Below, one piece after another: positions 1-64,000 of a stretch of 64,000 nucleotides of DNA. Source of the stretch: a bacterium (lineage in GTDB: Bacteria; Hinthialibacterota; Hinthialibacteria; Hinthialibacterales; Hinthialibacteraceae). The notes under the pieces are model-generated. The model was not told the origin of the DNA, did not search any database, and saw only the letters and a program-made list of their open reading frames with translations. Location of the stretch: the NCBI GenBank assembly GCA_963662285.2, contig CAXXMV010000002.1, positions 1,600,001-1,664,000 of the forward strand, read 5' to 3'. The position numbers and the translations under genes are program-made. Each line of letters opens with the position of its first letter. Position 1 is the stretch's first letter.

Positions 1-1
1 G

Positions 2-1447
2 GCCTTCCAGTTGCAGCGCCTGGGGGTTGATGTTATAGAAGCGGGTTTCCCTATCTCATCACCGGGAGATTTTGAATCGGTCAAAGCCATCGCCCAAAAA
101 GTTGATGGACCGCAAATCTGCGGCTTGTGCCGCGCTATGGAGAAAGACATTGACTGCTGCTGGGAAGCTGTGAAATATTCCAAGCATCCACGCATTCATA
201 CATTTATTGCTACCAGTCAGATTCACATGGAGAAAAAACTGAAAAAATCCCAGAAAGAAGTACGGGATTATGCAGTTAAAGCAGTGCAACACGCCCGTAA
301 ATATACCGAAAATGTAGAATTCTCCACCGAAGACGCCGCCCGCACCGACCGGGATTATATCTGCGAAGTGGTCGAGGCCGCTATCGACGCCGGCGCCACC
401 ACTATAAATATTCCTGATACAGTCGGGTATTCCAATCCCTGGGAATACGGCGCATTGATCGAATATGTATTTGAAAAGGTTCCCAATGTCGGGCAAGCAG
501 TCATCAGCGTCCACTGCCATAACGATTTGGGCTTGTCGACCGCTAATTCATTGGCCGCCATCCTCAAGGGCGCTCGTCAGATCGAGTGTACTATCAATGG
601 AATCGGGGAACGCGCCGGTAACGCCTCGTTGGAAGAGGTTGTTATGAATATCAAAACCCGCGCTGATTTCTTCGGGTTCCATACTGATATCAAAACCGAG
701 CATATCTATCCCGCCAGCCGTATGTTGACCCGCTTCACCGGAATCGGCGTACAGCCCAATAAGGCCATTGTCGGCGCTAACGCTTTCGCCCACGAAGCCG
801 GGATTCATCAGGATGGCGTCTTGAAAGAGCGCACCACCTACGAAATTATGCGTCCCGAATCAGTGGGTTGGGCCGGACATTCCATGGTTTTGGGCAAGCA
901 CTCAGGCCGTCACGCTTTCGTAACCAGTATGAAAGACCTGGGCTTCAGTTTGGAAGGCGAAGAATTGGAAAAAGCCTTTGAAGCATTCAAAGCGTTGGCC
1001 GACGCCAAAAAGACTGTCTTTGATGAAGACTTGCTGGCTATCGTCGATGAACAATCGCGCTCTGAAGATCAAGTAAAATACATCCTGGAAGACCTGGAAA
1101 TTAAAATCGATAAAAACGACAAGCCGTCCGCCACGGTGAAGATCCGATCCAATGGCGACATCATTGAAGGCAGCGGTTCCGGCGATGGCGCCCTGGACGC
1201 CGCTTATTCTGTTATCAAAAAGTTGACCGGCCTGGAAGACGCCGTGTTGGTTGATTATCGCGTAGGAGCAGTCACTATTGGAACCGACGCTCAGGGATCG
1301 GCTAATGTGGTCATTAAAAATCAAAATAAACAGTACATAGGGCGGGGAACTGACACCGATGTTATCCGCGCCAGCGTTAAAGCGTTTATCAATGCAGTTA
1401 ACAAGTGCTGCATTGAAGAAGAAAAAGAACATGATCCGGCTGTATAG
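2..1447 (+). CDS. leuA: 2-isopropylmalate synthase (5' end lies outside the window)
   Basis: GVDVIEAGFP, HCHNDLG, INGIGERAGN, HEAGIHQDG and LGKHSGRHA motifs, plus C-terminal regulatory domain (GSGDGALDA...DTDVIRASVKAF). Frame is open from base 2. Confidence 0.95.
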   Translation, partial: AFQLQRLGVDVIEAGFPISSPGDFESVKAIAQKVDGPQICGLCRAMEKDIDCCWEAVKYSKHPRIHTFIATSQIHMEKKLKKSQKEVRDYAVKAVQHARKYTENVEFSTEDAARTDRDYICEVVEAAIDAGATTINIPDTVGYSNPWEYGALIEYVFEKVPNVGQAVISVHCHNDLGLSTANSLAAILKGARQIECTINGIGERAGNASLEEVVMNIKTRADFFGFHTDIKTEHIYPASRMLTRFTGIGVQPNKAIVGANAFAHEAGIHQDGVLKERTTYEIMRPESVGWAGHSMVLGKHSGRHAFVTSMKDLGFSLEGEELEKAFEAFKALADAKKTVFDEDLLAIVDEQSRSEDQVKYILEDLEIKIDKNDKPSATVKIRSNGDIIEGSGSGDGALDAAYSVIKKLTGLEDAVLVDYRVGAVTIGTDAQGSANVVIKNQNKQYIGRGTDTDVIRASVKAFINAVNKCCIEEEKEHDPAV

Positions 1448-2467
1448 GGTGGCTTCGGTGGCTACGCTTCGCTTTTAGCCCACCCTGCGTTTGAGTGGAG
1501 TGGTTTGATTTCGGAGGTGGTTTTCAAGGGTAGAAAAAACACTACCCTTGGCGCCCGAACCGAAGAAAAAGAACATGATCCGGCTGTATAGGGTGGCTTC
1601 GGTGGCTACGCTTCGCTTTTGCCCACCCTGCGTTTGAGTGGAGTGGTTTGATTTCGGAGGTGGTTCTCAAGGGTAGAAAAAACACTACCCTTGGCACCCG
1701 TACCGAAGAAAAAGAACATGATCCGGCTGTATAGGGTGGCTTCGGTGGCTACGCTTCGCTTTTGCCCACCCTGCGTTTGAGTGGAGTGGTTTGATTTCGG
1801 AGGTGGCTTTCAAGGGTAGAAAAAACACTACCCTTGGCGCCCGTACCGAAGAAAAAGAACATGATCCGGCTGTATAGGGTGGCTTCGGTGGCTACGCTTC
1901 GCTTTTAGCCCACCCTGCGTTTGAGTGGAGTGGTTTGATTTCGGAGGTGGTTTTCAAGGGTAGAAAAAACACTACCCTTGGCGCCCGTACCGAAGAAAAA
2001 GAACATGATCCGGCTGTATAGGGTGGCTTCGGTGGAGGGCTACGCTTCGCTTTTAACCCACCCTGCGTTTGAGTGGAGTGGTTTGATTTCGGAGGTGGCT
2101 TTCAAGGGTAGAAAAAACACTACCCTTGGCACCCGTACCGAAGAAAAAAAAGAACATGATCCGGCTGTATAGGGTGGCTTCGGTGGAGGGCTACGCTTCG
2201 CTTTTAACCCACCCTGCGTTTGAGTGGAGTGGTTTGATTTCGGAGGTGGTTCTCAAGGGTAGAAAAAACACTACCCTTGGCGCCCGAACCGAAGAAAAAG
2301 AACATGATCCGGCTGTATAGGGTGGCTTCGGTGGAGGGCTACGCTTCGCTTTTGCCCACCCTGCGTTTGAGTGGAGTGGTTTGATTTCGGAGGTGGCTTT
2401 CAAGGGTAGAAAAAACACTACCCTTGGCACCCGTACCGAAGAAAAAGAACATGATCCGGCTGTATAG
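1418..2467 (+). repeat. Tandem array: 7 units of 143-151 bp plus a final 30-bp copy. Each unit is the last 30 bp of leuA followed by two REP-like hairpins
   Basis: GAAGAAAAAGAACATGATCCGGCTGTATAG starts at 1418, 1562, 1705, 1848, 1992, 2140 (3 extra A), 2291 and 2438. The intervening segments are near-identical. Confidence 0.97.
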
Positions 2468-2494
2468 TTCTTAACTTTAACAATAAGCAATCAC

Positions 2495-2528
2495 AAAAGG
2501 GGAAAGTCTTAATCAGGCTTTCCCCTTT
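2495..2528. terminator. Intrinsic terminator-like hairpin between convergent genes
   Basis: AAAAGGGGAAAG...CTTTCCCCTTT. Confidence 0.7.
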
Positions 2529-2536
2529 GTTGCTTA

Positions 2537-3277
2537 TCAAAGAAGACTCAAAACCAATAGGCAGACTCCGGTGGCGGCTAGTTGGATGGTCAGGTTATCC
2601 AGGCTATGGAAGGTTACTGCTTCTACCATCATGGTTGTTATGGATATTAGCAGGGATGCTATCAATACTGTGTCTATCGGGTAATCAAATCCTATTGCCA
2701 GGAATATGAAGCAGCCGGTGAGGGATGCGGTGAATACCGCAAGGCTGCCTTCGATGCTGCGGTATGATTTGATTCCGGTTAAGGTGGGGACTCTGTATTT
2801 GTGTTTTCCCCAGCGAGTCCCGACTGGTTCGCCCAGGGCGTCTCCCCAGCCGGTTGCGATGTATCCGATAATGGCGAATTCTCCAAACATAATGTTGCTC
2901 AACATGCCTCCCAGGGCGGTCATCAGGAAGGGCATGATGATGTAGAACTTCTGGTAGGGCGCATCGCCGGGGCGGGCGACGGCGATATAGAGTTTACTAT
3001 TTTCGCCTACAAGAACCGCATGTATAACAACTATTCCCACAGCAGCGCCGTAAACCTGGACTGCCGGGAAGCCTCCGAGCATGGCGATCACTCCGGCCAG
3101 GGTGAAAATGGTGAAATGGTATATTTTGCGGGTATAACCTACGCGTAACTGGTATTTCTCCTTCAGGAATCCTGCAATGTATCCCGCCACAGCGCCAGCG
3201 ATGATCCCTATAGGCAGGAATATTATCCAGTTCGATAATGATGGAAAAGTCCAGTTTGATAAGAGGTAAGTAGTCAT
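2537..3277 (-). CDS. Phytol/dolichol kinase-like polyprenol kinase (CTP_transf_1-like membrane protein)
   Basis: Multi-TM; TRKIYHF, GWGDALGEPVGTRWG, RSIEGSLAVF and DNLTI motifs typical of the family. Confidence 0.8.
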   Translation of the reverse strand: MTTYLLSNWTFPSLSNWIIFLPIGIIAGAVAGYIAGFLKEKYQLRVGYTRKIYHFTIFTLAGVIAMLGGFPAVQVYGAAVGIVVIHAVLVGENSKLYIAVARPGDAPYQKFYIIMPFLMTALGGMLSNIMFGEFAIIGYIATGWGDALGEPVGTRWGKHKYRVPTLTGIKSYRSIEGSLAVFTASLTGCFIFLAIGFDYPIDTVLIASLLISITTMMVEAVTFHSLDNLTIQLAATGVCLLVLSLL

Positions 3278-3333
3278 GTTTTTATATTAAAATCCTTGGC
3301 GCCCGGCGCCCAGCCCCCCAACAGGTGGTTTGA

Positions 3334-3372
3334 TCAAGGGCTGACCGCAATGCGGTCTTGCCCTTGGCACCC
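3334..3372 (+). repeat. REP-like family B, long-loop variant
   Basis: TCAAGGGC...GCCCTTGGCACCC hairpin; reverse-oriented homologues at 35350-35388 and 57283-57321. Confidence 0.8.
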
Positions 3373-3373
3373 A

Positions 3374-4102
3374 TCATTTTTTGTAATATATATTCCCGAC
3401 TTTCTTGAATGTGTTTTTAGTTTCCAGTTCGGTGTTTGATTGAGTCAATATAGCATTTATGGTTTTACTATCATTGTTATCTATTACTGTTTGTTCGTCT
3501 TTGCGCCCGTTATCGGCTAGCAGCCAGGTTGGATAATCGCGGCAATCGCCGCTTTCGAAAGGGAATATGTCGGCCTGCATACCGGCGATGAATAATGGAA
3601 TTTTAAATGGTTCAAATGAAAAGCGGCAAATTACGAATAAGCCATTGGTAAATTTATGGTTTTTGATGGATGGCAAATACATATCTAGCAGGATATCCTT
3701 GGCGGAGGTCATGATGTAGAAATTGCTTCCAGTGGCCAGGGTCAGTAAGCCGATGTTTTTGATGGTGCAATTGTTGCAGCATTGAGGTATTTTGACGTCC
3801 TTGAGATGGAGGTTGTTTTCGAGGAAATGACAGTTATGGTTGGACCTTCCTGAAATGCAGGGAGGTTCAAGAGGTTTCAGGCAAAAGCCGACTCCAACAA
3901 TATGCTTCTCCCCGCCCGCCCATTGATCTGAGGTTTTGACATCATTCCTGCCATATTTAATTATGCCTTTCAGCGTCATTATTGGATGCCTTAATATGAC
4001 GAGGAATATGAATTTAATGCCGTATTCTCTGATTAAACTACGGAAGCAGAAATCCCATAATTTGATATTCAAGAACGGATTTTTATTTTGGTCGTTTTTC
4101 AT
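3374..4102 (-). CDS. Cys-rich hypothetical protein, possibly DUF116-like
   Basis: 242-aa ORF; FCLKP..C.SGR.NH.C...CCNNCTI and later VICRF pattern resemble DUF116 Cys spacing. Confidence 0.5.
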   Translation of the reverse strand: MKNDQNKNPFLNIKLWDFCFRSLIREYGIKFIFLVILRHPIMTLKGIIKYGRNDVKTSDQWAGGEKHIVGVGFCLKPLEPPCISGRSNHNCHFLENNLHLKDVKIPQCCNNCTIKNIGLLTLATGSNFYIMTSAKDILLDMYLPSIKNHKFTNGLFVICRFSFEPFKIPLFIAGMQADIFPFESGDCRDYPTWLLADNGRKDEQTVIDNNDSKTINAILTQSNTELETKNTFKKVGNIYYKK

Positions 4103-4138
4103 GATGATGTCTCTTGTATATAACCGGAAGTTATAGCA

Positions 4139-4171
4139 TCAAGGGCAGAAAATACACTGCCCTTGGCACCC
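4139..4171 (+). repeat. REP-like family B, short variant
   Basis: TCAAGGGCAGAAAATACACTGCCCTTGGCACCC, identical at 15472-15504 and 22100-22132. Confidence 0.9.
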
Positions 4172-4464
4172 TTGTTTTCTTATCCTTGGCGCCCTTGCGT
4201 CCTTGTTATTAGTAAAGTACTTTATTACATAAAGTACATTCGAATGTTATCATAACGGTTAGTTGAATACAAGGTAACTGAGGGATTTGGTAAAGGGGAT
4301 GGTATTCTAGTTCAAGCAGGAAATGCCTGATATTATAGGGAATTGGATTATTATTTTGAGAAAATATTGAAGTAAATGGCACATTTTTGCATTACAATAC
4401 GTTATGATATAACGATGATATAATTTTTAAGCGTTACATTAAATCTTAATGGGAAGTTATTCCT

Positions 4465-7371
4465 ATGATTCGTGTTCTACACCCCGGATTTTTATTTTTG
4501 CTGCTGTTGATTCCCTTGGTCTGGTATTCAGCCAGGCAAGTGCGTGTTTTAGGTCAGGGACGCAAAGCGCTGACGCTTTTGTTACGGTCTTTGGTTCTGA
4601 TTTTATTTATCATGGCTCTTGCGGAGGTTGAACTGGTCGATAAGGGTGATTCCTTGACCGTGTTATTTGCTATCGACCGTTCTTCCAGCATTCCGAACGA
4701 TGAGCAAATGTTCAGCCTGGCTTATGTGCAAGAGAGATTGATGGAAATCCCCGAAGGCGACAGCGCCGGGATTCTCTTTTTCGGTAAGGAAGCCATGTTA
4801 AAAGAGAATCCTGGAGAGCGGGTGCAACTGGAGGATTATCATGTCCTGCTCAATAAGGAAGGTACGGATATTGAGTCGGCGGTTAATCTAAGCATGGCCG
4901 CTTTTCCAGCAGGGGTTCAGAAGCGTATTGTTCTGATAACCGATGGCAACCAGACCCAGGGTGATGCTGAAGCGGCGGTGCAAAGGGCGAAAGCCAATAA
5001 CATTGATCTGCATGTAATGCCTTTGGAATATGTTTCAGCGCAGGAAGTGTTGATTGAGGAGATTGCGCTTCCCAACCAAATTCAAGAGAAAGAACCATTC
5101 AAGATTAAAGTACTGGTCAATGCGCAGGAAGAAGGTACCGGCGTGTTGCGTCTTATGGAGAATGATAATGTAATCTCTGAAGAAAATGTTCAACTAAGCG
5201 TCGGGAAGAATGCTTTCTGGGCGCCGCGAACTATTGAAAAAGCGGGCGTCTATACATATACAGCTGTTATTGAAGCAGAGAATGACCGGCGTCCATTAAA
5301 CAATCGGGCGCAAAACTTTGCTTTTGTGCAGGGGATGCCCCGTGTGCTGCTATTGGATTCCAAAACCGATGATTCACGTTTTCTAGCATCAGCTTTGATT
5401 GCTGAAGGCATCCAGGTTGACCTGCATACGCCTGAAGCGCTGCCGGGGACATTACGCGAATTACAGATGTATGACAGCGTTATCATTTCTAATGTACATG
5501 CCTCGGAATTTTCTAAATCTCAATTAACCATGCTGGAAACCGGAGTAAGCGACCTGGGCATTGGATTGGTGATGGTCGGCGGCCCGGACAGTTTCGGCGC
5601 CGGTGGATATCAGGGGACTCCGGTAGAACGCGCCTTGCCGGTGGATATGGATATCAAGCAGCGCAAAATCATCCCCAGCGGAGCGCTAGCCATCATAATG
5701 CATTCCTGCGAGATTCCTCAAGGCAACTATTGGACGCAGGAGATTTCTTTGGCGGCGTTGGATTCTTTGTCGAGAAATGATTATATCGGACTGTTAAGAT
5801 ATGGTCCGGGTGGAGAAGGCTGGCTTTTTCCACTGGAACGCGCCGGGAATAAGAATCGGCAGCGCAATGCTATTAAAAGCCTGCCCTTTACCGGTATTGG
5901 AGACATGCCTTCTTTCGCTACGACCATGCAGATGGCTTTGGATGGTTTCAAAGAAATCAGCGCCAATATCAAACACATGATCATTCTATCGGATGGAGAT
6001 CCGGCGTTGCCGTCCCAAGGGCTGATTGATGAGATTGTTGAGAACAAGATAACCATATCGACGGTCTGCGTTGGAACGCACGCGCAGCAGTTTGTGAACG
6101 TAATGAAGGATTTGGCTCAGGCTGGCAAGGGTAAAGCATATAATGTTAAGAGCAACAAGGATCTGCCCCGTATATTTATTAAGGAAGCTATGACGGTTCG
6201 GCGTCACCTGATAGAAGAAGGTTTGTTTACGCCGGCAGTTACGCATATCAGTGAAATCCTGCAAGGTTTGGATAGCGGTTTCCCGGAATTAAGCGGTTAT
6301 GTCATTACTTCGCCCAAATCCGGCGCTGAAACGGTAATGATAACCCATAAGAAAGATCCTCTGCTGGCTCATTGGCGCTATGGATTGGGCAAGACGGTTG
6401 CCTTTACTTCAGACGCCAAGGCTCAATGGGCGGAGCAATGGATTGGTTGGGAAAATTATGCGAAATTCTGGGGTCAGGCGGTGCGGTGGACGCTGCGCTC
6501 TTCGAAGGATGATCAATTCCAGATAAAAACCTCAATCGAAGGCGATCAGGTCAAGTGCGTGGTTGATGCGCTTACCGAAGATGGTGGATTTCTCAATAAT
6601 CTAACGTTTGGATCAACCATGATTGATCCACAATATAAAACGCAAAAATTTGCAATGCGTCAGACTGAACCCGGTCGATATGAAGGATATTTTCCGTCGG
6701 ATAATGCGGGAAGTTATCTGGTAAGCATGACATACGAAGGTCCCGACGATATGGAGGGGACGTTGACCAGTGGAATTTCGATTCCCTATTCACCTGAGCA
6801 TAACAGCATCAAACAGAATGATTTAGTATTGAAGAGGTTGGCCGATGTCAGTGGAAACAGTTTTCTTTCACCTGAAATTAATGTATTTGATCATAACTTA
6901 AAGGTTACCGGAGATATGTTGTCATTATGGCCTTTGCTTTTAAGTTTGGCGGTAATATTCTTTTTCTGTGATATTGCAGTGCGACGGGTATTTTTTGAGT
7001 TGCCTCAATTACAGAGCGCTCTGCTTAAAGCGTGGAACTGGTTTATCTCTCCATTCCGCTTGAAACCTGCTCCAGTAGGTCCAGCGACTGAAGAGATCGG
7101 GCAGTTGATGCAGGCCAAAAACCGAGCCGATGATGATCATGTCTATGCTGAAGAGAAAGAGTCATTTCTGGAGCGGTTGGAATCGGTCAAAGAGAGTGAT
7201 TTAGAGGAACTGGAATCGATTGGCGTTGCGCCAAAAGATAAGCCCATGTGGCAAGAAGCGAAAAATGATGATGACTTGGAAAAATTCGAGGATGAACCGC
7301 AAGATGCTTATACCAACGCTTTATTACGTGCAAAAGATAGAGCCAAGGGCAACATTAAGGACCGGCGCTGA
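4465..7371 (+). CDS. Membrane-anchored VWA-domain protein with glutamine amidotransferase-like domain
   Basis: N-terminal BatA-like TM; MIDAS DRSSS; VLITDG; GLVMVGGPDSFGAGGY; second VWA with ILSDG; WRYGLGK; C-terminal TM. Confidence 0.85.
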   Translation: MIRVLHPGFLFLLLLIPLVWYSARQVRVLGQGRKALTLLLRSLVLILFIMALAEVELVDKGDSLTVLFAIDRSSSIPNDEQMFSLAYVQERLMEIPEGDSAGILFFGKEAMLKENPGERVQLEDYHVLLNKEGTDIESAVNLSMAAFPAGVQKRIVLITDGNQTQGDAEAAVQRAKANNIDLHVMPLEYVSAQEVLIEEIALPNQIQEKEPFKIKVLVNAQEEGTGVLRLMENDNVISEENVQLSVGKNAFWAPRTIEKAGVYTYTAVIEAENDRRPLNNRAQNFAFVQGMPRVLLLDSKTDDSRFLASALIAEGIQVDLHTPEALPGTLRELQMYDSVIISNVHASEFSKSQLTMLETGVSDLGIGLVMVGGPDSFGAGGYQGTPVERALPVDMDIKQRKIIPSGALAIIMHSCEIPQGNYWTQEISLAALDSLSRNDYIGLLRYGPGGEGWLFPLERAGNKNRQRNAIKSLPFTGIGDMPSFATTMQMALDGFKEISANIKHMIILSDGDPALPSQGLIDEIVENKITISTVCVGTHAQQFVNVMKDLAQAGKGKAYNVKSNKDLPRIFIKEAMTVRRHLIEEGLFTPAVTHISEILQGLDSGFPELSGYVITSPKSGAETVMITHKKDPLLAHWRYGLGKTVAFTSDAKAQWAEQWIGWENYAKFWGQAVRWTLRSSKDDQFQIKTSIEGDQVKCVVDALTEDGGFLNNLTFGSTMIDPQYKTQKFAMRQTEPGRYEGYFPSDNAGSYLVSMTYEGPDDMEGTLTSGISIPYSPEHNSIKQNDLVLKRLADVSGNSFLSPEINVFDHNLKVTGDMLSLWPLLLSLAVIFFFCDIAVRRVFFELPQLQSALLKAWNWFISPFRLKPAPVGPATEEIGQLMQAKNRADDDHVYAEEKESFLERLESVKESDLEELESIGVAPKDKPMWQEAKNDDDLEKFEDEPQDAYTNALLRAKDRAKGNIKDRR

Positions 7372-7417
7372 GGTGGTCTGGTTTCCACGATATTTTTTGG
7401 ACAGAAGATATCTTGGA

Positions 7418-8179
7418 ATGTCTGTTTTAATGATGGCGTTTTTGCTGGTTATATCATGCGGCGGTTCCACGCAGAAGAATGGTGAACCAATTACCTTGGA
7501 TCACGATCCACCTGCTTTGAGCGTCGGGCATGCGTTTTATTACCAGCACACCGGACCCAGGCCTTGGAGCAATGGCTTGCAGGATGCCAGTGGAGGGCGT
7601 CTGGTGGTTGTACCTGAGCAGGATGCCAGTCAGGCCAAGTCGCTGATTAAATATGAAGAACACTTTGAGAATTCTATAGGATCTCAGGTTGGATACATTG
7701 ATAAGAAATACCGGCTTCATCAGCAAGATATTGAGTCTGGCGATCTGGCCTTGAAATTTATTTATTCTCCTGCTTTAGAATTGCGTTATCTTTCTTTGAA
7801 GAAGGATGAAACAAAGACTTATAAATCCAGTTTTGTTTTACACGCGTCCGGACACGAAGCGCCGCAGGGCGGCGGCAGTATTGTTGCTAATGTAGAGCGT
7901 GATTATGACGTCCGCATCATTTCTCCTGCAGGGGCTTATCTGTGTCGGCAATTTAAGTCGGATGTATGCATCGAGACAACGGTTCAGGATGTCAAGACAG
8001 TTTTTAAGGCCAAAATAATATCATATTGGTGTGATAATATCGGGTGGTTTGTGCAGGAAGAATACGCTTTTGAACCGATGCAGCGAAATGGTGAAGCGGT
8101 GCAACCAGCCTATCGGGCTGAAAGCATTTTGTCGAAATATAAGCCGATGGATCCCAACAGTCTTAGACCAGTAGAATAA
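7418..8179 (+). CDS. Hypothetical lipoprotein
   Basis: Start moved to MSVLMMAFLLVIS-CGG (lipobox-like) to avoid a long overlap with the upstream gene; start is uncertain. Confidence 0.6.
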   Translation: MSVLMMAFLLVISCGGSTQKNGEPITLDHDPPALSVGHAFYYQHTGPRPWSNGLQDASGGRLVVVPEQDASQAKSLIKYEEHFENSIGSQVGYIDKKYRLHQQDIESGDLALKFIYSPALELRYLSLKKDETKTYKSSFVLHASGHEAPQGGGSIVANVERDYDVRIISPAGAYLCRQFKSDVCIETTVQDVKTVFKAKIISYWCDNIGWFVQEEYAFEPMQRNGEAVQPAYRAESILSKYKPMDPNSLRPVE

Positions 8180-8202
8180 GAAAGCGGATTTATCGTTATG
8201 TA

Positions 8203-8233
8203 AGAAGGAGCAAGTTAACCACCTGCTCCTTCT
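8203..8233. terminator. Hairpin between convergent genes
   Basis: AGAAGGAGCA...TGCTCCTTCT. Confidence 0.6.
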
Positions 8234-8279
8234 GTGATTTATGAATTTCTAATTAGATTGCTCGGCGGTTGTATTATTA

Positions 8280-8585
8280 TTACCCGGCTTTTGATGCGTC
8301 CCAATCCGAACCATGAGTAACGTCATCTTTGGAGTTTCGCCTTTTATCCTCGTCAAATTCAAAATTGGCGTTTTTCTCGATATATTCCTTTTGATCATCG
8401 GGGACTTCATCTTCAGGGAATATAGCGTCTACCGGGCATACCGGAGCGCACGCATCGCAATCAATGCATTCATCCGGATTAATGTATAACATGTCGTCGC
8501 CTTCGTAAAAACATTCAACAGGACAGACTTCTGCGCAATCGCCATACTTGCAGTTTACGCAAGATTCGGTAACAACATAGGTCAT
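8280..8585 (-). CDS. fdxA: 7Fe (FdxA-type) ferredoxin
   Basis: [26 protein letters not shown]...[16 protein letters not shown]; good RBS (AAGGAG). Confidence 0.92.
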
Positions 8586-8606
8586 TTTATTTCTCCTTTA
8601 TACTTA

Positions 8607-8644
8607 TACATCTGTTACAACATCAGTACATCTGTTACAACATC
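8607..8644. promoter_or_regulatory. 18-bp direct repeat upstream of ferredoxin, candidate operator pair
   Basis: TACATCTGTTACAACATC at 8607-8624 and 8627-8644; core TGTT-AC-AACA is an inverted repeat. Confidence 0.45.
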
Positions 8645-8818
8645 CAGGTTTAGTGATATCAAATCAGATTATTGCTTTGATAGATATGGTTATACATTTT
8701 CTTTATAAATAATGCAACCCCGTAAATAAAAAACATTCCTGCTATTCTTGAAATATAAATCTGCAAAGAATGAATTATCAGTAAAAAATTGAATATCTTA
8801 CTGCATGAAATGCATGGA

Positions 8819-8850
8819 ATAAGCCCCGGAAATACAGGGGCTTATCTTGT
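8819..8850 (-). terminator. Terminator-like hairpin
   Basis: TAAGCCCC...GGGGCTTA downstream of the gene ending at 8881. Confidence 0.55.
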
Positions 8851-8880
8851 TTTGCATTAATTATGATAGAGTTGTTTTTC

Positions 8881-9807
8881 TTAATGAATCTCCCAATTCA
8901 TGACGTCAGTCGGGATGGCGAAAGTGGCTGTGGTCCATCTGGCATCGGTGTCGCCGTCGCCTACCCACATCATTTGAGAGTCATAACCTCCCGCTGCTAG
9001 ATCTGTATCGATGCACAAATGGGTAAAACTCATTGAACTTCCTGCAAGAGGCGTGGGAAGCATGGGATTCCAGCCTAATTGATCCATAAGGTCATAATCA
9101 ATTTCAGCCGGCAGAGGATCTGGATCGCTGTAATACTTGCTTCTTTCAATCGAATCCCAGCTGATTTTGGCTTCGATGGTGTATTTACCTTCTTCTACTA
9201 TTACTACGACTTCCCATGCTTCGTTTACTTCTCCACGAACTACGGTTCCATCTTCGAGAGTTTTATCGGCTACATCAGAACGATTGCCCAGCCGGGTTCC
9301 GACGCACCATCTTCTGGTTGTTTCAACGGTTTGGTCTTCCGTTGCGCCAATGGCGATGATCATTTCGCCGGGCAGCCACTGGTTGTCGGCTTCATAATCC
9401 TGGAAAAAGTCGGGGTATAGTAAAATTTCCTGCTCAGGATTATTGGTGAAATCGATGAACCACTGCACTCCATCTCGTTCCCACCATTGGGCTGGTATTG
9501 TACTATCGACGTGGGAGATCACGTCATCTTCCACTACGGCGGCGCAGTACAGGGCTTCATCGTTGTACATCATGGCGAATGTGCAGACCGTGTCGGGATC
9601 ATTCCAGTTTGTACCGAAGGTATCCACAACGCTGTCTTTATCATAGGTTACCCATTCGGCATTGTTCCAGTCGCCGACATCGCCGTCAATGGCGGGGCCG
9701 CCGGTGAATTGAATGGTGTATTGGGGAGCGTCAGGATTTTGCGCCCAAACTGACATTCCACAGATAACCGCTAAAAACAATACTGACAACTGCAAAAATT
9801 TTTTCAC
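8881..9807 (-). CDS. Secreted CBM9/DOMON-like sugar-binding protein with C-terminal motif TDVMNWEIH
   Basis: GTG start at 9807 behind AGGAG; signal peptide; PAIDGDVGDW, MYNDEALYCAAVVEDD, WERDGVQWFID, YTIEAKISW. Confidence 0.75.
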   Translation of the reverse strand: MKKFLQLSVLFLAVICGMSVWAQNPDAPQYTIQFTGGPAIDGDVGDWNNAEWVTYDKDSVVDTFGTNWNDPDTVCTFAMMYNDEALYCAAVVEDDVISHVDSTIPAQWWERDGVQWFIDFTNNPEQEILLYPDFFQDYEADNQWLPGEMIIAIGATEDQTVETTRRWCVGTRLGNRSDVADKTLEDGTVVRGEVNEAWEVVVIVEEGKYTIEAKISWDSIERSKYYSDPDPLPAEIDYDLMDQLGWNPMLPTPLAGSSMSFTHLCIDTDLAAGGYDSQMMWVGDGDTDARWTTATFAIPTDVMNWEIH

Positions 9808-9951
9808 ATTTAATCTCCTTGTTTTTTCTTTAATAAATGATTGTATTACCAGAATTAGACGGATGATTCGCTTAATCCATAAATACAAATATATCGTAAA
9901 CTAGGATTTATACAATGATTATTTTTTCAAGTTCAGATATGTTTCAATAGA

Positions 9952-11187
9952 TTATTTCTTCCATTGGTCTGCGCCGATGTCAATCTGCTGATCACGCGCC
10001 TGTTGGTCGATATCGTTTTTTATGGAGGGCAGAGACATCCCCTGATCGATGATTTTGGCGGATGGTTTTGTAAGATGAAGATCGCCTTTTTGAACGTCCA
10101 CGAACAACTGGCTGAAATCTCCGATCAAATTATGTTCTAAACGAATGGCCTGGTCTGTTTCAATCGACATGCCTGGTCCGCTGAGAAGATTGTTGGCGAC
10201 CAGCAAGCCCTGGTTATCGTGAATGATACGCAACAAGCGGTTCATGCGGTTATCAGGATCGAAAATGGTGTTATTGATAATCTGGCAATCCTTGGTGTGA
10301 TCGGCCAGGATGCCAGATTCCGGGGTGCGGGTTACAAAGTTATTGCGTACAATCATGTTGGTTCCATGAATGGAACTTTGGTTGGGGCCGATGCCGCTGG
10401 AGTTGCCCAGGGCGATGCCGACGTCGCAGTCGATGATGGTGTTGCGTTCGATGATGCAGTCTTCGGCGTGATGCCACATGAAGACGCAGCCGCGTCCTTC
10501 ACGGGTCCGGCCTTGGATGTTCATGAAAACATTGTCGCTGATAAGCCAGTTTTTGGCGTACATGGCGTCAATTCCGCCGATGTAGTTGCCATTGAAGGTC
10601 TTGGGCGTATCGGTTTCGTCGTTGCTGAACTGTTTGGGGTGATCGTTATAAAAGAGGCAGTGTTGTATGCGGATGTTTTTAGGCCGTATTTCTTCACGGT
10701 TCTCTTTTGGGATGCGGACTGATTTAACGCCGCGCTGCCAGATATTATGGATTACGCAATTATAGATAGTGAGGTTCTGGACGTTGTGATCCGAGTTGAT
10801 TTTGAATCCATTCCATTTGATGTTTTGAATGGTTATATCCGCCACGGTAACGCCTGAGCATGATCGGAAGCCTACTAATTCGCCATGAATGCTTTTTGAT
10901 CCATCGAGAATTACTGCTTTGCGGTCGCCGGATGCGCTGCGCAGGCTGACGTTATCGGCGCCAATCTCCAGATAGCGCGGCATGTAGTAGGTTCCATCTT
11001 CTAGCAGAATAGTCTGGTTTGGTTTAACTTTTTCAACTGCTGAGAACAATTGCTCTACGTTTGAGGCGTGGATGATGTTGGTTGTTGGAAGGGGTAGAGG
11101 AGGCGCTGAGGGCGGCCAGGGCTGGGCGACCGCCTCTAAAGATGCGAGTGAAAATATTAGAGTAATAATGTAGAGATTGGTTTTCAT
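9952..11187 (-). CDS. Secreted right-handed parallel beta-helix (pectin lyase-like) protein
   Basis: Signal peptide; TILLEDGTY; repeated I.NN.I rungs; C-terminal GDLHL...IDQG...DID...R....DIGADQ. Confidence 0.8.
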   Translation of the reverse strand: MKTNLYIITLIFSLASLEAVAQPWPPSAPPLPLPTTNIIHASNVEQLFSAVEKVKPNQTILLEDGTYYMPRYLEIGADNVSLRSASGDRKAVILDGSKSIHGELVGFRSCSGVTVADITIQNIKWNGFKINSDHNVQNLTIYNCVIHNIWQRGVKSVRIPKENREEIRPKNIRIQHCLFYNDHPKQFSNDETDTPKTFNGNYIGGIDAMYAKNWLISDNVFMNIQGRTREGRGCVFMWHHAEDCIIERNTIIDCDVGIALGNSSGIGPNQSSIHGTNMIVRNNFVTRTPESGILADHTKDCQIINNTIFDPDNRMNRLLRIIHDNQGLLVANNLLSGPGMSIETDQAIRLEHNLIGDFSQLFVDVQKGDLHLTKPSAKIIDQGMSLPSIKNDIDQQARDQQIDIGADQWKK

Positions 11188-11237
11188 TATTTTTGATCCT
11201 TACATTGTTATGATTGAATATGATTATAGCATAAACT

Positions 11238-11270
11238 GATGGGACACGCTTTCGCTTTGTCCCATCCTAC
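11238..11270 (-). repeat. GTAG-type REP
   Basis: Minus strand GTAGGATGGGACAAAGCGAAAGCGTGTCCCATC. Confidence 0.75.
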
Positions 11271-11391
11271 GCGCTGTAACTGTAACAAAATACCTTATGG
11301 GGTGACTTGATATCAAGTGATTGGAAATATATGAAGTGAACTCAATCAAGGGCAATGTCATTAACTTAAGTTATTGAAATGACCCCAAAAA

Positions 11392-11730
11392 GGGGAGCAT
11401 CGGCTTCTAGCCGGTACGCCAATACCTTCGGTTCTCTTCATACAAACATGAATTCATGACAACAGCCAACATTTCGTTTGGCATAATAATATCATGGCTT
11501 CTGAATGTAATGAAAAAGGTTTGGCCAGTATCATGTATGTGAGGAAGGATTCTACGAGACATTTTGAATGGGTTGACAGGTTTATAGGTTTCTTTGACAC
11601 ACCGGCTAGAAGCCGATGCTCCCCTGGATCGGTTATTCATTTTTCATCCCCCTCTCTGCATGAAAATTTTTATGCGCGATGGGGTTCATTCTATCTTATT
11701 TGACACACCGGCTAGAAGCCGGTGCTCCCC
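11392..11730. repeat. REP family C: three 24-bp copies flanking a RAYT remnant
   Basis: GGGGAGCATCGGCTTCTAGCCGGT at 11392-11415; exact reverse complement at 11601-11624; 1-mismatch reverse copy at 11707-11730. Confidence 0.9.
11407..11592 (-). pseudogene. N-terminal remnant of a REP-associated tyrosine transposase (Y1/HUH)
   Basis: SRRILPHIHDTGQTFFITFR...NRRY matches the RAYT N-terminus; frame ends inside the REP before the HUH motif. Confidence 0.75.
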
Positions 11731-11940
11731 GTTTCATTCTCCTCTCCTGATTTGTGTACGGAGAGTAGCCCGGCGGGCGAGGGGACAGCTGGTTAACTTA
11801 ATGACATTGTTTTATGACTCCCCCCCCAGGATGGGGGGGAGAATTTGATTATCGTGATTTTGATGATCGCTATAGCAATTGATTGCGCTGATATAACTGG
11901 TATGTTAAAGGACGCGAATATCTTAGGGAGAACAATCATC

Positions 11941-14900
11941 ATGGGTAGATTATTGTTGGCTTTCTTGTGTCTGTTTTGTGCTTTTTCGGGAACTGCTTCG
12001 GGGGTAGTGTTTGAGGATCGATGTCAGTCTGTTGATAATTGGACATTTATCGATTATTCGGGGCAACTGCAAGTTGATATTGTCGATGATTTAAGTTGTC
12101 CGCCGGGCTATGGTCCGCAGGTTATGAATATTCATGGCGATGTGGCTATGGGCTTGGCTGAGGCGCCGCCTTTGCGGGAAGGTACTTTTATCGTTTTGTA
12201 TAAAGAGAATGCTCCCGCTGTGGAAGACGCTGATGGCGTGGTCATGGTATGGGCGCAATATGATAAGGATACCTCGGCGGAGCATAACACCAAAATCAAG
12301 CGGCCCCATGTATGGCTGGAACAGGATAATGACCTGGGTTTCCAATTCCGGGTAATAGACGCTGAGGGCAAGGAATATCCCGCTGAAGAACGGGTCGGCG
12401 TCGGGCTGGTTACTGATTCGTGGAATCAGACCAATTGGATCTGGCAAAAGGTGCAGATCAAAGGCAACCGGTTAAAAGCCAAATTCTGGCCTGCGGAAAA
12501 AGATGAACCCGATTCGTGGGCTATTGAGACTAACTATGATGCTAAGGGCGACCGCTTTGGCTTGCGGATTAACTCTGGATCGATCCGTGTGGCTTATTTT
12601 GCAGCGGACGTGAAGGATATCCATCCCCAGACGCCGCCCGCCTATCTTTTTTCTGAACGGGAACGCCTTGTTGATCCAGATTACTTAAGATTGAAATTAT
12701 TTACTAATGCTCAAAAACAGAGCCGGGAAAAATTTGATCTAGTATTTTCTTGTGATAACAAGGTAATTAGTAAAGCGGATATCACTTTGGATATTCTCAA
12801 GGGACATAATGAAACTTCCATTAACTTGGAGACCGATGCTCCTATATCTAATATATTAAAAGCGGATGAAAACGTATATATTTCAGAAATACCATCCAGC
12901 GGATTATGCAAAGTATCGTTAACGAATCCTACCGGCAATTATTTCTCGCAATGCTCATTTGAAATCGTTTCTCAATCAAAATTGATGGATCAATTCGGCG
13001 GCGCATGGAAATTTCTGAATCGGCTTGATGGCGCCATCCATGACTTGGATAAAGACACTGAGTGCTATAAATCCCTGCGGGTTATCAAAGACGCCGCCGC
13101 CGCGCATCTTGAACAGACCCGTACATTGTTGAGAGAGGGGAAGACCTCTGAGTCAGAAACCTCTTTCCGCTTCGTTATCGAAGCCTTGGCTGAATTGCGC
13201 GGATACAAGAGCGCCTGGCTTAAGGAACTGGGATTGACTTTGGATTTGGATTTTGTTCCAGAGGTTTTTGAGGATAAGCAGGGAATCGTCGAACCCAAGC
13301 ATGGCGTGGTTGATTTCTATTCGCCCAATTACCAAATCTCGTTTGATAATCCAACATCACAAGCCAAAAGTTTGGTGATGGGGCGCTCCTATGAGATTGA
13401 GATTCCCTGGAGCGTGACGGGCGGCGCTATCGACCGCGATTTTAGTTTCGATGTACGCCTGGTCAGCCCATTGGGAAACCGGGTTGTAGCGCAATCGAAG
13501 GCCGCCCCGAAGGTTCCCACCAGTCGATGGAAGCCGGGCGAGGTTTATAAACAGCGCATTACCTTGAATGTATTGGCGGAAGACGCGGTTAAACGGCCTG
13601 CGGAACCAGTAGTGCTTGATGAACTACATAACTTGTTGGTGACGGTGACTGATCCCAAAACGGGAGCGCGGGTTTTATTGGGCAACCAACCCGGCGATCA
13701 AATTGACCGGGTGGGAACCAGTTTTCTGGTTGATAGGTTTTATGTATCCAGCAGTCTATTGGAAATCGGCGCTTTTGAACCGGATGCCGCCGATATTGAG
13801 GTGAATAAGGAGCGGCGCGTTATTGCGACTTTACGTAATTTTGGAGATGAAACCGCTTTGGTTGATGCGGTCTTAACCGTTGCAACCGAGTCTGGCCGGG
13901 TGGTATTCCAAAAAGCGCAGTCGGTTAGCATTGCCGCCAATGCGAAGCACAAGGTTAAATACTATTGGTCAAGCAAGACGGCGGGCAACCTTACCATTAC
14001 TCTTCGGCTGATGCGTGATGGTATCACCCTGACTGAAGCCTCGCGGGAATTGATGGTCAGTCCACCATCAGGTCAGGATGTTGAGGTTATAAAACAGAAC
14101 CATGTGGAACAACGCTTGGGGCGGTTTGTTACTTCTATCATGGTTAACATGCAGAATGGTAAGAATCCAGTTACGGTTCGGGTGTATGCCGATAATCGGT
14201 TGGTGGGAGAGAAGACCGGATCGACCGATGAAATTGTGGTTGATGCCGAACCGTGGTTTGGTTATTACGATATTGTGGTTGATTGCGGCGCCTATTGTTT
14301 CGAGAAGCGCGTGGTGGCCACCGTGGTTGAGACCAAGGGTAAGTATCTGCTGGTCAATGGAGAACCGTTTATAGTAAAGGGCGTCAATGTGCATGGCCTG
14401 GATTCAGGCAGCCCGGAACGCACCGCCAGCATGATGAGGGTCATGCGCGAGTTGGGCTTCAACGCCTGGCGGGGCGATTATCCCGCACGCTGGCAGATGG
14501 AGTTGGCCTATGAACTTGGCAGCGTCTATACCGTGCTGGCGCCATTCAGCTGCGCCCGGACTCCAGAAATTTTTGGAGCTCAGATTGGACCGCCCTTAGG
14601 GACGGCGCGGGAACTGACCCGCTTGTTTATTGAGCGCTACAAGGATTCTGCTGGAGTATTGTTGTGGAATTCATGCAACGAAATCCAGGGCGAGAATATT
14701 GATTTTCTATTGTCGCTCTATCCGCTCTATAAAGCCTATGATCCGTATCAGCGCCCGGTGCATTACGCCAATCTTTACGGCCAGGATTTGTGGCAGGGTC
14801 AGGATGCAATGGGAGTCAATTACTATTTCGGCGAGGGACAAACAGCTGTGGATCGTCAGATATTGATTCAGCGCAGCCTTGATCTGGCGGTGTCTCATGA

Positions 14901-15408
14901 TATTCCTGCCATCTTCTGTGAATATAACAGTTACCAGGGCGCCATTCATTCAACCGGAGTGGAAGCCATGGAAGGCCTCTTCTCATGGGGAGTGGAGCAG
15001 GCTGGCATGTCGGGCGGCTTCTTATACATGCGCCCCAATAGCACCTCCCACCCCGGAGTTATGGATGGTTCATTCAATACCCATAAGATTTTTGATGAAG
15101 CCATAATTAAAGCTTTCGCTGATGCCGAGATTGCCCTCTTATCTACATCTGGCAGCGGTTATCAGGCACGGATTAAGAATAAACGCGATTGCACCCTGCG
15201 TCAGCTAACGATTAACTACTCTGTTAATAATGTCGCGTGTGATCAGGTTGTTCTGGATGATCTGGCGGCTAAGGGATCGGTGGATTTAACCTTGCCGATG
15301 CCATCCGATGTTGGCAGGCCGGATTTCATTATCACCGGGACTTTGGAATTTGTTACGCATTATGGGTTTAGGAATAAGGTTCCATTTAAGATGGTGGCAT
15401 CTGACTAG
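11941..15408 (+). CDS. Secreted multidomain glycoside hydrolase with C-terminal GH2-like TIM barrel
   Basis: ATG 11941 behind AGGGAG; signal peptide; LLVNGEPFIVKGVNVH, LLWNSCNE (acid/base) and AIFCEY (nucleophile-like). Confidence 0.7.
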   Translation: MGRLLLAFLCLFCAFSGTASGVVFEDRCQSVDNWTFIDYSGQLQVDIVDDLSCPPGYGPQVMNIHGDVAMGLAEAPPLREGTFIVLYKENAPAVEDADGVVMVWAQYDKDTSAEHNTKIKRPHVWLEQDNDLGFQFRVIDAEGKEYPAEERVGVGLVTDSWNQTNWIWQKVQIKGNRLKAKFWPAEKDEPDSWAIETNYDAKGDRFGLRINSGSIRVAYFAADVKDIHPQTPPAYLFSERERLVDPDYLRLKLFTNAQKQSREKFDLVFSCDNKVISKADITLDILKGHNETSINLETDAPISNILKADENVYISEIPSSGLCKVSLTNPTGNYFSQCSFEIVSQSKLMDQFGGAWKFLNRLDGAIHDLDKDTECYKSLRVIKDAAAAHLEQTRTLLREGKTSESETSFRFVIEALAELRGYKSAWLKELGLTLDLDFVPEVFEDKQGIVEPKHGVVDFYSPNYQISFDNPTSQAKSLVMGRSYEIEIPWSVTGGAIDRDFSFDVRLVSPLGNRVVAQSKAAPKVPTSRWKPGEVYKQRITLNVLAEDAVKRPAEPVVLDELHNLLVTVTDPKTGARVLLGNQPGDQIDRVGTSFLVDRFYVSSSLLEIGAFEPDAADIEVNKERRVIATLRNFGDETALVDAVLTVATESGRVVFQKAQSVSIAANAKHKVKYYWSSKTAGNLTITLRLMRDGITLTEASRELMVSPPSGQDVEVIKQNHVEQRLGRFVTSIMVNMQNGKNPVTVRVYADNRLVGEKTGSTDEIVVDAEPWFGYYDIVVDCGAYCFEKRVVATVVETKGKYLLVNGEPFIVKGVNVHGLDSGSPERTASMMRVMRELGFNAWRGDYPARWQMELAYELGSVYTVLAPFSCARTPEIFGAQIGPPLGTARELTRLFIERYKDSAGVLLWNSCNEIQGENIDFLLSLYPLYKAYDPYQRPVHYANLYGQDLWQGQDAMGVNYYFGEGQTAVDRQILIQRSLDLAVSHDIPAIFCEYNSYQGAIHSTGVEAMEGLFSWGVEQAGMSGGFLYMRPNSTSHPGVMDGSFNTHKIFDEAIIKAFADAEIALLSTSGSGYQARIKNKRDCTLRQLTINYSVNNVACDQVVLDDLAAKGSVDLTLPMPSDVGRPDFIITGTLEFVTHYGFRNKVPFKMVASD

Positions 15409-15471
15409 GGTGGTTGTTATCAACCCTCACCCGCTGTTTTTCGGATTATGGAAATAAAGAAGTGAAATCAA

Positions 15472-15504
15472 TCAAGGGCAGAAAATACACTGCCCTTGGC
15501 ACCC
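15472..15504 (+). repeat. REP-like family B, short variant
   Basis: Identical to 4139-4171. Confidence 0.9.
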
Positions 15505-15544
15505 GCTATCCATTTTACGTGATGGGATTCAAAATATTTAAACG

Positions 15545-15576
15545 AAAAAGCCCTCCAGATATCCGGAGGGCTTTTT
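15545..15576. terminator. Bidirectional intrinsic terminator
   Basis: AAAAAGCCCTCC...GGAGGGCTTTTT between convergent genes. Confidence 0.85.
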
Positions 15577-15627
15577 GTAAATGCATAGAATTGGAAATAA
15601 ATCTAATTATAAATGCATCGAAGATGC

Positions 15628-17088
15628 TTATTTGCTTAATTCCCAGTTAGTTACGTCGGAACTGGCTCTTGTTTCGGCGTTGAATTGGGCGGCTACTTCT
15701 TCGGCGGTTAGAGCGCCGTTATAGATGCGGGCATTATCTATGTATCCTGCCCAATTTTCACCGGCTGCGGCTTGGTTATCGCCGCCAAAGAAGAGAGGTT
15801 GAGGATCATATAATGCCTGAGCAATGGTTCGCATTCCGGCTTCTTCGCCATTGCGGTAATAGGTAAGCAAATTCCCGCTTTTGACTACTACGTGATGCAG
15901 CCATACGTTATTAGGAATGTCTTCATAATCCAGGTTGTCGTCGCCGTTGCCTTCGGTGTGCCATTCAAATTTGGTCGGGGTGAACTTAATGAATTGGCGT
16001 GGAACGAAATCAACCTTTTCGATGCTTACGCGGTTTCCAAAGATAATCTGATTTTCGGTGTTGCCTTCGGCTTGTTTCGCCCAGAATGACCATGTGAAAT
16101 CATTTTCTAATGTCATAACTGGAATAATGGCATCACCAGCTAATACATAAGAGCTTTCAGCTGTGCCATCGGAACTAATGACTGAGTCACGCTCGGAGTC
16201 GTTAACCCATGCTGAGCCGCCTTCACCTAGACCATTACCTACGTTATTGACGGTTCCATCGTTGCCATTTCCGCTGGAGTCGGCAGCCACTTCGCCATTG
16301 CCTTCTTCAAATTCCCAAAATCCGATCAATTCGGCTGGAGCGCCAGCTGATTCATAATTAAATAGAGCAGCGACGTCATCAGCGGATACAGCGTAGTCAT
16401 AGATGCGGACGTTATCAATATATCCAGCCCAGTTTTCACCAGCTGCGGCTTGGTTGTCGCCGCCGATGAATAGAGGTTGTGGATCATATAAAGCCTGGGT
16501 GATTACTTGAGATCCGGCTTCTACGCCATCGCGGTAATAGGTAAGCAAATCAGCTGCTTTGACAACTACATGATGAATCCATACATCGTTGGGAATATCT
16601 TCGTAATCCAGGTTGTCGTCGCCATTGCCTTCAGTGTGCCATTCAAATTTGGTTGGAGTAAATTTGATGAATTGGCGAGGGACGAAGTCAACCTTTTCGA
16701 TGCTCATACGGTTTCCAAGGATAATATCATTGTCACCATTACCTTCGGCCTGTTTAGCCCAAAATGACCACGTAAAATCATTTTCTAAGGTCATAACTGG
16801 AATAATCGCATCGCCAGCCAGTGCATATGCTCCTACGTCTAAGCCATTGAAACTGATGACGGATCCCCGTTCAGGATCAACTACCCATGCTGCGCCGCCA
16901 TCACCTAAACCCTGATCCAGGTTAAAGATGGTTCCATTGTTATCATTGGTGCTGGAGTCAGTAACCGAATTGCCTGACCCTTCATTAAATCCCCAAAAAC
17001 CAAGCAAATCGGCATTAGCGCCAATTGGCAATAAGAAAAGAGCTGCGAGTAAACCGAGTACTAAAGTTGAATGTTGTTTCTTGTTCAT
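15628..17088 (-). CDS. Secreted tandem LamG/concanavalin A-like protein with C-terminal motif SDVTNWELSK
   Basis: Signal peptide; two similar domains (W.F.EG.G...DSS...N.G, FTWSFW, W.HHVVV, G.IDN.RIY). Confidence 0.88.
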   Translation of the reverse strand: MNKKQHSTLVLGLLAALFLLPIGANADLLGFWGFNEGSGNSVTDSSTNDNNGTIFNLDQGLGDGGAAWVVDPERGSVISFNGLDVGAYALAGDAIIPVMTLENDFTWSFWAKQAEGNGDNDIILGNRMSIEKVDFVPRQFIKFTPTKFEWHTEGNGDDNLDYEDIPNDVWIHHVVVKAADLLTYYRDGVEAGSQVITQALYDPQPLFIGGDNQAAAGENWAGYIDNVRIYDYAVSADDVAALFNYESAGAPAELIGFWEFEEGNGEVAADSSGNGNDGTVNNVGNGLGEGGSAWVNDSERDSVISSDGTAESSYVLAGDAIIPVMTLENDFTWSFWAKQAEGNTENQIIFGNRVSIEKVDFVPRQFIKFTPTKFEWHTEGNGDDNLDYEDIPNNVWLHHVVVKSGNLLTYYRNGEEAGMRTIAQALYDPQPLFFGGDNQAAAGENWAGYIDNARIYNGALTAEEVAAQFNAETRASSDVTNWELSK

Positions 17089-17255
17089 AGTAACCTCCCA
17101 TATTTACATTTATATGCCGGTCAATTAAATATCAAAATAATTCATGCATGTAAAGTGAATATTTTACATTTGATAATAAAAAATTTAAAAAGTCTTGAAA
17201 AGTCAGAAATGGTTCTCTAAATTGACGAATTCTTGATCAATCCTCACGCCATGTT

Positions 17256-19577
17256 TTACCATTGCGCAGGCAGGTATTGATCCACGTTATCAGAGGTAAT
17301 GATGGCGATTGGCAGATAGCGAATGGGATCAATCGGTTTTCCATAGAACCAATCGGCGGCTAATTTCATGGGGATGGCGCCATCGGCTTCGGGCGACTGG
17401 TAGGTAATGGCGTGGAGGCGGCCTTCTTTGATGAAGTCCATGCCGACTTTGCTGTTGCCTGCGGCGACCCGGATGATATCCTCGCGGCCTGCGTTTTTTA
17501 TGGCTTCGTTGATGCCGACCTGGGCGCCGGAATCATCGGCGCTGCTGATGCCTTTCAATTCATCGCCGAAGCGGGTAATCCATCCACTGACGACATCCTT
17601 GGTTTTTTCTGATTCGAGGTCGGTGGTCTGCATGGCCAGCAGTTTCATTTTGGGAGCAATTTTCTTTAACTCTGATACAACCGACCAGGTGCGTGAAAAG
17701 AAAGGCGAACAGCCGGGGAAATGCTGAATTATGCAATAGCCGCCTTCATAATTCATCCGTTTGGCGAACTCATGAGTTAGAAGACGGAACTGGCGCCAGT
17801 CATCGGGACCGGTCCAGGCCAATATATACTTGTGCGCTTCCGGGTCGGGCAGCAGGTTAATGGCGATGACCGGGATTCCCGCTTGATTGAGTTTTCTGAA
17901 GAGTGGAACGCAGGCTTTGGCGTCAACCGGACTGACAATGACCATGTCAGGCCGTTCGTTAATGACCTGATCGACCTGTTGGTTTTGGATATTGATATCG
18001 TTGTTGGCCGTCTTGTATTTAACATTGATGCCATAGACCTGGGCGATCTTATTCATACCCTTCATCATGCCTGTATGATATGGGTGGTCGACCGCTCTCA
18101 GGTAGATCACATTCTTGCCGGATGGGCCATCTGCTGGCGAGACGGGTTGGTTGATTTTCGTGACGCCCCAGCCGGAATATTCCATATCATACCAATGCAA
18201 TGCATCATCTTCAGGTAATGCCGCCGGATCGTCGGGGCGCTGAGGTATGGCCTTGGTGGATGGCGGCAGAATAAGCGGCTGACCGTCTTTGGGTTTTAAT
18301 TGGGCGATCTGCTCATCCTGTTGTTGGGCTAATGATAATAAATCAACGGGATTTAACGCCGGGGTGGATGCTTGCGCTTTTTGAATTGCATCACTGGAAA
18401 CCAGCGCCATTTGGGATTTTGATTGCATGCTCATAAAAAACATAGCGAAAATGGCGACTATAGAGACGCAGCCTACTACGGCGATGGCGGTTAAAGCAAT
18501 GTTTGTTTCCTTGTTAGTCATGTCGGTTTCCCTGCCTGTTTGATTTATGTGATCCATGTCAATTTCTTCAATTAATTCGTGGCGGCGCCCGCGCACTTTC
18601 TTTTGTTGGGCGGATGAGAAGGCGTCATATAATACCACGCAGGCCAGGACGAAACCGCTGGCCATTTTGCGGGTTTCCCAGCCTGATCCTATACATTCCA
18701 GCCCGTTGTAGAGTATGGTCAGGGTAAGCAGTGCGATCATGCTTTTGAGTACGCCGCCTTGGCCTCCGGTCATGGCTGTTCCGCCGATAATCACCGCCGC
18801 TACCACTTCCATTAAACTGTTGTTGCCCATAGTGGGCATGGCGGAATTGAGGCCGATGGAGAACAATGCGCCTCCCAGGCTGGCCAGGGCGCCTGATAAG
18901 GTGAAAGCGCTGATGATGTATTGATCTACTGGCAATCCGGCGTTCCAGGCGGTATGGCGGTTGCCGCCTATCAGGTAGAAGCCGCGTCCTATCCGGGTAT
19001 ATATAAGCAAGAATTCAAAGCAGATGACCAAGCCGATGGTGATTAATACGCGGGGAGGGAAGACCGACAACAGAGGCGTCTCCATCCAGGTTCCCAAAGT
19101 GAAACTTTCGACGGATAAAGTGCCTCCATGACTGTAGGTGTAGATTAAGCCCTGGGTTATTATCATCATGCCCAAGGTGGCGATGAAGGAATCCACTTTA
19201 ATCTTGGCTACCAGGAAACCGTTGATCAGGCCGATCAAAGAGCCGCACAGGATGGCGATAGAGATGCTGGCGGGCCAGCCTAGAATGGGTTGCAAGCCGA
19301 TGGTCAACATGCCGCCGAGGGTTAGGTTGGTTCCGATGGAGAGGTCTAGCTGGCCGCAGATCATCACTAAGGTGAATCCGATAGCGGCAGGCATACTGAG
19401 GCTCATGCCCTTAAGGATGGTGGTCTGGTTGTGCAGGGAAAGAAAGTGAGGCGCCGCCATTGCCATGATGGAGAAGACCACCAGCAACAGAAAATAGATA
19501 CGGTTTTCACTTAAAAAGTGATGAATCCCTTTTGATGACAGGTTGCTAAACATCGATCCTCCCGGATTTTCTGGCAA
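17256..19577 (-). CDS. Sugar ABC permease fused to a periplasmic sugar-binding domain
   Basis: N-half RbsC-like (GQLDLSIG, FIATLG, AAVIIGGT.MTGG.G); C-half Peripla_BP_4-like (SPVDAKA, AGIPVI); single open frame. Start may be 19553. Confidence 0.85.
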   Translation of the reverse strand: MPENPGGSMFSNLSSKGIHHFLSENRIYFLLLVVFSIMAMAAPHFLSLHNQTTILKGMSLSMPAAIGFTLVMICGQLDLSIGTNLTLGGMLTIGLQPILGWPASISIAILCGSLIGLINGFLVAKIKVDSFIATLGMMIITQGLIYTYSHGGTLSVESFTLGTWMETPLLSVFPPRVLITIGLVICFEFLLIYTRIGRGFYLIGGNRHTAWNAGLPVDQYIISAFTLSGALASLGGALFSIGLNSAMPTMGNNSLMEVVAAVIIGGTAMTGGQGGVLKSMIALLTLTILYNGLECIGSGWETRKMASGFVLACVVLYDAFSSAQQKKVRGRRHELIEEIDMDHINQTGRETDMTNKETNIALTAIAVVGCVSIVAIFAMFFMSMQSKSQMALVSSDAIQKAQASTPALNPVDLLSLAQQQDEQIAQLKPKDGQPLILPPSTKAIPQRPDDPAALPEDDALHWYDMEYSGWGVTKINQPVSPADGPSGKNVIYLRAVDHPYHTGMMKGMNKIAQVYGINVKYKTANNDINIQNQQVDQVINERPDMVIVSPVDAKACVPLFRKLNQAGIPVIAINLLPDPEAHKYILAWTGPDDWRQFRLLTHEFAKRMNYEGGYCIIQHFPGCSPFFSRTWSVVSELKKIAPKMKLLAMQTTDLESEKTKDVVSGWITRFGDELKGISSADDSGAQVGINEAIKNAGREDIIRVAAGNSKVGMDFIKEGRLHAITYQSPEADGAIPMKLAADWFYGKPIDPIRYLPIAIITSDNVDQYLPAQW

Positions 19578-20562
19578 ACCAGGTAGTTAAGCTGACTACG
19601 GTTATGAAGACAATCCCTTTAACCATCATTTGGGTGAAAGAGTCCAGACCTGCCAGGGTCATAAGATTTAGCAGTACGCCGATCACCAATACGCCGCCGA
19701 ACATTCCCAGGATGGAGCCGCGGCCTCCGGTCAGGTTCACCCCGCCCAGCACTACGGCGGTTATAGCGTTGAATTCATAGCCCAGTCCGGTTTCAAAGGT
19801 TCCCTGCATGTTCATGGAGGTCAATATGAGTCCGGCGAATGATGTGGTGAAGGCTGACAAAACGAAGGTTAACATCACGATTCGTTTAACCGGAACGCCG
19901 CTGAGCCGCGCAGCTTCGTAGGATGATCCTACTAATTGAACCTGCCTGCCGAACAGGGTGTGCTTCATCAACCAGTGGCCGATGGCGATAATGATAAGCA
20001 ACAATAGGGTGGCCAGTGGGAAGAAGCCCAGTATTTCTATCTGGGACAGATTAAGGAAAAAAGCTCCTGCGGATGTATCTTTATCGGGATAGATTTGTTG
20101 CCCGCTGTAGGCCCAGCGCAAGAAGCCGTCGAGCATAAAGAGCATGGCCAGAGTCCATATAATGGGGTTGACCCGCCAATAACCAACCGCATAGCCGTTG
20201 ATTAAACCGATGGTTAATCCAGCCATGAATCCGCAACAGAGACATGCCGCTATGCCGTAGGATTGCGCCGATATGGCCGCCAGACCTGAAAAAGCCATGA
20301 TTGATGGAATTGATATATCAAGGTAGTGCCGACTGTAGGTAATGAAGGCCACGCCAGTCGATACGATTCCCAATAGGGTGATATTGCGCATTATATTAAG
20401 CAGGTTATTTGGACTGGCGAATTTTGATGATATCAGTACGCCTGCGGCTAAGAGGAAAAGCAGTAATACGTATATTCCCAATTGGTTGAGCCATCGGCTG
20501 AACCATGAGATTTGGAGTTTTCTTTCATCTGTTTGTGAATCCGGCGTTATTGGATTTATCAT
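19546..20562 (-). CDS. Sugar ABC transporter permease (RbsC family)
   Basis: NLLNI, DISI, G.INGY, AARLSGV, G.GYEFNAITAVVLGG. Confidence 0.9.
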   Translation of the reverse strand: MINPITPDSQTDERKLQISWFSRWLNQLGIYVLLLFLLAAGVLISSKFASPNNLLNIMRNITLLGIVSTGVAFITYSRHYLDISIPSIMAFSGLAAISAQSYGIAACLCCGFMAGLTIGLINGYAVGYWRVNPIIWTLAMLFMLDGFLRWAYSGQQIYPDKDTSAGAFFLNLSQIEILGFFPLATLLLLIIIAIGHWLMKHTLFGRQVQLVGSSYEAARLSGVPVKRIVMLTFVLSAFTTSFAGLILTSMNMQGTFETGLGYEFNAITAVVLGGVNLTGGRGSILGMFGGVLVIGVLLNLMTLAGLDSFTQMMVKGIVFITVVSLTTWFARKSGRIDV

Positions 20563-22047
20563 TTATTCCCCATTGGCTGCTAGTAAGACGGCGTCTTCTG
20601 ATAGTTCCTGTTTTTGCATCTGGCGGATGATGCGTCCTTTGCGCATGACAATTATACGGTCGGATAAATCAACCAGTTCGGGCAGGTCGGACGAGATCAA
20701 CAGGACGCATTTACCCTGGTCGGCCAGATTGGCGATGGCATGGTGAATCACCTTTTTGGCGCCGATGTCAACTCCACGGGTCGGTTCGTCGAGAATGCAG
20801 ACTTCGGGAGCGGTGGCCAACCATTTAGCCAGTAATACTTTTTGCTGGTTGCCGCCTGAGAATTGGACGATTTGGCGGTTCGGCTCTGGTGGATAGATGG
20901 CCAACTGATCGGCTGATTCTTGAAAGATTTCCCGGCCATTATCTTGATTGATGAATTTAGAATTCTTGATTTGCATAGCGGACAAGAGGTTATCCTGCGC
21001 GGTTAGTTGCAGAGCCAGACCCTCTAATTTGCGGTCTTCGCTCAAATAGGCCAATCCGGCCTGCATGGTTGAGCGCATATCGGTTGCGTTGATCTCTTCA
21101 TTATCCAAAGTGATGGTTCCCGCATCCAGGGGATCAATACCGCATAGGCTTCGGGCGATTTCACTGCGCCCCGCTCCAGCCAGGCCGCCTAAACCGAGAA
21201 TCTCTCCCTCGCGGATATGAAAACTGATATCATGAAAGAATCCAAAGCGGCTGCATTGATCAACCTGGAATCTAATTTCACCCGGTGATGTTTTGCGTTC
21301 GACTGAAATCTCGCTGATGGTTTGCCCCAGCATCATCTCTACTAATTTGGTGGAATCAGTGTTTTTAACATGCAGGGTATCAACTTTTTGGCCGTCCCTC
21401 ATGACGGTTACCCTGTCGGCGATTGCCAGAATTTCCGGTAGATGATGAGATATATAGATTATGGTGAGTCCGGTTTTACGCAGTTTGCGGATGATATCGA
21501 AGAGCCGGTTCACCTCTTCGCTGCTCAGGGAAGAAGTCGGTTCATCCATGATCAGGATGGAAGGTTCAGAGCCAAGAGCTTTGGCGATTTCGACCAGTTG
21601 GGCTTCGTGTTGACTGATTTCGGAAATGGCCTGTTTGGGATTTATATCCAGTCCGACCATATCAAGTAATCGCCGCGCTTCCTCATACATGGCTTTGCGG
21701 TTAAGCAGGCCATACCTGGTCGGCAGCCTTCCCGCCAGCAGGTTTTCGGCGATGCTCAGCGGTTGGGCCAGGCATAGTTCCTGGTGAATCATGGCGATGC
21801 CATTGGCTTTGGCTATGGCTGGCGAGTGCAGCAAGATTTCTGCGTCGCCAAGCAGGATTTGCCCTGAGTAATCCTGGAAAGCTCCACTGATGATTTTCAT
21901 CAAACTGCTTTTACCGGCGCCGTTTTCACCGATGATGGCGTGGACTTCACCGGATTTTATGGTGAGGTTAACCTGATCAACCGCCAGGGTGCCGGGGTAG
22001 CGTTTAGATATGTTTCTTAATTCCAGGGCAATGCTGTGGTCAGTCAT
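20563..22047 (-). CDS. Sugar ABC transporter ATP-binding protein (RbsA/MglA family)
   Basis: GENGAGKS, MDEPT, SGGNQQKV, DEPTRGVDIGAK. Confidence 0.95.
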   Translation of the reverse strand: MTDHSIALELRNISKRYPGTLAVDQVNLTIKSGEVHAIIGENGAGKSSLMKIISGAFQDYSGQILLGDAEILLHSPAIAKANGIAMIHQELCLAQPLSIAENLLAGRLPTRYGLLNRKAMYEEARRLLDMVGLDINPKQAISEISQHEAQLVEIAKALGSEPSILIMDEPTSSLSSEEVNRLFDIIRKLRKTGLTIIYISHHLPEILAIADRVTVMRDGQKVDTLHVKNTDSTKLVEMMLGQTISEISVERKTSPGEIRFQVDQCSRFGFFHDISFHIREGEILGLGGLAGAGRSEIARSLCGIDPLDAGTITLDNEEINATDMRSTMQAGLAYLSEDRKLEGLALQLTAQDNLLSAMQIKNSKFINQDNGREIFQESADQLAIYPPEPNRQIVQFSGGNQQKVLLAKWLATAPEVCILDEPTRGVDIGAKKVIHHAIANLADQGKCVLLISSDLPELVDLSDRIIVMRKGRIIRQMQKQELSEDAVLLAANGE

Positions 22048-22099
22048 ATTGAGGATACCTGATGTGACGCGCTACTTGAAATTAATGAAGTTCACTCAA

Positions 22100-22132
22100 T
22101 CAAGGGCAGAAAATACACTGCCCTTGGCACCC
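22100..22132 (+). repeat. REP-like family B, short variant
   Basis: Identical to 4139-4171. Confidence 0.9.
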
Positions 22133-22180
22133 ACTTTTCCTATTCAATAATGTGGTATTTAGTGTAAAAGTGATTATTAT

Positions 22181-22217
22181 CAACCCTCACCTAGCCTCTC
22201 CCAATCTTGGGAGAGGG
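22181..22217 (+). repeat. Family D (CCCTCTCCC...GGGAGAGGG) palindrome
   Basis: CAACCCTCACCTAGCCTCTCCCAATCTTGGGAGAGGG; 1 mismatch to the reverse complement of 35281-35317. Confidence 0.85.
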
Positions 22218-22246
22218 ATATCATAGATCAAAGTTTAATTAAAAAA

Positions 22247-22585
22247 TCAATCGTAATGGAATACTTCTTCCATGTTGGTCCACCACGCGCCTTCGGCAAC
22301 GCCCTCAAGCGGCTTTTGGCATGGTTTGCAGTGAGACCACCAATCCTGGGTGGTTGGATCCGCCGCCATTATTTGCATGTCGGCGTCAAAATCAGTTCCG
22401 GTGTATTCGAAATAGCTGAATAGATAATATTGATCGTCATCCAGTTTTTGGAGATAGATCGAGTAGTTCTGGATGTTGCAGGCGCTGATCATCTTTAATA
22501 CATCCGGCCAGGCGGCGGCGTGTAGTTTTTTGTATTCTTCGATTTTTTCTTTGTTAAGACCGATTACCATTCCATAGCGTTGCAT
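22247..22585 (-). CDS. rhaM: L-rhamnose mutarotase
   Basis: EEYKKLHAAAWP, NIQNYSIY, LFSYFEY, DPTTQDWW, MEEVFH. Confidence 0.88.
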   Translation of the reverse strand: MQRYGMVIGLNKEKIEEYKKLHAAAWPDVLKMISACNIQNYSIYLQKLDDDQYYLFSYFEYTGTDFDADMQIMAADPTTQDWWSHCKPCQKPLEGVAEGAWWTNMEEVFHYD

Positions 22586-22607
22586 GATTATTTTCCCCTT
22601 TATTCCC

Positions 22608-22636
22608 GTAGGGTGGGTCGCGTTTTATGACCCACC
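22608..22636 (+). repeat. GTAG-type REP
   Basis: GTAGGGTGGGTC...GACCCACC. Confidence 0.75.
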
Positions 22637-22650
22637 GGATTAATCAATTA

Positions 22651-23808
22651 TTATGGTTGAAAAGACTCTAGTTGCAGCGGATAATCTCCATACTCTCTGA
22701 CCAGTTTTACGATTGAATCATAGGTTTGGCCGGAGACGCTGGATGATACTGAATGATCGGAGGCGAAGATGTATCCTCCGCCTTTGGCGGCGTTAAGTTT
22801 ACTCAGCACTTCATGTCGTACGGCTGCTTCGTCGCCGCTTTCCCACACTTGGATATTGCTGTTGCCGCAGAAGCCGATGCGGTGGCCGTATTGTTGGCGC
22901 AGTTTATTGACGTCCATATCCGCTTTGGCTTCGAGAGGATTGTAGGCGTCGACTCCTATGTCGATGAAGTCTTCGAATATTTTATTCACATTGCCGCAGC
23001 CGTGATAAATCACCGGCAAGCCGTTGGCGTGGCATTCATCTATTATGGCTTTGACCCAGGGTTTGAAATACTCACGCCAATAGACTGGTGAAAACATCAG
23101 ACTTTTCTTATAGGCCACGTCTCCCCAAATGACCATGCCGTCTAATAATCCTCCCGAACAGCGGATCTCTTCTTTGGCGCAATCCAGATAGAACTGGCCG
23201 ATGCGGTTGATGACCTTGCCCATGCGGTCAGGATGCATCCCCATCCACAGCAGGGTGTTTTGTTGACCGATGAGCCGGGTGAGGCACTCGGAACATTCAA
23301 TGATGCTGCCGAAGACGGCGAAGTCAGGCCGGATTTTTTTGACATTGTCGAACCATGCGATGGAGTTGCGCTCGAAGCCGTCGCCCACTCCTGCGAGGTG
23401 ATTATCGCCTGATTCAAAGAAGCGCCGCCGGTCTCTGGGGTCGTCAAATTCCAGCGCTTCCAGTTTTTCTATACTGTCGGTATCCCAGGAGAGCATTTCG
23501 GGCATGGGGAAAGCATATTTTTTGCGCACTGTCGTACCAAAGCCCGTCTTGATGGTGATCTCGTCAGCGCTATCTTTTATCACCTCAAATGATTTGATGT
23601 GGGGGTCGTTATTGGGAAGGGTGACAATCCAGTCTAAATTGTAATAATCATAAGGGTTTGCGTCGTCGGGAAGGTTTAATTCGCTACGCCAGCGTTTGAT
23701 GAATCCCCCCCAGAAAAAATCGCTTATGGGAACGCGGTCCGGCTCTTCATGGCGCAGCGCTTTTTTTATCCGGTCAACTTTTTGTAAGCAGTTATCGGTT
23801 CGATTCAT
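22651..23808 (-). CDS. Uroporphyrinogen decarboxylase (URO-D/CIMS-like) family protein
   Basis: ALRHEEPDRVP, WGDVAY, YHGCGN, NPLE, GGGYIFASDHSV. Confidence 0.85.
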   Translation of the reverse strand: MNRTDNCLQKVDRIKKALRHEEPDRVPISDFFWGGFIKRWRSELNLPDDANPYDYYNLDWIVTLPNNDPHIKSFEVIKDSADEITIKTGFGTTVRKKYAFPMPEMLSWDTDSIEKLEALEFDDPRDRRRFFESGDNHLAGVGDGFERNSIAWFDNVKKIRPDFAVFGSIIECSECLTRLIGQQNTLLWMGMHPDRMGKVINRIGQFYLDCAKEEIRCSGGLLDGMVIWGDVAYKKSLMFSPVYWREYFKPWVKAIIDECHANGLPVIYHGCGNVNKIFEDFIDIGVDAYNPLEAKADMDVNKLRQQYGHRIGFCGNSNIQVWESGDEAAVRHEVLSKLNAAKGGGYIFASDHSVSSSVSGQTYDSIVKLVREYGDYPLQLESFQP

Positions 23809-23872
23809 ATTCCACTCTCCCCGTCTTGATGGTAATTGGATTGTCTCATGAGGGATGGTATTTCGTCAACCT

Positions 23873-24144
23873 TATTGGTTAAGTCGATACGTCTTGTCGT
23901 GTAAAATATTGCTAACATTGGAGATGAGTTTCTTCCTGGACGTTCTGGATACTGCGCTTGAGATTTAGCCTAAGGAATATTTAATAGTGATAAAGGCTCT
24001 CGATTTACATGTTACGAATTCACGGAGTTACTAGAAAACAATGTAATTCTAATCAGTATAGATGGATGAGGCAGTGCGTTTGATAATATTTTCTTCGAGC
24101 GGCTTTGGCGAACGGTTAAGAACGAGGGAATATACCTAAAAGAA
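23873..24144 (+). pseudogene. Degraded IS3-family transposase (integrase core) fragment
   Basis: Manual translation: WLSRYVLS...IFNSDKGSRFT...ISIDG*GSAFDNIFFERLWRTVKNEGIYLKE, matching the IS3 rve pattern, with an in-frame stop; absent from the ORF track. Confidence 0.8.
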
Positions 24145-24431
24145 ACCTTTTTTTAATCAATCCTCTCCCGGAAGCGCATTTTTTGATTGAAACTTTTTTA
24201 AACAACGGTACGTTAAACCAATAATTATTTCAAATATTAGATAATAATACAAAAGTTGACCTTTTTTGTAAAATAGTAATATCAATCATGAAGATGCTCT
24301 GGTATAATGTCTCTAAGGGCTTTGATTTATTAATATTATCTGTTTTTCAATTATTTCGGGATGACGAATTTAACTCTTTTAGTTCTGTAATATAACCATT
24401 AAGTATTATGCTTTAATAAGGTTTTTAGTAG

Positions 24432-26672
24432 ATGAAGATTTCATTATCAAAATCCTTTAGGCGTACAATGGGAATTGCACCAATATTTGCAATCTTTGTA
24501 TTTTATCTTGTCTCACCAATATTAGCTTGGAATAATCATGATTATCAATTTTCGCCCTCATTTAATACTCATCATAATTCACGTTTAATCCAAATATCGA
24601 ACATAACCGATAGTCAACCACAAAATGATCACAAACAGATTGATCCAGAAACTTATGTATTACCATATCATGTCTATTTAACTCTAAAATCATTATTTCT
24701 TCTGTTTTTGATTATATTATTAAGTATTTTGTTTTACAAAAACCATCAGCTCCACAACCAAAACAATCATCTACTTAAAGAAGAGAACCGTTATCGCGCA
24801 ATTCTTGAAAATCAGGAAGATATGCTGTGCCGTTTCTCACCCGATTTCACCTTAACATTTGTAAATGATAAGGTCTGTGATTTTTTCGAAAAAGATAGGA
24901 ATGATCTGATTGATAATGATTTCTGGCCGTTGATCCCTCATATTGATAAGGAAATTGTCTATAACCAGATCAAATCGATTACGCCGGAAAATCCCACTAC
25001 AACATTAGACATCCCCATGATTCGACCTAACGGCGATATGTGCTGGTATCGCTGGTCGGCTTTCGCAATTTATACATCTGATGGAACAATCCATCATTAT
25101 CAAGCAACCGGACGCAATATCCACGATTTGAAAAACTCCCAGGATGCGCTCATCCAAATGAAAGAGGAAGCGGAAAGCGCCAATAAGGCCAAAAGCGATT
25201 TTCTGGCCCGCATGAGCCATGAGTTGCGCACTCCGCTTAATTCCGTAATTGGATTCGCTTCACTGCTTATAAAGAATAAGCAGAACAACTTAAGCGGTAA
25301 AGATGTTAATTTTCTGGGCCGGATTCAGAATAACGGTAAACACCTTCTTAGCCTGATTAACCAAATCCTTGATCTTTCCAAGATTGAGTCCGGTCGGATG
25401 GATTTTCATGAATCCACCGTTCATCTTAATAAGCTGGTTTGGGAAATACTCGATCAATTTGAACATCAGATTCGAAGTAAAAAAATTGAAATTCACTGTG
25501 ATATTCCCGAATCAATCATTCCCATTAAAACCGATGAAGGAAAATTGAAACAAGTGCTTTTCAATCTGCTGGGCAATGCGATCAAGTTTACCGAAAAGGG
25601 CAGCATCATGGTACGCATCACGGTCCACCAGAATACGCATTTACCTATCCGGCTGGAAGTTATCGATACCGGAATAGGCATCCCCCAAGAACAACTTTCA
25701 GAAATTTTCGAGCCTTTCTGTCAAGCGGATTCCAGTACCAGCCGTCAATATGAAGGAACCGGACTTGGTCTGACTATTTCTCAATCGCTCTGTAATTTGC
25801 TGGGCTTCGAAATTGAAGCGGAAAGTAAATTGGGTGAAGGATCATGTTTTCGTATTATTATGAATCCAGAACCTTCAGTTATTGATTACGTTGACCAGTT
25901 TGATGTCGGTGATTTTCAATTCGCCTATTCTCACAATTCAGTACTGTCCAATAAAACCGTCTTGATAGTGGATGACGAACAAGACGCCATCCTTCTATTG
26001 CAACACACTATTGAAGAATTCGGTTGCATGACAATAGTTGCCGACTCAGGTATGAAAGGCTTGAAACTGGCTGAAGAACATCATCCTGATCTCATCTTAA
26101 TGGATGTCTTAATGCCGGAAATGAATGGATGGGAATTTTTAATAAACATAAAAAGCGACCCCAAGTTATCTGATATTCCGGTAATCGTAGTCAGCGTCGT
26201 CGCCAGCGATCTTCGAGGCGTCTCCCTTGGCTTGGTCGACTTTCTCGACAAACCGGTTAAACCGGATGAACTCTACAAACTCGCCTGCAAGAATCTACAA
26301 AGAAAAAGGGGACGCGCCCTTCTCGTCAAAGTGGATAATGCTGATCGCAGTTTAACCAAATTGCTTTTGGAAAAAGAAGGTATTGAACTTTTACTGGCAT
26401 CCAACCAGGAAGAAGCTCTACATATCATCAATTCCGAATTATTGGATCTAATCATCGTCGACTCGTCAGCGCTTGACCAGGATGGCTCTATAGTGCTTCA
26501 AACAGTCCGGCAAGACATGCGTTTTCATGCTCTACCGATGATTATCACTGTCAACCGGGATTTACATGAAGATGAAATCCGACACCTCAATATCACCGAT
26601 CACATTCTCCACAAAGACAATGGCTACGAAGATGAACTCAAATCTACTATCGATAGAGTCTTTACCATGTAA
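24432..26672 (+). CDS. Hybrid sensor histidine kinase (TM-PAS-HisKA-HATPase-REC-degenerate REC)
   Basis: FLARMSHELRTPLN, NLLGNAIKFT, DTGIGI, GTGLGL, LIVDD...DLILMDVLMP. Confidence 0.93.
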   Translation: MKISLSKSFRRTMGIAPIFAIFVFYLVSPILAWNNHDYQFSPSFNTHHNSRLIQISNITDSQPQNDHKQIDPETYVLPYHVYLTLKSLFLLFLIILLSILFYKNHQLHNQNNHLLKEENRYRAILENQEDMLCRFSPDFTLTFVNDKVCDFFEKDRNDLIDNDFWPLIPHIDKEIVYNQIKSITPENPTTTLDIPMIRPNGDMCWYRWSAFAIYTSDGTIHHYQATGRNIHDLKNSQDALIQMKEEAESANKAKSDFLARMSHELRTPLNSVIGFASLLIKNKQNNLSGKDVNFLGRIQNNGKHLLSLINQILDLSKIESGRMDFHESTVHLNKLVWEILDQFEHQIRSKKIEIHCDIPESIIPIKTDEGKLKQVLFNLLGNAIKFTEKGSIMVRITVHQNTHLPIRLEVIDTGIGIPQEQLSEIFEPFCQADSSTSRQYEGTGLGLTISQSLCNLLGFEIEAESKLGEGSCFRIIMNPEPSVIDYVDQFDVGDFQFAYSHNSVLSNKTVLIVDDEQDAILLLQHTIEEFGCMTIVADSGMKGLKLAEEHHPDLILMDVLMPEMNGWEFLINIKSDPKLSDIPVIVVSVVASDLRGVSLGLVDFLDKPVKPDELYKLACKNLQRKRGRALLVKVDNADRSLTKLLLEKEGIELLLASNQEEALHIINSELLDLIIVDSSALDQDGSIVLQTVRQDMRFHALPMIITVNRDLHEDEIRHLNITDHILHKDNGYEDELKSTIDRVFTM

Positions 26673-26782
26673 TTTTAATGATAGATCGGTAAAGCATAGC
26701 CTATCCACGATATGGGCATTAAGTTTCATGCTGAATTCATCTATCTTGGAGGATAGGATTGCTAAAATGGAGAGAACGCCTT

Positions 26783-27364
26783 GTGAAGTTAACCGTAAGA
26801 AATAGAAACTATGCTTTCACTCTTATAGAATTGCTCATTGTCGTCGCCATTATCGGGATTCTTGCAGCTATTGCTGTTCCCAATTTTATGAATGCCAGAA
26901 CGCGAGCCATGGTGGCCCGATGTTACTCCGACATTCGTACGCTGGGGAGCGCTTTTGGAATGTACCAGATTGATAACAATTCCTATCCCAAAGGCGATGA
27001 TCTGTGGTACACCAACCAAATGTATCCCCGCCTTACAACTCCAATTGCTTATATTTCATCAATTCCCGTGGATCCTTTTGTTGTAAAGGACGATCCGCAA
27101 AGGCCTTTGTATCACAGCCTTTTTTACCCATGCTGGAATATTAATACAATGGTTATCTTACAGAATAAAACATGGGGCGGCATACCGGTTCGAAACGCCG
27201 TCAGTCAGGGTACGCATATATTAATCGTCAGTTCCGGCCCTGATAAACACGAGGATATTGCATCTCAATCAACGGGCGCCCTTACTTATCATATGTCAAA
27301 TGGTTTGATTTCAGAGGGTGACATTATCCGGTATGTTCCCGGAAATCAACAAGACGCTTTTTAA
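26783..27364 (+). CDS. Prepilin-type N-terminal cleavage/methylation domain protein (pseudopilin-like)
   Basis: AFTLIELLIVVAIIGILAAIAVPNF; LTTPIAY...P.DPF; SSGPD; probable GTG start at 26783. Confidence 0.88.
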   Translation: MKLTVRNRNYAFTLIELLIVVAIIGILAAIAVPNFMNARTRAMVARCYSDIRTLGSAFGMYQIDNNSYPKGDDLWYTNQMYPRLTTPIAYISSIPVDPFVVKDDPQRPLYHSLFYPCWNINTMVILQNKTWGGIPVRNAVSQGTHILIVSSGPDKHEDIASQSTGALTYHMSNGLISEGDIIRYVPGNQQDAF

Positions 27365-27367
27365 TCC

Positions 27368-27402
27368 AAAAAAAAGGCGGTCTCATAAAGAAACCGCCTT
27401 TT
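27368..27402. terminator. Bidirectional intrinsic terminator
   Basis: AAAAAGGCGGT...ACCGCCTTTT between convergent genes. Confidence 0.85.
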
Positions 27403-27459
27403 ATTACAAGATATAGATAATAACGATTACTGCAATAACCAATCGTCAAGTTATAACGA

Positions 27460-28950
27460 TTAATGCAACGACCATTCGCTAACTGAAGTTCCTCCGGTGG
27501 ATAGTACTAGATCTCCGTAGGTTATTTCGCTGTGCGCTCTGCCGCACCAGCTCAATTGAGCCTGACGGTCCATACCATCATCGTCGTTAACGCCAACCGT
27601 AAAGCCCATAGTCGTCAGATCGGTCCCCAGAGTGGCTTTTGGAATCTTGAATTCCACTTGATAGCCAGTGCTGGTTGTGCTGGTCGCTGCAAACCAATCA
27701 GCGTCCGCTCCGAAAACCGGATCGTTGGCTTCTACGTCTCGCCAGGCGCCGTTGGGGGTCAACACGAATTGCCCTTCGAATTGCAGTACGCCGCGTCCGG
27801 TGTCGTTACTGTCGTCGGCGTCAAAGAAGATTTCCACCGAGTCGTCTTCCCAGGTAGAGGCGTTTTCATTTCCAGCTTCAGCGCTGTCAGTAGAAATGAT
27901 GTCGTCAATAACAGTAACTCCCACGTAAATGGCGTCGGCATCGTGAACCACCTGGAAGGAATAATCATGATCCCCCAGCGCCCAACCATCATCGCCTGAC
28001 GGGATATCATACACTCCGGTGAAGGTGGTTACTTCCGCTTTCGGTGCGCCGGCGTATTCGTCGGCGCCGATGGTTCCGTCAACTGTAGGAGCGGCGGCTT
28101 GAGGCGCGACGTAGGTTTTTTTGCCCAACAGCAGGTTGCCGTAAGTCATTTCTACATGAGTGTTGCCAGACCAGACATACTGGTTTTCTACTGAACTGCC
28201 GCCATCGTCGTCGTCATTGATGCAGACGTCAAATCCGATGATATCGCCGGGTTGGGGATCGCCCAGGATACTTAGACTAATCCGGAACTCAGCGTCGTAG
28301 GCGGTACCCGCGTCATTCATTTGAGCTTGTGCGTACCAGGCTGCGTCAGGTCCGAATCCGGGGTTGCCCGCTTCGGCTTCTCGATAGGCGTTGTTGAGAG
28401 TGATGACGTACTGTCCGCCCGTCGACCATCCCTCAGGTTTCTCGCCCGCCGTATCCCGGACTTCGTAGTTGCTGTTGTCGCCGTCGACGAAGATTTCCAC
28501 GCTATCGTCTTCCCATGTGTTACCGTTCTGAGATTCGGCCGCAGCGGTGTCGTCGTATAGGATATCGTCGGTAACGCGCACCGCTACATAGAGATATTCA
28601 TCATCGTAACCGACAAATATCATGGCGCCGAAATCCTCGGTATATAGTGGACCTTGTCCGCCATTGTCGATGTGGGCGCCGCGGGTGTAATCGTCTTCCA
28701 GCCCGGCTTTAAACTCGTGCTGCTTATCGATGTTGTCGTCGAACTGGATAGCCCAATATGAATTTGTTCCATCACCGTAGGAACCACCAGCCCACATCCA
28801 TTCTTCCGGTTCAATTACGCCGTCAATAGTCGGCGGCTGTGGAAGTTCAAAAGCCATTTGAGTCTTGGTTTCATCATAAGTCGTCCGGTCAGCCATCGCA
28901 AAACCAGACGCCAACATAAGAAACGCTAATACAAATATACCCTTTCGCAT
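27460..28950 (-). CDS. Secreted tandem CBM9-like sugar-binding protein with C-terminal motif TSVSEWSLH
   Basis: Signal peptide; two copies of PT.DG....E, Y....V.DD, WEDDSVEIF.D.D, EF.I, NDDDG. Confidence 0.85.
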   Translation of the reverse strand: MRKGIFVLAFLMLASGFAMADRTTYDETKTQMAFELPQPPTIDGVIEPEEWMWAGGSYGDGTNSYWAIQFDDNIDKQHEFKAGLEDDYTRGAHIDNGGQGPLYTEDFGAMIFVGYDDEYLYVAVRVTDDILYDDTAAAESQNGNTWEDDSVEIFVDGDNSNYEVRDTAGEKPEGWSTGGQYVITLNNAYREAEAGNPGFGPDAAWYAQAQMNDAGTAYDAEFRISLSILGDPQPGDIIGFDVCINDDDDGGSSVENQYVWSGNTHVEMTYGNLLLGKKTYVAPQAAAPTVDGTIGADEYAGAPKAEVTTFTGVYDIPSGDDGWALGDHDYSFQVVHDADAIYVGVTVIDDIISTDSAEAGNENASTWEDDSVEIFFDADDSNDTGRGVLQFEGQFVLTPNGAWRDVEANDPVFGADADWFAATSTTSTGYQVEFKIPKATLGTDLTTMGFTVGVNDDDGMDRQAQLSWCGRAHSEITYGDLVLSTGGTSVSEWSLH

Positions 28951-29080
28951 AGGAAAGTTCCTCCTTCTTCAGTTGTATTGAGGTGCAAGTCAAGAATATA
29001 GTCGCAAATTTTCATCATTATGTCAACCGCGTGTGCGGTTAACCGATTTATTTATTAAACCGTAATAAAAAATCTATGAG

Positions 29081-29097
29081 CAAACGTGATAATAAAC
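29081..29097. promoter_or_regulatory. 17-bp intergenic motif, exact second copy at 40542-40558
   Basis: CAAACGTGATAATAAAC. Confidence 0.4.
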
Positions 29098-29118
29098 AAA
29101 CATATTTTGGCAATCTCT

Positions 29119-31596
29119 CTATTTTTTATGCATAGGTAAAGTCAATGTGAACGTTGTTCCTTTTCCCTGTTCACTAATTAATCTTATGGTTCCCTCATGC
29201 AACTCAACTAACTCTTTGGCAATCGATAGCCCTAATCCTGATCCCTTGGCAAATTTTTGGGAAGCAGCCGTACGATAAAACCGTTCCCATATCTTTTCGC
29301 ATTCTTCAGCCGTCATCCCAATACCGGAATCCTTCACTGTAAGTGATACTGCATCAGCTACATGCGATAAACCAATATCAACCTTTCCATTTTCAGGTGT
29401 GTATTTAATAGCGTTGGAAATCAATTCCCCTACCACCCGTTCTATCTTGCTTCCATCAATATGAAGGTTAATCTCTTCGCCAAGTTTTGCGTTAAGCGTA
29501 ATCTTCTTCAGATCTGCGGCGGGGTGGTTTTCATTAATAATATTATCTACCAAAGTCTTAAAAGGAATATCGCTTTTCTCCAAAACAATCCGTCCAGTCT
29601 CAATCCGGTTAAGATCAAGCACATCGTTAATCAGGTTAGTCAGGCGATCCACAGATGTAGTGGCGCGGGTCATTACCTTTTGCTGCTTTTCGTTTAGCGC
29701 GCCTGCTATGCCCATGAGCAGATTATCGAGGCTGCCTTTGATGGCGGTTAACGGCGTGCGTAGATCATGGGAAGCTTGGGAGACGAATTGGGTTTTCATT
29801 TGGTCGAGTTGGATTAGTTGTGCGTTGGCTTCCTGCAACTCTGAATTGGCATTATTCAGGTACTGATTGGTAGTATCCAATTCTTCATTGGCGTGTTCGA
29901 GTTCTTTGGTGCGTCGATCAACTCGGTCTTCTAATTCAATGTTCAAAGTTGCGTATCTTTTCTGAATTTTCGCAAAACGATATGTCAAATAGATAGTCAT
30001 AAAAATAAGGAAAAATAAGTTGGCGAATCCGCCTTGTATATTCGTATAATAATGGATCGAAAAAATTGAGTTAAAATATGGCGTATTCATAAAAAACCAA
30101 CCGAATAATCCAAGTGAGAAAAACAATTTCCCCTCTAACCTTTTCCAATAAGCAAAAATAATAATTCGCAAAATTTCCAGCCGTAAAACCCATATAAAGT
30201 AAAGGGGAATATAATACAAATAAGGCAAAGGAACAAAGAAAAACAGTAACCACGAATATAGGGATAACCTTGAAAATACAAGTTTATGAAAAAAAAGTAT
30301 AATTATGCTCCATTGAAGATAACCAATAGAACCGAATAAATAAACTTTCATAAATGGAAAAGGTATAAATGTATTGAAATGACCGATTGAGACAGAAAGA
30401 AGGAATAACGAAAAATAAAAATATTCAGTTAGTTTAGGATAAAATAAATATATGGAAAAATGGATGATAAATAGAACAAATGGAATACCCATAAATATCA
30501 TCCAATAAAAAGTATTCTTGAAAACCTGGTATTCAACCGGACTGCTATCTCCAAAAATAGTTATTGAACCGATAGTTCCAGAGAAATTATTGCTATTGAA
30601 TATTTGATTAGAAATGGGACGAGCCGTATAACGAAGAACCGTTAATCCCGGATCCAGCGTTATATTCCATTGGATTCTGTCATTCTTAACAATTCCACCA
30701 TGACTGATATTGTCGAAGGTATATTGGGCCGGAGGATGTTCTAAGATAGTTATCGATTTTGTAGAAGATGGATTGATTATCTCGATAGTCGCATAGATAT
30801 TATCGTCAATAAGTTGAAGTTCCCGTTCAGCCGTGATTGATTGCATGGGCAACAGTTTTAATTCAGACAATTGTGCATGAGCCAGTTTTTTGTTATCTGC
30901 ATGGTTAGTGATCGCAATTCCATAAGATACTGTATCCCCTAAATGGATTTTTTCCGAATGCTGAAAATTCCACTCAATGCCATCATAAGACCATTCCGAG
31001 TAAACTATATTGAACTTAGCAACCCGCGTAACCCGTAAATAGACATCCTGTCCCGGTTCGGGCAAAGGATGATTCTTGCCGTATTTATTCGTGCTTGATG
31101 GTCTACTCCCTTTTGTAAAGCGAAACATCGACTTAACGGTATCGCCCGGTTTGTCATATTCCCCGTACCGCAAAAATGTAAAAAAAGTTTTAGAATCAGA
31201 TTGGGCAGCTTGATTGCGAATCATGGGTCCGACTTTACTCATATAGTTTAATGGCTCTCCCGTATCAATCCATTTCACTTTGGCGCTTAAACTCCATGAA
31301 CCGCTTCGGTTGGCGTACACAAAAAAACCTTCATCGGATAGTTTCCAGATGTCGTCGCCATTACCATAAATATCATAAACCAGATCGCCTTCATCCCCGG
31401 ATACCTCGACGCGGCCTGGAACCTTGAACATACCTTGCCTCGGCCCAAACTCTGGCGCCAGCCCCCAATTGGCAGTAGCGCTGAAAATGCCCAGATTAGC
31501 CGATTCCTGCGCCATGCAAGGAACAACTTGTACGAATGAGAACACAACGAAGCCGCAAAACAGAAACATTAGTTGAACAGAGACGCGCCTAACCAT
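29119..31596 (-). CDS. Sensor histidine kinase with signal peptide, large extracytoplasmic domain and multi-TM (7TM-DISM-like) segment
   Basis: SHDLRTPL, ELISNAIKYT, DSGIG, GSGLGL; ATG 31596 behind GGAG. Confidence 0.9.
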   Translation of the reverse strand: MVRRVSVQLMFLFCGFVVFSFVQVVPCMAQESANLGIFSATANWGLAPEFGPRQGMFKVPGRVEVSGDEGDLVYDIYGNGDDIWKLSDEGFFVYANRSGSWSLSAKVKWIDTGEPLNYMSKVGPMIRNQAAQSDSKTFFTFLRYGEYDKPGDTVKSMFRFTKGSRPSSTNKYGKNHPLPEPGQDVYLRVTRVAKFNIVYSEWSYDGIEWNFQHSEKIHLGDTVSYGIAITNHADNKKLAHAQLSELKLLPMQSITAERELQLIDDNIYATIEIINPSSTKSITILEHPPAQYTFDNISHGGIVKNDRIQWNITLDPGLTVLRYTARPISNQIFNSNNFSGTIGSITIFGDSSPVEYQVFKNTFYWMIFMGIPFVLFIIHFSIYLFYPKLTEYFYFSLFLLSVSIGHFNTFIPFPFMKVYLFGSIGYLQWSIIILFFHKLVFSRLSLYSWLLFFFVPLPYLYYIPLYFIWVLRLEILRIIIFAYWKRLEGKLFFSLGLFGWFFMNTPYFNSIFSIHYYTNIQGGFANLFFLIFMTIYLTYRFAKIQKRYATLNIELEDRVDRRTKELEHANEELDTTNQYLNNANSELQEANAQLIQLDQMKTQFVSQASHDLRTPLTAIKGSLDNLLMGIAGALNEKQQKVMTRATTSVDRLTNLINDVLDLNRIETGRIVLEKSDIPFKTLVDNIINENHPAADLKKITLNAKLGEEINLHIDGSKIERVVGELISNAIKYTPENGKVDIGLSHVADAVSLTVKDSGIGMTAEECEKIWERFYRTAASQKFAKGSGLGLSIAKELVELHEGTIRLISEQGKGTTFTLTLPMHKK

Positions 31597-31780
31597 GATT
31601 TCTCCCACATAATGGAATTGCACACCAAGACAATCAAAGCGATTATCTCAAAAAATAGAAGAAGAGTCTACTTTAGTGGGCAGGATGGGGTAAAAGCGCA
31701 AGCGTAGAACTCAAGCAATAAAAAAGGGGGAGGAATAATTACTTATCATCCCTCCCCCATTAATCAACAATTATAAGTAT

Positions 31781-33145
31781 TTATATCTTAGGATAAGTCC
31801 AGGGCGCACGGTATTCCCTGCTCAGTAATTTGTTGGCTGCTGGATTATCGGTTATTATTTCTTTCTCACCGTCCCAATCGATGCTATGACCAAGTTTCAG
31901 CGATAGCATACCCAGCAAACTCATCTCGGTTGAACGATGACCGATCTCTATATCACATATCGGGCGTTTTCCGGTTTTGATGCAGGATAGTAAGTCGCTC
32001 CATAAACCACCGATATTCTCTTTATCCCAGTTATCAAACACGCAATCCTCATGAATGGTCTGCCCGCTCTTTGCGTTGGGATAAAATGTCCAGCCATCCA
32101 ACCAACCCAGATGCAAGGCGCCTTCAGTACCATAGAAATAGACGCCTATATTGCTTTTCTCGGTGTTGTTGGCGCCATACCATCTATGTTCCCAGGTTGC
32201 GGTGAACTTATCGAAGGCGAAGGTCACCACTTGGGTATCAGGAACATCGCTGGATGTTTGGCTGATATGACGGCCTCCGGTTGATGATACTTTTTTAGGC
32301 GAGGTCTCATCGGCCCACCATAGAATTTGATCCATCCAATGGATTCCCCAGTCGCCCAGCTGACCGTTGGCGTAATCCAGGTATTTGCGGAATCCCTTGG
32401 GGTGAATATCCGTATTAAATGGCCGCAAGGGTCCAGGGCCGCACCACATATCCCAATCCAATCCCTTAGGCGTTTCCGAATCGGGAGTCTTTTGCCCTGC
32501 GCCGCCGCCGTAATGCACGAAAGCCCGGCACATGCCAATCTGGCCCAGTTTCCCTGAATGCAGAAATTCCATAGCCGATTTATTATGCACCCCGGCGCGG
32601 CGATGGGTTCCCACCTGCACCACCCGGTTGCATTCACGCGCCGCTTTGACCATAGCGCGGCCTTCATTTATGGTGTGGCAAATAGGTTTTTCGACGTATA
32701 CATGCGCTCCCGCTTCGACTGCGGCGATCATGGCCAGTGGATGCCAATGATCCGGCGTACCGATGATAACAATTTCCGGCTTCTCTTTTTCGAGCATCTC
32801 ACGGAAATCGGTATACTGTTTGGGGTGTACGCCGCTGACCTTTTCAACCAGGTCGCAGGCTTTGGCCAGATAGGGCTTTTTTAAGTCGCGGCTGCCCGTT
32901 AAGAGGTCGCGGTGCGCCGAAGGCAGGTCAAGTTCGCTTTGATCCACGTCGCACACGCCAACGATTTCACATTCACCCGAAGCCATAGCGTAGCGTGTTA
33001 TATTCAATCCCCACCAACCAGCCCCGATTACGGCTGTACGGTATTTTTTATCCCGCGCCTGAGTAAATACTGCTGGCGCCGATAAAAAAGCCCCTGCGGC
33101 GGCGGTCTGTTTTAGAAAAGAACGGCGTTGCTGATTATTCTCCAT
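31781..33145 (-). CDS. Gfo/Idh/MocA family oxidoreductase with Tat signal
   Basis: QRRSFLK; AVIGAGWWG; GTPDHWH; YVEKP; DWGIHW.D. Confidence 0.9.
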   Translation of the reverse strand: MENNQQRRSFLKQTAAAGAFLSAPAVFTQARDKKYRTAVIGAGWWGLNITRYAMASGECEIVGVCDVDQSELDLPSAHRDLLTGSRDLKKPYLAKACDLVEKVSGVHPKQYTDFREMLEKEKPEIVIIGTPDHWHPLAMIAAVEAGAHVYVEKPICHTINEGRAMVKAARECNRVVQVGTHRRAGVHNKSAMEFLHSGKLGQIGMCRAFVHYGGGAGQKTPDSETPKGLDWDMWCGPGPLRPFNTDIHPKGFRKYLDYANGQLGDWGIHWMDQILWWADETSPKKVSSTGGRHISQTSSDVPDTQVVTFAFDKFTATWEHRWYGANNTEKSNIGVYFYGTEGALHLGWLDGWTFYPNAKSGQTIHEDCVFDNWDKENIGGLWSDLLSCIKTGKRPICDIEIGHRSTEMSLLGMLSLKLGHSIDWDGEKEIITDNPAANKLLSREYRAPWTYPKI

Positions 33146-33204
33146 CTCATAATCCTCCTAATTCTCAAATATGGCGTGATTATAACATATCTCCCCACCC
33201 CGGC

Positions 33205-33233
33205 GTAGGATGGGTCGGTCTTATCGACCCATC
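33205..33233 (+). repeat. GTAG-type REP
   Basis: GTAGGATGGGTCG...CGACCCATC. Confidence 0.75.
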
Positions 33234-33385
33234 AAAGAACCACCCAATCAATAAATTCACCTCCCCAATTATCAAATTACAATTTAAATCAAAAAAAAAT
33301 TGAGACATAATTACATAACAAAGATAAATATATAAAGAAAGAGTTTTCAATAACGGTTTTTCCAGACCAAAGATAGGAGCCATTC

Positions 33386-35152
33386 ATGTTTCATTTACGC
33401 CATTTGAACTACTTATTATTAGCGTCACTTATTCTTATATTCTCCGCATCTGTTGTTTATGCTGATCCTGATCCGGATATGGACAATGTTGTCATCAACG
33501 ATTTCCCGGTGCGACTCAACCTGTCTCCAGTGGCGCCAACTACTCATGACAGCATATTGATTGAAGGATTCCTGCGGCCAAGTACGTATATACAGGAAAT
33601 TGAACTGGTGGATTATCAGTGGGAAAATCCTTATAAACTATTGGTAAATCTACTTTTAATTCCTGGAGATTTCGTCCCCCCGGAGGAAGGTAAAGATTAT
33701 TTCGCCATCAATTTAGAACCTCAAGCAGAAGGTGAATATACCGTTGTATTCCTAAATAACGGTGAAATTGCCCACCAAATGGAATTTAAGGTCGAGAAGA
33801 CCATACCCAAGTTTCCCATCAATCTGGATATCCTTGCCGCTGAATCATCAGGTATGTTTGACATCGTGGTTTCCGGTGAATTCCCCAATCCGGCTTACTC
33901 CATTAACCAGCATGAGATTATCACCGCACCGAATCGTATTGTAGTCAGCCTCAACATAGATGAACCAACCGAAGCCGCCGCCCAGGTTATCACTCCCTTC
34001 AAAGAAAACCTGGAAAGCATTCAGTTAGAAGATGGCTTCTATGATGTCAGGTTAGAAATCAATGGCCGGATTATAATATATCAACCTTTGGAGATTAAAG
34101 ATTCTATACCTTCTATTATCGTACCCATACCAATGCCTGAACCTGTTCCTGCGATGTTGCATGACGTTAAACTCAACATCGATCCTTTCACAGTAAACAA
34201 AGGGGGAACCATCAACGCCACTGTTGAAGGATATTTCTCCAGCACGGCATACGAAATAACCAATGAAGAAATACGTCAAGACAATAATATGTTCATCATC
34301 CATTGGGATGTTAAAGAACACGAGATTGGCGATAGCGTCATCGTTCCCGTTAAAAAGGAATACGCCTTCGAAAACCTCGAACCGGGTTATTATGAAGTGC
34401 TTTTTGAAATTAATGAAAACGTTATCGAAATGAGCAAATTTCATGTTGATGGTAAAATTTTCAAACCAACAGAAGGCCTGCCTTTCAGTGCGGAATTGCG
34501 AACGATGTTTATGCAAACAGTAACGGAAGAAGGCGGCTCACAGGATTCAGTTCATTTTAACCTGAGCGGAGATTTTCCGACTACTGGATATCTCTTTGCA
34601 GAGAAGAGTATCAATATCAATGACGATCAGATCACCATCAATATTGAGATCACCGAACCTGATGGAGTCGTCGCTGAAGTTATCACATCATATAATGAAG
34701 ATATCGGCTCTCTCGATATCGCTGACCTCTGGGAACGAACCTATACAGCAACCGCCATCGTCAATGGCGTCGCTTTGGACCCTGTAACCTTCGGAGGACC
34801 GATTAATCCCTGGAGTTGGATCGACGTACAATTGGATTACGATGGCAACGATGATTCCATAACCGATTTCATCGTCGTTGGGAATACGCCCTCTCCGGGA
34901 TACTCCATTGAACAGAGCGAAATTGATATTGACGGCTACCAGATCAATGTCCGCTTGACTATTCAAAAGCCAGAAGGCGAAGAACCAGCGGTCATTCAGC
35001 CCATCCGCAAAAATATCGGCGCCGTGAGAGTACCGGATATTTGGGGAAACGCCTATCAACTAAATATTTTCGTCAACGGCGAATTGATTAACAACCGCCA
35101 GGTCCATAACGGCGAAACCATTACACCAGTTCTAAACTGGACCATCTATTAA
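33386..35152 (+). CDS. Secreted acidic repeat protein (about five beta-rich modules) with C-terminal motif TPVLNWTIY
   Basis: Signal peptide; recurring G.FP...Y.I....I......I...L.I..P......VI.P...Y.V....NG. Confidence 0.75.
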   Translation: MFHLRHLNYLLLASLILIFSASVVYADPDPDMDNVVINDFPVRLNLSPVAPTTHDSILIEGFLRPSTYIQEIELVDYQWENPYKLLVNLLLIPGDFVPPEEGKDYFAINLEPQAEGEYTVVFLNNGEIAHQMEFKVEKTIPKFPINLDILAAESSGMFDIVVSGEFPNPAYSINQHEIITAPNRIVVSLNIDEPTEAAAQVITPFKENLESIQLEDGFYDVRLEINGRIIIYQPLEIKDSIPSIIVPIPMPEPVPAMLHDVKLNIDPFTVNKGGTINATVEGYFSSTAYEITNEEIRQDNNMFIIHWDVKEHEIGDSVIVPVKKEYAFENLEPGYYEVLFEINENVIEMSKFHVDGKIFKPTEGLPFSAELRTMFMQTVTEEGGSQDSVHFNLSGDFPTTGYLFAEKSININDDQITINIEITEPDGVVAEVITSYNEDIGSLDIADLWERTYTATAIVNGVALDPVTFGGPINPWSWIDVQLDYDGNDDSITDFIVVGNTPSPGYSIEQSEIDIDGYQINVRLTIQKPEGEEPAVIQPIRKNIGAVRVPDIWGNAYQLNIFVNGELINNRQVHNGETITPVLNWTIY

Positions 35153-35196
35153 CAACACACCACTCAATTGTTTTTTTCTCCATGTCATGTTTCAGA

Positions 35197-35227
35197 GAAG
35201 GGGATGGCCATCACGCCATCCCCTTTT
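35197..35227 (+). terminator. Intrinsic terminator
   Basis: AAGGGGATGGC...GCCATCCCCTTTT. Confidence 0.8.
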
Positions 35228-35280
35228 CACATATACACACGGAACAACAAAAGCCCCCACCTACGCGTTATGATAAAAAT

Positions 35281-35388
35281 CCCTCTCCCAAGACTGGGAG
35301 AGGCTAGGTGAGGGTTGAAAAAAATCACCCAAGCCAAACAAAACGGGGTGGGTGGCAAGGGCAAGACCGCAATGTGCCCAGCCCTTGA
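35281..35388 (-). repeat. Family D palindrome (35281-35317) plus family B long variant (35350-35388)
   Basis: Direct comparison with 22181-22217 and 3334-3372. Confidence 0.85.
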
Positions 35389-35423
35389 TGCGATCACTGA
35401 CGATTCAGCGAACACTTCAAACT

Positions 35424-35768
35424 TCAGTGGGTGGGTTGTATATCAGTTGTTTTATGTTCCATAGGAACCAACTCTATCCGAACTTTCAGGTTAAGAGCGG
35501 CGGCGATGCGGCGCAGCATGGCAAGAGTATGCCCATCATAGTCAGAATCTTCCAAACGGTTAATCACCGTCTGGCTCGTCCCAATTAAATCAGCCAACTC
35601 CTGTTGCGTTAATCCTGCGCCCTGCCGTAAATCATAAATGATCTGTGCAATTTCGGCATTCGCTCTTTCCTCTTCAAGAAGAGCCAACATTTCCGGTTTT
35701 CCTTCAATATACCGACGGTGCAGAATTTCAACGCCATCTGTTGTCGGTTCTCGCTTACTCATGATCAA
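35424..35768 (-). CDS. XRE-family HTH protein, HigA-like antitoxin
   Basis: IAQIIYDLRQGAGLTQQELADLIGTSQTVINRLED.DYDGHTL.ML.RIAAAL. Confidence 0.85.
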   Translation of the reverse strand: MIMSKREPTTDGVEILHRRYIEGKPEMLALLEEERANAEIAQIIYDLRQGAGLTQQELADLIGTSQTVINRLEDSDYDGHTLAMLRRIAAALNLKVRIELVPMEHKTTDIQPTH

Positions 35769-35796
35769 TAATCCTTATAACATGGGTGGCTGCTAT

Positions 35797-35938
35797 CAAC
35801 CCTCTCCTAACCTCTCCCAATCTTGGGAGAGGAATAGTTATACAAAGTATTTTATATGACCAAGTCTAAACAATATAACTGGTGATATTTCCAAAATCCC
35901 TCTCCCCCGAGCCTGGGGGAGAATTCAAGAGGGGGTTG
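35797..35938. repeat. Family D palindromes (35797-35832 and variant at about 35898-35938)
   Basis: CAACCCTCTCCTAACCTCTCCCAATCTTGGGAGAGG; CCCTCTCCCCC...GGGGGAGA. Confidence 0.75.
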
Positions 35939-36020
35939 TTGCCTATAACTTTGGATTTTCCAATTTACATTATCATAATAATCAAAATGTGGGCGCCTAG
36001 GGGTTACTTCTCCTGGTATA

Positions 36021-36824
36021 TCACCGCGCAAAGCTGAAATTGGGGGTGGTATTTCCAGCCGTAACCATAGGGATGCCTCCAGGGGCGGGTTGCTCAGCGC
36101 CGCCGAACAGGGCGCTTAAGACTCCAGTGGCGGCGGCCAGGTTTTGCTGCAAGACTTGATCCGCGTCCTGTTGGAAATCATCCATCTTTTGTTGCAGGCG
36201 TTCCAACTCGACGCTGCGTTTCTCTTTTTCGTTATCATCCATTTCACGTTCAAGTTTGGCTTCTTCGCGGCGGTTTTCTTCTATTTGAGCCGGATTGCCC
36301 GATTGGATAGCGCGATCCATCTCCATACGCGCCAGGGTTATATTACGTTCCAGTCGCTGGTCTTCCGATTCAAGGTCTTGCTCCTGCTCTTGCAGTTCAT
36401 CTTCGGTTGGTTGGGTTGCGTTTTGCAGATCAGTTGACGAAGCCGACAGCGCATCATCTTCGGCCTCAGGCTCTTCGCTCTCTTCGGCGGCCTCCAGGTA
36501 ATCTTTGCTTGGCGTCTGGGGTTGATAGACCGAATTAGGCAGAAAACCATTTGAATCAGTTCGGGTTACGACTGTAGTCAATCCACCGTTGATAGTAGGG
36601 CTGACATCCCCCACGCCCAAGGTGAAAGTCCGCTTGGTGAAGAGCACATCCTCGCCTTGAGCCATGGCGCGCATACGCAGACGGGTTTCGTTGCGTTGTT
36701 CCTGGGTCGAAACAAGCCCTGCTGATTGCGCTTCCGTAGCTGCAAGCCGAATCGCCGGTTCGCCCGGATCGGGCTTAAAATGCATCACCGGCATGCTCTG
36801 CATGCCTACTGGACCAATAACCAT
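36021..36824 (-). CDS. Hypothetical protein with acidic coiled coil
   Basis: 267-aa ORF; E/Q/R-rich helical C-terminal half. Confidence 0.7.
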   Translation of the reverse strand: MVIGPVGMQSMPVMHFKPDPGEPAIRLAATEAQSAGLVSTQEQRNETRLRMRAMAQGEDVLFTKRTFTLGVGDVSPTINGGLTTVVTRTDSNGFLPNSVYQPQTPSKDYLEAAEESEEPEAEDDALSASSTDLQNATQPTEDELQEQEQDLESEDQRLERNITLARMEMDRAIQSGNPAQIEENRREEAKLEREMDDNEKEKRSVELERLQQKMDDFQQDADQVLQQNLAAATGVLSALFGGAEQPAPGGIPMVTAGNTTPNFSFAR

Positions 36825-36888
36825 CGTTTTATCTCATAATTCTTATTTCGAGACAGACCTCTCCCGGACAGACTTATCTAATATCGAA

Positions 36889-36915
36889 TTATCGGTTGTT
36901 TTCAGAAAAACTTAA
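36889..36915 (-). promoter_or_regulatory. Sigma-28 (FliA/WhiG)-like promoter
   Basis: Minus strand TTAAGTTT-N11-ACCGATAA versus consensus TAAAGTTT-N11-GCCGATAA, 65 bp upstream of the ORF starting at 36824. Confidence 0.65.
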
Positions 36916-37067
36916 GGGAATTTAGGGTAAAGTCTGGAGATTTGTTGATATTCTTTACCCGGCCTCGAAATAATGCATAATTAAATGTATATACATATTT
37001 GCTATAACATAAGATTCACATATAGTCTGGCATCTCATTAAAGAATCCCCTGGATCAAGGAAATTTC

Positions 37068-38450
37068 ATGAACGGTAAAGAACTGTTATTCAAAACATTA
37101 CGCAAAGAGGAAACCTTCCGGCCAGCCTGGGTTCCATTTGTGGGCATTCATGGCGGCCAGATAATTGACGTTACCGCGGAAGATTATTTAAAATCCAGCG
37201 ACCTGATCATCCAGGGATTAACCAAAGCCATTGAACTCTATAAACCCGACGGCATTCCCATAGTATTCGACCTGCAAGTCGAAGCGGAAATCCTGTCATG
37301 TGAATTACGCTGGTCGGCCGAAAGCCCGCCATCGGTGGTTTCGCATCCCCTACAGAATGGCGCCTTAGAGGATTTGCCGCCCTTCGATGCAACCAAGGGA
37401 CGCATGCCGCTAATTCTGGATGCGCTGCGTCAGTTAAAAAAAGACCACGGCGATCAGGTCGCCATGTATGGATTGATCACCGGCCCCTTCACTCTGGCTT
37501 TGCATCTGATGGGCAACGACCTGTTTTTGAATATGTTCGATAAAGAAGATATGGTGAAAGAGGTGCTGGACTTCTGCGCTGAAGTGGGCAAAAAATCCGC
37601 GCAAGCATATATAGAAAACGGGGCCGATGTCATCGCAGTGGTTGATCCCATGACCAGCCAGATATCATCCGCCCATTTCGAAGCCTTCGTGACGCCATTC
37701 ATCAATGATGTCTATGATTACATTCGCGAACAAAAAGCCTTCTCATCATTATTCGTATGCGGAGACGCCACCAGAAATCTGGAAGTCATGGCGCAAACCC
37801 ATTGCGATAACATCTCTATCGATGAGAATATCTCGCTTGAACTGTTGACCAAACTTGGCAAACAATACGACAAATCGGTTGGAGGCAACCTGCAATTAAC
37901 CGTATCGCTCCTGCTGGGCACTGAAGACGATGCCAAACTAGACGCCATACGCTGCATCAAAGCAGCTGAAGGCAGCCCTGGTTTTGTTCTATCGCCGGGC
38001 TGCGATATCCCCTGGGGCGTGCCCGTCAAGAACCTGCAAGCGGTGGCCGATATGCTGCTGGACAGTTATCAAAGAGATGTAGCCGAGCATACCATCAAGA
38101 TCGGCGAGGTCGATTCGTTCGATGATATTTCGCTGCCGGATTATAACCATGAAGAAAACGTCTACGTCGATATCATAACCCTCGACTCCACCAGTTGCGC
38201 TCCATGCCAGTACATGCTCGAAGCGGCGCAGCAAGCCGTGGACGCCCTGGGAGAAAACGTCGTCGTTACCGAGCATAAAATCAAAACCCGCCAGGGATTA
38301 GGCGTCATGACCAAACTGGGCATCCGCAATATCCCCACTATATGCATAGACGGCCACGCCCGTTTCGTCTCCATGCTGCCCGACCAGAACATACTGATTG
38401 ATACCATCAGGACGCGGGTAAACCAAAAGAAAGCGATGATGTTAAAATGA
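37068..38450 (+). CDS. URO-D/MtaA-CmuA-like methyltransferase family protein fused to a C-terminal thioredoxin-like domain
   Basis: FDLQVEAE, TGPFTLA, VCGD, VGGNL, LSPGCDI; C-terminal CAPC and IPTICIDG. Confidence 0.85.
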   Translation: MNGKELLFKTLRKEETFRPAWVPFVGIHGGQIIDVTAEDYLKSSDLIIQGLTKAIELYKPDGIPIVFDLQVEAEILSCELRWSAESPPSVVSHPLQNGALEDLPPFDATKGRMPLILDALRQLKKDHGDQVAMYGLITGPFTLALHLMGNDLFLNMFDKEDMVKEVLDFCAEVGKKSAQAYIENGADVIAVVDPMTSQISSAHFEAFVTPFINDVYDYIREQKAFSSLFVCGDATRNLEVMAQTHCDNISIDENISLELLTKLGKQYDKSVGGNLQLTVSLLLGTEDDAKLDAIRCIKAAEGSPGFVLSPGCDIPWGVPVKNLQAVADMLLDSYQRDVAEHTIKIGEVDSFDDISLPDYNHEENVYVDIITLDSTSCAPCQYMLEAAQQAVDALGENVVVTEHKIKTRQGLGVMTKLGIRNIPTICIDGHARFVSMLPDQNILIDTIRTRVNQKKAMMLK

Positions 38451-39370
38451 TTCCGGTCACCTTAATCACTGGATTTCTAGGCAGCGGCAAAACCACGCTG
38501 GTTAGTTGGATATACCAGCAATTTCCGGGTCGCCGCATCGTCTATCTAATCAACGAATTTTCCCAAGTTGATATTGACGGCCAACGGCTGGATATCCCCG
38601 AAAATCAACTGGTCTCCATTCCGGGAGGCAGCATCTTCTGCCGTTGTCTGGTCAGCGATTTTATCCGGGTATTACGGGAAATAGAGTCATCGGTTGATAA
38701 TCACAACCAGCCGCCGGAGCAAGTGGTTATCGAAGCCAGCGGCATTTCCGACCCCAACATCATTCAACAACTATTGTGTGAAACAAAACTGGATAACAAT
38801 TATTTCCTGCAACGAATCGTCTGCATCATCGATCCGGGAACCTTTTACAAACTGATTCATACTCTGCCCAATATCATCAGGCAAGTCGAAGCCAGCAATA
38901 CCATTATAATCAACAAGACCGACATGTATGATGAAGAAACTATACAAGGCGCCGAAGAAGAAATACGTAAAATCAATCCCAAGGCCGCGTTGATAAAGAC
39001 CACATACTGCCAAGGCCTGATCGATCTATTCAGCGATACTGAAACCGGGGAACTTTCCGGTGAATACGCACTATGCCGCGACCCCAATTACGCCAGCGTC
39101 GCCTTGCTGCATGAGCATCCACTGGATTGGCGTAAACTTAAACAGGATATCGAAAACCTTCCTGGCGCAGTCTACCGCGTCAAAGGATATGTCGCTACTC
39201 AAGACAACACTCTTGATATCGACTATGCCGCGGATACATGGACTGAAAAAATTACAGAAAACCACCCCCAAACTAATCAAACCAAGTTAGCGGTAATTGT
39301 CGAAGGCCGCTGTGAAATGTCGCTCAACCTGATCCTCTCCAAGTTAAAGCAAAATGCCTACAATTCTTAA
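38447..39370 (+). CDS. CobW/COG0523 GTPase metallochaperone
   Basis: ITGFLGSGKTT, NEF, GSIFCRC, IEASG, INKTD, YRVKG; ATGA overlap with the upstream gene. Confidence 0.9.
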   Translation: MIPVTLITGFLGSGKTTLVSWIYQQFPGRRIVYLINEFSQVDIDGQRLDIPENQLVSIPGGSIFCRCLVSDFIRVLREIESSVDNHNQPPEQVVIEASGISDPNIIQQLLCETKLDNNYFLQRIVCIIDPGTFYKLIHTLPNIIRQVEASNTIIINKTDMYDEETIQGAEEEIRKINPKAALIKTTYCQGLIDLFSDTETGELSGEYALCRDPNYASVALLHEHPLDWRKLKQDIENLPGAVYRVKGYVATQDNTLDIDYAADTWTEKITENHPQTNQTKLAVIVEGRCEMSLNLILSKLKQNAYNS

Positions 39371-39385
39371 TTCTCACCTATGCAC

Positions 39386-39422
39386 AAAAAAAAGTCCCCT
39401 CTCCCGGCGGGAAAGGGGACTT
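39386..39422 (-). terminator. Terminator hairpin with a family D-like core
   Basis: A-tract + GTCCCCTCTCCCGGCGGGAAAGGGGAC; near-identical core at 57192-57216. Confidence 0.7.
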
Positions 39423-39434
39423 GGTTATGAAACG

Positions 39435-40334
39435 TTATTGGGCATTGCGTAATCCACGGCCATGATCTTTGCGTGCTTGCAGTTCTTGGACCTGTTCATC
39501 GGTGAGTACTTTTTTGATTGCTTCGCGCATTTCGTTGGATATGTCCTGGCGAATATCTTTGATCTTTTCAATCTGCTCAGCGGTTAGATCTAGTCCGCGC
39601 AAAGCCATTCCTGGATATCCACCTTGAGCTGCATCGCCGCGACCGTGACCCTGGCCTCTGGCTTCACTCTGGGCGAAGTTGCCGCCTCGCGCCCTGCGTC
39701 CCTGTCCTTTACCTTGAACTGCGCAATCGCGACCGTGACCCTGACCTCTGGTTTCACTCAGGGCGAAGTTGCCGCCTCGCGCCCTGCGTCCCTGTCCTTT
39801 ACCTTGAACTGCGCAATCGCGACCGGGACCCTGACCTCTGGTTTCACTCTGGGCGAAGTTGCCGCCTCGCGCCCTGCGTCCCTGTCCTTTACCTTGAACT
39901 GCGCAATCGCGACCGTGACCCTGGCCTCTGGTTTCACTCAGGGCGAAGTTGCCGCCTCGCGCCCTGCGGCCTTGACCTCTAAATTCTTTCATTTTTTCAA
40001 TTTGTTCGTCGGTTAGGTTGAGTCCACGCATTCCCATTCCACGATGTTGTCCTTGTGCTGAATCTTCGTTGTCGAATCCAGGTCCTTTAGGGCCTCGTGG
40101 AGCAAAGTTGCCGCCGCGTCCCATGCGTCCCTGGCCTCTAAGTTCCTGCAATTTTTCAATCTGTTCGTCGGTCAGGTCGAGCGCTTTAATCATGTGTTCG
40201 AATTGTGTATCGGTTCTGTTGTCGATTGATTGAGACGGTTTCGCATTTACATCCTGCGCATAAGTTGCTGGTCCTGCAGCCATGATTCCAATGATGCTGG
40301 CGGTGATAATAGTAAAGAATTGATGAAGTTTCAT
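39435..40334 (-). CDS. Spy/CpxP-like (LTxxQ) exported protein with Gly/Arg-rich repeat insert
   Basis: Signal peptide; LDLTDEQ, LNLTDEQ, LDLTAEQ, VLTDEQ. Confidence 0.75.
   Translation of the reverse strand: MKLHQFFTIITASIIGIMAAGPATYAQDVNAKPSQSIDNRTDTQFEHMIKALDLTDEQIEKLQELRGQGRMGRGGNFAPRGPKGPGFDNEDSAQGQHRGMGMRGLNLTDEQIEKMKEFRGQGRRARGGNFALSETRGQGHGRDCAVQGKGQGRRARGGNFAQSETRGQGPGRDCAVQGKGQGRRARGGNFALSETRGQGHGRDCAVQGKGQGRRARGGNFAQSEARGQGHGRGDAAQGGYPGMALRGLDLTAEQIEKIKDIRQDISNEMREAIKKVLTDEQVQELQARKDHGRGLRNAQ
39638..39977 (-). repeat. In-frame 90-bp tandem repeat (nearly four units)
   Basis: GTTGCCGCCTCGCGCCCTGCG recurs at 39678, 39768, 39858 and 39948. Confidence 0.92.
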
Positions 40335-40586
40335 TGTCTTTTACCTTTCGCTACTCGCTATTGTATGTAATTTCGTTTGATGCTTCATTGAGTACAACGA
40401 AGAGGGAAGGGCATTTATTGAGGAGAATTTTTTTTTATGTTTAATAATAAAAAACCAATCTAATATATTCATTGGATTGGTTTGAAGATAGCGTTATAAT
40501 CGGCGTTTCCAAAAAGCGAAAAAATTGGCTTTTTTGAATACCAAACGTGATAATAAACGAATAAATATTTGCAGACTGCTCGTATT

Positions 40587-43500
40587 CTAATAAGACAGCG
40601 TTTCTTCGGGGTTGGATAATTTTTTGATTGATGGTTCAAGTTTTACATGATTTTTGATGCCTACTATCTTTTTGAAATCTTCCACGATCAGATAAAGAGC
40701 GGGAACCAGTAACAGAGCGATTAAGGTAGCGAACATGATTCCATAACCAAGCGCGATGGCCATGGGGATCAGGAATCTGGCTTGTACGGAGGTTTCCATA
40801 ATCATGGGCATCAGGCCGAAGAAAGTTGTAAACGATGTTAACATAATTGGTCTTAAACGCCGTTTGCCCGCATAGGTGATGGCTTCAAGAGGAGTTTCGC
40901 CTTTGTCGCGCGCTCCGTTAGCGGCATGAACCAATACCAGTGAATCGTTGACGACAACGCCGCTCAGCGCCACAGTTCCCATCATACTGACAAAACTCAG
41001 GTCATACCCCATGATAACGTGTCCGATAACCACGCCAACCATACCAAAAGGGATGGAGAACATGACGATTATGGGTTGAATGTAACTCCTGAAGGGAATG
41101 GCCAGCATAGCGAAAATTACGATTTGCGCCAAAAGGAATCCGGTTAAGATGCTGCTCATGGATTCGTTTTGTTCGCGTTGCTCTCCTTCGAGCGAATAGC
41201 TTAAACCGGGATAACGACCCAGGATGCCCGGCAGTATATCACGCTGCACATCTGCAATAACCTTGTCTGCATTGGCGACGCCATAAACAATGTCACCAGT
41301 AACGTTAACCACTCTGTGTCCATCAGTGCGGTTGATGCGGGTGTAGGCGCGTCCCAGTTCTATTTCGGCAGCTTCTGTAAGTGGAATCTCGCCGCCCTGT
41401 GGGGTGCGGATCAGGAAATCCTCTATATTAAATATTGATTCACGCTCCGCTTCTGGCAGGCGAACCATGATCCAGATTTCTTCTCGTCCCCTTTGTTGCC
41501 GAAAGGCGCGTGATCCGTAAAAGGCGCTACGCACCTGACGGGCCAGGTCGGAAGCGGTCAGGCCCAGGCTCTGGGCTTCAGGTTTAATCTTCATGTCAAA
41601 CTGAGGCTTACCAACCTCAAAGCCATCATCAATGTCTTTAACTCCATTAAATATCTCCAGAGATTTAGCCAGTTCGGCTGCGGCGCTGCGTAATACGTTT
41701 ATATCGGGATGACTCAATTCGATATCAATGGGCGCTCCAGCTGAAGGTCCCGCGGAATATTTAAAGGTAAGCGTCTCCAAGCCGGGTATATTTCCAACCT
41801 CTTCGCGCCATTCTTCGGAGAATTGCTTGGCAGATAGATCGCGTAAGTCGCTATCCACCAGAAAAACCTGCACGCTGGCCAAGTGGCTTTTAGAACCACC
41901 TATGCTAACTGGATCCCCGGTCAAACCACCCGAAAATGGATTGCCGCCTATAAAGGTCATAACGCCGCGTTTGATTCTATCTCCACCGTGGTTTTCGATG
42001 ATCTGTTCGGCGGCAATGAGCATTTTATCAAGGACTTTTTTAGTCTCTTCGACCGGGCTGCCATAGGGAAGAACGGCGTCAGCCGTAATGGTATCGCTGT
42101 CTACCCGTGGGAAGAAGTTGAAATTAATATGCCCGGCAGCGACAAATCCACCAGTCATAGTCAGCACCGCAAGACCAATTGCCAGAGTCAGATAACGGTT
42201 TCTAAGCGTGACGTTCAATAACGGGTCGTATAGGTAATCAATGAATTTTTGTAGAGCGCTAGCGAAGAATCCCTGAATGTAGGAGATGAGTTTAAAAATT
42301 CCTTTGGGCGTCCAGGGTTTGGAATGACCGAGATGCGATGGCAGCACGAACAATGATTCGAACCACGATATGCCAAAGACGGATACAACGATAATGGGAA
42401 TGACGAAAAAGAATTTTCCGGTTACTCCGGGCACAAACATAAGGGGCATAAATGCCGCCATGTTGGTTAGAATAGAAAAGGTAACTGGAACCGCCACCTC
42501 CCGTGCGCCAAGAATAGCCGCTTCAACGTAGTTATAACCCCGTTGGCGAAATTCATAGATGTTTTCGCCGACCACAACGGCATCATCAACCACAATTCCC
42601 AGAGTGACGATGAATGCGAAGAGCGATATCATGTTGACCGTCACATCAAATACCGGAAATAACAGGAACGAACCTAGGATTGATATAGGGATGCCCATGG
42701 TTACCCAGAAGGCCAGGCGGATTTCGAGGAAAATCCCCAGGATCAGCAACACTAGAACTAATCCTAATCCAGCATTACGCAGAAGAAGGTTCAAACGTCC
42801 TTCGTATATTTCCGCTGAATCGAGCCATGTGGTGACTCCGATAGTCGATGGTAGAGTTTGTTTTAATTCTTCGGCGTAATCTTTGGCTTTTTGAGATATC
42901 TCTATAGGCGTCTGATCGCCGGTGCGGAAGACGGCGACTCGTACCGCTGGTTTGCCATTACAATAAGCAGCCTGATCTGTATCGCGGAAACCATCAATGA
43001 TGGTGGCGATATCGGAAAGAACCACATGAGTTCCATCAGCCCGGCTGACCAGGGGGATATTGGCGAATTGGCTGCCGAAGTCGCGCCGTTCAGCAGTTCG
43101 AATCAGCACTTCTCCTCCGGGGGTTTTAACGCTTCCACCGGGTAATTCAATGGCAGTGCTTGCAACCTTATGGGCGATTTGATCCAAAGTCAGGTTGTAG
43201 GTGCGCAGTTTTTCCTGGGAGACTTCGATGCTGATTTCCAGGGGTCTAACGCCGCCCAGTTCAACTTGGGTTACGCCAGGTTTTTTCAGCATTTCCAGGC
43301 GTACCGATTCGCCTAATTGACGCAGTTCGCTTTCATCCACGTCTCCATACAGGATAATGGAAATTACTTCACGGCGCATAGTTAAAAGACTTACGATGGG
43401 TCGCTCGGCGTCTTGTGGAAAAGAGGTAATCCGGTCGACGGCGTTCTTAACATCCTGCAGCGCCTTATTCTTGTTGGCGTTAGTCTCTAATTCAGTAAGA

Positions 43501-43793
43501 ACGATGCCGGAGCCTTCCACTGCAATCGATTGCACCTTCTTGATTCCATCCAGTCCTCGAACTCCTTCTTCAATGGCCAGAATAATGCCTTGTTCGACTT
43601 CAGCTGGACTGGCGCCGGGATATGCTACGGAGGTTTGGATGTAATCTATCTCAAATTCAGGAAAAACTTCCTGTTTTACCTGTAATGCGAAAAGTAATCC
43701 ACCAACCAGCAAAATTATCATAAATAGGTTGGCGGCCACAGAATTCTGCGCCATCCAGGCGATGGGGCCTTTCAATTCACGGGTGCGTTTCAT
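40587..43793 (-). CDS. RND efflux permease (AcrB/AcrD/AcrF family)
   Basis: YPGASPAEVE, LGIVVDDAVVVGEN, GVVVNDSLVL, RLRPIMLTS. Confidence 0.95.
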   Translation of the reverse strand: MKRTRELKGPIAWMAQNSVAANLFMIILLVGGLLFALQVKQEVFPEFEIDYIQTSVAYPGASPAEVEQGIILAIEEGVRGLDGIKKVQSIAVEGSGIVLTELETNANKNKALQDVKNAVDRITSFPQDAERPIVSLLTMRREVISIILYGDVDESELRQLGESVRLEMLKKPGVTQVELGGVRPLEISIEVSQEKLRTYNLTLDQIAHKVASTAIELPGGSVKTPGGEVLIRTAERRDFGSQFANIPLVSRADGTHVVLSDIATIIDGFRDTDQAAYCNGKPAVRVAVFRTGDQTPIEISQKAKDYAEELKQTLPSTIGVTTWLDSAEIYEGRLNLLLRNAGLGLVLVLLILGIFLEIRLAFWVTMGIPISILGSFLLFPVFDVTVNMISLFAFIVTLGIVVDDAVVVGENIYEFRQRGYNYVEAAILGAREVAVPVTFSILTNMAAFMPLMFVPGVTGKFFFVIPIIVVSVFGISWFESLFVLPSHLGHSKPWTPKGIFKLISYIQGFFASALQKFIDYLYDPLLNVTLRNRYLTLAIGLAVLTMTGGFVAAGHINFNFFPRVDSDTITADAVLPYGSPVEETKKVLDKMLIAAEQIIENHGGDRIKRGVMTFIGGNPFSGGLTGDPVSIGGSKSHLASVQVFLVDSDLRDLSAKQFSEEWREEVGNIPGLETLTFKYSAGPSAGAPIDIELSHPDINVLRSAAAELAKSLEIFNGVKDIDDGFEVGKPQFDMKIKPEAQSLGLTASDLARQVRSAFYGSRAFRQQRGREEIWIMVRLPEAERESIFNIEDFLIRTPQGGEIPLTEAAEIELGRAYTRINRTDGHRVVNVTGDIVYGVANADKVIADVQRDILPGILGRYPGLSYSLEGEQREQNESMSSILTGFLLAQIVIFAMLAIPFRSYIQPIIVMFSIPFGMVGVVIGHVIMGYDLSFVSMMGTVALSGVVVNDSLVLVHAANGARDKGETPLEAITYAGKRRLRPIMLTSFTTFFGLMPMIMETSVQARFLIPMAIALGYGIMFATLIALLLVPALYLIVEDFKKIVGIKNHVKLEPSIKKLSNPEETLSY

Positions 43794-45055
43794 TATTTGT
43801 TCTCCTCATTAGCAGCCGATCCATCACTAGATTGAGGAGGGGTTGAGATGGCGCTTTTAATATCCTGGCTTACAGTTTGCAATATAGTCCCAGGAATAGG
43901 AGTAGAGATATTGTTGGTTATGATGCTCTCGCCATCTTTGATATCACCCTGGATTATAACCTGGTCTTCATAACTTCTGAGAACTTCAATCCGGCGAATT
44001 TCCAACTGATTATTTTGATCGATAATCCAAACCTTGTCGCCCTCACGAAGAGCTTTCCAGGGGATGGATATAACGTCATTCATCATTTTTCCTTCAATTT
44101 TCACTCTGACATAATCATCAAGCAGAAGGGGCATTAAATCTTCAGCAGATTCCGCTTTAAGATTAAGAGGATCATCAATAGCCACCAGCAGTCGCGCCAT
44201 TCGTCCGGTAGTTTCCAAACCGCTCAACAAGCGTACGACGCGACCGCGCCATTCAACCGACTTGCCTTGGCCCAGGTTGCGCGTAACGTAAACCTCGGCG
44301 CCTTGAGAACCATCCTGGTTGGGCAAGGGAATCCAGGGCAAATCTTTGACATGTACGGAAACCTGCACCCAATACTGATCGGTTCCAATTAATGTGGCGA
44401 TTGTGCTTTGGGGATTAAGCACCTGCCCGGGATCAACGAATTCAGTTTGGATAATAGCATTGAAAGGAGCGCTGATAGTGGTGCGTTGCAAGTCGAGTTT
44501 AGCTTCATCAAGACTGCTGCTGGCGCCGGATAATGAGGCCTGGGCTTTTTGTAGATGAGGTATGCGCAGGGCTAAACTGCGCCCGGCTTCGGTGGTTTCA
44601 ACTTGTGAGCCAAGCAGTTTCCATTCACGTTCAGCGATGGCTTTGCGGCCTTCCTCTTCGGTGAGTCTGAACCTAGCTTCTTCGAGTAGGGCTTTCTGTC
44701 TTTCCAGGGCGTATTGATAATCCCGTGGATCAATGCGAACCATGACATCGCCTTTGGTCAAGCGTCCACCGGGAACCAGGTTGGGATTCTGATAAACAAT
44801 TCGTCCGCTGACTTCCGGGCGTAGTTCAATTTGCTGAGCCGGTTTTACTGAACCGTTGGTAGATATGATTATTTTTTCATTGGTGCTTTTTGCAATGATA
44901 ACCTCAACCAGAGTTGGTGGATTCTCAATCTGCTTTTTAGCTGCGGTCGGTTTGGTTTTGATCAAATATATAGTTATGGCGGCTCCACCAGCCAGTACGG
45001 CAAGAGGTAATAGAACTTTGAAAAGTATCTTAAATATTATCTTAATGAACTGCAT
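43793..45055 (-). CDS. RND periplasmic adaptor (membrane fusion protein)
   Basis: PEVSGRI, RIDPRDY, LQRTTISAPF. Confidence 0.92.
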   Translation of the reverse strand: MQFIKIIFKILFKVLLPLAVLAGGAAITIYLIKTKPTAAKKQIENPPTLVEVIIAKSTNEKIIISTNGSVKPAQQIELRPEVSGRIVYQNPNLVPGGRLTKGDVMVRIDPRDYQYALERQKALLEEARFRLTEEEGRKAIAEREWKLLGSQVETTEAGRSLALRIPHLQKAQASLSGASSSLDEAKLDLQRTTISAPFNAIIQTEFVDPGQVLNPQSTIATLIGTDQYWVQVSVHVKDLPWIPLPNQDGSQGAEVYVTRNLGQGKSVEWRGRVVRLLSGLETTGRMARLLVAIDDPLNLKAESAEDLMPLLLDDYVRVKIEGKMMNDVISIPWKALREGDKVWIIDQNNQLEIRRIEVLRSYEDQVIIQGDIKDGESIITNNISTPIPGTILQTVSQDIKSAISTPPQSSDGSAANEENK

Positions 45056-45118
45056 GAATATTCTCCTATTGATAAACCAGGGATTAATAGAAATCCTACG
45101 TTTTAATGTTTCTGCTTT

Positions 45119-46534
45119 TTATTGGTTATAACTTTCATCTTGTAATTCCGAGGGCCATACGCCGCCCAGAGCGCGATGTAATTGGATTCTGAAATTAATC
45201 AAATTGCGTTGCGCTTCCAGTTCGCTGCGTTCAACCTGCTGGACGGCCTGCAAAGCTGTGAGCACGGGAAGGTAGTCGCCCAGTCCGCCGACATATCTGG
45301 AACGGGTTTCAGCCAAAGTTTGGTTTGATATTTCCAACTGTTTTTGCAGACGTTCCAAGTATTCTTTCTGTTTCTGTTCCTGCGTTAAGGCGTCTTCAAC
45401 TTCTTTAATGGCGGTTAGCACAGTGTTTCCATAAGCCATTAATCTTTCTTTGACGACGGCGCGGGTTCGGTCTACTTCGGCGGAACGTCGGTCTCCATCC
45501 AGAATGGGGACTGCGATATTGGCCGCTATGGTCCATATCCAGTTGCTGAATAATTGATCCAGCTGGTCGCCTCCCAATCCGGTGCGTCCGGTGAGGGATA
45601 GTATGGGATACTTATCCGCGACCGCAGCCGCGATACGGTGATCTGCGGCGACCAGGCGTTTTTGAGCGGAACGGATATCAGGCCGACGAGTAAGTAAGTC
45701 AGACGGAACTCCAGTTTCAGGCAGTTCCGATAATTGGGGCAGGATGTCCGGTTGCTCAGGAAGTTCATACCTTGGTGAACGCCCCATCAGAACCGCCAGC
45801 TGGTGTTGAGACAAAGTTAATTGAGATTCAACTGTCGGGATTAGAGAACGGATGGATGCCAAATGGCTGCGTTGTTGATATACATCAACCGCTGAAGTCA
45901 TGCCCTGCCCGAAGCGGGATTCGGTTAAGTCCAGAAAAGTCTGACTGACCTCAATTTGACGATTGATCAGATCTAGACGCGCCCGCTTTTCGATGGCGGA
46001 AAACCATAAATCGCACAGGTTAGCGGAAAGCGAGATGGCGATGGTTTCAACATCATCACGGGTGGCCTGCCAATCCAGTTCAGACGCCTGACGGCTTGAA
46101 GCAATACGGTTCCACAGGTCGACTTCATAGGATGCGGCCAGGCTATGAGAAAAATTCGCGCTTTCATTACGGGTCTGGTTGCCGCCGAATGACATGAATG
46201 ACCGGTTGCGTTGGGCGCCAGCGTTATATGATAACTGCGGCTTGCCAGCGGCGCCTGCCTGGCGGGCGATAGCGTTGGCCTGCTCCATTCTAGCCCAAGC
46301 CATGCGCAGGTCGAAATTATCTGACATGGCGATATCGACGATCTGGTTCAAATCTTCATCGTTAAATGATTGCCACCAGCGGTCGGGCGTCTCGACCGAG
46401 CCGGACATGGCGTAATGTTCCGGCGTGATGAGTGGCGGTTCGGGTGATAGGTTAACCGTATGCAGAGTGCAAGCCTGCATAAAAACCATTAGAGATACGG
46501 CGCAAACTACAGATAAATAGCCTCTGATTTTCAT
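45119..46534 (-). CDS. Outer-membrane efflux lipoprotein (NodT/TolC family)
   Basis: Lipobox MQAC, WWQSFND..L, SYEVDLW, LLTRRPDI, RALGG; start moved to MKIRG. Confidence 0.9.
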   Translation of the reverse strand: MKIRGYLSVVCAVSLMVFMQACTLHTVNLSPEPPLITPEHYAMSGSVETPDRWWQSFNDEDLNQIVDIAMSDNFDLRMAWARMEQANAIARQAGAAGKPQLSYNAGAQRNRSFMSFGGNQTRNESANFSHSLAASYEVDLWNRIASSRQASELDWQATRDDVETIAISLSANLCDLWFSAIEKRARLDLINRQIEVSQTFLDLTESRFGQGMTSAVDVYQQRSHLASIRSLIPTVESQLTLSQHQLAVLMGRSPRYELPEQPDILPQLSELPETGVPSDLLTRRPDIRSAQKRLVAADHRIAAAVADKYPILSLTGRTGLGGDQLDQLFSNWIWTIAANIAVPILDGDRRSAEVDRTRAVVKERLMAYGNTVLTAIKEVEDALTQEQKQKEYLERLQKQLEISNQTLAETRSRYVGGLGDYLPVLTALQAVQQVERSELEAQRNLINFRIQLHRALGGVWPSELQDESYNQ

Positions 46535-46595
46535 AATTATTCCCTGTGTTTTATATAAAATAGATAAATTCAATCGTTCATCAATTAATGTTTTT

Positions 46596-47114
46596 CTAGG
46601 TCTTTGGAATATTTTCAATTTGCTCAATTTGTTGTGCGATTTTACCAAGCAGCGTTATCAAGGTAGTTTTCTCTTGATCAGAAAGACTGCTTGTCAGCCA
46701 TGCGACTCTGCGGAAATGAGTCGGAAGAATAGAATCAAGAAATGCCAGTCCCTTGTCCGTTATTTTGATTATTATTGACCGGCGGTCATTGGAAGCATGT
46801 TCTCGTTTAACTAATTCATCCCGTTCAAGGTTATCCAATAAACCAGTTACAGTGGCCCGGCTAACACCTCCGCCTTCCGCCAATTCTGAGGGGCTGACTC
46901 CATCCTTATATTTTCGATTAAGCAGCATCAAAATAGTGAAACGTCCAGTGGATATGCCTAAATCAGCAAAGTGAGATTCACCCAGGTTCATAACATCGCT
47001 GCCAACGCGCAATAGCCTAAGCATGGTTTCGATTGCTCTTGGATTAGCATCAGGATATCTTGCAGCGAGTTGGTCTATTTCTTCTGAACTAGGTATGTCT
47101 TGAAGAGTGAACAT
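46596..47114 (-). CDS. MarR-family transcriptional regulator
   Basis: PSELAE...VSRATVTGLLDNLE...V.R....DRR....ITDKG. Confidence 0.92.
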   Translation of the reverse strand: MFTLQDIPSSEEIDQLAARYPDANPRAIETMLRLLRVGSDVMNLGESHFADLGISTGRFTILMLLNRKYKDGVSPSELAEGGGVSRATVTGLLDNLERDELVKREHASNDRRSIIIKITDKGLAFLDSILPTHFRRVAWLTSSLSDQEKTTLITLLGKIAQQIEQIENIPKT

Positions 47115-47122
47115 TTAGATTA

Positions 47123-47178
47123 AGTTAGCCTCCTAACTATTATGTGCCTAATTGTAAGTGACCTGACTATTTTGTCAA
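47123..47178 (-). promoter_or_regulatory. Sigma-70-like promoter overlapped by three phased candidate MarR operators
   Basis: Minus strand TTGACA (47178-47173)-N16-TACAAT (47156-47151); AGTTAG-N4-CTAACT at 47123-47138 with degenerate copies at 47138-47153 and 47153-47168. Confidence 0.7.
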
Positions 47179-47305
47179 GGAAAAAGTTCTCGATTTTTTG
47201 AGTTATTTACCGCATGTAAGTGGTATTGCTTGCAAGTATTTTATTTGTATAGACTTAATTGATTAGGTATAAACTGTTCAGGAAAAAATTCAGCATTAAA
47301 ATAAT

Positions 47306-47336
47306 CAGGGATAACCCAAAACTCGGATTATCCCTG
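47306..47336 (-). terminator. Hairpin downstream of the CotH gene
   Basis: GGGATAA...TTATCCCTGA. Confidence 0.5.
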
Positions 47337-47367
47337 AGAGAATTCAATAAATTAGGAAGATACCAAA

Positions 47368-49908
47368 CTAATACAGACTCCAATTAGATACAGGAGTGGG
47401 TAGAAGAGTGCTCAGAAATTCACGCCTCAATTGAACGAATGTTCTAAGAATATCATACGAGTCTGTAATCTGTTCCCGCCGGGTGTTGCGCATTGCGCCG
47501 GTATGTTCTTCAAGAAGTTGTAAATCATCCAAGAGGAACTTCTCGACTTCTGCGAATTTGCCAAACATGCGTTCTTCTGTGAAAGCATGATTAAATTCGT
47601 AACCCATCCGGTCAATGTATTGCTGATAGAATACTTCATCCTTGCATAGCGGTCCGGTAATTGGTCCGGTATCACGACCCGCGTGTGCTGCTCTGCCGTT
47701 TAAGGGGAATTCAAGCGGCATTTCGGTAAACATGGGATTGGAGTCAGTGTATCCCCAGGCTTTATCCAGGTCCCAGGGAATCATTTCCCACTTCTGCGTA
47801 TCGGGATCAAGAGTCATCCAATGATTGTTATGGAAACCATCCCAATTGCTCAATAACACGCAGGCGGTGATGTACTGAATAAATTCATCCACATCCAGGT
47901 TGGTTTCAAGCAATTCATGCAATTTTGTTTTATCACGCTCTTTCAGTAGTGTTTCGAGGTTGTCGATACTGGCCGTGCCGTTTTCCAGATTGTTGTGGGG
48001 TTCCCAGTTGGGGCTTACATAATTTCGTTTAAACAAATCGGCGTCTGGATTGCGGTCGTTGATTTCTAAAAACCTTTCGTTGACTTGCTGAATCATTATC
48101 CGTTGAGTGTGGCTGCCATCCACAATTACGCGGAACCAATCGGTCAGGGGAGCAGGGATGCCCATTTCACGGAAAAACCAGAATCCAAGGTCTTCACGGT
48201 GGGGAGTACTAGGGCCGGAGGTATTGCCAGTTTGATTGTATTCTGGAAGCATATTTAATGTCCGGTCACCCCGGTATTCTTCGCCTTTGAGGAACTTCAT
48301 TTTCTGCCCATTACGGGATGTGTGGATCATGGCGCCATCGAAAACCAGAGGATGCGTTTCACCAGCTGGCAAGATAACCGCCCCGCTCATAATCCGTTCC
48401 ATTTCTATCAACGAGACTGGGCTTTCATAATAAGGCCATAATATGGTTAATAGAGATTCAACTTCTCCATCGTAGACGAAATAAGATTCAAAAGGACGCA
48501 GATTCATTACATGAGGTAAAACCAGGGTTGAATCATCATTTAGAATAAGTTTGGCATTAAACCGTATGAGCGACTGGGACGGCATGGCTGGAATTTTCGC
48601 TTCATAGGTTACCGAATCAACGCTCTCTGCGATGCGAGTCATTAAGATTTGGTGGATATCTGATTCAACCTCCGTAACGATATGTTCTCCTTCAACGAGA
48701 CTGACTCCTAGTGAGAATGATGATGCAGTTAAACTGGAATTAAGCCCCACCATAGCGAGAGTGTTGTTTTCGTTTTGCAATAATCCATTGTCATTCGGGA
48801 TGGTGAAAATTTCCCAGTTGTTTGAACTGTGTGTATCGGTTGCAAGCGATTCGTGGTTAACTGATTGAGGGATGTTGTCGCTGGCGACTTCGATGCCATT
48901 GAGGTAACAAACAAAACCTCCAGTGTAACGAACCATGATGTTAACGTTTGCCAAAGTATCGGCATCAGGAATGGAAAATTTACGGCGTAGGTATACGGTA
49001 GAATAATTCCTCCGCATATCGTTTAGTTCAGTGCGATTGCGGTTCCATCCACTTCCGCCATAGCCGAATGTACCCTGTCCCCGTCTCCAGGAAGAATCAT
49101 CAAAGTCTGGAGCAGCCCAAAGGTCTGATTCAGAAGGCGCTTTGTTTCCTTTCCAATACTGAAAATTATCTCTGGATGAAACATAAGTTTCCGGTCCTTG
49201 GTTGCTTCCGCCTTCGACGCCTTGTTCGGCTTTTTCCCATTGCAAGGTTACCGATTTGATAATATTTGCGGCATCGAAACCCATGCGGATTGCGACCTCA
49301 TCACTAGAGGTTGGGTGTTCGGGTAGAACTTCATGCGCAAGAATAACCGGGCGCGGCTTTGTTCCGCTGATGGAATTAGCCAGACCGGGCGTCCCTTCAT
49401 CTAATAAAGAAGCCCGCCAACTGTGGAAATCATCCGCTGGTAAATCCCAGGCGATCCGCTCCAATGTTGACCCATATCCGTCTGCGCTACGGCTCCAGGG
49501 AGGTGAATCGTTATATTTGAGTTCTTCAACTACCGTTCCATCGGGACGAACCAGCGACAACCGTTCGCCGCTATTGGATAATTTGCCCTCTAAAGGGCCT
49601 ATGACAGGAGATGGAGCGTTGTTCCAGATACGATTATCTGGATCACGCGCCAGCACCAGATAAGTATACGGCGCCATCAAAGAGCCTTCTGGAAGAACAA
49701 AAGTTGTCCCTTTATCAAAGTAATAACCGGATACATCAACAGAATCTGGTCCTGGATTGTACAACTCGATAAACTCTCGGATCGATCCCGTCGTATACTG
49801 TTCGTCGGGGGGATTGTAACTAATCTCATTAATAACTACATCCGCTCCTGCTATGGAACATATTATCAGTAATCCCAATAATCCCAAATAAAATATAATT
49901 TTTCTCAC
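47368..49908 (-). CDS. Secreted lamin-tail-domain / CotH kinase family protein with C-terminal motif TPVSNWSLY
   Basis: VVINEISYNP, EFIELYN, LSNSGE; NWDGFHNNH...WEMIPWDLDKAWG. Confidence 0.88.
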   Translation of the reverse strand: MRKIIFYLGLLGLLIICSIAGADVVINEISYNPPDEQYTTGSIREFIELYNPGPDSVDVSGYYFDKGTTFVLPEGSLMAPYTYLVLARDPDNRIWNNAPSPVIGPLEGKLSNSGERLSLVRPDGTVVEELKYNDSPPWSRSADGYGSTLERIAWDLPADDFHSWRASLLDEGTPGLANSISGTKPRPVILAHEVLPEHPTSSDEVAIRMGFDAANIIKSVTLQWEKAEQGVEGGSNQGPETYVSSRDNFQYWKGNKAPSESDLWAAPDFDDSSWRRGQGTFGYGGSGWNRNRTELNDMRRNYSTVYLRRKFSIPDADTLANVNIMVRYTGGFVCYLNGIEVASDNIPQSVNHESLATDTHSSNNWEIFTIPNDNGLLQNENNTLAMVGLNSSLTASSFSLGVSLVEGEHIVTEVESDIHQILMTRIAESVDSVTYEAKIPAMPSQSLIRFNAKLILNDDSTLVLPHVMNLRPFESYFVYDGEVESLLTILWPYYESPVSLIEMERIMSGAVILPAGETHPLVFDGAMIHTSRNGQKMKFLKGEEYRGDRTLNMLPEYNQTGNTSGPSTPHREDLGFWFFREMGIPAPLTDWFRVIVDGSHTQRIMIQQVNERFLEINDRNPDADLFKRNYVSPNWEPHNNLENGTASIDNLETLLKERDKTKLHELLETNLDVDEFIQYITACVLLSNWDGFHNNHWMTLDPDTQKWEMIPWDLDKAWGYTDSNPMFTEMPLEFPLNGRAAHAGRDTGPITGPLCKDEVFYQQYIDRMGYEFNHAFTEERMFGKFAEVEKFLLDDLQLLEEHTGAMRNTRREQITDSYDILRTFVQLRREFLSTLLPTPVSNWSLY

Positions 49909-50132
49909 TATTTACCTCTCCCATTTTAATATAACTAAAATATATTGGAAACATTACCATATTTAGTCGCTTCTAAAAGAGAAATAGTTCATTTTTCTTG
50001 ATATTTCACAGGAATTACTGAAAAGAGTTTTTCTGAGGTGTACATCGTTTCTAACAGCGTGATAATAAATAAACATAATTATGACAAATAATCTACAATA
50101 TTATAATCCATGAAAACAGTGATATAACCATA

Positions 50133-51875
50133 ATGAATCAACAATCCTTCGCCGAAAAGAATATTAGGCTGCTAGGTGATATATATCCTGAAATTGCGGA
50201 GGGATTGGGTGACTTCATCCAAACCCGGAAGAACGAAGCATCATCAGCCGCATATCAGTTTATACAAGCTGAAGGCGGCGCGGTTCTTTGCCGGGAATCG
50301 GATGCATCAGGCGGGAAATGGGTGCATGGGCCAAATGATCCGCTTGCTCAGGCTAAAGAATTCATCAGCGCCAATGATGATAACACAGGCGACTTGATTA
50401 TTGTGTGGCAGGCGGGTTTAGGATATGCACCAAGACTGTTGCAACAAATATCCCAAAATCAACGCGTGATTATTTGTGAATCACGCTATGAACTGATATG
50501 GGAATGGCTCTGTGAATGGGATTGCGAATCCATTATCAGCAATGAGAAGTTTTATTGGATCATTCAAGATGAGTTTGAAGATAAACTGATGCAGCTGGCT
50601 AATGAATATCCCAGTCTCTTCAAGCAAGGCGTCAATATCATCCCCGGATCAGTATTAACCGATGAAGAGAAAGAAAAATTAGAAGATATTTCTGGCCGGA
50701 TACAGGCTTCACTGAAGTCATCCAATAGCGATGATTTGCATAACGTATTCATGATTATGTCGCAAAGCCTGGAAGATATCATGCCGTCAGTCATGCGGGG
50801 CGCCGGGCAAAACGGGTTCCATGCTTTGTGGAAGAAGCGTCCCTTGGCGTTGTCGCGTTTTTTAAGCGGGATGGATACCTGGCGCGAGACCTGCGGCTGT
50901 ACGCCAAAGATTGCGTTGGGATTTTATGGCAGTTTTTTTTCTCACCTGGAACTTGAATCTATGGGGCGGGCTGGGATTTCCCGCGTGGTCTGGTATTACG
51001 ATAATCCTGAGACTTTATTCAAAGGAGACGAAGGCGAGTACTATGACTTGGCGTTGACTTTCGATCCGGGTCATTTGGATGTAATGAAGCCGGTTTTTGG
51101 ATCAAAGGCCAAAGTATTGGCGCCCGCAACGACCTTTGATGAATATGAAGTAAAGGGTGATTTCAAATATCCCATTAATCCTGTTACCTACGTCGGCGCT
51201 ACGGGATACCGCCTCTCCATACCATATATGAAGCAAAATCCCCAATTATTCACCAAACTGGCCCAGGTGATCAGGGCTATCATACGGTCGCACCTGGGCA
51301 TGGATGCTAAAGAATTATTGAATCTATTAATCCAAAGTACGCTTCAGTTCGATCCGCAGCAAAGCGCCCATTTCAAGTGGCTGGTTCGACAGATCGCCAG
51401 CAGCGAAATCCGCAAAGTTTTCCTGGAAACCGCCATGCCGTTTGGATTAACCATCTTCGGCGACGCGCTTTGGAGAGACCGGAACCTGGTGGGCGGTTTG
51501 ACCTCTGCCTTCGCCGGGACATCGCTGCATTACGATACGGAAACGCCGGAATTATACGCCGCCTCGCCGATAAACCTGAGCATTTGCCATACCCAATTAA
51601 TTCATGCCGCCTCGTTGCGGGCTTATGACGTTTTGGCTTGCGGCGGCTTTCTTTTGACGGAATACCGGCCTGGCATAGAAGAGCAGTTTGAAATAGGCAA
51701 AGACCTGGATGTTTTCCGCACTCCACAGGAACTAACTCAAAAAATCGCTTTTTACCTGGAAAATGAAGAACTACGGCATGAAATCGCCGCTCACGGTAGA
51801 GCAACCGTTCTGGCCAATCATACCTACCGCAACCGCATCGCGCAGATGATGGAGCTTTTGAAAGACCCACGCTAG
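50133..51875 (+). CDS. CgeB-like glycosyltransferase (Glyco_trans_1_2 C-terminus)
   Basis: LRAYDVLACGGFLLT...EL..KI.FYL.N...R.EIA..G...VL..HTY.NR. Confidence 0.8.
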   Translation: MNQQSFAEKNIRLLGDIYPEIAEGLGDFIQTRKNEASSAAYQFIQAEGGAVLCRESDASGGKWVHGPNDPLAQAKEFISANDDNTGDLIIVWQAGLGYAPRLLQQISQNQRVIICESRYELIWEWLCEWDCESIISNEKFYWIIQDEFEDKLMQLANEYPSLFKQGVNIIPGSVLTDEEKEKLEDISGRIQASLKSSNSDDLHNVFMIMSQSLEDIMPSVMRGAGQNGFHALWKKRPLALSRFLSGMDTWRETCGCTPKIALGFYGSFFSHLELESMGRAGISRVVWYYDNPETLFKGDEGEYYDLALTFDPGHLDVMKPVFGSKAKVLAPATTFDEYEVKGDFKYPINPVTYVGATGYRLSIPYMKQNPQLFTKLAQVIRAIIRSHLGMDAKELLNLLIQSTLQFDPQQSAHFKWLVRQIASSEIRKVFLETAMPFGLTIFGDALWRDRNLVGGLTSAFAGTSLHYDTETPELYAASPINLSICHTQLIHAASLRAYDVLACGGFLLTEYRPGIEEQFEIGKDLDVFRTPQELTQKIAFYLENEELRHEIAAHGRATVLANHTYRNRIAQMMELLKDPR

Positions 51876-51953
51876 GCGAAGCGGTTTTGCTTTGCTAAGA
51901 TGTAGATTGGCGCAATGGGGAAATCATACAAAGACATAATATAGGAGGCGACG

Positions 51954-53348
<1,395 letters not shown>

Positions 53349-53381
53349 ATACGGTGGGCTTGGCGCCAAGAATAAGCCCAA

Positions 53382-53473
53382 GTAGGGTGGGCTAAAAGCG
53401 ATAGCGTAGCCCACCATGATGCATCAGTGGTTTTGGTGGGCTACGCCGCTTCGCGGCTTTTAGCCCACCCTAC
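53382..53473. repeat. Inverted pair of GTAG REPs (family A; REPIN/BIME-like)
   Basis: GTAGGGTGGGCTAAAAGCGATAGCGTAGCCCACC (53382-53415) and reverse copy ending GCCCACCCTAC (53435-53473). Confidence 0.9.
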
Positions 53474-53514
53474 GCGAAGCCCATAATATGCACAGCGCGA
53501 CGGAGGTTAATTCC

Positions 53515-53715
53515 ATGCCGGAATATCGTAGATTGTATACGCCCGGATCATGGTATTTTTTCACGGTTGTAACGTATAAACGTCAAGTGATATTTGATTG
53601 TGATGAAGTTTGGCATCTGTTACGAGAATCAATCCAAATCGTGAAGCGTAGCCTAAAAGCAAAGCGTAGCTCTCCATGCTACTGTGCGAAAAACAAAAGA
53701 ATAATTTTCGCTTGA
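53515..53715 (+). pseudogene. N-terminal remnant of a REP-associated tyrosine transposase (RayT/YafM-like)
   Basis: GGAGG RBS; MPEYRRLYTPGSWYFFTVVTYKRQ; similarity stops near 53646, where a degenerate REP begins; no HUH motif. Confidence 0.85.
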
Positions 53716-54031
53716 AAAAACACTTAACATAATATATGCTGAGTAATTACGGGTAGGTTAAAGTAAAAACTGGACGAAGCGCGCTCCATATATTCTATCT
53801 AATGTTATGTTATATCTAATGTTCTTTCTATAATTTAAATATCGTCGATATATTGTGGTTTAATTTGCAGTTTTCGACTTTTTTTCCGTTTCGTCTTTCA
53901 TGATAAAATTGAATAAAAATCATGAGAGGGGGTATGATTTTCTTGTTTAATGGGAAATCCAAGGTTAAAAGAGTATCTAGTAAATACGGGTTAAGATTTA
54001 TGTATTCCAATTTTGAAAGGAGTTGTATGAA

Positions 54032-55306
54032 ATGAACAAGCGAATTGTTTGTATGGTTGCAGCGTATCTCATTATTATTTCCATTCCAGTTGCCCAAGCT
54101 CAGAAATACGATTCTACTCCAGTTGATCTGGAGAGTATTTGGAATGCGGTAATCTGGTATAATGATGGACAAGCAGTTGATTCAAGCCTTGGTTTGCCTA
54201 CCAACGATGCTGGAATTAAAATCTCCACACTCCCCAGCAATGTCATTCCAGGACAGGTAAACATTACAGAAGATGGCGTGGTTGCATTTCTCTTGCCGGA
54301 TATGACTGCGGGAAATCTCAATGCTTATTATGTAGCGGGGGATAACATTCAGGTTCCTCCGGGAGAATACCAGTATGTATTTCTTGCAGTCACTTCCGAT
54401 AGTGGTAATTGGCCGGGTAGTGTGAGCGACTGGGCTGCCGATGTTGATCCTGATACGGGAGAAATCTATGACCCCCGTTCTGAGGGAAACAGTTTCAAAC
54501 CCATTTATGTTGATGGTGAAGGCGATTGGATTCCCATAGGAATCGTACCCGATTGGTTCTGGAAACCGCCGGAGTGGGTAGCCCCGGCCAGTGGAGATTC
54601 CAGTGAAGTTATTCAGGAATACCTTTCCTATGCGGCTGATCCCAATGGCCCTCTCTACTTCTGGGATGGGGTGAACTATGGCGATCACGATTTCGGTCAA
54701 TATACCTATTGTAATGGAGAAGATTCATACTTTATGTATATAATGGATATCCCTGATGGATTGACTTCCGCAACTTTATGGACCGAAATGTGGGGCAACG
54801 TCAAATTCTCTATTTCCACAGATGATGAGACGTTTACCGAGCTTTATAACTCCGCCACCATGGATCAGGTATACACCGCCCGTTCAGGAAATCTCGATGG
54901 TTACCAACCAAACCGCGAACTGCGCGATTTTGACCTGACGCCGTTTATTTCTTCCGGGGATGTAAATACCATTTACTTAATGTTTGAAGATGCCGCTCCT
55001 TTGAATGCCGTGGGCCAGGAGAACAATCCTTGGGGCGCACGTTGCCATCGGCTAGGCATCTATACCGGACCAACCGTGAAAACCAGTGGTGGATCGCGTT
55101 TATGGCAGGGAATGGAAACAACCAGCTGGGGCTCTCCAGAAGGTGGAATATATCTAATCTGGAAACAGTACCGCGTGGATGCGACGCGAACCCTTCAGTC
55201 TATTTTATTACCCAATAATAGACCTGCAAACTCTCCCTTTCTGATCCTTTTTGCTATCACTCTGGCAAATGATCGTACTGCAATCGAAGATTTTATGTTG
55301 TATTAA
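54032..55306 (+). CDS. Secreted acidic hypothetical protein with C-terminal motif TAIEDFMLY
   Basis: AAGGAG upstream; signal peptide ending AQA; D/W/G-rich. Confidence 0.75.
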   Translation: MNKRIVCMVAAYLIIISIPVAQAQKYDSTPVDLESIWNAVIWYNDGQAVDSSLGLPTNDAGIKISTLPSNVIPGQVNITEDGVVAFLLPDMTAGNLNAYYVAGDNIQVPPGEYQYVFLAVTSDSGNWPGSVSDWAADVDPDTGEIYDPRSEGNSFKPIYVDGEGDWIPIGIVPDWFWKPPEWVAPASGDSSEVIQEYLSYAADPNGPLYFWDGVNYGDHDFGQYTYCNGEDSYFMYIMDIPDGLTSATLWTEMWGNVKFSISTDDETFTELYNSATMDQVYTARSGNLDGYQPNRELRDFDLTPFISSGDVNTIYLMFEDAAPLNAVGQENNPWGARCHRLGIYTGPTVKTSGGSRLWQGMETTSWGSPEGGIYLIWKQYRVDATRTLQSILLPNNRPANSPFLILFAITLANDRTAIEDFMLY

Positions 55307-55689
55307 CATAACAGATTCAAAAGTCAGGAGCCGGATGAAAAATCTTGGCTCCTGGCTTTGGAAATTTGGCAATTCGAAAGGGAGTATCCTAAGTTTTCCA
55401 TGACTAATCTTCCCTACTAAATAACAGGCCGCTTTTGAGAACATCGTATCCGGGATCAGAAAGTTTTTTTCAACCATATAGATTATATTTATTATAATCC
55501 AGTCAAACATGGAAATACCGTTTCTCCTCCAATAGTAGAAATGCTCAACCTTCAAACTATACGTTGAACAGGATTAGTATAAAATGGTTTGGGGTAAATT
55601 TATTCCAGTCGATTTAATGAAAAAATGTAAAGTGAATAAATAGTCGTTGGTGATTGTGGTGAGCTGCGCTCGATGCGTAGTAATCACAT

Positions 55690-55717
55690 TAGGGCAACCA
55701 TGAAGGATTGCCCCTAC
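55690..55717. repeat. GTAG-type palindrome
   Basis: TAGGGCAA...TTGCCCCTAC. Confidence 0.6.
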
Positions 55718-55747
55718 ATGTTTACGTTTAATGGAAAGGTCAATTCA

Positions 55748-57184
55748 ATGTCGTCACCCAACACAGAATATCGTCCGTCGCTTTATGATCGTAAGGGCCA
55801 GATTGTTTATGTATATTTACTATCGATTGTAGCGGCGCTGGGTGGATTATTGTTTGGTTATGACACGGCGGTGATATCGGGCGCCATAGGTTTTTTGCAA
55901 CAGCGTTTTGATCTCAATGACGTGTGGAAGGGTTGGGCTGCTTCATGCGCTTTGATCGGCTGCATCGGCGGCGCTTCAATTGCCGGGTGGATGAGTGACT
56001 ATTATGGCCGTAGATCAGTGCTGATATTATCGGGTATGTTATTCACTATCTCGGCGCTTGGCTCAGCTTTTCCCCGGAGTCTGACCGAATTCGTCATAGC
56101 CCGCATTGTCGGTGGAGTTGGAGTTGGTATTGCATCCATGCTGTCGCCCTTATATATCGCAGAGGTGGCGCCAGCCCGGTTACGCGGTCGGCTGGTGACG
56201 CTCAATCAGTTCACCATCGTATTCGGTATGCTGGTGGTCTATTTTGTCAATGCAAAGGTGGCATCGATGGGTGATGAAGCCTGGAATATTACCATGGGCT
56301 GGCGTTGGATGTTCGGTTCAGAGACGTTGCCAGCCATTCTGTTTATGGTTCTGCTATTATTCGTCCCGGAAAGCCCACGCTGGTTAACCAAGCAAGGCAT
56401 GCCGGATCGGGCAATGGAAATACTGACCCGCGTCGGAGGAACTGAAAACGCCCGGACTTCAATGGAAGAGATCAAGTTCGCCATCGCCCATGAAGGCGGA
56501 TCGATAAAAGAATTGCTATGCCCCGGATTACGCATGGCGCTGTTTATCGGAATAGGTCTGGCTATCTTGCAGCAGGTTACCGGTATCAATGTAATCCTCT
56601 ACTATGCGCCGGAGATTTTCAAAAGCGCCGGACTAGGTTCGGCCCAGGCCATCAATCATACGGTGATTATCGGTCTGGTAAATATGCTCTTTACGGTAGT
56701 GGCGTTTCTGTTAGTCGATTTGCTGGGGCGAAAAATACTGCTGCTCCTGGCCTCATTGGGAATGGGAATCTCACTGGTTTTGCTGGGAGCGTCGTTCCTG
56801 ATCGAATCATTCGGCGCTATACATTTAATAACGCTTAACCTGGGTCTGCAAAATATCCAGATAACATTCATGCTGTTCTTTGTGTTAACCTATGTGGCTT
56901 CGTTCGCAGTGGCTATGGGGCCGGTGGTGTGGGTGGTTATGTCGGAAATATTCCCCACCCGCATCAGGGGACGCGCTATGTCAATCGCCACGGTCTGTTT
57001 ATGGATATCATGTTACGCCGTCTCGCAGTTTTTCCCCATCATGCTGAGTTATCTGCAAGGCATGGTCTTCTTTGTATACGCAGCCATGTGCATAATCGCA
57101 TTTCTTTTCTTCGCCATTTTCGTCCCTGAAACCAAAGGCAAAACCCTTGAAGAGATCGAGAAGAAATGGATCAAAATGAGTTAA
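55748..57184 (+). CDS. MFS sugar porter (XylE/GalP/AraE family)
   Basis: GGLLFGYDTAVISGA, D.YGRR, PESPRWL, QQVTGIN..YY, PETKGKTLEEIE; start probably 55748. Confidence 0.93.
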   Translation: MSSPNTEYRPSLYDRKGQIVYVYLLSIVAALGGLLFGYDTAVISGAIGFLQQRFDLNDVWKGWAASCALIGCIGGASIAGWMSDYYGRRSVLILSGMLFTISALGSAFPRSLTEFVIARIVGGVGVGIASMLSPLYIAEVAPARLRGRLVTLNQFTIVFGMLVVYFVNAKVASMGDEAWNITMGWRWMFGSETLPAILFMVLLLFVPESPRWLTKQGMPDRAMEILTRVGGTENARTSMEEIKFAIAHEGGSIKELLCPGLRMALFIGIGLAILQQVTGINVILYYAPEIFKSAGLGSAQAINHTVIIGLVNMLFTVVAFLLVDLLGRKILLLLASLGMGISLVLLGASFLIESFGAIHLITLNLGLQNIQITFMLFFVLTYVASFAVAMGPVVWVVMSEIFPTRIRGRAMSIATVCLWISCYAVSQFFPIMLSYLQGMVFFVYAAMCIIAFLFFAIFVPETKGKTLEEIEKKWIKMS

Positions 57185-57193
57185 CCGCATCGT

Positions 57194-57321
57194 CCCCTCT
57201 CCCGGCGGGAGAGGGGCATTCAGGATTAGGGGGATTTCGCAACTGTAGGGGCGTCTTTCATGGGCGCCCAACCGAATGACCTGGGCGCCAAGGGCAAGAC
57301 AGCATTGTGTCCAGCCCTTGA
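57194..57321. repeat. Mosaic REP cluster: family D (57194-57216), GTAG REP (57245-57269), family B (57283-57321)
   Basis: Direct comparison with the other copies. Confidence 0.8.
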
Positions 57322-57360
57322 TTGGGTCTTCCTTTTTTATTTCCCTCTTTTATATCATCT

Positions 57361-58506
57361 TCATTCCGCTTTAGCCGATTTCCCCTGAACAAGAAATACG
57401 TACAATATGGCGCCGATGAATAATGTGCAAATTAAGGTGATAAGCCAAACTACTTTATCATACCTGCCATCTGTCGGGAAATCCTTAGCTGCCCGTTTCA
57501 AGCAATCCTGCAAGCACCAGATCCAGAGGATAAAGAGAAGCAGCAAGACAATTCCACCAACAGGTCCAAGGCCGTCGCGGTGGTCTTCCCGTTCGTTCAT
57601 TTGCTGCTCACGTCTTTCAATATCCTCGCTCCACATACGCAGTTCATCTTTTTCGCGCTGGCGCTCTTCATCGCTTTGGTTTAGGCGTTGATTGATCTCA
57701 CGCTCTTTTTCTTCTAATTGACGCTGGCGTTCTTCAAGATTGCGCGACCATTGGTTCAGTTCTTCTTCCCGTTGGCGTAGATGATCATTGCGTTTATCCA
57801 GTTCTTCCTGGCAGCGTTTTATTTCTTCATCTTGCCTATTCACTTGTTGGCGTTGTTCATCCAACATGCTGAATTGTTGTTCTAACTCTGAACGTCCTTG
57901 ATTAAGTTCTTCATACTGTGAGGCAATATTACGCTCCTGCTCTTCTAATTGGTTGCTTCTTTCTTTCAATTGGAATGATTCGCGTTCCAGTTTTTCTTTA
58001 AGCGCATTGAAATAATCCATTTTTTGGTTTTTATCGTCCTGGATCGTTTGGTTGACGCTGTGTTTAAGAGATTCGGCTAATTCCTGAAGATAATTCCGTT
58101 GTTCATTCTCTCTATTTTCCATTGCGTCAATACGATGTTCTAAGCGTTCCAGTTTTTCGTTGCGTTCTCTTAATGCTTGCTCCCATTGATTCATACGTTG
58201 TTCTCTTTGCTCGAATTCCTGACGCATCAACCAGGGGTATTGATTATTCTTTTCCAATCTTTCCGGCTGTGGAGGAATGCCTTGATCAACCGCGCGGGGA
58301 CTTCGACGCTGCCGCATTTCCGGATTTGGAACCGGGTCATCATTATCTCTTTGAGCCAAAAACATATTGTCGGAAGGCTGGTTTTGGTTGGCAATCAACC
58401 TATCCGGGTAGGTCGATTGATCGGCGCCGGTGGATTGCATGGAGAAGGCCGGGGATACGCTGCTGAAACAAACAACGGCTAATATGAAGACAAATACTTT
58501 TTTCAT
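57361..58506 (-). CDS. Exported long coiled-coil protein with C-terminal two-TM PLDc_N-like anchor
   Basis: Signal peptide; long E/Q/R heptads; LWIWCLQDC...KVVWLI...FIGAILY. Confidence 0.75.
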   Translation of the reverse strand: MKKVFVFILAVVCFSSVSPAFSMQSTGADQSTYPDRLIANQNQPSDNMFLAQRDNDDPVPNPEMRQRRSPRAVDQGIPPQPERLEKNNQYPWLMRQEFEQREQRMNQWEQALRERNEKLERLEHRIDAMENRENEQRNYLQELAESLKHSVNQTIQDDKNQKMDYFNALKEKLERESFQLKERSNQLEEQERNIASQYEELNQGRSELEQQFSMLDEQRQQVNRQDEEIKRCQEELDKRNDHLRQREEELNQWSRNLEERQRQLEEKEREINQRLNQSDEERQREKDELRMWSEDIERREQQMNEREDHRDGLGPVGGIVLLLLFILWIWCLQDCLKRAAKDFPTDGRYDKVVWLITLICTLFIGAILYVFLVQGKSAKAE

Positions 58507-58756
58507 GATACTGCTCCCAAATCGTAGTGATGAAATATATGATAGATATATCTCAGAATAAAATTTGACTTAAAGTACTGTTTAACATTGCAGCATAAAA
58601 AATCTAGGGGAAATATGGTTATTGCGTTTTTTTAATAAATTACATCGCTTTACTTTGGTTTGATAAAATTAGATGAAGCAGGTTATACGCCGCTCGTTTT
58701 CAAACTAAAAATAGGTACAATTTGTTGTCTATAATATTTTATTGAGAGAGGGGAAT

Positions 58757-59980
58757 ATGCCAAAATTAAAATCTCGTCTTCGATCATTTTGGCCGATTCC
58801 GGGTACTCAATATATTTTTTGTGAAATATGCAAAGGAATTAATTCCCTTCAGTATAATCCTATTCAACGGTTCACTAATCTAATTATTGATATCAAGACA
58901 GGCAAATGCGAGCTGCGCGTTGATTGGCAGAACCTGAATCCAGATAAAACAATAGGCGGCAACTCTTCCCGGCATACTGAATATAAAGGCATCATCGTTA
59001 ATCATGAAAACTTGTCGTTGATTTACGAGCAGGTATTTCGCTATGACTCATCAGCATTTCGCCGCACCCCGGATATAAATAATAATGCGAATCAAACATT
59101 CAAGAAAAAGAAGGATATCTGGCGCATAGATCTTTTTGGCGGATCGCAAAAACTGGATAATTCTCCTGAACTATTTATCCATAATCAGGCATCCCATCGA
59201 TGCCTTGATTTTTCCAGTCTGGTGGCGTTGACGTCAAGCAAACTTGTTCAATATCAGTTGGATGATAATTCTCTTCAGATGAGTGAGGACTGGCAGGATA
59301 TCGGCGACGCCTTGATGCAATTATGCAGTCTGCCGCATGGCGGTTATGTCTATTCCAATTCCCGTAAGGGGACGGTTAACTTTCTCCAGCCCTATGAACC
59401 GAGGTTCCGTTCTTTTCAAATTAAATCGATTTTTGCAGAACTGCCTCTGCCGCCTAAGGAGATTACCCTGTGGGAAAACTTGTCTTCTTTGTCATGGCAG
59501 TTGATTCCACTATCGGCTGAATCGTCTTCTCCGATGCTGGCCTATTTTCAGATGCCGGGTTTCCCGATTTTTGAAATTAATCTGGATCGAATCAACAAGG
59601 GTAATGCCAAAGAGGTCTTCAACTTTTTAGGATATAGTCCATCATGCCGGCCGTTTTTAAGTATGAAAAGAAACCGGGTGATACTATTCAGCAATTCATT
59701 GGTTCGGAGCAGTCAGGAATTGAGTACTTCGGTTCCTATATTTTTAGTTGAGAAGCAATATCGAAACTGGCCTGTCAATACCGCTTTTTGCTTTCAACCC
59801 AAGCCCGTACCCCTCCCGGCGTCGATCCACCGCATTTGCGAAATCCCTTTCAATAATGAATATCTTTTAGCCTATGGGCAGGATGCGTTCTGGTGCGTCT
59901 ATTATGACGGCAGCGCGGTAAAATCGCTCTATCCGCGGGCGCGCTCCATGCGTCGAAAAGGCGCCAAGCCGAGAACTTAA
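58757..59980 (+). CDS. Hypothetical protein
   Basis: About 407-aa ORF; GAGGGG RBS before ATG 58757; no recognised motif. Confidence 0.6.
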   Translation: MPKLKSRLRSFWPIPGTQYIFCEICKGINSLQYNPIQRFTNLIIDIKTGKCELRVDWQNLNPDKTIGGNSSRHTEYKGIIVNHENLSLIYEQVFRYDSSAFRRTPDINNNANQTFKKKKDIWRIDLFGGSQKLDNSPELFIHNQASHRCLDFSSLVALTSSKLVQYQLDDNSLQMSEDWQDIGDALMQLCSLPHGGYVYSNSRKGTVNFLQPYEPRFRSFQIKSIFAELPLPPKEITLWENLSSLSWQLIPLSAESSSPMLAYFQMPGFPIFEINLDRINKGNAKEVFNFLGYSPSCRPFLSMKRNRVILFSNSLVRSSQELSTSVPIFLVEKQYRNWPVNTAFCFQPKPVPLPASIHRICEIPFNNEYLLAYGQDAFWCVYYDGSAVKSLYPRARSMRRKGAKPRT

Positions 59981-60122
59981 AAATCATTACCTTCAAAAAA
60001 ATCTGACAGTACAAAATTTACATGATACTAATTTAGATAGTTCAAAGTTATTATCAGAATAACTATTTAATAGTATATATATTTCGTTATACCGGGGAGA
60101 GATTGATCACAGGAGAACAACA

Positions 60123-60575
60123 ATGAATACAGCATCTTTAGATACGTATCGCATCTTAACCCTTGGCTTGAATGATCAAGAAAAAACCAATATCGAGAAG
60201 ATTGCTTCTTCCTTGGGAGGAGTTGTAACGAACGTTGACACTGAAATGGAATTGTTAAAATATGCTGAAACCAACCATTTCGACATTTGCATGGTCGGGC
60301 AATCTGATAACGTGCCTGAACCAAGTTATATCATCTGGCTGCTAAAAGGAATCACCAAACAATCCCGGATGATTGTACTATATTCCTCTTTATCCAGTGA
60401 AGAAGAGAAAAAAGTGTTGCGCTACGAAGTTTCAAATATTTTGCAGCGCCCCGTAAAATCAGGCGAAGTAACAAAGGCTATCGAATCCATCCTGACTCAT
60501 AATCATGATTCAATCAGCTTATGGGAAACTATATTGAGTTTCATTTTTCCCAGCCGGAAAGCAGAGACTCATTAA
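60123..60575 (+). CDS. Atypical receiver (CheY-like) domain protein
   Basis: AGGAG RBS; FDICMVGQ, MIVLYS, ILQRPV fit the receiver layout without the canonical Asp and Lys. Confidence 0.55.
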   Translation: MNTASLDTYRILTLGLNDQEKTNIEKIASSLGGVVTNVDTEMELLKYAETNHFDICMVGQSDNVPEPSYIIWLLKGITKQSRMIVLYSSLSSEEEKKVLRYEVSNILQRPVKSGEVTKAIESILTHNHDSISLWETILSFIFPSRKAETH

Positions 60576-60628
60576 TTTACACAGAAATGCCCCGGAACAA
60601 ACAAGTCCCTCACCCATCGCAAACAAGT

Positions 60629-60719
60629 CCCCTCTCCCCCCTGTATGTAGGGCCAGGGTGAGGGGAAATTTCCAAACACCCAAACGTATGGTGGGCTAAA
60701 AGCGAAAGCATAGCCCACC
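60629..60719. repeat. Family D variant plus family A REP (60686-60719)
   Basis: CCCCTCTCCCC...GGGTGAGGGG; GTATGGTGGGCTAAAAGCGAAAGCATAGCCCACC. Confidence 0.75.
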
Positions 60720-60745
60720 CAAAACCACTTCTTTTTTTGAATAAA

Positions 60746-63097
60746 TCACTTCTCACTACCAAACCCTTTTACCTCCGCCCCACTCTCATCAAATACGGTC
60801 GCCTGCACAATGCCGCTTTCCGTCAAAACCGCCCGCACGCTTCCTGACGCCAGTGGAACCTTAACTTCATAAACTCCGCCATGCTGGGTGAGTTCAGCTG
60901 ATCCACTAATGTTTTTCCCGGAACGATATGGCCGCAGAACCGTCACGAAAGTTTGGCTCTTCGATTTCTCAACTGTACTGGCAGTCAAATGATGCTCCAC
61001 CAGTTTTACCCTATCCCGCGGTGGAGGATCGAATTTATCCGTCTGGCTAATGCTAAGATTTTCGGGCCATAAAAAATTCACTTTGCAAGCGGCTTTGCCC
61101 TCTTCTGCATAGATATTATGTTGATCGTCAATCTTCATCTGATTGCTGGCGTGTAAACGCCATTCAAAGGTTGAACTCTGCGGCGCTTGCAGCGTATCGA
61201 AGATGACGATGGCTTCCGGTTTAATATAAAGCATCCTACGGGTGAATTGCTCCAATTTCCCTTCATAGGCCTTAGATGCTTCGCCGCATACATAATCGAT
61301 CTGTGCATCAGTATAAAAATCCAGAATCTCGCCTGTAGCGCTGGCCGAATGACCCGTTTGTCCCTCGCCATTAACCGTGATGCAATTAGTTGATTTTGTC
61401 TGCCACATCCAGTTTTTATGGTGCACGCTGCCATAAATATCACGCTTACCAGTGCGAATAAACAGCCGCTCGCCGAATGCGTAAAGCAGAAATGAGTTGT
61501 TCGATTCATAACCGTGGCTCTGCGTTCCAAACGGGCTGCTCTTAAAAATAAGTTCTACATTATCGCCCGCATCAAGCAGGTTTGAATTCATCATGGCCTG
61601 CCCCGTATCCTGGAAGCAACGAGAGGAAGGCAACGCATCGGGCGATTTAGCCTCCATCTTGGGCAGCGCTCCCCGGATAAAACCAATGTAGCCTGATTCT
61701 TTAGGCGGCTGGCCATGTTGATCCACATACCATTGCCAATAAGGATTCTGCGCTTGAGCGGCGAAGATCGACATCACAGTTGAGTTGTCGCGTGATTTCC
61801 GCGCGGCGCAAAGATCTCCGAAGCCGCCGCCCTGTGTTCCGGGAGGTTGCAGGTACATGGCGTAATAGCCCACTTGCGAGAAATATGGTTTATCGAAGGC
61901 GTTGATTCCCATGGCGCTTCGCATGACGTCCGCCCACCAGGTAAAACGGTAAATATAACTGCGCCAATAGGAGACGCCCTCATGCCACCCGCCGTCATCA
62001 TCGCTCCATACCGGATAGACATTGCTGAAGACATTAGCCGCAAACCAGGCCCATTTCTCCGCTTGGGGAATCTCGCCCTGAAATGCGATGCCCAATTCTC
62101 CCAGAAAATGCCAGGCGCGGTTGCTGTGGCTTGAGTAAGGTTTCCATAAATGCCTGGGGTAGAGATGGTCATACATCTCTTCGCCTCTAACAGCCATTAT
62201 TTTGCAGCAAGTCTCGCGTTCTGCCTGGCTTAACAGGTCATGAACGAAGGTATACGTTCTGGCAAAGTAATAGTTATAAGGCATCCCCGCTTCGTCGTTA
62301 TAACGGTATCCGGTTGAGCCTTTCGGATCCCACTTGGCGCATTCCAGCAGTATCTTTTTGGCCAGCTGACCATACTCATCCTTGCCGCCCATCAAACGGG
62401 TAAAGGCCAGCGTCGCCGCGCTATTCAACGCTTTTATGGTATATGTTCGGTTGCCCCACCACATCTCGCGCCATGCTTCACTCTTACGTTCCATATCTTC
62501 TGGATAACGGGGCGGCTCTGTAGTATCAGGTGGATTCTTAAGTATATTCTCAGATGATTGAACCAACTCGTCAAAATGATCCTTCAAATCTCCCTGCGCC
62601 CGCTCACGCAGTTTCGGGATTTGCTCTGGACGTACAAAAAGCCTGGGGTGGGTTTTAGGGATGCGCGCCAGTAGTTCATCTTTTATCGGTAAGGGAAGAG
62701 AACCGGCTGAATCAGAAATGCTGAATTGACGCACCTTGCTCCATTCTGATGTGGTTTCAAATTTATCAATAAAGCGAAACCGCCAAAACCATCTCCCCGG
62801 CGCAAAGATGCGGGGCGGGGTATGCACGTTATACTCAATTTTTTTGGCCTGGTATCTGATATTAGAGAAATCACTATCCCGCGAACATTGGATTTCATAT
62901 TCTTGAGCGTCTTGTTGGGGACGCCATGCGAATCCGGGTGGAGTGACTTTGATGGTTTTACCTTCAGCGGGACGAAAACCCCATTCGCCCGCCGCCTTGG
63001 GAGCATCATTAACTTGAATCTTTTCTGCGGCTTGCGGCGCATTGATCAAAAAAATTGCGCCGATAATCACGGCGCATGTTTGAATCCAACGAAACAT
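60746..63097 (-). CDS. Secreted DUF4962 / heparinase II/III-like polysaccharide lyase
   Basis: Signal peptide; PPGFAW; HPRLF; GGWHEGVSYW; FKSSPFG..SH....NSF. Confidence 0.82.
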   Translation of the reverse strand: MFRWIQTCAVIIGAIFLINAPQAAEKIQVNDAPKAAGEWGFRPAEGKTIKVTPPGFAWRPQQDAQEYEIQCSRDSDFSNIRYQAKKIEYNVHTPPRIFAPGRWFWRFRFIDKFETTSEWSKVRQFSISDSAGSLPLPIKDELLARIPKTHPRLFVRPEQIPKLRERAQGDLKDHFDELVQSSENILKNPPDTTEPPRYPEDMERKSEAWREMWWGNRTYTIKALNSAATLAFTRLMGGKDEYGQLAKKILLECAKWDPKGSTGYRYNDEAGMPYNYYFARTYTFVHDLLSQAERETCCKIMAVRGEEMYDHLYPRHLWKPYSSHSNRAWHFLGELGIAFQGEIPQAEKWAWFAANVFSNVYPVWSDDDGGWHEGVSYWRSYIYRFTWWADVMRSAMGINAFDKPYFSQVGYYAMYLQPPGTQGGGFGDLCAARKSRDNSTVMSIFAAQAQNPYWQWYVDQHGQPPKESGYIGFIRGALPKMEAKSPDALPSSRCFQDTGQAMMNSNLLDAGDNVELIFKSSPFGTQSHGYESNNSFLLYAFGERLFIRTGKRDIYGSVHHKNWMWQTKSTNCITVNGEGQTGHSASATGEILDFYTDAQIDYVCGEASKAYEGKLEQFTRRMLYIKPEAIVIFDTLQAPQSSTFEWRLHASNQMKIDDQHNIYAEEGKAACKVNFLWPENLSISQTDKFDPPPRDRVKLVEHHLTASTVEKSKSQTFVTVLRPYRSGKNISGSAELTQHGGVYEVKVPLASGSVRAVLTESGIVQATVFDESGAEVKGFGSEK

Positions 63098-63180
63098 GAT
63101 AAATCTCCTGATAAAGATAATTCGTTATATAGCAAAATGTCTAGTATTCTTACCAACTATTAATGCCGGATAACCTAGTT

Positions 63181-63249
63181 CCCTCTCCTATTGGGAGAGG
63201 GCTAGGGTGCGGGGGAAACAAAAGTAGGGCGCACCTCTCGTGGGCGCCC
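63181..63249. repeat. Family D palindrome plus GTAG REP (63224-63249)
   Basis: CCCTCTCCTATTGGGAGAGGG; GTAGGGCGCAC...TGGGCGCCC. Confidence 0.75.
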
Positions 63250-63274
63250 GAACCCATCAACAACCAAAAAAAAC

Positions 63275-64000
63275 TCAAGCCTTAGCTTTATCCCAGGTCT
63301 TCTTAACAAACTCCAAAGACTTAATCGCCAATTCATCCTGGGTCTCATAAACATCCCGCCAGATGCATGTGGCGGCGGCGATTTCCGGTAAAGCGCTGCT
63401 AAAGGCTTCAATGGTCAACCATCCGTCATATTTAATTTTCTTAAGAGTTTTGAAAGTGGCGGCGAATGGAATATGTCCGGTTCCGGGGATGCCGCGGTGA
63501 TTCTCTGAGACATGAACATGCCCGATCAAGTCGCCCGCAGCGGTAATCGCTTTGTTAAGGTTCTCTTCTTCGATATTAGCGTGAAAGGTATCCCAGGTCA
63601 CCTTGAAATTCTTATGATCGACCTCTTTTGCGAATTTACATGCGTCGCCTACCGTATTAATAAAATAAGTCTCAAAACGGTTCAATGCTTCCAACGCCAG
63701 GGTAACCCCGGTTTTCTCGGCCTCTAAAGCCACCTTCCTCATAACATCCACGCCCCATTTCCATTCATCTTCCGTGCGTGGACGTCCAACCAGGTTTCCA
63801 ACCGGCGAGGTGAACGGTCCCATAATAGTTTCAACGCCCATAATATCAGCGTTATCGATAGTCTTCTTCATAAAGTTCAAAGCTTTTCTACGAATCGGCG
63901 CCTCGGAACTGATAGGATTCGCTTCCATCGGGACGCATGATGAGACAGTGCATTTCAATTTCAATCGATCAAGATGTTTACGCAGTTTCTTGCTAGTGCC
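63275..64000 (-). CDS. D-tagatose/D-psicose 3-epimerase family (xylose isomerase-like TIM barrel), 5' truncated
   Basis: EALNRFET, DTFHANIEE, HVHVSENHRG.PG.G, LTIEAF; frame open to the window end. Confidence 0.88.
   Translation of the reverse strand, partial: GTSKKLRKHLDRLKLKCTVSSCVPMEANPISSEAPIRRKALNFMKKTIDNADIMGVETIMGPFTSPVGNLVGRPRTEDEWKWGVDVMRKVALEAEKTGVTLALEALNRFETYFINTVGDACKFAKEVDHKNFKVTWDTFHANIEEENLNKAITAAGDLIGHVHVSENHRGIPGTGHIPFAATFKTLKKIKYDGWLTIEAFSSALPEIAAATCIWRDVYETQDELAIKSLEFVKKTWDKAKA

Follow-up and report, generated by a model that had tools for sequence, protein, structure and literature searches.

The machines that handle C-terminal sorting signals have repeatedly been found by way of the signals themselves, as in the cases of sortase, exosortase, rhombosortase, myxosortase and T9SS. 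To our knowledge, all bacterial C-terminal signals described on Sec substrates consist either of a motif followed by a membrane helix and a basic tail, or of a whole folded domain. Several described systems resemble in part the sequence that we report here, a tail shared by six exported proteins in a single window of 64,000 nucleotides (the whole stretch of DNA that was analysed). Like the tail, PEP-CTERM signals of the exosortase system occupy the extreme C-terminus of Sec-exported proteins, mark many unrelated families of cargo in each genome and are lineage-restricted. LPXTG/sortase, GlyGly-CTERM/rhombosortase and MYXO-CTERM/myxosortase likewise use short, lineage-specific C-terminal motifs of surface proteins, dozens per genome, and in all of them the motif is followed by a hydrophobic helix and a cluster of basic residues, neither of which the tail has. 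The T9SS CTD, on Sec-dependent cargo bound for the surface or the medium, is like the tail C-terminal and free of a TM helix, and it is described as a folded beta-sandwich (PMC11285876). Because it is only nine residues long and helix-free, unlike all of these Sec-substrate signals, the tail would point to a new recognition and export or anchoring system. We put at about one half the probability that it is a C-terminal tag for sorting or docking, TM-less and specific to its lineage.

Six tailed genes and the described signals

All six ORFs were recovered at the coordinates below, with C-termini exactly as the first-pass annotation had read them. Gene A (8881..9807, minus strand) encodes an exported CBM9-like protein of 308 aa (Pfam CBM9_1), whose tail TDVMNWEIH is encoded at 8884-8910 on the minus strand, with the stop codon at 8881-8883. 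Gene B (15628..17088, minus strand) encodes a 486-aa exported LamG protein (Pfam Laminin_G_3) with the variant tail SDVTNWELSK (15631-15660, minus), and gene C (27460..28950, minus strand) a 496-aa exported protein with two copies of Pfam CBM9_1 and the tail TSVSEWSLH (27463-27489, minus). The 588-aa exported product of gene D (33386..35152, plus strand) belongs to a poorly defined family, with a weak match to PrcB_C only in Pfam, and ends in TPVLNWTIY (35123-35149, plus). Gene E (47368..49908, minus strand) encodes an 846-aa exported protein with LTD (lamin-tail domain) and CotH (Pfam) and the tail TPVSNWSLY (47371-47397, minus), and gene F (54032..55306, plus strand) a 424-aa exported protein for which the Pfam search matched no family, ending in the Phe-variant tail TAIEDFMLY (55277-55303, plus).

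The Pfam assignments bear out the initial claim that the tailed bodies differ in type, namely CBM9 (A and C), LamG (B), LTD with CotH (E) and no family (F). Signal-peptide-like N-termini, called from sequence features with a crude heuristic, were present in 6/6 carriers, all of which are acidic as first described (Asp+Glu 13-18%, Lys+Arg 4-8%). Other exported proteins of the window end without the tail, including a GH2-like protein (11845-15408), a heparinase-like protein (60746-63097), a beta-helix protein (9952-11187) and a Spy/CpxP-like protein (39435-40334).

The tail spans 7-9 residues with the consensus [TS]-x-[VI]-x-[DEN]-[WF]-x-[LIM]-[YFHQ], after which 0-2 residues may follow, and is preceded by a short Gly/Pro/Ser/Thr linker. 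The motif is loose, since the residue before Trp varies in the A family. Genes B and F are the poorest fits among the six, and both variants were found again in relatives: P0271, 90% identical to B, ends NWELMK, and a [DQH]-F-M-[LI]-Y ending occurs in two F paralogs of locus L005 (..SQFMIY and ..GQFMLY), in L018:18135-19610 and in the CotH relative P0139. Searches of Pfam and NCBIfam for an existing sorting model gave no match for the tail and no model covering it, and no description of it was found in the literature searched.

Unlike PEP-CTERM, the tail lacks a PEP motif, a transmembrane helix and an Arg-rich end, and it has 9 residues as against a 24-position model. TIGR02595 matched neither the six whole proteins (E<=0.1) nor their last 45 residues (E<=10), with P0064 and P0277 as positive controls, and PEP-CTERM membership was rejected because the six proteins stop 0-2 residues past the motif and have neither a hydrophobic stretch nor a run of Arg/Lys there. 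TIGR04183 and the other T9SS sorting models also found no match in the six proteins. TIGR04183 did match the controls P0131 and P0132, in which a T9SS CTD of ~75 residues (72-position model) lies at the same junction as the E tail. A T9SS domain (a beta-sandwich of ~70-100 residues) was rejected because in the AF2 models of A and C only 6-9 residues, with pLDDT <50, follow the last body strand.

In OMP beta-signals recognized by BAM, the last and third-last residues are hydrophobic or aromatic. The tail shares with them its shortness, its position at the very C-terminus, an aromatic last residue and a probable strand conformation, and two barrel proteins of the lineage end in ...MYKF and ...MFRW, which we take to be the usual beta-signal form. 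Hydrophobic residues of the tail occupy the last, second-last and fourth-last positions, and among 37 non-C-family tails the fourth-last (W/F) and second-last (L/I/M) positions are conserved and the third-last is variable (S9, M9, A5, E4, T3). A beta-signal was rejected on account of this spacing and of the CBM9, LamG and LTD/CotH bodies, which are soluble and not barrels. Type I secretion substrates have no N-terminal Sec signal peptide, and a type I C-terminal signal was rejected in view of the signal-peptide-like N-termini on all six proteins.

Distribution of the tail across proteins and lineages

The tail pattern is far beyond chance. The core [VI]x[NDE][WF]x[LI] has 16 matches in the six reading frames of the window (~128,000 codons), and 6/16 are these C-termini. 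The first-pass annotation had confined the tail to a subset of signal-peptide proteins, and in the window it was indeed found on 6/12 soluble signal-peptide proteins versus 0/30 other ORFs (Fisher p=1.8e-4), where B was added by eye, its ...LSK ending being missed by the regex, and where signal peptides were called with our own crude heuristic, which gives false positives (a glycosyltransferase, IspD and CinA scored as exported).

Further carriers were present in 23 related loci (400 kb), in which a loose tail regex matched the ends of 34/104 soluble signal-peptide genes, 3/144 genes without a signal peptide or TM, 1/45 membrane-type genes and 0/19 genes open at the 5' end, so that the tail is not equally frequent on proteins lacking a signal peptide. 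It sits only at the extreme C-terminus, against an internal match rate of ~3-4e-4 per residue for the loose regex. The association held in these loci with the query family excluded (10/79 signal-peptide genes versus 3/207 others; Fisher p=2e-4). The three exceptions were a fragment of a c-type cytochrome, a protein whose hydrophobic N-terminus escaped the heuristic and another whose clear signal peptide lies behind a mis-called start. By the same heuristic, signal peptides were present on 51/53 tail carriers of the C family and 10/17 of the E family, the remaining 7 comprising four N-terminal fragments and three proteins with visibly hydrophobic N-termini.

Relatives that carry the label Ca. 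Omnitrophota or Ca. Hinthialibacter also have the tail, and the tail-bearing lineage is probably the phylum Hinthialibacterota (OLB16). In 48 control loci from Verrucomicrobiota/Pirellulaceae it was found on 0/644 genes, including 0/181 signal-peptide genes, in agreement with the initial reading of the tail as lineage-specific. A tree of 121 C-family proteins built from the bodies alone requires 1-2 changes of tail state, compared with a shuffled mean of 39.6.

Within families, all of the A homologs found (30/30) end in the tail, which is also kept in 38 of the top 40 C homologs. Among the best 120 C-family homologs, 52 end in the tail, 6 in a PEP-CTERM-like module and 57 in another C-terminal extension (by regex), and a PEP-CTERM-like module ends 21/120 of the B-family homologs listed. 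Two relatives, P0064 of C and P0277 of B, exceed the PEP-CTERM cut-off of TIGR02595, and the E relatives P0131 and P0132 exceed that of TIGR04183 (T9SS type A), at 37-38 bits. PEP-CTERM or T9SS sorting domains fill the tail's slot in orthologous bodies from other phyla, an argument for the sorting reading that is new relative to the first reading.

A free C-terminus of this kind could also be read by a protease. PDZ domains of the Prc/CtpA and HtrA class bind free, flexible C-termini with a hydrophobic or aromatic end, and in the DegS activator YxF and in PapD-bound pilin C-termini a free hydrophobic or aromatic C-terminal peptide is read as an added strand. In its general character, the tail with its W-x-L-Y end resembles such ligands, and 30/37 non-C-family tails stop exactly at the Y/F/H/Q position, consistent with recognition by a periplasmic PDZ-type protease of one of these classes, which would not sort a set of exported proteins but mature their C-termini, activate them or turn them over. 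We consider this distinctly improbable. The other 7/37 tails, unlike these ligands, have 1-2 added residues (K, E, Q, EW) beyond the motif, so that a strictly carboxylate-anchored reading, as for a classical PDZ ligand, fails for some carriers, and the DegS and PapD ligands come from a single protein class (OMPs or pilins) whereas the tail is found on many unrelated soluble families. Moreover, a degradation tag would not persist family-wide as the tail does in the A and C families, its exchange for PEP-CTERM or T9SS domains in orthologs would not be expected, and no PDZ protein was found near carriers in the window and related loci.

Selection, structure and position of the tail

Synonymous codons differ among the six tails, which implies selection at the protein level, and the DNA downstream of them is unrelated. 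In the AF2 model of C, a soluble two-domain beta-sandwich protein (mean pLDDT 87), the last strand (478-483) lies upstream of the tail, and residues 487-495 have pLDDT <50 and no secondary structure. In the model of A (mean pLDDT 75.8), the last six residues likewise fall below 50. In both AlphaFold models, the tail is thus predicted to lie outside the body fold, flexible and exposed. The CotH relatives P0124, P0128, P0129 and P0164 have an extra C-terminal region of 305-320 residues, with no motif at the old junction and a single motif per protein, at the new end. The tail is modular and tied to the true C-terminus.

These data bear on whether the tail has any function at all, or is instead a product of chance, of a DNA repeat or terminator that overlaps the ends of genes, or of the structural strand that closes the domains. 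As such a reading would have it, the motif is degenerate and only a few residues long, and B and F fit it loosely. It is nevertheless already contradicted by the results, and we give it next to no credence: shadow ORFs carried the tail in 0/722 (23 related loci) and 1/1830 cases, control-lineage genes did not carry it, synonymous codon choice and downstream sequence vary among the six, both models leave the tail disordered, and the addition of a domain shifts it to the new C-terminus.

Cargo and a candidate sorting route

Carrier families include CBM9, CBM96, LamG, LTD/CotH, a heparinase-like lyase, a tyrosine phosphatase and MtrC/MtrF-like multihaem cytochromes, as well as a giant adhesin-like protein of 2635 aa (L070:1746-9650; beta-helix/TIG/PD40/cohesin). 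From these domains, the tailed cargo looks extracellular and mostly of binding or surface type. Carriers (n=44) average 16.8% Asp+Glu and 5.2% Lys+Arg, compared with 12.5% and 9.7% in tail-less signal-peptide proteins (n=66; Mann-Whitney p=4e-15, a statistic inflated by the 27/44 carriers that come from one family). The tail-less exported set includes typical periplasmic and outer-membrane proteins (TolC-like, TamB, DUF481 and YaiO barrels, cytochromes c, BamB-like). Exported glycoside hydrolases, too, mostly lack the tail.

Those predictions of the first reading that lend themselves to sequence analysis were all borne out, and its functional claim, outer-membrane secretion or surface docking by the tail, is one that we infer. 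Judging by sequence features, a Sec signal peptide would bring the carrier to the periplasm, where the body would fold and, as the models and conservation suggest, leave a flexible C-terminal peptide of 7-9 residues exposed. A putative receptor would read this linear peptide, most likely through beta-strand addition or a peptide groove, and the cargo would then leave the periplasmic pool and be brought to the cell surface or retained there. For these families the tag would fill the role that PEP-CTERM/exosortase or the T9SS CTD has in other phyla, with neither a transmembrane helix nor a folded domain. No receptor, peptidase or transporter was specifically linked to carriers in the window or related loci; a GspG-like pseudopilin adjoins gene C, and its family is equally common in controls (5/312 versus 12/644 genes). 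The role of the carriers may also be purely periplasmic.

The tail may alternatively be a non-covalent docking or assembly tag only, not needed for outer-membrane crossing, by which secreted binding modules plug into a surface scaffold or into one another, cellulosome-like or by strand complementation, such that enzyme-free CBM and LamG proteins stay on the cell. Consistent with this, many carriers are non-catalytic binding modules (CBM9 only in A and C, LamG only in B, and one CBM96) that would be useful mainly if tethered, the giant carrier contains a cohesin domain and the tail is predicted to be exposed and flexible. We nonetheless judge it somewhat unlikely, as enzymes (the heparinase-like lyase and the phosphatase) and cytochromes are also tailed, the window and loci showed no scaffold in which peptide-binding modules are repeated, and the outer-membrane crossing of the cargo would be left unexplained.

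Returning to a tag for sorting or docking, we tentatively propose, at somewhat less than even odds, that Hinthialibacterota-type bacteria possess a new surface pathway for folded Sec-exported proteins, which reads a TM-less C-terminal peptide of 7-9 residues with the core V-x-[DEN]-W-x-L-Y. If true, this would amount to a bacterial sorting signal of a new class, with a receptor or translocon that is new as well, and its cargo could number roughly a hundred proteins or more per genome, as extrapolated from the carrier densities of the relatives' flanks (13/286 genes) and of the window (6/42 ORFs), the lower flank density making genome-wide numbers uncertain. The tail at once provides a rule for annotation, by which probable surface or extracellular proteins can be flagged in these genomes, and its presence or absence across genomes offers a handle for locating the machinery via phylogenetic profiling. 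In an uncultured phylum specialised in polysaccharide degradation, such a tag would be borne by about half of the soluble exported proteins of the window.

Six exported proteins with a common C-terminal tail

The first-pass annotation had listed six genes, here A to F, whose exported products end in one tail, a ~9-residue C-terminal Trp-containing motif. Our consensus for it is [TS]-x-[VI]-x-[DEN]-[WF]-x-[LIM]-[YFHQ] plus 0-2 residues. All six ORFs are present in the window with exactly the coordinates and endings it had quoted: A (8881-9807, minus strand) ends in TDVMNWEIH, B (15628-17088, minus) in SDVTNWELSK, C (27460-28950, minus) in TSVSEWSLH, D (33386-35152, plus) in TPVLNWTIY, E (47368-49908, minus) in TPVSNWSLY and F (54032-55306, plus) in TAIEDFMLY. 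The bodies make up five families, in line with the at least five unrelated types that had been claimed: Pfam assigned one CBM9_1 domain to A and two CBM9_1 stretches to C, Laminin_G_3 (LamG) to B, and a lamin-tail domain with CotH to E, with a weak PrcB_C match alone for D and no match for F. An ESM Atlas search with protein A returned generic CBM9-like clusters only (score <=0.90). The proposed signal peptides and acidic composition held as well, each protein starting with a hydrophobic, signal-peptide-like N-terminus followed by an AxA-type site and containing 13-18% Asp+Glu vs 4-8% Lys+Arg.

With ORFs called by a greedy procedure of our own and signal peptides by a crude in-house heuristic (B was scored by eye), we found the tail on 6/12 soluble signal-peptide proteins of the window vs 0/30 other ORFs (Fisher p=1.8e-4), in line with the suggested restriction to an exported subset. 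Translated in all six frames, the window contains the core [VI]x[NDE][WF]x[LI] 16 times, and 6 of these 16 occurrences are the C-termini of A-F. From A to F as listed, the Val/Ile codons read GTC, GTA, GTT, GTT, GTA and ATC, the Asn/Glu/Asp codons read AAT, AAC, GAA, AAC, AAT and GAT, and the sequence 3' of the stop codons shows no relatedness among the six. Since synonymous codons and downstream DNA both differ, a DNA repeat or terminator at the gene ends is ruled out, and selection acts on the tail at the protein level, not on its DNA.

Position counts were made on 37 aligned tails from families other than C, numbered back from -1 at the final residue of the motif. Position -4 is Trp (31) or Phe (6), -7 is mostly Val (24) or Ile (10), -2 Leu (25), Ile (6) or Met (4), and -1 Tyr (23), Phe (6), Gln (4) or His (3). 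Thr (19), Ser (6), Val (5) and Ala (4) occupy -9, Ser (11), Pro (9) and Asp (6) lead at -8, Asp (17), Asn (6), Gln (4) and Glu (4) at -5, and Ser (9), Met (9), Ala (5) and Glu (4) at -3; position -6 is variable. In 7/37 of these tails the chain continues for one or two residues past the motif (K, E, Q or EW), and Pro, Gly or Ser is frequent directly before it.

AlphaFold2 models of C and A were built from family alignments (residue 1 is absent, so that their numbering is offset by one). In the C model (mean pLDDT 87.0, pTM 0.89) the last strand spans residues 478-483, and residues 487-495 fall below pLDDT 50 without secondary structure; in the A model (mean pLDDT 75.8) the last strand spans 291-295, and residues 302-307 are again below 50. 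Confidently predicted bodies with unstructured tails point to a short, exposed linear motif, and within these two models they rule out the tail as the last structural strand of its domains. We consider it highly improbable that the tail arose by chance, is a strand of the fold or reflects an artefact of the DNA.

Elsewhere in the window, a permease domain of the ABC type (BPD_transp_2) and a periplasmic binding domain (Peripla_BP_4) are fused in one ORF, 17256-19577 (minus); downstream of it come a second permease and an ABC ATPase, and a rhamnose mutarotase lies nearby. URO-D-family proteins are encoded at 37068-39370 (plus) and 22651-23808 (minus), one of them followed by a CobW-type GTPase, a pairing that we take to be reminiscent of corrinoid-dependent methyltransferase systems. 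Neither Pfam nor NCBIfam assigned a family to the six ORFs at 7220-8179 (plus), 2537-3277 (minus), 3374-4102 (minus), 36021-36824 (minus), 58742-59980 (plus) and 60123-60575 (plus); the first overlaps the end of a VWA/BatA-like gene (4465-7371), so that its true start probably lies later.

Distribution of the tail in homologs and related loci

The tail closes 30/30 of the A homologs found, with its Trp as an invariant alignment column. Among the best 120 of 274 C homologs, our regex detected it in 52, including 38/40 of the closest; 57 end in a longer extension closing with F-[YF]-R-[VA]-x-x-x, 6 in a PEP-CTERM-like module and 5 otherwise. In the best 150 of 23,574 E-family matches it was found on 18 cluster representatives, some with other architectures of 1150-1750 residues, and other representatives listed carry T9SS-type, dockerin-like or other terminal modules. 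Close relatives of B are few: P0271 (90% identical) ends in NWELMK, P0279 in TANWPVY, and P0272 (62% identical) has a degenerate ending only; 21 of the 120 B homologs listed carry a PEP-CTERM-like ending.

Judged by record titles and source labels, tail-bearers belong to 'Candidatus Omnitrophica/Omnitrophota bacterium' or simply 'bacterium', and two are labelled 'Candidatus Hinthialibacter antarcticus' (P0049) and 'Candidatus Hinthialibacter sp.' (P0415), a genus that NCBI places in the phylum Ca. Hinthialibacterota. On a FastTree phylogeny of the C family restricted to the columns of the body (121 rows, 447 columns), tail state changes 1-2 times, vs a shuffled mean of 39.6, and PEP-CTERM state changes once; with so few changes, the type of C-terminus follows lineage. 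The F-[YF]-R-[VA]-x-x-x extension belongs to Verrucomicrobiota orthologs of C (P0055, P0080 and 55 others; loci such as L023-L047), is ~50-60 residues long, matched no NCBIfam model in P0055 and P0080, and may be another unnamed C-terminal module in the sorting-signal slot. In one related locus (L011:9998-11462, plus) the C-family gene is broken, probably by a frameshift or assembly error, into ORFs that overlap (9998-11080 and 11043-11462), and the second of them retains the tail.

We then drew 71 loci from one search of genome contigs with the C-family alignment, calling genes and signal peptides with our own heuristics. We assigned loci by their central gene and by record title: the central gene is of the tail type in 23 related loci (400 kb; 'Ca. 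Omnitrophota bacterium', 'bacterium', 'uncultured bacterium'), and 48 control loci (797 kb) come from Verrucomicrobiota and one Pirellulaceae. With a loose C-terminal regex ([VIL]..[WF].[LIVM][YFHQ], followed by 0-2 residues), the related loci had tails on 34/104 soluble signal-peptide genes, 3/144 genes without signal peptide or TM segment, 1/45 membrane-type genes, 0/19 genes open at the 5' end and 0/722 shadow ORFs. In the control loci the corresponding counts were 0/644 genes, among them 0/181 with a signal peptide, and 1/1830 shadow ORFs. Internal matches occurred at ~3-4e-4 per residue in every class, so that ~0.001 C-terminal matches would be expected per protein by chance.

After 27 query-family ORFs were dropped, 13/286 flanking genes of the related loci still carried the tail, which, together with the tail-bearing homologs, greatly extends the observation beyond the window. 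Equal frequency in proteins without signal peptides, which would have spoken against the proposal of the first-pass annotation, is contradicted by these flanks (10/79 signal-peptide genes vs 3/207 others, p=2e-4), and the 10/79 also compares with 0/181 in the control lineage (p=4e-6). Of the three exceptions, a tyrosine-phosphatase-family carrier has a hydrophobic N-terminus overlooked by the heuristic and an F-family paralog has a clear signal peptide downstream of a wrongly called start; the third is a 178-residue CXXCH cytochrome fragment (L017:11722-12255, plus) ending in ...DVTHWSMYE, an ORF without signal peptide that may be broken.

Flank carriers comprise a Y_phosphatase3 protein, a heparinase II/III-like lyase, a CBM96 and a CBM9-like protein, the L017 multihaem cytochrome fragment, several proteins without a Pfam family, and a 2635-residue protein with a signal peptide and beta-helix, NosD, TIG, PD40 and cohesin domains (L070:1746-9650, minus) that ends in ...TDIESWMVY. 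Pfam was also run on 53 signal-peptide proteins of these loci that lack the tail; apart from 3 obviously cytoplasmic false positives of the heuristic, they comprise TolC-like and TamB proteins, DUF481 and YaiO barrels, cytochromes c, BamB-like propellers, a DsbH-like thioredoxin and a GFO/IDH/MocA oxidoreductase; of the glycoside hydrolases seen there, most (rhamnosidase-type, GH106, BNR) are likewise tail-less. Carriers (n=44) average 16.8% Asp+Glu and 5.2% Lys+Arg, vs 12.5% and 9.7% in tail-less signal-peptide proteins (n=66; Mann-Whitney p=4e-15, which overstates independence because 27/44 carriers come from one family), and the acidic bias is also seen in the six window carriers with their five families.

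Relation to established sorting signals

Position dependence is evident among the CotH relatives of E. Four of them (P0124, P0128, P0129 and P0164) continue for 305-320 residues past the point where E ends, have no tail-like sequence at that junction, and contain one loose-motif match per whole protein, at the new extreme C-terminus. In P0131 and P0132 a T9SS type A sorting domain begins at the same junction (TIGR04183, 37-38 bits, cut-off 23), and the C relative P0064 and the B relative P0277 close with a PEP-CTERM domain whose score exceeds the TIGR02595 cut-off. In other phyla, then, three of the six cargo families bear established signals exactly at the position of the tail.

The tail itself fails the defining features of these signals. 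Unlike PEP-CTERM it has no PEP motif, helix, basic tail or HMM match, and unlike the T9SS C-terminal domain it has neither a folded domain nor an HMM match; type I signals differ in that tail carriers have Sec signal peptides. From the beta-signal of outer-membrane proteins it is set apart by a different hydrophobic register and by carriers that are not barrels. Two outer-membrane barrels seen in the lineage, L013:8120-9235 (minus; DUF481) and L017:1883-3154 (plus; YaiO, TPR repeats), end in ...MYKF and ...MFRW, presumably the usual beta-signal form and distinct from the tail.

The first-pass annotation knew of no named family, and our search found no Pfam or NCBIfam match over the tail with whole proteins or 45-residue ends. 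No description emerged among the papers listed by the literature searches (motif strings, OLB16/Omnitrophota sorting signals, TM-less signals), most subscription journals and supplements lying outside their scope, and passage searches of the Hinthialibacterota description (PMC9324843) gave no mention of C-terminal signals, sorting, secretion, S-layer or exosortase. The tail appears to be undescribed so far, and the best-supported reading of these sequence comparisons is that it would belong with the C-terminal sorting signals.

A putative tag for the cell surface

Confined to exported proteins, position-dependent, independent of body fold, frequent, lineage-specific, exposed and, in orthologs, interchangeable with PEP-CTERM or T9SS signals, the tail has properties that favour a sorting or anchoring tag. 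We propose, at a probability of about one half, that it is a free linear peptide that would be recognised by a putative receptor, by which cargo would be routed or tethered to the cell surface. What the sequences and models show directly is the motif, with its distribution, exposure, modularity and positional equivalence to established signals; that the tail is recognised, which way the cargo moves and whether cleavage occurs are inferred. That it would act purely as a docking tag is a less probable alternative.

A third possibility, that the tail is a recognition site for a PDZ protease, would also involve a free C-terminus, and we regard it as unlikely. In the search for linked machinery, Pfam revealed no PDZ, secretin or sortase-like candidate among the 53 tail-less exported proteins scanned from the related loci, and NCBIfam gave nothing relevant for 12 further window proteins (7 without a Pfam family). 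A GspG-like prepilin-type protein is encoded at 26759-27364 (plus), convergent with gene C and 96 bp from it. Its family recurs in 7/24 loci and is equally common in control loci (5/312 genes vs 12/644), which shows no link to the tail, and it was dropped as candidate machinery.

Surface routing or tethering is favoured by the cargo: binding modules, CotH, MtrC-like cytochromes and a giant adhesin-like protein together look like proteins of the cell surface or the extracellular space, and non-catalytic CBM-only proteins would be most useful when kept attached to the cell. In Shewanella, MtrC and OmcA are delivered to the surface by type II secretion. An MtrC/MtrF-like multihaem cytochrome at L017:7034-9028 (minus) ends in a weaker variant of the tail, ...RVPFWQQY, unmatched by the regex. 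The cytochrome endings of L017 hint that extracellular electron-transfer proteins may also use the tag.
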